In this document: positions 1 through 64,000 of the stretch, one piece after another
How positions within the stretch are numbered: position 1 is the stretch's first letter
How the letters are laid out: every line of letters begins with the position of its first letter
NCBI GenBank assembly: GCA_903813345.2
Contig: CAIIXF020000001.1
Coordinates: 3,596,001 to 3,660,000 of the forward strand
Reading direction: 5' to 3'
From: Owenia fusiformis
Lineage: Eukaryota
Length of the DNA: 64,000 nt
Position numbers and translations under genes: made by a program
Notes under the pieces: model-generated
Databases searched by the model: none
What the model was told of the DNA's origin: nothing
What the model saw: the letters and a program-made list of their open reading frames with translations, nothing else

Positions 1-99
1 AATGAGGAAGTTCCTGTTGATCAATTCAAGTCAAGTATGAACTAAAGCGCTTAATCTCAATAGCATGATGCTTGACATTGTATTTGTTTGATGCATTCC

Positions 100-375
100 T
101 GCTATCTCTTACCCAAGAAATACCCACATATATTATATACCTGTACCCATATACTCCTACCCCATAAAATATGCATAGATATACCTCTACCCCATAAAAT
201 ACCTACATATATATCACCTAACCATGAGAATCTCCCTTTTATCCACAAAACATCCAAACACATAAAATGCCCATCTATACCCTTACCCCATAACATACCC
301 ATTTATACCCTTACCCCATAACATACCCATCTATACCCTTACCCCATAACATACCCATTTATACCCCTACCCCCA
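100..375. repeat. C/A-rich 28-bp minisatellite (CCATYTATACCCTTACCCCATAACATAC)
   Basis: Near-identical units start at 271, 299, 327 and 355, with degenerate copies back to about 100. This explains ORFs 88..321 and 102..302. Confidence 0.85.
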
Positions 376-400
376 TATTTAACCCCTCCCACCTGATCAT

Positions 401-525
401 TCACGTAAACCTGGTGCACACATGGGCATTGAAGGCCAATATGGCTAAAAGCAACATTAGTTTGGTAGACATGGGCAGAGTTGTGTAGGCTACATGCTTC
501 TCAGTTGTAGATGGTGTACCATTAC
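401..525 (-). CDS. Candidate terminal coding exon, (G)NGTPSTTEKHVAYTTLPMSTKLMLLLAILAFNAHVCTRFT*
   Basis: Open frame ending at TGA (401-403). Phase-1 start is compatible with exon 8276-8319, and the C-terminus is hydrophobic. The acceptor (ctatctccaag|) is weak. Confidence 0.25.
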
Positions 526-3500
526 CTTGGAGATAGCGGGATCACATGGAATCCAGGTAAGCTTAGCCTTCAGGTTAAGTAGACCAAACTTCTCTAACTT
601 CTACACATTGATACATTGATAGCATTCATGATCTGCTACCTTTAACTTTAACGTTGTATTTCAGTTCCCCAAGAACAGTTGATGGTTTCAGGACATTAAC
701 CTCTGCGGGAATTGTTTGATTGGATTAATTGCATGAGGTATTCTTAATTTTCTCTGTTTGTACCTTCCCCAAAATTATAGCTTTCAATTTTGGAAAATAA
801 ATCAATTTGAAAAAATACCGTATCATTTATTTTTAGCAATCCTTATTGTACCTGTATGTTAACATTAAATCCTCTACCAAAGATGGAAGAATTCCTCAAA
901 AATTTGTCTCTATATATCGGTAGACCCATAGTCCCCTCTATCCCACAATTCTTTTAGTCCCACAGTCCCCTTAGTCCCATAATTCCCAGTGGCCATTGCA
1001 TACTTGGCCTAACCAACTTGGTGAGCAATTCTCACGGAGAGGTGGATAACTCCAAGGAAGTAGCAAAGAATACTGATAGCAGCAAATGTGTGTTACCATG
1101 CATGATGCCTCATATCTCATTAGATAACACAGTGAAACTCTCCTAGAAATATCTCTATGTAACTGACAAGGCAAAAATAACTAGTCATTTAAAGTGAGTG
1201 ATACCACATTTACACCTATCATCATTTGGAATTTGTTGTTGAAATATACAGAAATTGAAGATGTGAAAAGTTTGAGATAAATTATATTGAGTATGTATTG
1301 GTTAAATTCAAAATATTATTTTAAACTATTTCTGGAAATTAACAACTAATTTAGTAATGTGATTTGCACTAACAACTGGTCATTCAATGGGTACAAGCAT
1401 TCTGATTTATCCAACCCTCTCGATACGAATTAGAATAAAAATTTCAAGACTTATGGGACAACCCTCGTATTTAATGCTTGTAGAGTATTGTAGAACTCAA
1501 ACTGTGACAAAGGTATTTTTTAATAAAATCCATATTTAATGTTATTGTAAGAAATAACATGATCAATATCATATCAGTTTTTCATATTTCAACAAGCACA
1601 ATTACAACAGAAAAGAAAGATTTAGCAACGACAGAATGAATGTGCATTGTCCATTATTTTCTTAATGATTAATAAATGAACGAGATATTCACTAATCACT
1701 ATTCACTAATTCATCTGTCACCTGACTCATAAGAGTAACTATTGTCCCCATTTAGACAACCCTTTTGAAGAATTAATTTAGTTCACATAATGTTGCAAAG
1801 ACTCCTCTTACAACAACAACAAAAATCTAAAAACCAAATCGGATTAAGTTGATTAAAGTTGCTTTTGAAAAATGAAATTACAGTGAAAGTGTCACATCAG
1901 AAAATAATACCCACTCTCTATGATGAAATTTCATGATTCACTAAATACGAGGTAATGACATCTTGCATGACATGTCATATTATCTTAACTCAGAACATGA
2001 GGTTAGAAATAACAATACAAAAATAAGATTATTGCTACACCAACTGTGATAGTATACAGAATAAGTGAATTAAGACTGAGGTGCCATGTAGCACCCGAGG
2101 TGATTCTAGGTGGGATCGGATTATATACACATGCAACACATGGCCATGTCAACTGCCAGTTCAGATGTTCAGTATGCGTGTGAACAGGCAGTGACGTTTC
2201 CCATTGACCAGATTACTGTAACAGACTGTATCATGAGAAATGGACAATAGGAGGTGACCACTGCCAGGAGAACACATGCAACATCTCCATTCTAATTGGC
2301 TGATGGGAAAGGTGAACAGAAGATGTAACTGACTGATCGGGAGAGTGAAGAAGATATGGTGAACCAGGAAAAGGAAGGCACATGGTCAAGGAAGAGGAAA
2401 TAGAGGAGTCGGCTGATCATAATGTCAGTCAGTTGCAGTCATTGTTAAAGTAGCTTTGGGTGGAAACTGCTGTCCAAAACAAGGGAGAATATCAGTGGGA
2501 ATACGGTGTGATGTTTATACTGTTGATTAGTGCTGTTAGTGTTTATGATTAGTTCCTTGTTTTGAATTCATGTAGTTGTGTAATCACTAGGTGCCATAAA
2601 GCACTACGGAACCAACATAGAGATCACAGAGTTCAAGGTCAAACTCAATTTGGTAAATGAAATCTCCCTCCTCCCTCCACACTGCTTGATAACACCATAT
2701 AGACAGAGAAGACCAACATAAAGTCAGCTACTTGTCTCTGAAGAATGTCTCTGACAATTACGAAAATCGAAACTAACTCAAGGTGAAGCAATCAGCAAGT
2801 TTTCCATCAGTTTGCGGCCATCACGAGATAGCAGTAAATTAAAGCGGCATTATCTTGCTTATAAATCCTCCACGTTCAAGTTTATCAACTTTACTTGAAT
2901 GTATGTGGATTAGCTCTGATTTGTTGAATTAGTACAAATCTCTGCACCCGTGTGGTGTATTAAGATTATCCTGGGATAATATCTGCTATGGCATATTAAC
3001 ACTCTGGGTTATCTTTTAATTATCGTCTGGTGTATGTTAAAACAACATCAATTTGGTATGGGTCTTTATCAATATGATTATCATCACTAATGAGGCCAGT
3101 TATTGATGATATCAAATCATATTCACATTTTATATTCTAAGACATACACCATTATATCCTTTCCCCATGATATTAATGTAATATGAAATTACCAGATTAC
3201 AGCCATAATGGGACTACATGAATCATATATAATACCTTGGTATAATTTCCTGATTAATGAAATGGCTATTCAACAATTGATCAATATTGTACAGTCATCC
3301 ACCCATAGAACCCTCATCATGATCATAATGGTTGATCATGTGTGTTATTATGGTATTATGAAATAAATCTAAATAGAATCTATTGTATCTTCCACTGTGT
3401 GTGTCATATCTAGGATTGCTACAAAGCTGTATGAATTGAGATGCAATAGAATGAATCTTATACCAGATTGCAAAGAAGACACACGGTATGAATGGTTTAA

Positions 3501-3673
3501 TACAAAACATATTTGTTACTGATCAGAACACACAAGGGGCAACATTTGAAATGCACTATTACACTTAAATCACCTTAAACAATATCAAACATGAAAGTAT
3601 ATCCAGAGAAAGAGTCTAACAACTGAAAATATGCAATATGAGTCTACTGTACCCTCGAGTTAGCACATCTAGG

Positions 3674-3770
3674 TAGCACTACTATATGGTACCACTATTG
3701 GCACCACTATATAAACCACTAGTAGCACCACTATATAAAACCACTAGATAATACCACTAAACTACCACAA
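3674..3770. repeat. Short degenerate tandem repeat (GCACCACTATATAAACCACTAGTA-like)
   Basis: Repeated ACCACTA/GCACCACTATATA motifs are visible across the interval. Confidence 0.6.
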
Positions 3771-6700
3771 AACTAAGCTTTCTTTGCATAGTTTAAATGT
3801 TCACTTCCAAGAAGATACCTTAGGGTAGATCACATTTCTGGTTCATTAATCCAACATGCTGAAGATGTCTTCAAATCGAATCTACTTTCTTGTGACATGT
3901 ATAACACATTGGCAGTATTTTTATCTCTACAATTATTCCAAACAGATGGGGGAGATAGATTGAGCCAAAGAGATGACATTCGTAAAGCCTTCCTTCATAG
4001 GAATTTGGCATATACTTCAACAAAAACTTTTTCATATCATACAGTGTCCAGTAAATTGCAAAGATATTTTCAATGACCAAACAAGCTCATTTGTTTATTT
4101 CTAGATCCTATTGGAATCTTCTAACACAAACACAATGCTGTCAACATGTTTCTATCATAGAAGACCCTCTGTAGATATGATATCCCCTGGTCAGCAAAAA
4201 CCAAGAGATAACAATATTATGAAACCTGATCTTGCAGACAAAACTTTTAAAAACCAACAGACTTCACTGAGTGCATCTTCAGGCATTCTGTACTGTACAG
4301 TACAGGGAAGTTTTGACTGACTTTGACCATACGTCTTGAAGGTACTCTAAACTTATTTTGAGGTAGCCCAAAATTCTAAAAATTATAAACGTGCTAAACC
4401 ATATTTGTAAGTTGGGGAGGGGGCATTATGAGCTCAACTGCATTAAATGTTATCACAAGTGCAACAGGCAGCTATTAAAATGATTCTAGGATGCTGGCAA
4501 GAGACAACAAGTTCAAATATGATATGTTCAAGTCTCCACCTCCAGCTGCAAGACATGTTACTTATAGGTTTATTATGATTTAATCATCTTAACTCGCCTT
4601 CTCACGTTTCTCTTTATGAGATTTTTGGTCATTTATTTTCTAATCATCATTAGTAGCTTAACCCCTGGAGGCAGTCAGAAGCAATAACAGAAATAACCCG
4701 AGACAACTGACTTCTGACTTTAACATCTAAGATCTCATTGGGCAGTTTCACAAAATTTGTCCCAAACCCTGTTCCCATAAATCATCTATTACGCCACACT
4801 GGGTGTTCTTAACACTTATGGGAGCAGTTTTTTCTCTTATTTTCTACATGATTTAAAAAAGATTTTCTGTACAAAACATCCAATAAAATTCAATCCACAG
4901 GAGTTCGCCTATAATACTGGGAGTGGTGATACTGCAGCAGGCAATAATGATGAAGTTAAGCAGGACTCTGCAATCATCACCATGGAGATAGGATCAGTAA
5001 GACTTACAGATAGCAGAGATAAAGAAAGTAATTGGGGAGAAATGGCTCGACTGTGTTCTACTTATACACCATTTGTCAGACCTTTACCCTCATTTGTCTT
5101 TTACACTTTAATCTCAGCAGATTGGATCCAATGTATTTCTACTATATTTTTCAGAATTTATTAGCCCGGAAAAGTACAAAATGTGTATAGCATATGAAAC
5201 AAATCTATTCGCTTTGGGATTTATGTATGTGTCGTTTGTTTGGAAAGTATTGCGCTTAATCAGTATTTCCTTAAATCTTGCATTACTGTCCAAAAGTGTT
5301 GGAATTAAATGATTGAGGTCTTTTTATGAGAAACCTCATGTCCAGTGAGGTTGAACTTTACGATGATCGATGACATCTCCTCCGATTCATTTTAATTTAT
5401 GGAAAGTAAAAGAGAAAATACCACATAAACCACCGCCCTCTTATTACAAAGGTGATTTTTTAAGACATTAAATTACAGTTGGTCAAATAGTCTTGACTTC
5501 ATTTTAGAAAGGATTTTAATTATGATTAATGTGGAAGAGTAGGCTATAATTAATGGTCATTTACTTTCACAACACCTGGGACTGAATCTCATGTTATCAC
5601 TAGTGAAAGGTACACATAGTAATATTTATAAACAATTCAGAGAAGCTTTTAGTGGGAAATCTACCTTCCTATGTTTTATGAATGCATTGAATTGCAAAAG
5701 AGCATAGAAATGGTAAAGAACTTAAGAGACAAGAACTATTCAGATTCTGCTAATTGTAGATATGACAACAGCAGCTGTATCATGAACTGCCCGGGGCTGA
5801 GTAAATCATATGTACATTTGCTCATTTCTTTTTGTATGCCTATTGAGACCAATATAAACATTCATTGATTTACTGGGACCTGTTGGACATTCAATGAATC
5901 CCCAATCAAAATCAACATTTTGAAATGATTTCGACAAGAACAGAATACTACTAAGGGTTAATTTAATGTTATTTTACTAACATGCCTGATTAGACCCCAA
6001 TATCTCGAAAAAATCTTTTTTAATACGAAGGATAATAATTTGATCAATAGAGTTATTCTATTAACCGAGCTTGATTGGGGCAGTGATTCTCTATAACATG
6101 CTAGAGTTAATACATTTCATTGATTTATACAAATGTGATCAAAATCAGTTAAAGAAGGAATTGTGTTGGATTCTATGGACGCATTTAACATAGGAATGCT
6201 ACTTTTGAACCAACGCTGATAGAATCAGTCGATGAGGACACTACTTAGGGACCTTTTCCGACCCCTCTTTATGCAAACAAAAACATTTAAAACAGTTTTT
6301 ATTCATGTCATGATTGATTTTTGATGAATATATTCTGTTTTAAATCAAATCAAAAAAGCTCCTGTCAGCTTGAAAAAGTGTATTAATAAATGGGATTTGA
6401 AGACATAAGTAATGGCTCATAATGTCCAATAGATCAGGAAACCACAAGATAAAATTCAAAAAACTTTTGAACAAAAAAGCATTCACTTTATCTTATTAGA
6501 ATGATAAATCACTTGTGCCATGACTCCAATTTATCAAGGAGGATCTCCATTCAAAAGAAAATGATATATTTTTGACATGGGGGCTGAACTCGTGTTCTAC
6601 GGACTGCTCTTATATTATTTACACAGTCAGACAAGATACATTTTTTGTTTTTTACTCCTTGGCTGTAAAGTTCTGTATAACTCAGACACACAGTGGATAA

Positions 6701-8275
6701 CATTCGTGTTTAAGACGATAAAACCTTGTTCAGTTAAAAGGTGAAATGATGGATACAAAATAAAATGGTGATATAAATAATGATACCCATTCATCAAAAT
6801 GTACAGAATAACTACAAAAAACATAAAAATAAAACTTTCCAACTGATTTAGATCTACATATTTTCTAAATGTCTTAACAATAATCTACTTTAAAGGATAT
6901 AAAACGATTTGACTTTTCTGGATTTTGAACCCTGTTGCGCCTCCAGATGAGCAAATTCTAGTAGAAATAAAATAATAAAATCTGGGTAAAATTCAATCAG
7001 ATTCTACATGATGGATTATCACTGAATGTGTTATATTATTGTTGCCTATTTGACATATTACACAGACTTAACAGTGAGCATAATTTCTCAGGGGGAAAGT
7101 TAGTTCATTTAAAGTGACATCCCCTCTAACTGCTGTCATAAGATGACAATAGAGTGTCATAATAATGAAGATAAATAACATTTATGGATAGTAACTGTCT
7201 ATTTAAAAAGGTTTCTGATCATGTCTGCTTTGTTGAAACCAACTTCAACAATTGGTGATATGAAAAGTATTAATCTATAAATTGTGAATCAGGAGACAGA
7301 TTCTGCCAGATTCCTGTATTATATTGGCCTCCTCTGTATTTTGGTCTGTTTCTATTCAAAGCAACAGTCTTGTGGACTTTCATTATGGGTCAGATTTGGT
7401 ATGTATATGGTAGGGATGGGGGAGGGGGCTGTATACAGGGTTGAAGCTAGACTAGAAAAAATGTTGAATCCCCATCAACTAGAGACACTACCCTCTCACT
7501 TTTATAGATGATTTTGATGCTGATAAGATCTTTAAAATCTCAAATGGATCTTGAATGGCCTTTTATAGAAGAACGTGAAATCAGAAAATAATGTTTGATT
7601 CTTATATAGTGAAAAACATTGTAATTTTCATACTAACTACATTAGACCGTAGATTTATCTCTAGCTTGAGGCACCTAGACTGAGTTTAGGTCTTGCAAAG
7701 AGTCGAGAAGTCAAGAAATTGTGTTCCGACTGTCTAGATTGGATTTTCTCTTTGAGAATTCTACTTGTGTTTGAGTGCTGAGTCACTGAGATTGCTACTG
7801 CATTGTTTGCATTCACTTATTTCTCAGAGATCATCAGACACCAGTTGCATACTGATCAACTAAAGCAAGTATAATTGAATTAATACAAAATGAGCAGCTT
7901 GCCTTCTAAAGTAAGACACAATAAGCCCATATTTCACTCTCTGTAAATTACTAGATATGCAGATGTATCTCTGGATACTGATGGTTTCAAAAGGTACAGT
8001 CGGAATTACCATGGACTTGAATTAAACAATTTATAAACTGAGTTATCATGGTACATCATGTCTGTGTTTGCAATAGAAGACTGAGGATGCATTGGACTCA
8101 AAGGATATGATGATTGCTTGGCTCTAGAGAAAACAAAAACCTTTTACCCTTAAATTTTATTTGCATTTACAGTAAATGGGAATAGTATATAGAATATAGC
8201 TGAATACTGATATGTAAATTACAAACAGAACCCATTTATAAAACAATGAGAATAGAAAATATATTTTTTACTTAC

Positions 8276-8319
8276 CGCCTGGTGCTTGAGTGGTCGCCAT
8301 AGGAACCGTATCACTGAGT
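8276..8319 (-). CDS. 44-nt micro-exon, (G)LSDTVPMATTQAPG; coding, or 5'UTR plus start codon
   Basis: Minus strand reads tttctcctatttgtttgcag|ACTCAG...CCAGGCG|gtaagtaa. This has a polypyrimidine tract, CAG acceptor, perfect GTAAGT donor and forms a GC/CpG-rich island in AT-rich DNA. Confidence 0.65.
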
Positions 8320-8864
8320 CTGCAAACAAATAGGAGAAACTGCATTATTATCCAGTAGCGGTCCATGCTTGCGAATTGAGACATAAATCTCCCTATTATC
8401 ATATCTCCGTGTATCTTCATGTAAAACATAAATGTTGGGAATGTCAGAATATTACTGAGAAGATAATATATTCCACAACACAAGGTGGTCTCCTATTTAT
8501 CTCTCTAACTTCATCAGTGTAAATAAAAAGCAAATATCCAAAATATGAGTTCCAAGTTTTATGTTTTTTTATAATCAAATTCTTTCTTGATCCCTATGTC
8601 CAGTCTGGTGTAGATAAAACTGAGAAAATATCAATTCTGTAGTTTCTCTATATTTCCACACTGTCAGGTATAATGGATGTTCTACTCTGTATTTGTACTA
8701 TTTACCAACACATGAGTGGTAAAGTGTCTTGAGTACTTGTGTGCACTGATTTCCTTAATGTTTTAGCCACAAATTAAAAGCCTAATACCCTGCCTGATGA
8801 AAGACCTTATTTCCCTAGCAGAGTGCCAGCTTAGAGAAATACCAATAAACTTTCAACAACTCTT

Positions 8865-9715
8865 AATTCTCCCTTTCGCGGTTCGCTTTTTGAATCAGAA
8901 CGTTCGCAAATATGCAGTGAAGAAGCACTCAAAAAAGGACAAAATTTGATAGGTCAATATTTTCCCACTATGCATTTCGCGTAGACTATTTGCGTGACCC
9001 GAAAGTTCTAAATGAAACTAATTACGCAATTTTGTTTTTACACCCGCACGCTAAATAAAACAATGACACCATCGGAAGTATTCTTCTTTGTCATTGCTTT
9101 AATAGTCAGTATATCGAGTTTAATCAATAAAAGATTGACAAAATTCGGAAACGAGTACTATAGATTTGCTTTCGGACCACTGAACAGATTGACCTAGATA
9201 ATAGCGACGAGTCTTCATTGGTCTACTGCTCAGTTGTTTGTGGGTTTTCAACGTAACTCTATAATGTAATTTGAAGATGAATACTTTTATTCAGTTGTTG
9301 CATCGATGTTGCAGTTTGAAGTGCGGTAAGATTGGCATGAAAGTATTGAAAGTCGAATGGAATTGTTTTTTCCAATATGGCGACTAGTCAACTGATCACG
9401 TGACCTTCTTTTCCGGAATATTTTCTCACTTTTCAATCATCGTTTTCACCACGCTATGAAGGCAATACAATGAAAAAATAGCTGTTGTATTAAGATTAAT
9501 AAGAGATCAATCGTTTCTTATAATTTTTTCTGTTCTCTCGTACGGGAATATGAACGAATATATCGTTTGAAAAATAGGTGTGAAAATCCCCATGTTAAAC
9601 CTATGAGGGAAAACAAGGAAGTATAAATTTGTTCCTCCGCGAACTGCATCATGGGAAATATTTTGACCATATAAGGAAAGATTTTCGCGTCTCCCCTTTT
9701 GAAGAGGGAACAACG
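8865..9715. mobile_element. CpG-rich degenerate non-autonomous DNA transposon/foldback remnant
   Basis: Imperfect inverted repeat 8949-8984 vs 9635-9670, and local CpG enrichment relative to the flanks. True termini and TSD not resolved. Confidence 0.5.
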
Positions 9716-12700
9716 ATTACAATAATTGCAATAATCTCTAAAGTATACTAATTGGGCACACATATAGAATGAGATGCAGTGCTGATTGTTTTCTGTTCTG
9801 CAATAATCTCAGATAATCCTAACACCAGTGCAGTCCAGCTCTGTTTCCCGTAGTTATCACTTCTAACCCTAACTCGATCAATCTGCTACCTCTCAAGTAA
9901 ACGTTTCAATCAATTTACAACCAAAATTGATTCCATAATTTTTGTGTCTATATAAAAGTTTTCTAGTCGTGCGTGTATTGATTTGGTTCAAACTCAGTAA
10001 TAGGCAGCTCATCAGTTGCTTTCAGGTAATATCTCCATCGCATCACAGTCCGTTTACATATCAAGTGATTTCTGCCCAAGACTAATTCATCTGTCTACTT
10101 AATCAATATCTACGTCCTCTAGACCACAACAATAAACTAATTGCACCGAAACCATATATCTGTGTTATATCATCACTAACTTGATTAATTTTGTGGCCAA
10201 AGTCACAACCTCTCTTTATTAGATCACACTAATCTATAATAGATTTCCAGGTATATTTCTTGATGGGATTATCCCAGTGTCTATAATACATGTATGTTAA
10301 CAAGCTAAGTGTTTGATTGCATGTAATTACATGTATTCTATTAAGATTGTGTAATGATCAACAGTGTTAATCGATAATTATGTAAGATAACATCCTCTAA
10401 GATGTTATATTTTTCTTCGCTTTCATAAACAGGTTAATAAATCCAGATGGTTGCTTTTCTAAAACATCAATACTTTCAATAAGCAGAGTATATGTATACT
10501 CTTTATTAAAATCTATTCAAGTGACTGTTTTTTATTTCATGTCCATCGTTGCTTTATAGTATCACTAAATTATATATCATGCCAGCTGCTGGCTGCTTTA
10601 CTCCATTTCATTCCAGTGGTGAAGAGGTGAAGAGGTTACCCAAGTCAGCATCTATAAGGTGAAGTGGTTAACACTGCATTGCCCACACATATATGGAGAG
10701 CCACAGCAATCAACACTGATATCAATGGGGATCATGTGATTGTTTCTTCAAAATAATGTCATCTGATTCAAAGGTCACCTCAGTTCCTGTGCATGTGTCT
10801 TGGATGACAACTAGCTGTTCATCACACTATCATCTCTCCCTGATCAATACAAAAGACTAGGAAGGTTGTATTACAAGCCCTGGGCTATATCTTGAGTGAC
10901 CTATGAGGTTAGATGATAGTACACAGCTCTTCTTCCAAAACAGATGTTAAAGGTCACAATAGTAAATTGTAATTTGTGTATTAGATCCTGTCAAATCCTT
11001 GTTACTGAATGATATCCAAGTTCTCAAGTTTTTGAAGTTCCATTTTATTTCATTATTAATATTTACAACAGTCCAAATAATTTCCCAAAATATGCGTCTT
11101 TATATATTGAAGCCCAGTTTTCAAAAATGTTTATGGAAATTGTTGTGGTCTTCAACAGCAGATGTCTCAAGTAAGAATAACCTATGAACATTTCAGCCCC
11201 ACCTATATCTGTACCTGCAAACTACATGCCAGCCCCCCAGGGTGTATTGTTATCTCACACCTCTCCTTTAACATATACTGTTATGTCACCAAGCGTTCAA
11301 GCCATAAACTTCCCTTTCTTTTAATTACTTCACTTTCCTTTTCTTCTAATTAGATTACTTATCATGTTCATTCAAACTGTAAATAAATTGGGTCTAATTG
11401 AATAATGTCAGCCACTGGTTGTCCACTAGAGCCTGCTGTTTGAATTTCTCACTGTGTATAATGATAAGATATTCTATATGTCCTTGTATCTCATGCTATG
11501 TTATTTTAATCAAGCTTTTTGTATAAATAGCATCAGCGTGAAGAATGATTTCATCGTTTGTTCGGTCGCCATAATTCCAGTATTGTTTTTATTAGAATAT
11601 CGTAATCTTTTGCTATGATATCAAATAAATTGTTTTCATTAGTGATTTTTCACTTAACATCCAATATTCTGTAGGACCATTGTATAGGCATCACGATGAG
11701 TTATGGTTTCCTCAATTTTCATTAACAATATTGTATTATATGTAAATGCCAGTGCTTATTTTACTGCAGTTTTACGACTCCATACTTTTATACACCTATC
11801 CCAGCAAATCGACTGGATACACCAATAATGGGACCAATACGAAGGGAGGTATCATCGACAATAGAACAGTTACTTCCAAAGTAATCATTACCTTTTCAAA
11901 CCCTTTCAATTAAACAAATAAAAACAACATTAGCCATGATGAAGATCACATCAGGTTTTGAGGATTGAATTTTTTTTACATCTGAGTATAACTCGATCAC
12001 GGCGACTTTAGAATTAAAACAATGACATTTAAAATGGTGATTATGATGTTGAAAATATACCCAGGGATAATGATAACATTAAAGATGGTAAATGCTTCAT
12101 TACATCACTTGGCTTTGATCATATAAAAATGAAAACCTTTTGAGATTAATACCACAAGTAGATGATAAAATCAAATAATAGACAAGCCATTTCCTTTGGG
12201 GGAATAAAGACCAACATCAATTTTAGACTAAACTTATCTTCAAAAATGTAACCTCCCAGACATGTTCATATAACAATTGTGTTTCCTGGGCTATTGATTG
12301 TTCAAATGTTGTTTCACTGGGGCCTTCAAGGCCTCTTAACTTGCATTTGGCAAACTTTGGCCAATGACATCAGATTGTTAAAGGTCAAACATTGCAGAAA
12401 TATTATTATAAGAAATTGTGTCTTATTATTGTTCAAAACTTCAAACGCATAAGAGCAAGTAACTTTAGTCAGCATGATATTTTAAAATGTCAATTTACAA
12501 CAGAAATAGACAATCTTAGGAGATTACAGGAGAAAAGAAACCTTTTAAATGTTCAATCTTGCCAAGTTGTATGTCACCCTTTATTGTTAATGTACATAAT
12601 GTCATCAAGTCACCAGTTTTGGATATGTTTCAAGCAGACAAAGATGGTTGGTTTAGCTCAAGGAAGCAAAAGTAATGTAGAAACTGCCAGATTGTCACTG

Positions 12701-13939
12701 CATCCCTGGTGACAAGTCATTTTGTCAATTATTGAGAACTCAACAGTGATACAGCTCCACACATGTAGGGTTTGAAGTGATTAATTAGCAATTGACTGTT
12801 TACTAATTGAAATGTTTAACATAGGCACATGCCTCCAAAAGTAGACAAGAACCAATTAATATTTCAAAACATGTCATTGTTTTATATTCAGAGATTGACT
12901 TCATGTTTGTTTGCTACTTTTGACAAACACTGCTGCCTATGAGCATGGCTACTTGAAAACAATATTCAATGAAACCCCAAATGCTTACTAAATAAATGTA
13001 AAAGCCAATATCACTAACTACAGAAGGAAGATGCTAAATTATCAGAAGCTCCAATCCCCATAATTGAATTATTTATTTATCTCCATTGGTTTATTTACAT
13101 ATTCAATTGAACATGATTTAATGCCAAAATTCATGCCAAGTGGCCGAAAAATAATAAATACCTTTGCAGGTATTCATATCTTCCTTTCGTGTTAACCACT
13201 AGAGATTGCACAACAGTAGGACAATTCAATAATGTTATAGCACATAATTGACATAATTATAACTGGGCTAGTCACAATTTGTCATTGGCCGTCAGAAGGA
13301 GATGCTATTATTGCCAATTAAACATTTGAGCAAGCCTATTATTTTGCTAACATTATGCAATTTGGGGGTTGTAGTGAACTATACATGACCTATGGTGAGC
13401 TTTAAATGTGGCCAACTGACATAGCTCATAAGATCTTATGTATAACAACATTGCAAATGCAATCATAATTGAGATATAGTATATAGTATATCTACATCTT
13501 AATTACTGATTTAAAGTCTCTTAACAGGTGTATCCATGAAGCAGCTAGGCTATACATACATACCAAGACTACCATGGGATCCTGGGCACAAAATAATATT
13601 CAACTACAAAAATACCCACTTCAGTATAATTTCGTGGTTTACTACATATTATTATGGGTTTACATGCAAAGTTGATTGGTACCACACTGGTGAAGGTTGC
13701 AGTTAAAGCCAGGATGAAGAAACTAGTTTTGTATTTTGTGTGAATTCCACATATTTATTTTGGGTCTGATACATAAACATAGTAGCTAAAGCAGGGTATT
13801 GCACCTTAAGAAATGCATAGATATCCTCTTTGATGTTTGTTCAGACATCACACATTGTCCAAACAGGTGATGCCACAACTTCAACAGTTTTTGTCCAGCA
13901 GCTCATAACTGCTACATAGCCCAAAGTTGGCGATGATAC

Positions 13940-14322
13940 GGTATCAACTCGGGCTGTTGCAGGTGCAGGATCAGTTAGGGTTGTTACAGTATCAACTGGG
14001 TAGTTACAGTATCAATTTAGGTTGTTACAGTATTGACCTGGGTTACAGTATTGATTTTGGTTGTTACAATATTTGGTTGTTAAAGTATCAATTTAGGTTA
14101 TTACAGTATTGACTTAGGTTGTTTAGTATTGACTTGGGTTGTTAAAGTATCAATTTAGGTTGCTACAGTACTGGTTTGGGTTGTTACAGAATCAACTTAG
14201 GTTGTTTCAAGAACAGTTTGGGTTTTTATTATACGAACCTGTGTTGTTTAATAAGTACTAAGTTGAGTTGTTACAATTTCAACTTGAGTTGTTGGGAGTA
14301 TCAAAAAGGTTGTTACAGTATT
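13940..14322. repeat. Degenerate ~21-bp minisatellite (GGTTGTTACAGTATCAATTTA-like)
   Basis: Recurrent GTTACAGTAT-(CAA/TGA)-TTAGGTT units. This explains ORFs 13927..14112 and 14176..14394. Confidence 0.85.
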
Positions 14323-15789
14323 AACAGAATGGATATGCTGAGAGATCATAATTTCAGATATGGAATAATACTGAGGCTTCTTTTAAGTAAATAGCTTGGT
14401 GGCTTTGAAATGATAAAAGTAATCAAACAAGAATAATTAATTATAAAACCACAAATGTGAAGAAGCATAGCAGAATCATTCCAATGCTAAATAAAGACAA
14501 ATGAAAATGAAAGGAAAGAAACAATCAAGGAAGAATGTTAGATACCTCAAGAATTTGGTGATATCCCTGATCATTGAGACTCAACCTACAATTCTCAATT
14601 CTCATTTTGATGGATAGCAACAATCCTAACAGCCTTTCTGTGTTCTATGAGATATCCAGTGACAATTCCAAGCAGATTCTAATGACTTGGGCAGATGGTC
14701 GAAAGCTGTAGAAATGTCAATGAGAAATCCCAGGTATTGGGTCAATTTAAGAAGGAATGCCTCTGTCCACATGAGGTGCAATAGGATAACAGTGATACAT
14801 CCTTATTCTCATCCTGGCATTGAAAATATACAGTGAGACCTCTAAAAATGAACAGTCTGGATCAAACTTGAAAACTCAAGCAAATCTAGAACTCAAAACA
14901 CCTCAGTAAAATTATTTCAGTTTTTTTGTAAATGTTTTTTTTCTGATATTTTAGATCAAAAACTCACAAAGAATTTGGCCAATTCATCTACAAAGTTCAT
15001 CAGTTTCAGTTAGGGAAGACAACCTTTAATAATCCCTTGATGAGCAACAAAGACTGTTATTCAACTGATAATAAGTTTCCAAAGTTCGGACTTCATTATG
15101 ATTTACCAAGAAATTAGTTTGGCACACAACTTAATATCAATCATGTTAGCTCTTATCTTGTGGTGAAAAACAAAGTTTATTGAAACAGTTTCAAATGAAT
15201 TTGAAGTTGATAAAAGATGTAAACAATGAAAATGTATCTATATACACATACATAGTGAATAACATTGATCGGTATATAAATGATGGATTGTAGTGCCCTT
15301 TCATAAATCTCACCCTTCCCTCTGGGCTTCATGGTATTGTTTTAAGCTTTACAAATTTTAACATTTTCAAAATGTAAATTTCTAATAAATAAATCTAAAT
15401 ATGAAATTCAGTCATCATATCATGTCAACTGTCTTATATTGCCACTGTGCCTCAGCAGTTAAGTATTTCAAGAAAGTCAACATCAACCCATTGTTAAATG
15501 TAATCCATTTATGTCAATACCTTAAGAGAATAATGAATTTCCACTTTGTGTGCCAACAGACTCGGGCAACAAAATTTACTAATTAAAACAATTATTTAAA
15601 TATTTTCAAATTGTCATAATGGAGTATTTACCTTGAGGCATTTGCTATTTAAGGAGGACCTAATGGTCTCAAGGAGGTGAGATAAATGGTCTGGACTCTA
15701 TGAGGAATACTAATAATGGATCACTCAAGTTGTAATTGGATAGAAACAATGATAATTCACAAAGTTGTTTGTAAGCACACATTAGGGAC

Positions 15790-15941
15790 TTAATCATTTT
15801 AATAGCATTTGCTCTCTTAGAAAGTAGAAAATATTTGACTTGGGATGTACATTTTAAAGGTGCATACTTGCCTTAAAGGGAATTTAATCATTTAAATAGC
15901 ATTTGTTCTGTTAGAAAGTAGAAAATACTGGACTTGGGATG
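15790..15941. repeat. Local direct duplication (~58 bp, 94-bp spacing)
   Basis: TTAATCATTT..TAGCATTTG..TTAGAAAGTAGAAAATA..GACTTGGGATG occurs at 15790 and 15884. Confidence 0.8.
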
Positions 15942-16003
15942 AATAAAATACAAAGGTGAGAATTACATGGACATCATATGGGATCATTTGTTCAAAGCTT
16001 ATA

Positions 16004-16109
16004 TAGTAAAACCATACCAGGTGTTCATATTTCAAGGTATCTTAACATTTGGTCAATTTAAATAAAAGTGTTCAAATAAGAGAGGTGTTCAAAAATATAG
16101 GTTTTACTG
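16004..16109. mobile_element. Tc1/mariner-pogo-type MITE remnant
   Basis: TA|TAGTAAAACC ... GGTTTTACTG|TA termini, with internal GTGTTCA repeats shared with other copies in the window. Confidence 0.6.
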
Positions 16110-19100
16110 TACCTGTTTAAATGTACTAAATAAATAAGTTCTCAAAGTGATCTTAAAATCCCCAAAGGCCAAGAAGGTAGTAGATAGACAACTCTCTTTT
16201 ATAGTCTTGCTTCAAGACTGTGGACCTCCTCCTCCTCTGTCCTTATCTACTTCACCAACATAATGTATGTAGTTGGGGGGGGGATTCACAAGGGCTTGGA
16301 GTTTAGACTCTTTTAAAACTATTGAAAATTACAATCCAAAAAAGGATGGCAGTTGAAATTGTTGTAGAGACAGTGCCGGTTAAAGCTGATTATAGTTAAG
16401 TAGAAATATTTATCAAGAACACTCATTTCATATTGACGGTGACTCTAAAAAGCATATAAAGTGGCTATTATCTTCTTATGTATCACTCATACCTGACACT
16501 GGTTTACCTCACTGATCCCTCATAAAACTCAACACAAGAAAATAACCAAGTTTTTCAGCTTATTGTTCAGGCAATATCATCCCTTCTATTTTAATAATTG
16601 GTGATTTACTGGAAATCCAAGATGCAACTTACCTCTGTGGCTATAGAATTGAACATAATATGAGATAGAGAGATTAAAAGAGACTTGATAAAGGAGTCCA
16701 TCAAGCTAGAAGGGGCATTATCAATCCCATTAATACCATAACACATCATCTGCAGGATATAAACAATAAGTGCAGCGATTACCTTGTCAATTTCATAAAA
16801 AATACATATTGACATACGGGTAAATTACTTGGATGCGACCTGGCGCAACTACAAGAGGTAATGTACCGGTACATCCATATGAAAACTTGAGATAACATTC
16901 TCAAAAATTGTTTATGGAGACATATCATGAACGAGTATATAAAAAACTTAAAGAGATGTAAATGGTATCTTTTTGATCAATGCTGGGCATAATTACTTGT
17001 CCCTAGTTTATTTTCATTTTTCCTGGGATCAATTAAAACTCCTTGGAGCGTGCTTGGCGCTGGATGGTCCAGTGTCAAAATGGTAATTACAGTGATTAAT
17101 GCTTTATTATAGAAAACTCATTAATCGATCTCCTGTGACCATTTTACAATAGATTGAAATTTCTTGAAAGCGTTGCTATGGCAACAGGGTAAATCTATAA
17201 ATCATGATGATTAATTAGGGACCACTTTAGCCGGGGAATCTATAGTTTAAGCGCCCCTATGTTGATCCTAGTTGACACAGTGAGATTACGAGGACTTTTG
17301 TGACATGTTATCCCAGAGGAAAAACATGGTTTAGAAAGGTGAATGTGGTTTCACAAAAACCCTTTTGTAAATTCTGCCCACACGTGTCTTTATTTAACTT
17401 CATAGAAATTTCAGTGACTGGCACATGTTTTTTACTCATACTTTTTCACCTGGAATATTAGTTTCTCTTATTTGAAAAAATGCCCTAGTACATAAAATAC
17501 AAACCAACGATGATGATGTCAAACTTCAATGCGCTCAACAATAATACGAGATAAATTATGAGGTGGCACTTTTATCTCCGCTACTTTCGCATAAAGCTCA
17601 TCTATTTGTATACAATTCATGACAGACCTTATGGTGTCATCTTAGATTAATGAGATTCATTATCGAAAATTAATGTAAATTTGAGCGAAGTAATCCCAGC
17701 CCAAGTAACCACTAGAAATGCATGAATCTGCATGTAATGATGATATATAAGCATGTAATTCTGCATGAGATAATCTGGCATCCAGAGATAATTAACTGAT
17801 TTGAAACTTGATCCTTGCAAGAGCAATGTGTCATCACAGTGTAAAGCATCCATTGTGTGTATGGTGTCTGAGATTTGAACGGTTGACACCTTATTGCTGT
17901 GGGTCTAAACAGTAGCTAACGCTCTCTAGCTTTAGCTATTGGTTTATAGGTTTTACCTTTGTTTTTATAGGATTAAGAGATTATGCTGAACAAATTGGGG
18001 GATTCACCTATATATATTGCGCTATCGTATTCCTAGATCGTATCTCAAGGCTCATCAATGCTATCGGAAGAATTCATCTGTTATATTTAAATGAAAAATG
18101 GATGTCAAAACATATTCTATTTTTTGGTTAAAATTAAGTTTCCTCAATATATCAAATTCAATTTTACAGTTCGATTATACAAATAAACATAAAGCAACAT
18201 TTTAAAAGACAAAAACAAATTTCCTTAACTCTTGAAACAAATTAATTTCTTCAGGAACTAAAATTTTCAGATACTGAATGACAGTTTTATTTAAGATATG
18301 TAACTTGGATAAAAACCCATGAAGAAAAAAGATTTTCATAAATATCATTTTCTCAGATGTATCATATTTACATACAGTATTACTTATTTGCGGAGCTTCA
18401 TGTTATTACTGTTATAGGAGCCTCATTCTGACATCTCTTAGCAGGCGATATCTTGACCAGAATCTGCTTATCTACAATCGCCAATGGCAGAAACCTGTTA
18501 CGAGAAAGTTTACATTAAGAAAAACCTCTATAAAGATTTAAAGGTGATAAAATGGGATAAAGAACTGCAAATAAGCCAAATGATTGAGGTATTAACTTAC
18601 GAAACTGTTTTTTGTTTCACCTGGTTTTACCTCTCAGACCATATGGGTAAAATGTCAAAATGAGCAGGAAAAAATCTAAACTGATGTATTTCTAATAAAA
18701 ACAATGTTTTGGTTCTGTAATCAATTGGATAGAAATGTAACGAAAGAAGGATGTTCGTTCATAACATAGAAACATACATCTCTATTAGCTGCACTCAGGA
18801 GATCATTTATAGAAACAAAAAACAGTTTTTCATCAGAACAAATCATTACTTTTGCATTAAGGCTTTTTTATATTTTATTCTAGTCTATCATGATGAATGA
18901 TTGAGGATCCAGTTATCCCTAATCATGTTTAAGATCCTAGTGAGGCACATAGCTGGGCATATAGCCCAGGTTAATTTACTGCAAACATACACTGATATTC
19001 CAAGATTACGAGATAGTGAACGTAAAATTAGGAAGTCATAAATACTCAGTTTGTACACTTTTATATCATGATTGCAAGAGTTGGTTTGCTTGTTTGATGT

Positions 19101-19585
19101 CATGTTTGTTTGTATGTTTGTATTTATTTAGGCCTACTTGTTTGTTTTTGCAGATGACATAACTTCCTGCCTATCCCCAAATGAATTCATCAATTACATG
19201 TGAAATGGAAATACATACATGTACCTATTAGAAAATGGAACTTATCTAATATGAATTCAGTTAGTTGGATAAATCTACTTACCTTTTCATATCTTATAAC
19301 ATATAAGAGATAAACTAGATCACAACATTGCTTTTAACCTGATAAACCCCTTCAACTCTAAATGTATCCTAAGACATGACTTGGAATAAAATATTATTAC
19401 TTCTCAGGTTTCAATGTTGAAACTTTCACATAAACCCTTTTCAATAACTTGATTTCTCTTTTTAATTTAGAGTTTCTAGGAAACGCTACTTACCTCTGGA
19501 CTTACATACATGATTCACTACATATACGAGGGGTGATTAATAAGTTACGATTTTTATATCTCCATTAATGTATCACACATCTACT

Positions 19586-19716
19586 AATCAACCATTGAAA
19601 TTAGAAAGAAAATCATCTATCAACCATTGAAATGAGAAGAAAACCATAGAAATAAGAAAAGATCATCCATCAACCATTGAAATAAGAGAGAAAATCATCA
19701 ATCAACCATTGAAATT
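19586..19716. repeat. Tandem repeat with ATCAACCATTGAAAT core, 4 copies
   Basis: The core is seen four times at roughly 31-50 bp spacing. Confidence 0.75.
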
Positions 19717-21564
19717 AAAAAGAAAAAAAAAATTCTCGTCCTTTGGCATTATGTAACCCGTTCATGAAACTGCAGACAGATCCAAAACAATTGATTGGTA
19801 AAAGTAAATAAATATGGTGGAATATTCTTATGTTCTTTGGTTCAGCTTACTTAATTCTCTAGTTAAATTAAAAAGCCAGGTTTGATAAATTCAGGAATCC
19901 ATTTTACAAATAAGGTTATTAGGATAGGAAAATATCACCTTACTGGCCGTCATATAGGTTCTTATAGCTGCTTCACCTGACAAATGAGTTGGGAGTGTAA
20001 TGGAGTATGTTTACTGTTATTGTCTTGTTGCTGTCATCCATAAGGGACAGAAGCTATCATCATAACATTTACCTAAGATAAACTTTAAATGGAGGTTAAA
20101 ACACTGTGTTTTGTAGACAGATGCCATATAATATCATCTGGACTGTTGCACTTTGGCAAGATGATACTCACTCGTCATTCATGGCGTTTATCCGACATTT
20201 TGTACAGTGTATAATGATTTTTGTCAGTTTATGTTCCTCAATTGTCCTAAAAGTATATAATAACTGAGTTGGATCAAAAATCATCAGAGCCAGAGGTAGA
20301 CTGGGCCAGTTATATACCTCTGGTTGACCAATCAAAATAGAATGACTGAACAATGACTATAACAATTTCAATAGTCCATAGTTTGAACAATGACTATTAC
20401 AATAACAATTTCAAAACTGAACACTGCATAACCGTTGTTCACATTAGACAGGTTATAATAGTTATATACCTGTTGTCTACAATAATTGATGTAATCCCAA
20501 GTTAGAAGAACATGTTTCCATTAGTAGAAACAGTCAAGAAAGTGAGGAAATGCCTATCTTTTACAAATGTAGAAAATATGTTCCATGTCTAAAAGACTTA
20601 TGGCCCAAGTCAATCAAGTCCGTATACCCATACATCACTCTGATCCAGGCAGGCAAACTAGCCACTTCACCAAGATAAAAACATATAACAAAGTAGATGG
20701 CGGAAATTTATTTTCCGAAAAGACCTTTCAAAATACATACTTTACAAGTATTATCCATTTGTAAACTTAATAATCGTAACCTATTATCATGTTATTATTA
20801 CAATTCAAGACTATTTTGCCAAGATTTCACATTACAGGGACACTGGTAATCACCGTGTGGATATTGAAGTTATGTCAGCAAGGAGTGTAATCTGGCAGTC
20901 TATGTTGAAGCCCCTCGATGTGACCACTGAGTCTAGAGAGCTTTAGAGGGTGACACACGTAGCTGGTTAACATGTCACTCCTATGTCTAACCACCATAGC
21001 AACACAAACATAAAGTCAAATGCCACCAACAAAGTCAATCCCAATAAAACTGCTATAAAATAATAATTTTATGAAAAAGGAAATCCCTTTTTGGACGTTG
21101 TCTATCTGAAGCCAAGTACAGGACATGTTAATATTGTTCCTAGTCTCCTAAAGGAGAAAGTTTCTCTGTAATAGCATCAATTTTGAATTTTCAATATCAA
21201 CATACATTTTTAAGGCTGTATGATCCTAAGACTAAGAGTATGTTTTATACAGAGAAAAGAACAAAGGTGAATTGTGTAAGACTTTACATTGTATCTATCA
21301 GATTAAGACATCACATTTGTTTTTCTAGCTGCATTTTAAGTGTATACAACAGGGGTATATCATGTTCCCAGGTATATCACCTTACCTATCTCTATTAGAC
21401 AATGGTCTTACAAATTAGCAAAGCTCTTAACAATAAGCTCAGGTGATCGTCCTAATATTCCACAACATGTTGATGAGAGACCATTTGAACATTATGGCTG
21501 AACATATATGAAGTTGACCATACCCTGATTGACACCATCCTTCTTCAAAGGACTTCATTTATGC

Positions 21565-22640
21565 TTAAATGCAGCAAGGGTGGATTGACACTTTAGGTCT
21601 GTTAATTCTTTGTACATTTTGTATATCAACATTAATCATTCCAGGTTTCACTCTAACAGTATACACATCTTCAAAGATTTTCCGCACATGGAGGAGGGGC
21701 CAACGTATCTCAAATCTCTTTGAACAAAATTTTCCCCATCACTCAAACTCCAGGTTGATGTTGCATTTTAACTTGTTTGTGTGAAGAAACAAGAATTATA
21801 AACATACACATATGCTGGATAACATGCCAAATGGACCATTTCTATCAATTCTATCTTATGAAATGCACGCACATGTAGAAGAGGTCTGAGGGTATAACAA
21901 GAGGGGCTCACCAAAAGTAAACCCAATTTTCGATTCAATTGGACCAATCTTCTTCGCAATTGTGGTACCTACATGATCACAAACATGTCTAATGCAGTTT
22001 ACTATTTTCTGATTTTGTAGTTTGTTTGCAATTTTGTATGTAAGTGGTATACTTGTAACTCCATTGCCATCAACTTAAAGCATGTCATCTCTCCAAGTGA
22101 AGTCCCCTCTTCGCATGCTGTCTCCTCTTTAAGTTCATCCTCAAGGTCATTTCCTTTGTTATGATATGGTGGGAGAAGGGGGGGGATGGCAGGTGAGTCA
22201 CTCATACACCTTCGATGGCTTCTACTGGTTTTCTCCAAGTTATATTTTCTTGGATAGTTCCTCCCAAGTGCTACTCAGGTATGATAGGACTGATTCTAGA
22301 GTCTCTTGTTATCGGGATATGGAGATAAAAACTCAGATATGTTGGTATAAGTGCCTCTCCTGGTATAGGCTGACATATGTCTGTTTTTTAACATACCATC
22401 CTAGCTTTATTAGTTTGCTATCTTTTAGACTTATATCCTCCTAAAATCGTCTAAATTCCATGGTTGCTATATGTAAAATTCACACTCTCCTATTATTTAA
22501 GGATTGTCCAATATTTAGTTTTTGGCATCCTATTGAAATTTGGTACATATAAATACTGTATAATAAATCATTGGTCTATCCTGGATCCAAACACTTGTAA
22601 CTCAATTTTAGTTTGGTCTATGGTGTTACATGATCACATC
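21565..22640 (-). pseudogene. Possible degraded coding relic of unknown (TE or viral) origin
   Basis: Minus frame 22074->21565 has 170 codons with only 3 internal stops. Adjacent upstream frames read as protein-like with apparent frameshifts. No family recognised. Confidence 0.3.
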
Positions 22641-22852
22641 AAATAAACTAGCTTCAGTTTTAATTCATAATCTTTGAAAAGCAAATAAAGATTCCTATAA
22701 AATTTAATTGACCATAATAACTTTTAATTAATAATACAGCAGAAGTTGAAATAACGCTTCAATGTCTTCACTAGAAAATTTTGATATTGTTGCTATAGAA
22801 GCTGTTACTGTAACAACTACTGTCAGCATGGTAACATTCATTTGTAACTTAC

Positions 22853-22904
22853 CCCGCAGCAGCAGGTCCGCTTTGTGGAGCAGCAATTACGGCAACCAGG
22901 AGCA
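22853..22904 (-). CDS. 52-nt micro-exon, (V)LLVAVIAAPQSGPAAA(G); alternative frame APGCRNCCSTKRTCCCG
   Basis: Minus strand reads ttttttgtattttatttccag|TGCTCC...GCTGCGGG|gtaagtta. Strong acceptor, perfect donor, about 60% GC island. Its phase-2 end joins in frame to exon 8276-8319. Confidence 0.7.
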
Positions 22905-24759
22905 CTGGAAATAAAATACAAAAAACATTAAATCTACTGTATAATACAGATGACATCACAACCATGTGATTTATATGTTTCCTTGCTCCAGTTGTTGCTT
23001 CGTATTCATGAATGCAGCTAAAATATACAATCTTCCTAACAGTAAATTTGAATTTTGGTTGCCTCTTAAATCCATGTTCTGTATGCAATATCTATAATAT
23101 CTAAAATATATGTAGTTGATACATACAATTTGTTGTTATTGATGGTTATTGATAGAAATGACGCACAATTTTCCTTTGTTTGTGCAGGCACGTAGAATAC
23201 AATGCAATGTCACCCAAAGCAAGGGAAGACTGAGTCATGGAATTCTGAGGATGGCACATGATTAATGATCTATCTACGTATAATGAAATGCAATGTACTT
23301 ATAATCTTAGAGATGAAAATACTAATCAGAATGACACTCTGGACATTTCAAGAAATGAGGATGAACAGATAACAAAAAATCACAAAAACCAACTAAACAA
23401 TATGTATAAAGAATTAGATATAGGCTTATCATACATTCAAAATACAGGAACAAGGAGGCATATTTTCCAACAGGTTGATTAGAATTTGTAAATAACATTT
23501 TGAATGAATCTGAAGTGAACAGTTGGTTAATTTGAGTTTATGTTTGTTTTCTAGTATTGCCACATGTGCTTTATAATTCAGCACATATTGTGGAATTATT
23601 TCTATCAAACGGAGTGTACCATCTGAAAGGTTCATAATAAAGTGTCAGTCTGATGATGTTTACTCGTGAATGTCCCTCCAATAGATCTACCAAGATGTAT
23701 GGCTCTATATTACGATGGAATAGCATTTTGCGTGACATCTCGCGGCCTCGATAAGAATTTGTCACATTCTTTTATAATCCTATTCAAAAGTTGATATTAT
23801 AAAAGCATAACATTGCATGGCAGCAAAAAAAATTTGAAAAATAAAAAATTAACATGAATTCAACTGATTTGTTTAGTTAAGTATGACACATCTAGAAAAA
23901 TAAACAAACCAATAGTAATTATACTCAATACATTAATACAACATTCAGCAGTTACAATCTTATTACAGTAACCTATATCTGTGTTAATTCATTGATCATA
24001 TGTCATATTAAATGCACTACATGCCAGGTAGGGTTTTTTACCTCTCATGAGACAAACCAACTGCGCAAAAGTAAATTAATTTGCCTGTTAATTCTGCGAT
24101 TTAAACGGGTGACACTTAGACAAAGAAACTGTATCAATAGAACTGGGAGTCGAGAAAGGGACCTCTGAGAAGCTGTTTGAAGCAAAAGGTAAAGCATGTG
24201 CTCATATTGGCAAAGTTCTATGGATTGAATATGATCCTAAGGGACTTGCAATATACTCATAGCCCATTTCAATTATCAACTCTGACCCAGAGGTCACTTA
24301 TACATATAACTATACATACTTATACATACTATGAGTACAACAAGGTAATAAGGCATTTATTTACATTTGGAAATTTCCGTTTCAGTAAAAACTCATATAC
24401 CATTGACATATTTTCTTGATGGAATAATTGGAGCAATATTTCAGAAAGAAATATAAAATCAGTACTTGAGATACCTCATATCTGATAATACATAACACAA
24501 ATGTCCTTTCACCTGCCAAGTTTAGAAGTCATCATAGTCCCTTGTCTCACAATAAGTGACATTATATATGAGGGTTTCGCTGTTGTTAATAAGACATACG
24601 TTAACAAGAGATATTCACAAAAAAAGTTGACACATGTACCATATATATCCCATAATGAATGATAAGAATCTATACAGATGACAGCCGGCTAATGAAGTTT
24701 TTTTCCCCAACTCATTGAAGTATAGTATACTCGTAAATATTAAACCAATTATTTGCGAT

Positions 24760-25253
24760 TTAAAAGGCTGTGCTATTGAGCATTTTAGAATTTTTATCCT
24801 TTTTTAATATTTTTTAGCCTGCAGATGTATGTGACCTAAATTCTTACAAAAATGTTGATTTTCAAAGAAATGCTTTATATTAAGCAAAGAAAGAATCGTG
24901 ACATCATCTCTGGTATATTCTTTTTACTAGATTATTGAAAAATTACCAACAAATTGAGATGCATTTGTTGTAAAAAGTGATCAACAAAAGCCTCTCTCTG
25001 AATATTTATTGTTACAAAAAGTAGACGCGGACAGATCGTATTCCCAGCATTCATTGCTATAAAACATGACCCCTTGTGCGGACAATATGGCGATTATTAT
25101 AAAAGATTAATAATTTATCGACTGATTAAGAAAAATAGCTCTGGCAGGTTTTCAGGCTCCAATAATAATTATTTTTTATTGAATTTTTTAACAACTGAGA
25201 CTTACAAAAAATCAGTATGAGAGCGTAACGATCAATGCTCACTAAATTCCTTT
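24760..25253. mobile_element. Old Kolobok-like MITE remnant
   Basis: Left TTAAAAGG..TTGAGCATT vs right AATGCTCA..CCTTT imperfect inverted termini, with a CpG-containing core (25020-25100). Confidence 0.35.
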
Positions 25254-28200
25254 CTGAAATATTCTTACAGTGAAGACTCTCTTGAGAAAAAATTGCATGG
25301 CATGGTGTAAGAAGCAGGAACTACTGTTTTAACTCGCATATCTTAATTCCATTTTTTAATCTCATCGCTTGTTGATTTTTGCCTGGATATATCTAAAACC
25401 ACCCAGTATAATTAACGACCTAGCAGGGAAAGTGTTGAAATTGATTGCTTGTGTTGAAAATGATTCACTGAACATTTGTTACTTGCATTTACTTCCTACT
25501 TTCTACCTGTACATTAAGCCAAAAAATCACATTTTTTCTAACAGTAGTTAAAATGCAATCAATTTGTATAATGATTCCAAATCCATCCATCATGATGAAA
25601 AATAGATACTTACCATCATTAACAGTGGCTTAAATAGTCTATTATACCTGAGTTGAGGAAATTAAAAAGAATAGTTTAAAATAAACAGATTACAGCTCTG
25701 AATAAACATAGTAAAAAATGAGGAAGTTGAGAAGAACCAAGATTAAGAAAGTGAGACCCAGGCCCCTTTCTCTGGTATCTTGAAGGAAGGTGTATAACAC
25801 AGCGCTCAAGGCACGAATCCATTTAAAGGCACAGTTGACTGAACAAATGGATGCAAGTACTAATGACAAAACTAACCCTGGTTTTATTTTACTGGCTCCA
25901 ATGTGGTTTATGAAATGTGTTCATTACCATATTTGTTCCAAGTGAAATCAACCTGAAGTTTTTTTGTATCTGGTATAAGGTCAAATCTTAACTGATGATA
26001 TGTTTTAAGGTTTCAATGCTCAACTGGTAAAAAGGAGAAGACCCTAGAAAATAACTTATTTTGAACTGTTTACACGATTTCATTATTTTTGAATTTGTTT
26101 TCTTACAATGTATTTATTTGTTGTTACTTGTAAGAGGGGGTGAAAGAGGTAAATAGCACATAATTATATATGTACTCTTCAATCCTTTTTGCATACATTT
26201 TATAATTTAAGTGTCGCATGAGAAAAAAGCTTGTCTCAGCTTGATATATTTCAGAAACAGTTTACAGTTTGATTAAATGTCTGACTTCGTTTGATACAAT
26301 AATATTTTATATTCAATAATAACTCACTCCTTTGTAACAAAAAATCAAGTTTCAAAGGTGTTGAACATCAAAGCGGTTTATTCAATAGCAAAACGGAATA
26401 GGTATTGAGATGAGAACTAAAGCCAAGGGAGAAACACGAAATTTCTTCCCTCCACGAACAACATTCACTCTCCAAACCACTTAAGAAAAATAATTACATC
26501 TTATTTGATCATAAGATATATCTTAAGTAAATCTTTATCTGAATTGATCCAAATTTTATTACATTTTTATATTTCTTTGAGATTAATTGTCGGGAAGCAC
26601 AATAAAATATTCCTGTTCGTCAGCACACCATACAACATACCATATGGGGGTGTAAAATGAGTTTCTACAATTCTATTGACTATAAAGATACTGTTATTGA
26701 CAAGACCATAGAATTAAGATCTCAAATGGCTTGAGCTCAACTCAAGTACAAAATCATAAAAATAAATATATTAATGTTATGGGAAAGCACTGTGACCCTA
26801 AGAACTAAAGGCTAATACAGTGGGATGAATCAATTTTATAAACATTATTAAACAAGAACATTGAGTTCATATTTTCTGTTCAATCATGACCAACATGCAG
26901 ATTGTGAATGAAAGACAGTTATTCTTATTCCTAATTCAGCTTTTCTATGAAAGTAACTATATTTAATGACTTGATTCAATTACTATCAAGTCTGAAAGTC
27001 TATTGTGTTTTACATGCTTGGTGATCGAGCCACTGCACAAAGTTGCTAGTAGGCACGCCATGTCCATTTGGACACAAAAGATACCTTAAATAGACAGTTG
27101 GAGACTATAATTGACACTTTGTCCTCTCATTTGTACTCTATTAGACGCAGTGATCCCAGCTGATAGAAGATCATACATGCATGTATAAACTTGGATTTGA
27201 GACCTCTAAAGAATTAGAAATTGAACATAGAAAACAAATTATTCAAAATCCAGAGTATACAGTATTATACTTGATATTCAAATTCTTATTTTTATCCTAG
27301 AATGTGCAATCAATAATAATCTGAGACAGCATTCAATCTAAATAAAAAATCATAAAAAAACACATTTATATCACATTTGAATGATTTTCCAAGCTGTTTC
27401 CAGTCCCATATATCACTATTTTCAATTTCTATACCCTCATTGCAACTCCCATAATATCAATTTCATTAGCAAGCACCGTGATGATTGTATTTTCCTAGTA
27501 GAACATAATGGTGATGTGATCTACTATATTCAATGTGATAAGTGTCAATGAAAGATCTCAGCCAGAATACGGATCAATACAGGAACTGATTGATTTAACG
27601 TTGATGAAATCTTTAGGAAATACTACACTATTTTATATACATGTACAATTATTTGATCGCAGAGGATTTATGACCAGAGCTGATTTCTAAGGCATCAGAT
27701 GTTTTACGATATTTTACAATTAATTTTCTGACAATTTAAATCTCTTGTTATTTCTTAACCAGTATTATTATCTTACATGGTCAGATATATAAAAACTGCA
27801 TGTTGCAAGAACACATGACTCAAATATGAAACTACCAGTATTATCAAACATACATGGAACCAACATCTATTTAATCATTACTTATTGTGAAATGCCTACA
27901 TCTATGCTATAAACTGCATACCATGACAAAAGACAAATAAGTGTTCAGGGAGTCAGAGTGCCTTTTCTTCTAATTTCTCTTGGGGATCAAACCTGTAATA
28001 TAATTTGATAGAAAATGAGATTCTCAAAAAACAAATTCTCTCCAGAAATTAACCACATATAGGTGACCATGTAGAGAGAGCAGAAGGCGTCGAAAGTCAT
28101 TAATTTTCATTAATTATGGTAGGTAAACCTCTGGAGCCTCGGTTGTGAATGGCCAACTAATTCCTTAATCAAATATTTTAGTCACAATTAGTATATAACC

Positions 28201-30279
28201 ACAAATGATACCAAAGTGTAAGATTCTAAGTGGATTATCATATAGAATGACAGACATTAGCATCTTAGTTTGAAATGTCCAGCTCAGAATTGACATCAGT
28301 CATTAAAGTGACGTTTCACAATGAAGAATCGTAATTACGAGTAATGTTGACTCATACTTTGTGTTTACAGAAAAACGTAAGGCAGATGATGCGTTATCTT
28401 AGGTCAGGAAATTAATTACGACCAATTTGCAAGCATTGATACAGTCATGTTGGGTTTTCCAATGTACAATAGAGCAATTAGAGAATTTTAACCATCCAGA
28501 TAGCATCATGCGACTCAAAAGTTTACTCACTTTTCAGACATAATGGCCACAAATCGAATGCAAATATTGAATATGGGTAATTCAATTCCGACATAAAATT
28601 CATATTTGTCAACAAAACCTAATACCCATTTACCCATTTTTATGTTAATTCAATAATTCCCATCCAAAATATATCATCATCTGTTGAGATATATATAATT
28701 ATGAAGAATCATCAATTTATTAGTGTTTCAACAGCACATCCTGCAAACATATTCTGTCTACTTGAGCCTCTGACTTGCTCATGTGGGACTACAGTACACA
28801 ACAACACTAACCCAATATCCACATAAAGCTACAAGGGGTTTCCTACAATAAGCAGAATGAATGAAAACAACATGCAAAAAATTATTTGAAATTTTAATTT
28901 CAACATGGAAACAGTTGCAAAAGTTTGATAAAACAAAAACAGAAAGTTGCCTGTAACGAAAAACCCTCGTGTACAGCAGATATCAGAAACCAGGTTAGTT
29001 AGAATGTGGACTGTATGACTGTAACCACAGTTCAATAATGCCAGAAAACTGGTAATAATGAAATGAATGAGATTATTATGGAGATTGATGCAATAATTGA
29101 CAGCTACTGACAGGAGGATTCCTGTATGATGCAACGTGAGATCACAATGGAGGATTTTTTGTTATAATTACAGTAGCGTTCTAGTAGCAGAAGTTACTGT
29201 TTGTTTCTAGATTGATTCATTTACTCTCTGTATACTTTGCTAAATGTGGTTAAATAAATGAGCTGAATTAAAAATAATATACACATGTATAAAGTGATAA
29301 GATGATCAACCAACTTATTGTAAATCCTTTGTTGATCCCTTGCATAAAACCTCTGACTGACCCATTTATATTTCAAAAAATTGACCAAGTTCAGTGCAGT
29401 AGATAATATGTCAAAAATAAACAGGACTCAAGATCATCGTGATGGCCATATGTTCATCCTTGTAATATAACAACAACCAACACCATATTATCAGAGGCTT
29501 TTGCAGCTCAATTTGGCAGCTATTGAGGGGAAGCTATGAGAATTATGCCCCAGGGTCCTGGTCACAAGACCCCATTCATTATTCCAACATTATCCTTATT
29601 TGCTACTTAGACAATTTCTTCATGTAGAATAATTCCATTTATCAATGAATACGAGCAATGAAATCACAACTCAGTTCTTCCACTTGTTAACACGATACTC
29701 CCAAAATATTTCAGTTTCATATTCTGACGTGAGAACGGTTTAACACTGATACCACTGACATTTATGACGATGCTAAAGTGACAGTACTTGATAGAAGAAA
29801 AGATGAGAATGCAGGAGCGCCAGGTATCTGATGATAATATGTTGTGAAATGTAGCGTAATCTGGCTTATAAACAGTGCAGGTTATCGAGTCCTCCCTCTC
29901 AGTGCCAATACAACCAAATCAACAGACACATAACCAAGTCTGTGGTTACATCAACATACACCAATTTTCTTCTATTTATTATGAATCTCATCCTCTCTCT
30001 GTGAAGTTCCTTTGCAGCTTGGAATTGAGTAAGAAGAGCGGGAAAGCTGTATAATTTGATGTAATAAAACTGTGTTGTATAACTCAAGATGTTATCTTAC
30101 TGACAAACTATTAAGAAACAAACAAACAAGCCAATCAATAGCCTTGCAAAATGTACCAATCAATCTTAACAATGCATTTATCAATCAACATACATTTATC
30201 AATCAAGCAAACATTTAAAGACAAGAACACAAATGTGTACAAAATGTCCCCACCAAGTGGTGATCCCGTGAAATGGTTA

Positions 30280-31138
30280 TCCTGAAAATGAGTAGACAAG
30301 ACTTTACCAATCCAAAGTGGCCACCTTAAAATTTACCCAGAATGCCAAAAATTTAGTCAGTTCTAGATTTTCATACTAAGAACCACCCCTGAAAATTTGA
30401 AATTGATCCGTCACACAGTTAACCAGAAAACATGTAAACAAGACTTTACAGACAAGATTTCAGGATGGAAAATCCAAAATGGCTGCCTTGACATTTACCC
30501 AGAATGTCAAAAAACTAATCTGTTTGTAGATTTTCATACTAAGAATCATCCCTGAAAATATGAAATTGATCTACCAAACGGTTCACCTGAAAACGGGTAG
30601 ACAAGACTTTACAGACAAGATTTTAGGACAGAAAATCCAAAATGGCTGCCTTAACATTTACGCAGAATGCAAAAAAAGTAATCAGATGTAGATTTTCATA
30701 CAAAGAATCATCCCTGAAAATTTGAAATTGATCTATCAAACCGTTCTCCTAAAAACGCGTAGACAAGACTTTACAGGCAAGATTTTAAGACGGAAAATCC
30801 AAAATGGCTGCCTTGACATTTACCCAGAATGCAAAAAAACTAATCAGTTCTAGATGTTCATGCTAAGAATCATTCCTGAAAATTTGAAATTGATCTACGA
30901 AACGGTTCACCTGAAAACGAGTAGACAAGACTTTACAGACAAGATTTTAGGACGGAAAATCCAAAATGGCTGCCTTGACATTTACCCAGAATGCCAAAAA
31001 ACTAATGAGATCTAGATTTTTATACTAAGAATCATCCCTGAAAATTTGAAATTGATCCACCAAACGGTTCACCTGAAAACGCGCAGACAAGACTTCACAG
31101 ACAAGATTTTAGGACCGAAAAATCCAAAATGGCCGACA
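30280..31138. repeat. 162-bp tandem array (~5 units) inside the Helentron
   Basis: ACAAGACTT anchor at 30438, 30601, 30763, 30925 and 31087, plus a shortened unit from 30296. Confidence 0.95.
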
Positions 31139-31606
31139 ATAAAAAAGTCCTTATGAGTTTTTGCTGATTTCTTCTTACAAAATTATCACATATAACTACT
31201 GTTAACAATAAAGTAGGCTTTTACAGCAAAGTACATCTGAAATTATTTATAAAGCTACTAAATAGTTAAAGTATGAAAACTCAAAAACACCATTCAATAT
31301 GATACAAAGTATTATCGCGCGCTAACTTTTCTTAAGACATTCAAAATGGCTGACATGACTGAGCTAGCAGGTCCAAAACCTAATCAGATCTAGAATGAAG
31401 TGAGTTGAACAAGATGTTAAAGTTTTAAAAGCAACTGTGAAGCAGTTTTTCTTAAAGTTTGCAGACAAGGATTTTAGCATTTGACTTCAAAATGGCCGAC
31501 AGGAAGTAGGTATCAAGTTAATTTTTTTTCATCCACATCTGTATGCACTCATAAGTTATCCCTGAAAATTTGAAGGTGATATCTGTAGCGGTTTTGGAGA
31601 AAACTG

Positions 31607-31876
31607 CCGGACGTACGGACAGACAGACGGACAGACGGACATCATTTGTTGTTGCTGCATTGGTTTCTTCATTCATTTTCTTCTTTCATTGTCTTGATAT
31701 GATTGCGATGTTACTTATCTTTCTTCAGGGTCCACAGACTTGAGACTGCGCATAGGTGGGTTAAACGTTTTGATCCGGCCGGAAAACTCTCCCCTTCCCC
31801 TTACTGTTGGTCTTATGCTGATTTGTCATCTTAGTTTACCCTCTTTGCGGAGAACAGACGGACAGACAGACGGACG
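31607..31876. repeat. (GACR)n microsatellite split by a 212-bp unrelated insert
   Basis: GGACAGACAGACGGAC tracts at about 31616-31641 and 31854-31876 flank non-repetitive sequence 31642-31853. Confidence 0.85.
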
Positions 31877-32295
31877 CGCCTAGGCCGACAATATGGCCCC
31901 ACACTATGTGGTGGGGACATAAAAATGAATCAGATAACATGTGAAAAAGCAGAACCCTATCTTGCAATAATGTGTTTTATGTGAAATGGATTATCTCTAC
32001 ACCTACACTACAGTACGAACTTACACCCATGTTACACTTTAATATAAAGTCAAGATTCCCATTCTTCATTAGACTCAATGTAAGGTATCTTTGAACCCCT
32101 AATAATTAAACTTCAATGAAAGGAAAAATACCATAATTGAATTCCAAAATGACAAGAATCATTGAATTAGTTTTTTGATGACATATAAATTGGAGGGGTT
32201 ATCATATACAGTAAACATACATTGGTAAAGGTCAGTTGGAAGTTATCTGTGCTTGAACCCTTCAGACAGAAGTAGATGTTGGGAATGTAGTGGTA

Positions 32296-32503
32296 CAGTG
32301 AAACTTGTGTGAAGTAAACACCTACCTTGTCTCACTCACACATGTGAGTGTTCACAGTGAGACTGTTAACATTGGGATTGGTTCCAAGAACATTGGAGAC
32401 AATGGGACATAAAAGGATGAGATTTATAGAAGAGTTCACAATTTTAAGTGCTTACATTGAGGAGCTGCCTGTAGATATATATTCACATCTAGGCATTTTA
32501 CTG
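32296..32503. mobile_element. Degenerate Tc1/mariner-pogo-type MITE
   Basis: TA|CAGTGAAACT ... CATTTTACTG|TA termini resemble the 41695 copy. Confidence 0.45.
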
Positions 32504-35500
32504 TATTACTAGATCAGCATATAAAGGGTACCTTGAGAGAAACTGCTGCCAAAACTAGCTAGAGATCTTACAACATGTGTATTCAAGGACTTTTTATATT
32601 AGAAACATAACTGCATAAAAAGCTGAATTTATAAACGTATCTGGGTTAACACAATATAATCCTGAATTCCTGATGCCAATCAAGTATAATCGCTTTCAAT
32701 GACTTTGTGATGGAATGCTTTCTGTTCAAAAATATTAACCTGGCTGAGAAAGAAATAAACCCAGCACAATCAACTTAAAGCACAATCAGTGTATATAGCA
32801 CAATCAATCACTTCAACACAATCACAATCATCACTGACAATCAAAAGCTGTACATCTGCAGATTTGAGGCAGAGACTACTTGCCAGATGTAGGTACTCTC
32901 AAACCAGGTGAATGATATCTAAATGGCTCTCTAAATGCAATCAGAGATCCAACTCTAATGCTTACCAAGCATCTAATCATGTGAGTTCATCAGCCAAGGA
33001 ACTACCTTCTTCTGATCGGAGTCTTACTTATCAGGGATGGTTCATCAGGCATGGAACTCAACAGTGGTCATCTTACATGTAATTATATCACAGAACCTTA
33101 AGTGTTGAAGATATACGTTACAGGATGTAATAACATTATGATCACTTACACGTAATATAATACAAAACAGAATACGTATGAACTTGAAAACTCCCCTAAA
33201 CATCAATGTAGAAGCAATACTCTGAAATTAGATTATTGCACTAGAAAATCGAAACTCCTAATAAAGATGATTACTTTAGTTAAACTAATGATGGAAGGTG
33301 CTCAGAGAGACTGAAGCATTAGATATTGTTACTTTCAAGCAGACAAGGTGGATTCATTCACCAGAAAATGAAGATTTTTGGATTTCAAGAGCGTGACATT
33401 TCACCTATCTATCTCTAATGACTGGAAGTAGCATGAAACGAGCTGTAAATAAGACTATGTACGCAGTCAGCTTATCTGCTCCACATCTAAAACATGTATT
33501 TGCTTTCCACAAAACATCGGCTTACAGCATCATGAATGGACTTGACATTTACGTTACATCACATTAAGATAAGAACATCGAAATCCCCTACAGCGTAATA
33601 TAAAAAACCACTAAAAATGTAAAAAAATTCAAAATTCTTAGATAGTATGATCTTGGGAATTTGTTTTTTCAATGATACAATTTTTGATAAATTAATTATA
33701 ATGATAGATGTTTTTCAGTGATGATGACATATGAAAGTATTTCATTTAGTTTCACCCAGTTTTAATCTCAAATCTCTAATTATCTCCAGGGTTGGTTGTG
33801 TTTCACTTGAGGTGGACCATAAATGCCCTTCTAGAGCTCTGCCCCTACTTCAGGTCTAGAGATTATAGCTTGTAAACAGGTTCAAAATGATTCCAGCTCT
33901 TTTGAGTAGCTAGCTACCAGTTCAGAGTTCAAACCATCCTGCTCACTGTTACGAAATGTACTTTTCAAGGGGCAATTAATTATTGCTCATTTTGATTAAT
34001 GTTGAATATGATTTGAGGGTCAATTAATGTATAAAGCATCCACTTTCTGACTCGTCTGCACTGTAAACCAGGCCAGCAAGCCGAATCTCGTGTTTTGAAA
34101 ACAAATTAACTTCTTGGCAAACAATTCATTTTGAAAATGGGAAGTTCAAAGGAAGAATAAATTCACATACCAGAGAGATCCAAACTTCGTGGCAGATCCA
34201 GAGAAAATACAGAAATTACAGTTTAAATATTTCAACGGCTTGTAGTTTTTCGACTGTAAGCTTACTAGCTCAGAAAGCATGAACAATACAGAACTGCATC
34301 AAAATCACAAAAACAAGAAAAGCACAAAATCAAAAATGAAGATATACAGACTAAACCAGTCTGAAAACCACAATACTGCAAACACAAATACAACCTCATT
34401 ATAAAGAAAACTGTTTTGCTTTATAAGTGCTTTTACTTTGGTTAATTACAACTTCAGGAAATATTCAACTCTTTTTATCTGAAAAAAAGATTACAGTTCT
34501 TTATATTTATTCTTTGTGCAATAACAAACTGACAACCTCTGGCCCTCATTTTAGATGATGAATAAATAAAACTCACTTGAAAACTTAAAAATGAACTTCT
34601 AATTGGATTGAACAGTCAATGATATTTGTGTGGTATTCCAAGTTATTTGACACACAGGGTGGGATGGGATCAAACAAACTTGTTTTTTCAAGTTGTATAC
34701 TTTAATTCACAAGAAAATAAAACTATGTGCAACCGAACTCCCAAATCAACCACTTTTTCTGACTTCTCAATGCACCTTTGAATCAAACATAACAAAGGTC
34801 GGCATTATTGCGATGGCCTGACTTTTAGTATTGTGCTATATGGGATTTGTATGTGGGAACTAGCCCAGTATTTGGTAGGTCTGATACTTTATACACTGAT
34901 AGAAAGGTAAATAGACAGAAAGGTAAGATGATCTATATGAGCTGAACATGACACCCCTTGTTATGTTCCTCCCGCCTGTGTTATTGTAACGAAATGAATG
35001 GCTCAAGAAAGCAGTGAAAACATGCAGGGCCGCAGTGTTACTAAACTCCAAAAATGCTACAAAAACTGTGTAAATATCCACAGATTGGTGAATGTCTAAC
35101 ACAATTTAACAGTATAGACTAGCACTACAAAGAATTCGCAAAGTTTATTCTCAAACACTTGATCTGTGTGTGCATGTTTGATATGTAGCAAACCAAAACT
35201 AATGAAAGCGCTATCAAATTATAACAGCTCTATATACCTGCCTTCAATAACTGGCACTTTTAGAGAAACGGCTCTCCAAAATGTCAAATTGTTCGATGAT
35301 TGACCCAAAAAAGCAAATAAATATCTTGAAAAGGCTACTTTCTGCCAACAACCATGAGGATTAAGAAGTACATGTAAATACCACTCACCTAAAGGGATTA
35401 AGAAAACACGAGGATCATTAATCTGTAGTAAATCCATACTTGGTTAGTTTTAACTGTTGTCCTAGCTTGAAGAAGTCAGTGGTCAATAGCGTGACTTGAT

Positions 35501-38500
35501 GGCCACACTCCAATGATTCTGCCTCCCGCTGTATTTCTATCTCCAATAAGTTTGTCACATTTTACTACCTCAAGCTCCCGCTATTTTAACATCAAACCAT
35601 CCTAATCTAGAACACAAATCGTGATAAAGGTATTTTTATCTAGAAAGTGTATTGTGTTGTATCACAATATTTACTAACACTTTTCCAATTGGTTTCTATG
35701 CTCCGTCTAATAGCCAATAAATTCTTTACAAATCCTAGTATTTGGCAAAATTTGTTGATAAATAATAAATATCCTTAGTAAAACATTGATGTTTGAATAT
35801 TACTATCCAAGAGTTAGGCACTGAAGAAGGTTGTAGTTCTCTATTATAAAGTGTAACAACTTATATCTTTACATAGGCATCAATTATGTGTGCTCCGTTG
35901 AGGTTCAACTGCTAATGTGTGTACAATTGGAGTTCACATGGCCAACTTGTAGTACCTTCATATAGCATATGTTTCCAGGCTTCTGATTGGTCCATCAGAT
36001 GAAATTGATTAAAGTGTCTATTTCTCGTTACTTCAGCTTGCCATCTTTTGGTCGAAACTTCATCCTGAGATCCTAAACTCACTGAGATTCTGTAAAACAT
36101 ACAACATAAACACTTATTCAAAAAATTAAGTTAGTTTTCATAATTCTCATTTTACAACAGTTTCAAGTTGTTTTGACTTCTATTAACAATGTTTAGTAAG
36201 AGATGTGAAAAAATATTTTCAAATATTGGTAGACAACTTTCATCTGTCACTAGATGAGGTACAAACTTGACAACCTTGTCAGCAAAATATGAAAAATGTG
36301 TTTACTATATTTAATCATAAATATGTTTTATCAAATCCTGTCATAATTTGAAGCTAATAAATGCAACACTTGCAATTAGACACTGTAGAATTATGTATTT
36401 TAACAGCAGAAAATGTCAGCTATAAAACATTTTGACATGCGTGTCCTAAGTAAAGGTTATTTTGTTCAATGAAACAAACAAAGATATAAAAATGGATAAA
36501 AATACTTTTTTTGTTTTGCATTTGATGTATATTCATTAATGTTTATATATCACGAATGATAATCCACCCCTTATTAACCTCTTCATTTTTTATACCATAA
36601 TGAATGGTTTCAAAAGAACGGGTAAGTGATCTAAGCAATTAGCATGAATAATAGCTAACCAAATAGTGTGAAAAATATATCACACCATTCTAAAAATGAG
36701 AAATGAGGGATAAGCTGCCTTCCATTACAGAATTTATTAGATACAGTTAAAGTTATCTATTGGTCTGAGAGTTTATCTTAGAATTTTAAACTAAATGTCA
36801 AGTATGGTCAGATATAAGGTAACCAATTACCCCAAAACATTTAGGTGAAAGATCGATAAAAAATCAATCAACTGTAAAAAAAATCAAAATATTTTCATTT
36901 ATCTTAGAGGTGGTAAATAAAAATTGACCTTTAGAAATAACTAGAGAATCGTGACTGAAGGAAACAACATGATGAACCTCCCAGAAACCGTTTTCTACCA
37001 GGGGAACACATCTTAGATAATAAAGTATGGAAAATTCATTTGTCTAGTTTTTGGGTGGTATTTCATCGAGAGGTTTCAACAATGTTCAGCCTAACTGGAT
37101 TAAATATAGCAAAGTGATTAGATCAATCCAATACGCATTTTATGATATAAAAATTGTAAATTATATCTATATGTGCTACATTATGTTCTTTTTGTGCCTA
37201 ATGTGTTGTATTCCAAAAAAATCCAACCGCAAATCATCCCCTTGTATTAAATCCAACATAACCTTCCAGATCACTGCCCCAATGCTATACATCTTCAAAT
37301 GACTTGTTCATTATGGGGAAACAGTGAAATGAAGGGAGGGTAATAAACTGCTCAATTCAGAACCTCAATGTTTCTCTTCCTATGCCTCATAAGTGATATA
37401 TTATTTTTTCAATTTCAATCCAATTGAGGTGATAATATATGGTATAGCTTGTTAAAGGAGGTTTAGTGTAAACAGGAATAGTTTATGTTGTATGGTCGAA
37501 AGACACTAAAGGGTACTCGATCTGACTCAGCTGACAGTTATACTGTAGATAAACTATAGAAAGGGCCTAAAGAACATATTAGTGAATTTGTGATTAATGT
37601 TACGGCTAGACCATAAACATGAATAGAACATCATTGCCCCCTTGGAAATAAACAATAAATCGGCAATAATGTCTCTACCACTGACTGTTTCATGACGGGA
37701 GAATCCTGCCAACCGAAGAGAGAGATGTTTTCATTCAAGTGTTTGCTGTTAGCCGTGACACCGAATTGCAATATGAAGGTTTACATTCTAAAGGTGTCAA
37801 TCAATGTGGCAGTTTCAAGATGCCAAAAGCACTTTTATTGAAAATGAAAATAACTATGAAACTGCTAAATTTCCATATAAATTGAGGGTTCTCCTTAAGG
37901 AGATAAAGTGAGCCAAATGTACATTATTTTTAAAAACAAATGACAATGTAATAACAAGTTATTCTACATAAACCATGCAGATACTGTGAGTCTGATTTCT
38001 ATTCCATTCTTGTTATAAACATTCTCCCAGCCATTATGGTTTAGCAGACTCTTCTAATATTGTCTTGTCAGTCTGCAAAAGCCCTCTGCCCACTCAGCAA
38101 GGTGTTTAGTAAGATATTTATGGCTAACTCGCTTACTCTTATCTAGAATGATGAGCTTTTAGTTTTTCTACTACTTGAAGTGACACATCCTGCACCTTAC
38201 TGGCCATACAACAGTACAACACGCCCTTAGGACTTTGCTGCTTCTTCAGGAATTCGAACATTTCTTAGCAAATGGTTCTGAGGTGAAGTGATTGGGTACA
38301 TTCTTATAGAGATAATGCCCCTAGAATATGAGGGAAATGAAGATTAAACTTGGAAGATTTATGAATTAGGGACTACATGACCCCGGGTCATATTAACCAA
38401 ACTGACTGTCAATCTGCCAATCATTTATGTACAAGTAAACCATAGGTAACATAACTCCCTGATAAAATAGTCCTCCTCCTAGTATATAATCCCTCTCTTT

Positions 38501-41500
38501 AGGAAGACCAGAGATTATCATAATCACCCAAAGAACACTCTGACCTTTCTTCACAAATATCTAATTAATTTCATAGTCTGAATTCAAACAATATGCAACC
38601 GATAGCTGGATAGGGGGTAGAGGATATAATATCTTCTGCAAATGTTCTTGCTGTTGCACAAATAAAATCTTGATATACAAAGACCTGCCAATCTAATAAA
38701 GAAACCATATGACAGGATAGATGGTTATCTCATCATAGAGATGATCTACCATATGAGAACTATCATTCTAAAATACAGCCCTTGGAAAAAACAAGTTTTA
38801 TGTATTTTTGAAGAAAATGGTTTTATACCAAAGCAAACAATCTTGGAATCATTTATTTTTAAGAACTTTTAAGTTTGAGTAAACATGCATTGAATGATCT
38901 GAATGCTTTTAAATCATCAAAGACATCTCAGTTATAAAGTTAAAAAAATACAAAAAGACAAGTTACATATCATACATGTATTGTATACTGCGATTATGAA
39001 TTGAAATGAACATAAAAAGTTAAAAAATCTATTTCAAGTTGGGATAAGGCATTTGTAGAATTGTGTGGCTTGACCATACTAAGCCCCCCCCCCTCTCTAC
39101 TTTCCCCCTATGATTTTCATTATGGTCTCATTGGGCATTGACACTGATTAGCTACCAGGCTTTAAAGTGCTCACCTGATGAGCCACCTGGTTTGAATGAG
39201 GATCAATCCTAAATGCTAATTCCTAATATACCACAAAAATTAAAAAATCGAGAATGACCAAAAACACATTTTTAAGCCAATTTGATCTTTGCAGAATATC
39301 AGGAGTTTATTCATTGATGGAACAAGTTAGAGATTGCTTTGATTCGTAAAAACGCCTAGGACAGGCAAGAAATTGCTTGCTTCAAAACATAATGCCATAA
39401 TTATCACATTTGAGTCCAGTACTTCTACCATGTCTCATTGACTTATCCCATCCAATCTTTCACTTTTAAACATTTTAAGAGCTAAAAATCTCTACTTTAC
39501 CATACTTCAGTTCTAAAAAGGTTGGCTTCATATCTGCCATTGGCATTTATAAGAATATAAATATTTAGTCAAAACTACAGCCTAAACTTTCTCCTGGGAT
39601 GTATGGTCTGACATGTTGAATGATCCTATACCATTTGGGACATATACCAAGTAGTTCAATCTAATTTGAAGATGTTTTTGATGTGTCTTTGGGCCAAACA
39701 GAGCTCCTGAAACAGACCCTTAGGGATAATGGATTGCTCTGCAGAGGCTGGCAGATTTCATACACAACAAATGAAAAATAGCAAAATCAAAGAAATCTTA
39801 CACATTGACAGTTTTATTTGAGTCCTCTGCATGATCAAAACCAACACTCAACTTTTGTATTTTTGAACTTTTAAGAACAAAGTCTAGTGCCTTTATCATA
39901 AAATGGTGAGAAAAGATGAGGGGGATTCAAAGTGAAAACAAACCCAGACCAGCACCTGTAATTCTTCCTATAATTAAACTGTTGAGAGGAACATAAATAT
40001 AGAATATAACGAAGATCTACTCGCAGTGGGTCACAATTAGCAGTGGATGTTATTGCGATTCCAAATCCAGGTACATCTGGATTTCCCGTTTCTGAAATTG
40101 ATTTCATTTGTATATATAAACAAGAGGCTTTCCTATGCATCCGAGCTCCATAGTACCAACCTGGGCTATTCTTCAATGTAAATATTTGCCCAGAATCTGG
40201 CTCAGTTGTTTTGTTATAACAGCTGAATTACAAGTCAGTCTCTATGGGCCTATGGAGCTATATTTCTACATATTGTATATGTATGGGCTAAATTAGCAGA
40301 GGTACCTTAGAGAAATGGAGGTATTTATTAACCATCATCTCAGGTACTCTCTCTATAGTAAGTGGAGGTATCCATTACCCACAATCCCCATGCATCCCTT
40401 TGTTATAAGCAACCAGCTATATGGCAAAATGATCATTAGGCAACATTGAAAAAAAATTATGTGACCTTGATTGTACAAATATCAAATCCAACTAGTCCTT
40501 TGCTATCTCTAAGCTTTAATTACATTTCTGTAATGATAAAAGACAATCTCTCACTAATATTTAATAAGTGAAACATACAAAGGATGAAATAAGTGGCAAT
40601 TATGTTGATATGTTATAACTTGTTATTCTAGAGCAATGAAGTTCTTTTCTTTAGATTCTCATATCAATATAAAGGTCGACATGCTAATCACAGTGATGAC
40701 AAGCGAATATCATATATCAGTCTGGAAAAAACATTGAAAATGCCAAAGTAATCGGCAGCTACAATATTTCACTTATTAATAGATTACGTAAGAAGTCATC
40801 CCGGGGTAGTCTCACATTGAAGCTAGATTAGAGGGGATTACTACAATGTCATATATATTAGAAACATAGCTTAACATATCCCAAGGTTTCCTCTGGACGG
40901 ATTAGCCATAAGCTGACTTATCCCTAAGTCCGTTGTAGAGACAAACAGAATAAATGACTCACGGGGGCGAGGAATAAACACAGACCTTTGGGTGAATATA
41001 CACTGTTAATACACCAGTTTTTACTTTTTGTTTGTTGAGGTTGCCATGAGAGATTATATGATGTCACAACCAGTATCTCTGTTGTGATGTCACAACCATA
41101 ACCTCCTAAAGGAGATCCTCAACCAAGGTACATCTTTGAAGTGGATGGGGCTCTTATACTTTATCTCAATAGCTCCTCTCCTTATGTAGAATTCTAGTTG
41201 TCTCTCTATACCAGACTAAAACCCTCAAAAGGACCCCACACTAGTTTATCTATTAAAACGTCATCTTATGTTGATTGCACAACATATTTATCCAAGTCCC
41301 CACTTCAACTTGTATCAGCTGAGATAGAATAATCAAAATGAACGCAATAAATTCCTCGGTAAATTCTAGCAATATAATGAAGGATCTTGAGAAAATAACA
41401 TAGAGGAAATATAGACATAAAACTCAAAACATATTGTTAATTATCTAATCGAAGACTAAGTTACAATGTGTATTTTTTTGAATGCGTGAAAACGTCTGAT

Positions 41501-41694
41501 TTTTCAGTTTGACACTGACTTTCTGGCTTAGAATTCAACTCTTCACTTTTTGTGAAATAAGTTATAAATTGTTAAACAAGACAAGCTGATCCAAGGAATC
41601 TTGGACAGTTATGAGTTTTTGTTCTGATAAAATTTAATGAGGTTAATTACAGTATTGTGTTCTATTCCAAGTTCCAAAGCAAGCATATCATGTA

Positions 41695-41839
41695 CAGTAA
41701 AACCTGTAAAGTACAACAAATATAAGAACAGCTCCATTAGTTATTTTACATTCACTTAAATGAACCTCTGTAAGTGGAACACCTCCCAAAATGGAAAACT
41801 ATTTTGAGGTAACATGTTCTACTTACACAGGTTCTATTG
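41695..41839. mobile_element. Tc1/mariner-pogo-type MITE
   Basis: TA TSD and imperfect TIRs CAGTAAAACCTGTAAAGTA / TACTTACACAGGTTCTATTG. Confidence 0.7.
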
Positions 41840-44800
41840 TATATTGTATCTGTAATTTCAAGTGGTTTAAATATATTCCTAGTAGATGGACATTTATATT
41901 GATTCTTTATAACATCTAAGAGTCTAATCTATAATACAACAAACTGTATGATAACAAATATATAAAGCTGAGCTAAAAACTCAATATCTGCAAAACTCTT
42001 GCCTGTATCAAATACCCCTTCGCATCAATAGTTCTACAGACAGCCCATGCCACATTGGTAACAGTATCCTGTGAATCAATGGAACAACAAATGATTCAAA
42101 TCATTTCATTAAAAAGTATAATCCGGATCTACAAGGTGGTCCGCTATAATGCAGACAATGAGCCTTTTCTAGAAAACACATGGTCGGAAATGCGCTTGTC
42201 TAAACATGGTCTAAACATAAAATATTGAAGTTTGGGTAGAAAAATGATTTGATATAATATTTAAAGATAAATGAAAAACATTTATTTCATAAAGTTCATT
42301 GTCTCAACAATGAACAGTATCATCTATTTGCTAATTTCAAACTGCAGAAATATGGTAAATGATATACTTCCACCAAAATGCAATGAAATGTTAATTATGG
42401 TGAGTTTATTGTTAATGATGATGGGTTCATTGTTAATTTACATCATCAAAAAGAAACATGGGAATTGTAATAAGTGAGAGATTGATTGAGCTCTACAATA
42501 CTATAGCGTGTAGTAGTCACATCATACAAAGATGAGACCCGTGATAATAAAAGTTTGATTACTCTATTGGCTAATGGTATTGAAATACATGGAACAGTAT
42601 ATATACTAGAATGTAAAATATAACAAACAAAAAATGTTCATATAGGAAGTCAAAGTTCTGCTTTCTAAATACTATCAACTATAGCTGTTAACATCTGTAA
42701 ACAGTTGCAATACACAAAGGGCAACATTTCTAAAACTCAAAAATCACAACCAAATATGGTTGTTAAGATCAAAGCAAAATATGCAGAAATCTGCCAATAT
42801 GCACCATTTGACTGCTTCTACCACGATGATATGTTCCTCAAAAATAATCAATCATAACTGACAGCATTGCTGGACAGTAGTCTCACCTTTAACCGAGGCT
42901 AACCTGATTCTGATGAGTCACAAAATAAACGCCCCCTCTATCTTAGCTTTAGGGCACTCTCTGATCAGGACCAGATTCTGCACAAGAAACAAAAGATTGT
43001 AAAGTCAAAAGCATGCGATTGTAAAAGAAATCACTATGTCCACAACTGAATTGATCATCTTACAAGCAATACACAAAAAGCTCCTTAAAGATCGATGGGA
43101 GATGGATGTTTACTTAGCAAAAAGAAACAATTTGTCCATGACAAATTAGCCAATGTTTTCACAATCGATCCTGAGTTACTATTCTTCTACCTTGCTCAAC
43201 ATTTGTGCATATAATTGTTACAATATGTGAACCATTGTTCCTGTTAACAAGGAACATGTCAAAACATTTAACCTTCTATTGATATACTTCATACGCTTTC
43301 CTTTCTTTAGTTTAACAAACAGGTTTCCAAAAATCATGGAAACACCCTACAAAGCACAGTCTTTAACATCTGGATGATGATTCTAGCCTAAAAATGTTAA
43401 ATTAAAGAAATATATTGCAATTACATATAATTTTTTTTATGGTATTATGTCCCTGTATTCTGTAGCTGTATTGTTGTCTTCTTCCCAATTACAGTCATAA
43501 CCCCTTGGGTGTTCAGAATCAGAAGCTATTAGGTTGGATGAACTAACAATCAACAGAGCAGTGCATATGTTAATTAAATAATATGAATTTGATGAACAAA
43601 CTCAATTTACAATTTCGACAGTTTACATCATGAAGATATAAACAACTATGGATTCTCTTATTCACATATTAACCTTGATACATTCTATTTTTATTATCTA
43701 TATTTTGATAGATAGTTGCACCCAATCAGTTGGAAACCATGCCAAGCAACATATATGCAATAATAGAGGCGAGTTTCCAAGTTTCCGGTGGCTCTGTCTA
43801 GTCGAGGCATCTGTTGGTTTGGCTAGAAGCAGCTACATTTAATAAGGGCTTAGGGAGCCAAAATATCAGACAAGATACATCCAAAGGATAAAGGATGACA
43901 CATGCTCTTTAACAATTAGTGCCACTTAAAAATAGAAGCTGCCGAATATATCTTTTACCAGGTGATCTCAAATGACTAAAATAATCTCATAGGGCTTAAT
44001 TTGTATTCAGTTTAATAATAATTTCTACAAACCGGATGGAATATATTTTGTTATTTGTACTGACATTTTCTCATATTTCATTTTCATATTGAGTGCATAC
44101 CATAATTTCATGTTAGATTTCATTGCTGGATTTGCTATTAGCAACTGTTTTCTCAAGTTTCGTGAGAGTTCCAGCTCAGCCAAGTTCACTCCAAGCCAAA
44201 ATGGGTTTATAATCATATTAACATGGTCACTAATATAATATGTTTGAAAAAAGATGCACCAAGACAATAATCATAGAAGCAACTGTCAGACCATAAAGCC
44301 CAACTTCTGACATCAGGGACACAGGAACGTGCAAACGTTGTTATTTTTTACAGTTAAATATAATTGAAAGTGACGGCTAGACAATGCACACAGTGGTCTT
44401 AAACAATCCCTCTCAGTTTTCTCTCAACTTGATTGAAGTAAGTTAATGTTGAACACATTCATGTTGAAATCTGTATCAAATGTTAACAGAAATGCCCAAT
44501 TCTGGTAGGTCTAAAACTCCTGGTTGGCCACGATTGCCGCAAATTAGAGAATGATTAGACATGTGATAAAAGCACCCTTATGGCGGCAACATGACAAAAT
44601 ATACACACAGGAAAATATAACAGCAATGGGATATGTGGAAATTAGTTTGCACTGGGCGGATTAGAGCGTTGAATTCTTTAGAATCAAACAACAATGTTTA
44701 TATTTGCATTAGCTGATCCAAAAGGAAGTGTTTTGATCCAACAATTAAACCACTAAGTCAATCCTACTTTTATGTGATTATTGCAAGCCCTGAAAGTATG

Positions 44801-45361
44801 TTTTCTGAAGTTGGAGTCAACAAGCAGCTGATTTATATGCATTGGGTATTTGATTCTTGCTGTCAAAATGCTAATTCTTTGGTCAGTCTGATGGAGAGAA
44901 TCAAAGAGAATAATCAGATAATACTGAACCTGGTCACCAATGTAAGCAATTGGTCAAACTGATTCTGAATTATCAGTGTCCCTCTTTACCTAATGCCAGT
45001 ATCCCAAAAGATAGTTCAGGCTTTGGATCTCACTCACTTTAGCATGAGGTTTTGAAACTCATTAATAACTGGAAGTTTGTGAAATATTAATTATCTTTGT
45101 CTTTAAAATTGCCGTTAAAGAAATATTCATTCTTTTTTCAAACTTTATTTAAAAGCAAAGTTCAATGCCCCATTACAATAGGAATAAGGAGTCAAGTCAA
45201 GTATATAAATATAGTGAAAATATCCATTCACTCTATTCAGCCCATTTCTGTCAATAGCATAGGGACCAATACCTAGTGCTAACATTTTTTCAAATTCATT
45301 CCCAACTGACAAAAAAAAAATATTTCAAAATATTGACGAAGTGAGATAAAAAAAATCTATT

Positions 45362-45407
45362 AATTTATTTATTTATTGGCACGGCCACTGATTATCAGGG
45401 CATGGCC
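45362..45407 (-). mobile_element. 3' tip of a LINE/SINE: stem-loop plus (TAAA)n tail
   Basis: Minus strand reads GGCCA-TGCC-CTGAT-A-ATCAG-TGGCC-GTGCC-AATAAATAAATAAA. Confidence 0.45.
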
Positions 45408-45656
45408 TAAACTTTTATAACAATGACAACATGAATATAGTTAACAGAGAATATATAAAAATGTATAAAGAAGTATAATATAGAACAATAAATATAAGAA
45501 GTATATAAAGTATAATAAATATAACAAAAAAAATTACTTCTCTTTTATTTGATTATGTAATAGCTGCACTCAAGAGATAGATAAAGCTTTGTTCCTGAAA
45601 GAAAGTGGAAATATTTTTGAAAAATTCTGGTACTGTAAATCTGGTTGAATTGATAT

Positions 45657-46053
45657 TTGATTTAATTTGGTGATTACTACATAAAATAATAAAAAAAGAA
45701 TTCCCAAGGCAGATTTTTTAATTTCGATATCCATCCCATATCGAAGATCTCTAAATGTTCCGGAGAAGCAAATCTGCCAAAGTACATAGCATCAAATTAC
45801 CATAACCTACAGTACCATAACATGATTAATCATCAAAATACACAGACAGAGGTTACTTGATTTAATTTGGTGATAACTAAATAAAATAATAAAATAAAAA
45901 ATAATTTTTTCAGACAGATATTTTAATTTCAATATCCATCCCATATCGAAGATCTCTTGTTCAAGAAAAGCAAATTTGCAAAACTACATAGCATCAAATT
46001 AACATAACTTACAGTACAACAATATGATTAATCATCAAAACACACAGAGGTTA
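45657..46053. repeat. Tandem duplication of a ~200-bp unit
   Basis: TTGATTTAATTTGGTGAT...ATATCCATCCCATATCGAAGATCTC...CAGAGGTTA starts at 45657 and 45857. Confidence 0.9.
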
Positions 46054-46169
46054 TCCTTGGAAGCACCTTGTAATTGAGAACTTAACATGATTTTGATTTT
46101 TCTCATCATATTTCAAAGGTAATATTTGAGCTAAGTAAAAAGTATGTTGTAACCTGACCTACAAAGATG

Positions 46170-46330
46170 ATATTCGACCTAGACTAGATAATATCATTCA
46201 AATGTATGAATTCACCTTGAAAGGTAACATCAAACATGTGAACTTCAAAGGTAACATTCAATCTAAAATATGACTTTTAAGGTAACATTTAACCTTGATA
46301 TGCAACCTTCAAAAAGTACCTGTGATATTC
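46170..46330. repeat. Degenerate ~30-bp tandem repeat (ACCTTCAAAGGTAACAT core)
   Basis: AAGGTAACAT recurs at about 46221, 46248 and 46279. Confidence 0.55.
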
Positions 46331-48188
46331 AAACAAATCATATGACCACCATTTGTATGTTTGGCATTTAAATGGGATCAAAAACTTGATAAAACATGGG
46401 AGATAATAGACAAAATAATAGGTTCAAGTGCTGTAACAAGACAATAATCATCAAACTTACTATAATAAAAAAGAAATCTGACTAGCTGTTTTACCACTAA
46501 ACTGTTAAAATATCAAATAAGTAAAATGATATCACAAAAATAGACTACCACTGGCCCCTCTAGGTTGGTGGGCCCCATGGTGGTTAAATCAAGAGAAAAC
46601 CTGTTAAAATGACATGCGCCAAATGTAAGTGTTTATCTCTGCGTTCTGTTTTTACCTGCTCCCCAATTAGTCCAATTATTCCTGACACTTGGATAAACAT
46701 GTTTGTTGCCTTTATCAATTAAGCAATTATAATGATGGACTCGTGGACTGGCTTATATTGATAATCTTGTACTAAATTATCCAGAAATAAAAAATCATTT
46801 ATCATCATCAGTGTTTATGCCGAGTCTACTTGTAGATATAAACATATCTGGGATTTTTACATCATATAGATCTTGTTAGAAATGTTGGATATGATTTTCA
46901 AATGTTACGATGTCTCTAATTGGAAGAATGATGTCTTCCTCTACATCTTATGGTATTTCATATATTGCAGATTGCAGAATTTGAAACTGAAAACAAGTTT
47001 TAAATGCAGATTTGCCTTATCGAAATATCTGGTGTTCATACTTGTGGTTCAGATGGTTCAAAATATCATGAATAAACTAGATTTCAATTTTGGTCAATCT
47101 CCAACTAACTTCATTGTTAAGGAAACATTGAAACATGAACATCAGCATTCTGAATACTTTTGGATGGTCCCATTTGGATAAGATAGGTTTTCAAAAGATT
47201 GCAGTGGTAAAAATGGCTACTGAGGATCTACCCGTATACTCGAAAACCCAATGCTACTTGACATAATTCCACACAAAAACCTATTGGAGCAATCTTTACT
47301 GCCAACGCCACATTTAATAACTATTTTGTAAAACTATTAACCTTATTAGATGATCCAGATGGTAAAGAATATGAAACAAATGATTCATAAGAGCAAACAA
47401 TAACTGCAACTTCCATATCTTGTAATAGACTTTAACTTCATTATGGAATGCTATTGTGTTTTTATTGAAATTGACATGAAGTCAAACAATGTAGGAACAA
47501 TCCAATTTTAATTGTACAAAATGAATCACATCTCATTTATACTAGACCAGTATAGTAGGGATTAGCATAAGTAGTTAGTACTTGCTAGCATCAATTGCAA
47601 TTTCTCATCCCCTCCCCAAACATTGAGACACATAGAGCAAGACTCGATGATCATGATTTGACTATAAGACTAAACTACATCTATAACAGCAGCCATACAG
47701 CATCAGTTATATGATATTTCAGAGAAAGGTGACAATGAAGGCATCATTAAAAAACACATTTGAAATCAGTGTTCTTCCCGAGATTGATTTCCTCAAAGTA
47801 TAAAATTCTTGTTTAACCAATTCTTGCCAAACATGATCAAAATATGCTAATTTTCATGATTTCTGTCATCTTTAAGTGACTTTCTGCAAATTTCAAGCTG
47901 ATGCAGTCTCTTGACATGCTTCAATGCTGTGGATCACATCCTATACTAGTATAGACATCTCAATAACAAATAACAAAAAAAAAATTAATGATCTAGAAAT
48001 ACAGATTTTTTCATGTATTCTATGTTTTTGAGAAAATAGAGTAAAAATAGAATAGAAGTTCAAAATAGAATGCCATCTATAGAATTTAGGAGGTAACTAA
48101 TCCTGCAATATTACCAATATATTCCACCTGTAAATACCAAAATCAATAATGCAAAAATAGCCAAATAAACAGGAAAATGTCAAAGAAC

Positions 48189-48238
48189 CTGCCAGCGGGT
48201 GAAACAGTAGCTTCATTTCGGACCATTGCTTCCGGCCA
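48189..48238 (-). CDS. Candidate start-codon exon (MKLLFHPLA from 48216; alternative MVRNEATVSPAG from 48226)
   Basis: GC/CpG-rich island preceded on the minus strand by a long polypyrimidine tract (48250-48276) and CAG. The donor CAG|gttctt is weak. Both frames stay open when joined to exon 22853-22904. Confidence 0.35.
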
Positions 48239-49008
48239 CTGAGATCAATCTCAAAGAAAAATAGGAAAAGGAAAATTGATTTTTAGTTTCACATTCAAAC
48301 CATATCCATTTCAATCTCATTGTTAAAATCAGTATATATGACACAAAGACTGGGAAGAAAAAATGGTAACTAGGTCATCATGATCTACTTATTTCAAAAT
48401 ATATGTAACACAAAACGACTCAAACATCAAAATCTCAGAAACATTGTAGTTTCAGAAGATTCAGAATTAACCAGTTAGCACCTGTCAATGAAAATTGAAC
48501 ATGTATCTATGCTACACAAATATTTAATTTGGTCGAGGGAATATTACACCTGAGTTAGGATTTGGGAAGGACCACTTGGGCTAAAAACAACATCTGCTCT
48601 AATTAGTGCCTCATTTATTGCTGGGCTGGCCACTGGAATAACACAGAAGGCTGTCAATGCTCAGTAGGTCTGTAATAACAGGGAATAGAACAACAATACA
48701 GTGTCTGTAACTTGAATATTATATTTTGACAACTTCTACGGAGGTGCCTACTTTAAAAATTAAAAAGTGACGCCGTTTTACATGTAATCTTTCAAACATA
48801 GATTTCCGGGCTCTAAATACCTGTGGTTGAAAGGGATTGAAAAAGGGTTTTTATCCAGACCAGCTAAGACAATCATTATAAAGGATAATGCCTTGATAGT
48901 AAACATAATGCAAAAGGTAATATTTATGACTGAAGGAATACACTGGTATAGCAGTGTGTTGATTCCATCATTTATTGATATTATGTTGAAAATGGTGATA
49001 GAAGGCAT

Positions 49009-49388
49009 GAGGGCTGTAAATGCATTTGACAATGCAATAAAATACTAGAGGGCTAGAAATGCATTTGACAATACAATAAAATACTAGAGGGCTAGAAATG
49101 CATGAGACAATGCAATAAAATACTAGAGGGTTGTAAATGCATGAGACAATGCAATAAAATACTAGAGGGCTAGAAATGCATTTGACAATGCAATAAAATA
49201 CTAGAGGGCTAGAAATGCATGAGACAATGCAATAAAATACTAGAGGGCTAGAAATGCATGAGACAATGCAATAAAATACTAGAGGAATAGAAATGCATGA
49301 GACAATGCAATAAAATACTAGAGGAATAGAAATGCATGAGACAATGCAATAAAATACTAGAGGGCTAGAAATGCATGTGACAATGCAA
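49009..49388. repeat. 39-bp minisatellite, ~9.7 copies (GAGGGCTAGAAATGCATGAGACAATGCAATAAAATACTA)
   Basis: Near-perfect tandem units. This explains the 13-aa repeat ORF 48968..49465. Confidence 0.95.
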
Positions 49389-52229
49389 ATGACAATGTGA
49401 CAATGATGCAAATCAAGCTCTAGAGATAAATTCATCACATAGTGCGATACACAAATGTAGAGCATATTTTATGACATTGTTATCATTTGTTTCTCATGCA
49501 GGTTCTGTAATTTTAACTTACATCATGTTGTTGAATAATTTCAAAATCATACGAGATGAGACTTATCAATATCACTAAACATTCATTTCAGAAAATCTGG
49601 CTATATTCTGGTTTTACAAAGCCACATTCTTAGATTAACATCCCGCCTTAAAACAAACAATCTACTTGAAATTAGTTAGAATGTTGAGAGGTTGTGAATA
49701 ATTATGTCATTTATTACGGCTCTCTATCAGACTTTGGCCAGAGAGGTAAGTGTTCACTTACCTTCTAACAGCCAAAATCTTCAATTATCTCACTCAACAA
49801 TAAATTGTTAGGATAGTTCAAAATAAACATAGATAGATCATATATTCTATGACTCATCTCCAAGCTGAGGTAACTACTCATCTTAACCCATTTCCACAAT
49901 TAAAATGTATTTAACTCAAAAACCTATATTCCAGAAAAGAAACTTCAAGGAGGTCAAATACCAAAAACATATTATATAATAAATATATCTTTCAGTTTTA
50001 ATGATTTAACATTAATTTTCAAACTTTGCACAGGACCTTTAACATTTCTCCAGCAAGAACCAAGACAACAAGGTCACATCGGATTACAATTATAATTCCA
50101 ACTTGATTAAAACTATGTAAAATTGTTAGAAATGTAGTATATTGTGTAAGAAATGGCGTCTTGGCTGATGACCAAAGAAAAGTCATTTATCACTGTAGGC
50201 TTAATGAGGCTGATTAGGTCCAAGCAGAATAATTAATAAAATGAATTGGAATTACTTGAGCCATTCAGCACATAAGTTCAGGTTATTTCAGTTAAAACTT
50301 CACATTTTAGACTCGTCAAAACAAGAAAAATTGAAAATGTCAAACAATATCAATTTGAATCTAGAGAGCGTGTGAATTCTAGTTCTAATTTCCTAATTCA
50401 TTCTTTGTTGTATATATTGTTCAGTGTCACCAGGGTTCTTTGAACATTGGTCACTAAAAAGGATTGTCTACATACGTAACAATATCTCACCACTTCTTAA
50501 TGGTGACATAGAAACTCGAAGTGTTCACTATAGAGAGGTGTTCACATAAGAGAAGTGTTCACATTAGAAAAATGTCTTAGAACAAGTATGTTACTAGTTA
50601 ACACTACACCCCCAATCCGCACTCTGGAATCACGGTACAAGATAAGGACAGCCACACAAGAATCAATGAATAGGCACATCCATTGAGAAAGACGATGTGA
50701 AAAAATCAAATATCATATTTGTTAAGCATCAAATCAAACTAATATCCAAAATAGAAATGGAACTAAAGAAAAACAACTGAACCATACTGTACATAATAAT
50801 GTATGTCCCTGACGCAAATGACTCCCTACTGTTACAAGGGTGCAACAGATACAAACATTGGATAATTTGAGATAAACAATTAAAACATACATAAGTAAAC
50901 TACACTGATTTCTTCACTAATTCAATTAAGTTACATTAGCCATACAGCTCCAATGAAACATGAGGCACATACTAAAGTTCTAGATAGATCCTTCCATTTA
51001 CATTCCAGTTATAAGCAAAATGCATTAGTAACTGCCCACTTCCCCATATTAGTAATGGCCATTTTCGCCCATTTGGTCTTGCTTTTATCGAATTTTACTA
51101 TTTTTAAATTACATTTCAGTATGTAAGTTATACTTTTCACGTTTCAGTATTTTCCATTCTACTTGTACATGTATTTGAGAGGAAGTCCATTAGTGGACTA
51201 TTATATTTACAGGAAATATATTACATAATGGAGCAGAAAAAGTAAATCTAACATTACTTGGCTGCCAAATAGATTCTCCTGTCACTGTACATTAACATCA
51301 ATACATGTGAAGGTTTGAAGTTTACCAACCTCACCTGTTTATACAAGGCTCCTTAATGCATGGCTGAACTCCTGAATGGCTGCAGATAACATTCATATGG
51401 AAAACTAGACCCCAAGAGAACTTCTAGAAAAATAAACATTTTCATGAAAACTATTAATATTATGCCAAAAGTTCTTCATCTTAGATGGGGTAAGGAGGAT
51501 AAAATCTGATAATATTTGGAAAGATTCCAACATAAAAAATGACCCTCCAGTTATATTATGGTCAGGATCTTCAGCCTTTACTATCCCTATTCCTTCCATT
51601 TCAAGTGTTAGACCAAGCGGGTCTGTACTGCCTATATCCTTTTGCTCTCAAGCATGAGATAAAGAAGAGGGTTGATAAATCAGAATCTTTCAATTTCAAT
51701 TTTTGTTATTTCCAGTTGTGATTGTCTGAGGAATAGGTATCTATTACATGAGGAATTGAAAGATAATGTTTATTCCTAGCTGTACATGTTCACCATAGAA
51801 ACAAAAAAACTTCAGAAGATGATACAAAATAAACACTTAGAAAGAATTCTCTTGAAGTTGTCCCTTCAGACTAAAGGGAAGAAAATGATACAACCACATT
51901 GTGGTAAATACTTCAACTTCTGAAAAAGTTTACATTGAGAAGAACTGATCAAATATCAAAGTTATTGAATATCTACAATGCAGAAAGGTCTAAGTATCAT
52001 CTTTTTCAGAAATTTTGCCTGACAACCATAATGGAAGGATTACCCAGACAGAACAGTTGGCACTTTTTTGTTTAGAAAATAGGCATGACATGGAATGATA
52101 AGTGGAAAAATATTATTATAAAATCGATGATTCTGTTCCAAAACTTATTCTGAACTCATCACTATTTCTTCTACTCCCTTATGAGGCTTTTTTCTCAGTT
52201 CCAAGTTTTTTTTATCTCCCACTGACTGA

Positions 52230-52323
52230 TATGTTAAAAAACCTTAAAAAGTGAACACCTGTTAATCTGAACACTTTAGTTTTGGTCAGTCCCAGAGGTG
52301 TTTGAGTTAGACAGGTTTTACTG
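52230..52323. mobile_element. Tc1/mariner-pogo-type MITE remnant
   Basis: Right end ACAGGTTTTACTG and internal GAACACCT/AGGTGTT motifs as in other copies. The left end is degenerate. Confidence 0.45.
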
Positions 52324-55300
52324 TGTATATCTTTTATTGATATATTTATCACTGCAGTCTATAATATGAAACTTCACTTCACGGGGAGACTTTATTGTAA
52401 AACTGCAAATTGCAATTTATACTTTTCAAGACTGGTTCCAAGAGTATTTAACAATGGGTGCAATATAATTTTTTCAATCCTAAAATGGGTGCAGTGCAGC
52501 ACCTGCTTGCTCCATGCTATAGAGACTATTGTATCTTAATCTGTGTATGGTCTAACAATGATTTTGATTGCCGATTAGTGCTAAATAAGAGAATTTTGAA
52601 TGTTTATCGCAAAACAGGCTTTAACAGTCCAGTGCTGAACTATTTTATTGTCACTTTTGTTAATTACACAAGCTGAAGTATTTATTTAGCAGAATACTTT
52701 CAAATGTTTATACTTTTCATTTAGCAGTCATACTCTAAAACAAATGGCTTAACTTTCAAGCATTTAAGGCATGTCAATACAAATGCATTCAAGGAGGGAC
52801 TTGATGCTGACATTGGTGATAAAATATCTGACACCTTACAAGAGATATGAATTACCTGCGCCCGTAACACACATTAACAGATGTCAAAAATGTCTCTATT
52901 GTGGACATACTGTTGAAATCACTGTCATAGTTATGTTCGGTAGAAATGATGGAGTAGAATTAAGGTAGCAATCGCTTTATTATGGTTCCTAACAATTGGA
53001 ATGTATTTTACTGTTTTACGTGTTTAAATTAGCCCAAGGTATTGCCAGATAATCCTCTGCACTCAGATATAAATTGGTGCCAAATATAACCAGATATTGA
53101 CTAGTGTTAATAGTAGAATATATACTACTTAAACCTGGAATGGTTTAATGATGAGAGGCTCGTTTCCCGTGGTTTTATCGCATTTCAACTCCGAGAGAGA
53201 ACACGATCGTGACAGGGAAATCAAAATACAAATCCTCAAACCTCATCTATGACTCTTTATATATTTTTATTTTGGCTTTTTTATGAAATATCTGGGCAGA
53301 TCAAGATGTTTTTTACATTAGCCATGGCATCTTTTGATGTACATACCTGTAACATATCAGCCAAATCAAAGTTTTAATTGCGGCAACTCCTGTTGTGGGC
53401 TAATGTAATTCTGACAAGTCTACTTCAAGTTTCAAATATAATTACGGCTATTTAGCCTCAACATCTTTACGAAACAGTCATCTTCATAACAGTGACATTT
53501 GCCAGACATACAACAAACAATATTTTCCTTTCATAATTAAATCATTTTTCTGGGGTTGGGGTAAAGGGTGTTTCTAAAGTATGGGGGTTGGTATGCAAAA
53601 ACTTTTAATTTCTACTGCCAAACCCGACCAGATATTATGCATCTAAAATGAAATTTTTCATCAAACTGTTCTTTCATTAAGTCATAAAATAGTCATTATA
53701 TATCTGGCAAGAATAAAACATATATGAATGCAATACGATGTAGGTTTGATTAACTGTTTGATTAAAAGTGTTCATTTTTAATTTTGGAACACCATGTACA
53801 ATGTACTATATGATAAGACAGTTCATATATTTATTGTAGATAGTCATCGGAGACTTTTGTCTGCAATTCTTAGTGTTTCAAGCATTGATGAAATGTCAGT
53901 CACTCACTCGGTGAACTTTTGCTACTGTCAGCATCAATTACAGGAAACATCTTCGAAATAAGCAATCCCATTAAAAATATATTTCCTGAAATTATGTCAA
54001 ATAACCTAGACGGTCTTCAGTTGAATTCATGTTGATGATGTTTTTATTTAATAATACATGCTTTCTTTCTTCATGGAAATACATGCAATTAAATGAACTG
54101 AAGAACTAGATCTTAATAATAAAAATATTCTGATAAGATAAAGAGAGACTCAGATAAATCAGGAAACATAAAATGTGAATGATAGAAATCAAAGCTTGAA
54201 TACAACTTGCATGCTACTAGATGCCATGTAGTATAACAGATGTCTCACTGTGCCATATTTGGCAATCGGACCTGGCCAGTGTTTTCCATGAAATCGGCAT
54301 TTTTGCTTCAGATTTGATTTGTAAGCTTTTAAGGGTGTACATTTGGTAAACTCATATCCAATTAGTAGCATTGAGTGGATTTTCATCTTCATGAGGTATG
54401 GTTCTCATCTAGAACATGAATGCAAAATTAAGATTGATCTACCAGAAAGTTTTCCTTCACTTCCTATATTTTAAATTGGATTCGAAATCCTACGGTAGAC
54501 CACCTATTATTGATATGGACTTGTCAGTTATTTTCTTAAAGCAATAACAGGAAACCATGAATTTAAAAGAACAAAGGGATTAAAGACGGGTGTTTTTTCA
54601 ATGAATAAAAAGACAGTATATAATATCAATAAAGCATGAATGTAGGGCTTATAATCCATTTTAATGTAAAATTCCAACTGTCTGTACTTGGCCCGAGAGC
54701 GAAAATCCCTGAACTTTACTATAAAACAAAAGGCAGGAATTATTTTGATTCTAAAAAATTGATATGTGATCTAAGACTTCCTCAGGAGAAATCATCAAAC
54801 AAAGTAAATATCGACTGCAATCAAATTATAAAATACACGGCAGTGTATGGTGACACGTTCACTGAAGAAATATAATCAAAAAATCAATGTATAGCCCCAG
54901 GCTAGATTTCTAATACATACAACTAACAATGGAAAAGAAATACAACATTTAAACATTACTTCTTGAGACTTATAATATCTTACAAATGTTTTGGTAATTT
55001 CCAATAGAGAGAACATCCAACGTTTATTTAGGGGAACAAAACCAAGTTGTTAAATGTATGGCTGTAATTCAAAAACTACATTCTAATTGTTATTTTAAGG
55101 TCAACTTGTTTTGTATAGATTTACTTTTATTTTTCTGTATAGAATAATTGTGTATTTATTGAACACACATAAAAGGCAATAATTTTACAACACAATCTTA
55201 ATAAGCAAAAAAATTTTGCGGATATCTCAGTGAAACTTACATTTTGTTGACTGTAATTATTGTGATATCATTTGCGATAGATAAATAATCTCAAGATCTA

Positions 55301-57387
55301 CTAGATTTAGTTAATCATAGGTCCTTATATACTTGTATACTTGGGTTTCAACTTTCTGATATTCTATCTATTAACCCGCCTCCACTGTCAAATATTGGTC
55401 CATGCATAAAGCCAAGGCACTAACTACCAATAATTTTGATCTCAATATCTTTCCAGGTTTATGGTGAATTTTATATTCTTAAGGTAGGCTGAAGAGAATA
55501 AAGACACATATACTGACATGTGTATAGTTTCAATACCAGGGTTACCTTAAGAAACATATAATAACATTAAATTGTGATGCTTACTCTTGCACAATAAAAT
55601 CTACAATATTCAATCAGTTATGAAAAAGTAGAGTAATTAATGGTTTTGCTGCCACACTTTAATTCACTAAAAGATTACTGAACTAAATATTTACTTAAGG
55701 TTTACTGAATTAATTGATAAAGACCAAGAAAGTTTTCTTTCTACTTGTCAAAGTGACTGAGTTTCAATATTATGGGGATCAGTTCAAGTTCTCACAGGCA
55801 TTTTGCAATACATATCACCACAAAGTTCAATCTTACAATAAATGTGATATGGTCCCTTTCACCTTCTATGATTTGAAAGTATCAAATTCTTGGCTATAAT
55901 AACTCTTAGAGATCATATTTCCATATAATTCAAGCTTTCAGATGGACTTTAATGGACAATAGGTGTAATTAGAATGTATTCTGTCTCTCTATCTGAGTGT
56001 TAATGATTTGAAAACTAATACTGGCATTAATCATAAGCTTAAATAAGTCATTATCTGTTTTTCGCCAGCTTGGATTATGAGTAAACTCTAATGAAGTTTC
56101 TCGCCTGAATCTCCAGTTAAACACAGCAATCATTTCTTCGCAACATTTACTCATCATTTATAATAATACGCTACTAATATCGTAAAACTTAACCATTTTT
56201 TGTTTAATTTCAAAATGAAATAAATAACTATCATAAATCAAACTCATTTCAGACATACAAAACTATATTTGACTCTAGACGATGCAATAATACTGGGATG
56301 TGTAAACTCTGAAAAGGCTCAGCAAGACACAAAAAACTAATGGTATTCAAAATTCAAAAGATGCAAAACAATTATTTCATGCGACTGACTGGGCATAATA
56401 ATCAACAACTGATTAATAAAACGTTGACTTCGATTGACCACATCGTATTCCTGATAGAATACTACGTGAAATAATGATAAATGACCGATCATTTTCAAAA
56501 TCAATTAATCATTGGTGTCGCTTAGTCACTGCTGCCTATTGGAGAGTTATTCATGGAGGGACAATGGCTCTATGAAGCATGACTCAATTCTTTGACAGTC
56601 TTCCAAAGCCATTTATCATAAAATATCGTCCCAAGGATTCTCATTTATTAAGTTTGATGTCTACCAATATGGCATCTAGTTATATTTTAGATAATTTTAC
56701 CCGAAAACCTCATTAGAAATTATTGAAAAACGCTTGGCGCTATAATGGGAATTCTCATTCTTCAAATTCAATTCAAATCTTTGTTTATGATCTCAAAATG
56801 ATCTAAAGATATTACCATGGATATAGCAGATTGTAAAAGTGAATGTAAGTTTGATATCAAAAATAATAAGAATGAAACAATTGTTTTAAAGATTCAATAA
56901 CAAATCCTGGTCTTTCAAGTTAACCTATAAAGTAGAAGGGTGATATGATAATTCATTTATCCCATGTTGTTATCTAATGGATGCAACCTTTCATAGTGGG
57001 AAATTGCATGCTTGTGCAATATGTTTGCACAAAACAAAGACGGGACAGAAATCTACATTACATGTATTTAATAATTATCCCCTATTACCATTTAAGCATG
57101 AAGCATTAATGATATAGCAGCTGATATGGCTAAAAGGTTTCATAACAGCTAATTCTTATTTCAATTAATAACTGTGTCATTTTAGGCATATCAAGGATGT
57201 CAGTCAGACAAGATTATAATCAATATGAGGAACCAACTAACATTGTCATATCTACATGTATTTCATTGTGGTAAGCCATGCCTTAATCCTCCATCTATGT
57301 TCTTCTAGACTCCTTACCTTTTATGATGTAACAGAGATGGATGCAATAAGTATCAGAATGCATCTATTCTATAATTTAATTCATTAA

Positions 57388-57680
57388 CCTCTTGAATCCC
57401 AGGCTCTAAAATTGGCATGAAACCAGAGAATTTTTCATTTTTTGCCACCTTTTGACATTTTATTACATACCTATACAACTTTAGATGCTCAGCTTAATAA
57501 AATTGGACGGCAGAGATCATTTCTACACGTTTTAAAACAATTTTCGTGTAAATTGGATGAAAATTGTTCAAATGAGAGCAATTTTTGTGAAAAATTTTGT
57601 GACGGATTTTCTCGTCCCTCTGGGCACCAGTCTTATTTCATTTGTGACGGATATATCCGTCACTCTGGGTATTCAAGAGG
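57388..57680. mobile_element. piggyBac-type MITE (293 bp)
   Basis: TTAA TSD at 57384-57387 and 57681-57684. TIRs CCTCTTGAATCCCAG / CTGGGTATTCAAGAGG differ by one indel. Confidence 0.85.
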
Positions 57681-58597
57681 TTAATCTACATTTGGATGCA
57701 TTTTATCAAAAATAACTTTGTTTTGGATTCATTCTTTTGCATGGAGGGATAAGCTCAAGAATTCTATTTCTTGAATAATTTAATGATCCTGATTTTGGAA
57801 TGGTTTCTTTACCCAGCCCCTTATTGCTTGCAATATGGCAGCTAACAAGTTAAATGTGCTAATTCCATGTAATAATAACATAGCTTATACAATCATTACA
57901 ACTAGGCATGATTTCAATTATAGTGTTATCTTTTCTCCACATACAAATTAATTGTCATATCAAATATCACACCAGATATACCAATATGTGTAACTGGTGG
58001 ATTCTGGCCTACCTTGGGTATAAGAGTACGTATAAGAGCAAAACCAGTATAAATGGAGCACCTATAATACCTCATAATAGTGTTCCACTTGGGAGGTTTT
58101 CTCCTTATAAAGCTTCATTCTAGATTTAGTTTTTTAATGGGAGACTGAACTGTTCCACTTTACAGGATTTACTGTTAGAGCTCTATAAAGAATCAAAAAC
58201 AAACTTTTAAAAGGGTAATTCAAACAGTTACCCTGATTCATATTGGCTCGCTACACTACCCTCTAACTATCACAAATAATTTGAAAGTAAGCTAATAGAT
58301 CTTAACAATCTTACATGGAGCTTTTGTGGCCTTTAATGGGTGATTGCTATATATTCTCGGTGGATATTAGAATATTTAGATACTAGAATTATCTTTAATA
58401 TGAAAATATTAGTTAAGTTAACCTATTATAACATTGGACAAGATATCTACATGTTTATGAAGTTAAAATGGATTTTCAACTGGGTTACAGGGGTAAGCTC
58501 GGTTTCTATTTCTTAAACTAGGTGTTATGTAATATTTGTAAATGTTTATATAAATAATAAATATCATTTCTTTTTAACTTAAACAAAAATGTTGAAC

Positions 58598-59416
58598 ATA
58601 GGTAATTTAATAAATAATAGAGAATTTTCGTTATAAGTTGTTTCAAAAACTTATACGAATACTTATAGTTTAAAGGGTCTTGTCGAACTAAAATCAATTC
58701 AAATTGATTTTCATAATCTGTACCAAGTGGGGCATAACTATTCCCGATATAGTCAAGCTCCATCATCAACTAGGGACTGCGAATACAATGTCCTTTGCTA
58801 GTGTCAATTATGAACACAATAAACTAAACGCTAGTTGACGGGTCCTTGTAGTGTACGATAAACAAGACCCTTTAAAGTGAATCACTACACGAACGAGTCG
58901 ATCATTTCAAAGTTCTCATGAAATTATAAGGTCAATTTTTAAGTTTTTACGTATAAAAGGGCCTTTATACGCAGATTATAAACTTACAGAGTTGGATCTC
59001 CGCATAGTATATGTGTGGACCTACTGACCAGAATGGCTTATTAAAATTAATCGGCTGAATAGGTATAGTATCCAATCAAACAGCTCGACTCATTCATTAG
59101 CTGAACTAATTCTCCCTTCGTTATTTCTACAAGGTTATTCAAAACGATCATCTACAAAAAATATATTTGAGAGTAGATAAATCTGTAAACCCGTGTGCTA
59201 TATCAGCCTTTTTGATTCTAGAAAACACATATGACACAACTAAACATGCTTTACATCAAGGGGGTACGGATGGTATGCCATTGGCCCTATTTTATTACCG
59301 TCCTAGGAGATATTTCCCGACGAATTAGGAAATTATGAAACACCTTGTTTATTGGGTTTATAAGTATAAGTAAAAACTTATAACGAAAATTCTCTATTCC
59401 CATGAAAATTACCTAG
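58598..59416. mobile_element. Foldback/non-autonomous DNA transposon with inverted arms
   Basis: Perfect 24-bp inverted repeat 58616-58639 / 59375-59398, an outer TAGGTAATTT/AAATTACCTA match and a CpG-enriched interior. Outer termini unresolved. Confidence 0.65.
58674..58871. mobile_element. Kolobok-like MITE (198 bp)
   Basis: TTAA|AGGGTCTTGT ... ACAAGACCCT|TTAA. TTAA TSD with purine-purine termini. Confidence 0.65.
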
Positions 59417-60138
59417 CTTGGATCTACAAAGTGGATAAACTTATTTGTCAACCATATTTTTCGTAAAAATACAACTTTTTATTTACCACTCACTTACAAA
59501 TTTAGATTACTAAGAGTTCCTTATTATGGGCATTGTTGTGTTGAGTTAATGTTTGTAGTCTAGACATGTAGTTTTATCATAATTGACTAATGTAATCATG
59601 TTATGATACTATTTGCAAATAATAGTTATAAAAATATCAGTTGGCTATAATATCTATTCTGATAACAATAAAAAATTAATGCATTTGGTAATTACACCAT
59701 GCTTCGACATTGTGCATACTTAGCGCTTATGTAAAAGGGCTTTTACCCATTAGTTGAATAAGAGAGCTTCCCAGGAGAAATTGTTATTAAAGATGCATGT
59801 GATGTTTTTAAAGTAACAACATAAGTTATTACATTTTCATTGGAATTTCTACTAAAAATGTTCAAATATTTTCTTTTGTTATCCTTTTTGAAGAGGTAAA
59901 CATTTCACCTGAAATTCATGGCAATTGCAAAATCACATTTCTAATCATTCACCTGAGTATAGTATCTTAGGGGTCTATCATAAACAAGGACCATTATTTA
60001 CAAAACAAGCTCTCAGTACGTTACATGTATCAAATCTATAACATACCTTCATCTATCATCTAGCTTGGACTTCAATGAACTTAAAAATAAGAACATTTTT
60101 GAAATACCTATCATATACAGTTACAGGTAGTTGATTCA

Positions 60139-61188
60139 ATGCAGCATGTAGGATTACACCTTACACCAAAATCAGATTTAAGCTATGTAGACAATGCCGT
60201 CTCTAAAGGAAGGCGCACTATGAATGCCTATATTGGTGTGACATCAACGATCAACAACCCCACGAACCCCTTAACTGCCTCAAGATTGTACTGGTCGATA
60301 TGTATGCCATCTCTAACATATGGCCTGGAACTAATTTCTGTGAACGAGCAAGCATTGAGTAAACTGGAAGGAGGGCATAGAGAAATTGCTAAAAAGATTC
60401 AAGGAATTTCAGCAAAAACTTGTAATCCCGCGTGCACAGCAACACTAGGGTGGCACTCAATATCAAGTAGAATTTTCATTAGTAAACTGATGCTACTTTG
60501 GCAGCTGTTAGCACTTCCTATCACAAATGTGTATAAGAAACTGGTCATAGTAAGATTAACTTTTGCAACGCACTATAACCTTCATAAACTGTCCCCAATT
60601 GGAGATTGTCTTAAGATAGCTAGATCTTTTGGACTTCTGGGTGATGTATATGAAATGCTCAATGTTGGAACTATCCCAAAATTGCAATGGAAAAGACGTG
60701 TGAAAAATGTTGTGTATGAACGGGAATTAAGCAATTGGAGAGTACAGTGTATTTTGTTTGAAAAGTTGTCTTTATTCAGAATGGTTCAAAAAGAGATAAA
60801 TCCCCTTGTATGGTGGACCCTAGCAAAATGTAATCCCATGCTACTTAAACCCTGTAGAACCATCGTTAAATTATTAACGGGTGAAGGAAATCTAATGGTT
60901 AACTGTAAACGGTGGTCGGGTGGCAAGATAAATGATCTATGCTTGGTATGTGGCGAAGCTATTGAGAATTTAGTTCATATGGTACTAGAATGTCCGGGGC
61001 ATAAGGCAAAACGAAAGGATATTGAGAATATTCTTATTCAGATGTACCTTGATACCCCTCTCCCACCGAATGACGTGTTGTTACCGATTTTATTTGGCGA
61101 AAATAATGTACTGACAGAGGATCAATATATTAAGATAGCTCTGTCAATTTATGGAATGTATGAGGCAAGACCAAATGTAGATTTTTGA
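60139..61188 (+). CDS. LINE ORF2 C-terminal fragment (end of RT/thumb region plus CCHC zinc knuckle), truncated
   Basis: 349-aa uninterrupted ORF. LQVVDSMQHVG resembles the RT-terminal 'VV.SFKYLG' box. LYWSICMPSLTYGLE is the typical LINE post-RT motif, and CLVCGEAIENLVHMVLEC fits CX2CX8HX4C. No YADD or endonuclease domain. Confidence 0.85.
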   Translation: MQHVGLHLTPKSDLSYVDNAVSKGRRTMNAYIGVTSTINNPTNPLTASRLYWSICMPSLTYGLELISVNEQALSKLEGGHREIAKKIQGISAKTCNPACTATLGWHSISSRIFISKLMLLWQLLALPITNVYKKLVIVRLTFATHYNLHKLSPIGDCLKIARSFGLLGDVYEMLNVGTIPKLQWKRRVKNVVYERELSNWRVQCILFEKLSLFRMVQKEINPLVWWTLAKCNPMLLKPCRTIVKLLTGEGNLMVNCKRWSGGKINDLCLVCGEAIENLVHMVLECPGHKAKRKDIENILIQMYLDTPLPPNDVLLPILFGENNVLTEDQYIKIALSIYGMYEARPNVDF

Positions 61189-61282
61189 TTAGTTAACCAT
61201 ATTTTTTAATGAGATTTGGTTTGATAAATGATAGGTGGACAATATCATATTGTAGCTAAAGGGTAATAGGTAAAGTGTAGGT

Positions 61283-61510
61283 TAACTGATGGCGTCAACG
61301 CGGTAGCCTGACGTCCGTCAACGGCAAATATTAGGTGGAGAACTTGTTTTTCTTATTGCATGTAACAGATAGTAGTAACTTGACGGCGTCAACGCGGTAG
61401 CCTGGCGTCCGTCAACGGCAAATATTAGGTGGAGAACTTGTTTTTCTTATTGCATGTAACAGATAGTAGTAACTTGACGGCGTCAACGCGGTAGCCTGAC
61501 GTCCGTCAAC
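61283..61510 (+). repeat. 94-bp tandem repeat (~2.4 units) in the LINE 3'UTR, each unit with a GC-rich hairpin
   Basis: GGCGTCAACGCGGTAGCCTG at 61291, 61385 and 61479. Confidence 0.95.
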
Positions 61511-63592
61511 ACCAGGGATTGGTTGTACATAAACATTTTAATTGTTTTTTTCATTATTGTATGTAACATAATAATCTCAACCCCTTATGTAATATTTTAT
61601 ATAACACATGTAAACACACCAATTCTGGTGGATAAAATAAACATAAATAAATAAATAAATAAATCATTCAATCTACATTTTACTTTGAAAGTTATCCTGA
61701 GAATAACGAATCAGCACTGGCGGATTTAGGCTTCTAAATAGTTTGTGGATTTTTTTCAATAAGTGCCTACAAATGGCTTCATTTTCAAAATAGGCCTTAT
61801 TTAAGAAAATGTTTTTAAATGAGTCCCCACAGTTCCAAATAAAAATAACCCCAAATATTTTTCCATGCAAATGAAAGTGATTTCACCTTTTTTTTTATTT
61901 TACCTAAGAAATGTCAAATACTGATATTCCAATGTCTTTCCCAGTTCTCTGATAGACTGTCAGTTTCATATTAAGCTGTATGTGACACTAAAAACATATT
62001 ATTTTTCAAATTATCTGGTTTGTAATATAATTTAAGTACATATAAGAAGTCATGAAATATATATTCAATAATCTTCTCAAACCAATAAAATGATTACATA
62101 AAAGTCAGATGACCATAATGGACTTTTCATTAAGGTGAAAGATGTCAGTTGCGCAATATGGCTGAAAGTATTAGTAACACTACACTAAGCTTCCACATTC
62201 ATGAATTAACTTAAATATGTTCAGTTAAAACATTTCATGATATTTCAGACCACTCTTTGTAGATTTGTCACGGCAGATGACCATAATGACCCATAGTTCA
62301 CACTTTATCTTTCAACCCCTGTCTAATGTTAAACCAGTCCATCCATCTCCATCAATCTACAAACATTCCACCTTCCAATTGATCAATAGAAGTTCAAAAG
62401 ATTTTCAATTTCATCAAAAGTCCGCTGAACATTGATGTCGGAGATGAGCAGTTGAGAGATGACATGAAACAGACAACAGTTCACCAGAAAATAAAATCGT
62501 ATCACGAAATTAAATCACGATTTGATACATAAAATGTAAAAACAGAGCAAATGAGAGAGACAGGTTGGAACAGAGAATAATAGTGTAAAAAACACTAGAA
62601 ACTACCTTTAAATCATATGGCAATGAAAAACAAGAGAGGAATAAACATGAAAGAAATGCCATGTAGGCAAGCATGTATTGTCCAGTGCAAATCTCTTTAT
62701 AATCAGCATTAACAGGAGTACATCTTTCAACACATGTAAAACCATCAATCATGCCATATTCCATTAATCAAACCCTGTCTGCGGTGAAACCAACTTTCAA
62801 AACCAAAATCAAAACTTCAAAAAGATCAAAAACTGCTTACAAACATGTGATTTAGATTAAAAACTTGAGTCTCCGGAACTGAAATGTTTGTCATCAACAT
62901 AGCATATTTTCTTGACCACTGAACAGTTTTATTTTTACACCATTCGTCATATGTTTAAGACTGACAGTGCGGACTGCGGAAGTAAAGCACTCCTACTCTC
63001 TCTTATGGTAATTCAGATCGGGAATCCTACAAGGTTTAGGAAGGTACATTATTAATTGAAAAGTAGATTCTAAGGTCAGGGTTTAAAATAGCAGAACATT
63101 AGCAAGAATTTATGGGCCACAATGGAAATAATTCACAGAAAATGAATGTTAAATGTTCTATAATGGAGATAGAATGGGGATAGAATTGAAATACAATTAG
63201 GCAAATTATCTGTGGGTGATCAGGGATAGATGTTTTATTGTTAAATGAATCCATTTGATTTGGATTTATTTTAAGTATACTTTTTAATAAATAACAAATA
63301 CATGTACATATGAAACAATTGAAATCAGGGAATTTAAAATGAATATTTCAAAAACAATATATTGCCAATTGGCATTAATTGAGAAGTATAAAGAAAACAA
63401 ATGAAGCCCTATAAAACATCTAAGTAAATCTCTATAACAATCCAAATTAAAGTATGAGAACCTAGACTGCACATATGCTATATACTAGTCTAACCCAACG
63501 CATGCTTAATATCTGTAATAGCACACTGTACCTATCAGTCATCATACTACCTATAAAAATAGTTTGGATAAATTTGATCAAAATGAACTTAC

Positions 63593-63687
63593 CTGTCTTA
63601 ATTGAGCAGCTGAACAAAAAGCAGGTGGGGAGACTCGTATTGACTTCTTAACCAGCACAATGATCCATTCAGCTATATGATGCAAAT
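63593..63687 (-). other. Candidate upstream exon (UTR or coding) of the minus-strand gene
   Basis: tattcctgttatag|...AAGACAG|gtaagttc with a perfect donor. One open frame (LHHIAEWIIVLVKKSIRVSPPAFCSAAQLRQ). An alternative acceptor tttttgttcag would give a 17-nt exon. Confidence 0.35.
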
Positions 63688-64000
63688 CTATAACAGGAAT
63701 ACATATGAATATGCAATATGGGATAATAAAATAAAACCCACAGCTTTTCTGCTGTAACTCCTGTCAGATCAAAATGTACTTATTTCATAACATAATGAAA
63801 GATCGGGTCAATATGGACAAACTGGTTTAAGTGATATATTACAGTGTATATGATTGGCATTTTTCAAAGGTAATATCAGGTAAATGTCAGCTGACAACCC
63901 CTGTAAACAATATGAAAATTTCATATGGAATTAGAATTCCAAAAGTTATTTACGTTGTCAGCGATTTCTATAATGTATGTTTGCACCTTTCCCTCAGTTT

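Follow-up and report, generated by a model that had tools for sequence, protein, structure and literature searches.

Micro-exons at the 5′ end of a Ror receptor tyrosine kinase gene of Owenia fusiformis, and a probable long alternative first exon

Do four short minus-strand segments scattered over 48 kb of Owenia fusiformis DNA make up a small gene of their own, or do some of them belong to a larger gene? An earlier note on the window analysed here (a stretch of 64,000 nucleotides, whose positions are used throughout) had spliced segments 48189..48216, 22853..22904, 8276..8319 and 401..525 into an 82-amino-acid secreted or GPI-anchored mini-mucin. Their coordinates, lengths (28+52+44+125 = 249 nt), GT-AG ends, phases and 82-amino-acid translation were all reproduced. 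The two middle segments are micro-exons that belong to the 5′ region of a conserved receptor gene, where they are already annotated. What lies in the window is almost certainly the start of the Ror receptor tyrosine kinase gene, on the minus strand, and the fallback offered in the note, that the middle exons open a larger gene running on past position 1, is correct.

The Ror gene and its small coding exons

The public protein CAH1772423.1 ("unnamed protein product, partial", 864 aa; the only member of its protein cluster) matched the kinase query at 100% identity, and its exons fall one after another along the genome from window position 35437 to −21348. It ends 100 residues short of the genomic stop, and the predicted full protein has 964 aa. 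Its first coding exon, 35389..35437 on the minus strand (49 nt, residues 1–16, start of the putative signal peptide), has a phase-1 end with the donor gtgagt, one of 12 GTRAG donors among 369 phase-1 candidates from ATG to GT in 22960–64000; this exon is taken from the public record and its donor. Contrary to the idea that they were unannotated, both micro-exons are contained in the same record, spliced to the Ig exon. The 52-nt micro-exon 22853..22904 (minus strand, residues 17–34) codes for the hydrophobic core and the end of the signal peptide, as had been proposed, and the 44-nt micro-exon 8276..8319 (minus strand, residues 35–49) for a short Thr/Pro linker before the Ig domain. The putative signal peptide and the linker come from three small coding exons whose lengths are 49, 52 and 44 nt, followed by introns of 12.5, 14.5 and 14.2 kb. 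The third is joined in frame to the exon for the Ig domain, which lies 5.9 kb left of the window; the Fz, kringle, putative transmembrane and kinase exons come next, within 22 kb. The leader is a candidate signal peptide by hydropathy only (3.39 over 10 residues).

Pfam matches of CAH1772423.1 were I-set at 56–143 (E 1.9e-14), Fz at 210–324 (E 2.9e-12), Kringle at 354–433 (E 7.3e-23) and PK_Tyr_Ser-Thr at 509–781, and a hydrophobic run picked out by eye at ~445–468 is a candidate transmembrane segment. PMC2772990 gives an extracellular Cys-rich Fz domain with a kringle after it as the mark of the Ror family. The Owenia protein has both, their exons being mapped to the flank, and an Ig domain ahead of Fz, a feature variable between species. 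Its best PDB matches were ROR1 (424 bits), ROR2 (394), MuSK (371) and Trk (305), and this ranking together with the YXXDYY motif places the kinase closer to ROR than to MuSK, NRK or Trk. Residues Y676, D679, Y680 and Y681 of the motif are invariant in all eight aligned sequences, the kinase reads DFG at 668–670, and its Gly loop is GEGAFG versus the GQGAFG given for NRKs. Identity to the Aplysia ror precursor (P0014) was 49% over 871 columns. Wnt binding and signalling are properties of the Ror family, and from family knowledge the product would be a type I membrane receptor binding Wnt via its Fz domain.

RNA junctions and the two outer segments

A listing of RNA runs for window positions 7500–9000 found no RNA run. 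Three raw RNA runs from one study (X13, X14 and X15) were chosen by species label and ~6–12% of each was read; a fourth set, X16, consists of contigs of a run that is only guessed to be RNA. Reads were mapped to one stretch lying outside 401–525, 35389–35437 and 48189–48216. Among the rows listed of the resulting table, which has 129 further rows, X15 showed a loose end at 8275 with 43 reads (agreement 0.99). The letters of these reads past the 8276 donor equal the start of a minus-strand exon at G000:C1:3590073 (L002:4073; window-equivalent −5927) in 30 of the 30 letters displayed, and this is the exon carrying the I-set domain. The joint 8319/22853 (CT..AC) was found in one read of X14 and in a depth-23 contig of X16, with 0 reads in X13 and X15. 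The exon 2–exon 3 and exon 3–Ig junctions of Ror are present in RNA. The proposed joint from 8276 to 525 did not appear: past the 8276 donor, the X15 reads agree with the Ig exon and do not match 525. Splicing of 8276–8319 to another downstream exon was one of the outcomes that the note had named as refuting its gene. The exon set stands for 22853–22904 and 8276–8319, which are real and spliced together, and is unconfirmed for 48189–48216 and 401–525.

Splice sites were scored on the minus strand of 244 kb with an approximate weight matrix. The textbook quality ascribed to the middle exons was borne out for their donors, both of which are gtaagt and score within the top 18 and 23 of 13,538 GT sites. 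The weakness ascribed to the outer sites was equally evident. The donor after 48189, gttctt, is equalled by 2,039 of the 13,538 GT sites, and its segment is one of the 369 phase-1 candidates, outside the 12 with a GTRAG donor. The acceptor at 525, AAG with a poor pyrimidine tract, is equalled by 614 of 12,980 AG sites. An exon scan yielded just five candidates passing its cut-off, with the true micro-exons not among them, and its scores therefore serve as a rough guide only. Among eight ORFs of at least 100 aa in the window none was relevant; the longest ORF is a retroelement-like fragment. Pfam returned no family for any of the three regions searched (404–523, 8271–8492 and 22852–23091).

A separate or alternatively terminated transcript of the four segments, encoding the 82-residue GPI-anchored or secreted mini-mucin, is extremely improbable. 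Its frame is open with GT-AG ends, AATAAA lies 520 nt beyond the stop, and its tail is unusually hydrophobic: among 745 AG sites of the intron, 2 distinct ORFs including its own reach a hydropathy of 3.18 and 5 reach 2.5. The second of these two lies at window-equivalent −2550 in the same intron, which argues that chance is enough. Poor splice sites flank both outer segments, the public record has a different first exon, the tail lacks a Pfam match, and the 43 reads, with their agreement of 0.99, allow for hardly any joining to 525 in X15; at the 8276 donor, a spliced transcript ending in a hydrophobic-tail exon was not found in those 43 reads of one run. There may be a rare or stage-specific isoform ending in 401–525. 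Segment 401..525 (minus strand, single copy in the genome), which holds both the NGT sequon and the hydrophobic tail, is most likely plain Ror intron 3, and 48189..48216 (minus strand) most likely belongs to the non-coding DNA preceding the Ror coding start, each fitting the frame by chance. The case is a caution: because the window ends 5.9 kb short of the exon for the first domain, a convincing mini-gene could be put together out of one pair of genuine exons and one pair of spurious ones.

One-strand RNA coverage from 8276 to about 11200

In X13, X14 and X15, unbroken coverage on a single strand extends from 8276 to ~11200 and passes over the 8319 acceptor. First-mate-plus depths in X13/X14/X15 were 16/13/33 at 8448, 14/18/42 at 8712, 15/12/54 at 9898, 13/12/38 at 10970 and 4/12/28 at 11060, with a depth of 0–1 on the opposite strand at these positions. 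From ~4–54 at these single-copy positions the one-strand depth falls to 0.5–1.2 in bin 11204–11870, and bins in 11871–21208 were below 1 except one (≤2.4, mostly the other strand). Whole-intron retention was rejected as the source of the 8320–11200 coverage because these upstream bins are nearly all below 1, and multi-mapping was rejected since the 8320–11200 flanks of the enclosed repeat are single copy. The repeat itself, 8864..9722 (~855 nt, dispersed), had 40 full-length genome matches at 94–100%, from 40 scored of 670 candidates. A joint 8863/9723 that skips it was present in 5, 11 and 25 reads; with TA..AA ends, 5 ambiguous letters and a multi-copy repeat between them it was rejected as an intron. 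The element is present in the assembly and skipped in the RNA animals, a presence/absence polymorphism.

The coverage suggests an uncatalogued long alternative first exon of Ror, 8276..11214 on the minus strand, with its upstream end at ~11200–11260. In addition to the Ror reading, we consider it likely that a proximal promoter near 11200–11260 drives a long first exon which passes over the 8319 acceptor and ends at the shared 8276 donor, and that this form dominates in some samples and the distal micro-exon form in others. Consistent with this, the loose part of the 43 junction reads has a median length of 78 out of 151 letters, which would leave ~73 matched letters, more than the 44-nt exon, if the reads are untrimmed. 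The exon 2 bin had a depth of only 0.28, 0.16 and 0 in X13, X14 and X15. X16 shows the opposite pattern, with bin depths of 1.55 and 1.89 versus the 1.52 and 1.82 expected for micro-exons alone at depth 23, depth 0 in 9870–11203 and no long exon in the contigs. Against a proximal promoter, no pile of molecule starts near 11200 is among the table rows listed, an AG at 11215 could be the acceptor for an exon outside the mapped stretch, and a loose end near 11215 may be among the 129 further rows. The ratio of forms is also biased against the micro-exon form, reads with just 44–52 matching letters being harder to map, and it compares one study with contigs of presumed RNA.

Should the proximal first exon prove real, the form dominating the three runs X13–X15 is missing from the public model, and probes on exons 1–2 would fail to detect it. 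No paper on Owenia Ror isoforms was found by title or start of abstract among the literature matches listed. The long first exon could interest students of Wnt/Ror in spiralian development.

A candidate second leader and comparison with known systems

Upstream of the 8319 acceptor, 8320..8366 (minus strand, within an open frame at 8271–8492) extends the reading frame to an ATG at 8366 in strong context (A at −3, G at +4). Translation from it would give a predicted 16-residue signal-like leader (10-residue hydropathy 2.73), with the polypyrimidine tract encoding its hydrophobic part. Among 741 acceptor-like site/frame pairs over 244 kb, only 3 yield a leader of this kind, 2 of them in strong context; the threshold behind this count was set from the present case, so the count is not a clean probability. 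Use of this ATG is doubtful because 37 ATGs, 5 in strong context, precede it in a leader region of 1,989 nt without the repeat. Depth has no step-up near 8400–8500, so most molecules carry the whole leader region. These features are what a non-productive Ror RNA would show, one that is regulatory or decay-prone, or yields at most a signal-less protein from ATG 8300, with ATG 8366 unused. A human precedent is a ROR1 variant described as predominant in PMC9599429, which when expressed yielded no protein according to PMC11274362. The frame and context of ATG 8366, the rarity of such leaders and the oyster Ror records described below speak against a non-productive RNA, and we give this non-productive reading about an even chance.

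A stage or tissue switch is a tentative further step. A distal promoter would give the micro-exon signal peptide and a proximal one the 2-kb first exon through the 8276–8319 acceptor, the same 47 bases possibly supplying the branch region and polypyrimidine tract of one isoform and coding for the second signal peptide of the other. If real, this dual use of splice acceptor and signal-peptide sequence would be a small case of overlapping codes. Either N-terminus was looked for in short protein fragments; of 1,539 candidates, 0 reached E 1e-15, which leaves the alternative leader without an independent record.

Several known systems resemble parts of this locus. CAH1772423.1 is the same gene, without the long proximal first exon. 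The Aplysia ror precursor and human ROR1/ROR2 (6tu9, 4gt4) share with Owenia the Ig-Fz-kringle-TM-kinase order, the TM segment being putative in Owenia, and the YXXDYY motif; in the comparison with Aplysia the N-terminal 48 Owenia residues are unaligned and the alignment begins at residue 49. CD24 and CD52 are small GPI-anchored glycoproteins, and the conceptual 82-residue peptide, a construct from the DNA letters, is like them in its hydrophobic start, short Thr/Ser/Pro core and hydrophobic tail, but its core is the Ror linker and its sequon and tail come from an intron. In oyster Ror isoform records (P0036 versus P0039; P0041 versus P0042) the same Ig domain is preceded by either of two different signal-like leaders, which by eye have no likeness in sequence to the Owenia leaders. 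Hybrid first-internal exons, as described in 10.1101/2021.05.27.446076, are internal in some transcripts and form the end of the first exon in others, varying between samples. Exon 8276–8319 is used internally in X14 and X16, as its joint to 22853 shows, and coverage through its acceptor to ~11200 in all three raw runs may reflect first-exon use, an upstream splice being another possibility. The hybrid exons described there come from human data, whereas the present case is from an annelid, with a candidate first-exon form of 2–3 kb, and it adds the possible coding use of a polypyrimidine tract.

Exons of Ror within and left of the window

The window occupies positions 3596001-3660000 of the genomic contig G000:C1. 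In the left flank, the minus strand contains two Ig-domain exons, the first 5.9 kb beyond the window edge, followed by Fz, kringle and then a long transmembrane-plus-kinase exon. The kinase part, used as a query, matched the Owenia fusiformis protein CAH1772423.1 (P0001) with 100% identity. In protein-to-genome mapping, P0001 residues 1-16 fell on window positions 35437-35390, residues 17-34 on exon 22853-22904, residues 35-49 on exon 8276-8319 and the remaining residues on nine exons in the flank, all on the minus strand; the first exon of the model is 35389-35437 (minus, donor gtgagt). Both micro-exons are therefore already in a public protein model. The earlier note had allowed that its middle exons might be the 5′ part of a larger gene past position 1, and the Ror exons in the left flank agree with this. 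The real feature is almost certainly the annotated 5′ end of Ror, which is already known; what is unannotated is the probable proximal first exon. CAH1772423.1 is labelled 'partial' and breaks off within a Gln run. Beyond its end, the genomic frame stays open for 100 more residues before a stop, for a protein of 964 aa (L004:8349-8651, in the flank; G000:C1 about 3574349-3574651, minus); the final residues look like the tail conserved among Rors of molluscs and annelids.

Four minus-strand segments (48189-48216, 22853-22904, 8276-8319 and 401-525) had been proposed as a stand-alone gene for a secreted/GPI-anchored mini-mucin; they were found as described, with a conceptual product of the claimed 82 residues. 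Their splice sites differ in quality. Sites in the window and in 180 kb of flanking sequence were scored with an approximate weight matrix. Of 13,538 GT sites, the donor of 22853-22904 fell within the top 18 and that of 8276-8319 within the top 23; 2,039 GT sites did as well as the gttctt donor that follows 48189, and 614 of 12,980 AG sites did as well as the acceptor at 525 (AAG). Among 369 phase-1 first-exon candidates (ATG to GT) in 22960-64000, 12 had a GTRAG donor, and 48189-48216 was absent from these. The tail of 401-525 is one of the two most hydrophobic terminal ORFs possible from the intron's 745 AG sites; since the other is equally good, chance is enough to account for it. A tandem array (261-373, period 28) follows shortly after the stop codon of this segment.

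Raw RNA runs X13-X15 (about 6, 6 and 12% read) and the contig set X16 were mapped to window 3200-23199, a span outside which 401-525, 35389-35437 and 48189-48216 lie. Junction 22853^8319 was observed as a joint with CT..AC ends in X14 (1 read) and X16 (one contig, depth 23); no read carried it in the portions of X13 and X15 read (about 6-12% per run). Among the loose ends listed (unmatched remainders of mapped reads), 43 X15 reads ended at 8275 with an agreement of 0.99; the listing, 129 rows short of the full table, covers this junction for X15 alone of the four data sets. This loose sequence is the Ig exon start (30/30 letters) and is dissimilar to the 525 segment, indicating that in X15 the 8276 donor enters the Ig exon instead of joining 525. 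Exon 8276-8319 therefore joins another downstream exon, which the earlier note had named as evidence against its gene. With CAH1772423.1 starting at 35389-35437, the mini-mucin is unsupported, and its being real is extremely improbable.

A probable proximal first exon

Minus-strand coverage in X13-X15 was unbroken from the 8276 donor, across the 8319 acceptor, to about 11200. Depths in X13/X14/X15 were 16/13/33 at 8448, 15/12/54 at 9898, 13/12/38 at 10970 and 4/12/28 at 11060, with 0-1 on the other strand; in 11871-21208 bin depth was below 1, save one bin up to 2.4. The 43 X15 junction reads had a median loose part of 78 of 151 letters, so that ~73 letters mapped, pointing to an exon longer than 44 nt. 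X16 had the opposite pattern, its depths matching the two micro-exons alone, with 0 in 9870-11203. Coverage in X13-X15 versus X16 fits the definition of a hybrid first-internal exon in 10.1101/2021.05.27.446076. The ratio of the two forms is skewed, as reads from short exons map less easily, and X13-X15 represent a single study. The coverage from 8276 to about 11200 is probably an unannotated proximal first exon of Ror. Its end near 11200 could instead be a splice acceptor at AG 11215, fed from an exon outside window 3200-23199; no pile of molecule starts near 11200 was found among those listed for X13-X16.

Inside the coverage of this probable first exon, X13-X15 reads skip 859 nt (8864-9722), both flanks of which are single copy. 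An intron was rejected here in favor of a dispersed repeat missing from the RNA-sequenced animals. The repeat is about 855 nt and non-coding, and it occurs in 40 or more copies with 94-100% identity; its presence at the locus is polymorphic, with a 5-letter repeat on its flanks and a short hairpin near one end.

Upstream of 8276-8319 the reading frame is open as far as a strong-context ATG at 8366. The leader from this ATG is MDRYWIIMQFLLFVCR, its hydrophobic residues encoded by the polypyrimidine tract. When 741 acceptor-like site/frame pairs were screened with a threshold derived from the Owenia Ror case, just 3 had a comparable leader (strong context in 2). That the proximal exon also encodes a working second signal peptide is a tentative and rather doubtful reading. 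The RNA may be untranslated, because its 1,989-nt leader contains 37 upstream ATGs (5 with strong context). No record bearing the alternative leader was found in the protein-record search. Human ROR1 is a warning example: PMC9599429 described a variant that lacks the signal as the predominant one, and in the later PMC11274362 its expression was reported to yield no protein.

Other features of the window and flanks

A 361-aa ORF at 60103-61188 (plus) weakly matches zf-RVT (E 0.009, under the Pfam cut-off) and probably represents the terminal part of a non-LTR retroelement ORF. Tandem arrays occupy 30309-31133 (period 162), 49009-49388 (period 39), 13966-14228 (period 21) and 61283-61510 (period 94). 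Short clusters of many loose-ended reads, on both strands and in all runs, at 21534-21574 and about 16094-16112 are as expected of multi-copy repeat fragments. In the left flank (minus), L005 contains a 224-aa frame (window-equivalent -31671 to -32342) that begins like a signal peptide and has dibasic sites, and ORFs in L006-L007 (-44700 to -55600) have many FG repeats and repeated W-x-C-x-x-C motifs, suggestive of a Nup153-type nucleoporin. To the right, in window-equivalent positions, we tentatively take 73471-73680 (plus) to be a RING-like ORF and 76690-78300 (minus) a 537-aa receptor-like ORF (both L014-L015), and 117000-119551 (minus, L019) to hold serpin-like ORFs.

Comparison with Ror proteins of other animals

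The I-set, Fz, Kringle and tyrosine kinase domains of P0001 follow one another as in Ror. The protein is 49% identical to the Aplysia ror precursor over 871 columns, its YXXDYY motif is invariant in 8 of 8 aligned proteins, and ROR1 and ROR2 rank above MuSK and Trk among its solved-structure matches. By hydropathy, the three small exons would encode a type I receptor's signal peptide and a linker. Wnt binding is a Ror family trait, which the Owenia protein may by analogy share. In PMC2772990, RORs are defined as having a kringle together with a Cys-rich region, and the Gly-loop motif of NRKs is given as GQGAFG, whereas P0001 has GEGAFG. N-termini ahead of the Ig domain vary among oyster and amphioxus Ror isoform records (P0036-P0042, P0059-P0061), suggesting that alternative 5′ exons are recurrent in invertebrate Ror genes; in the oyster records two distinct leaders precede the same Ig domain, as the proposed pair of leaders would in Owenia.
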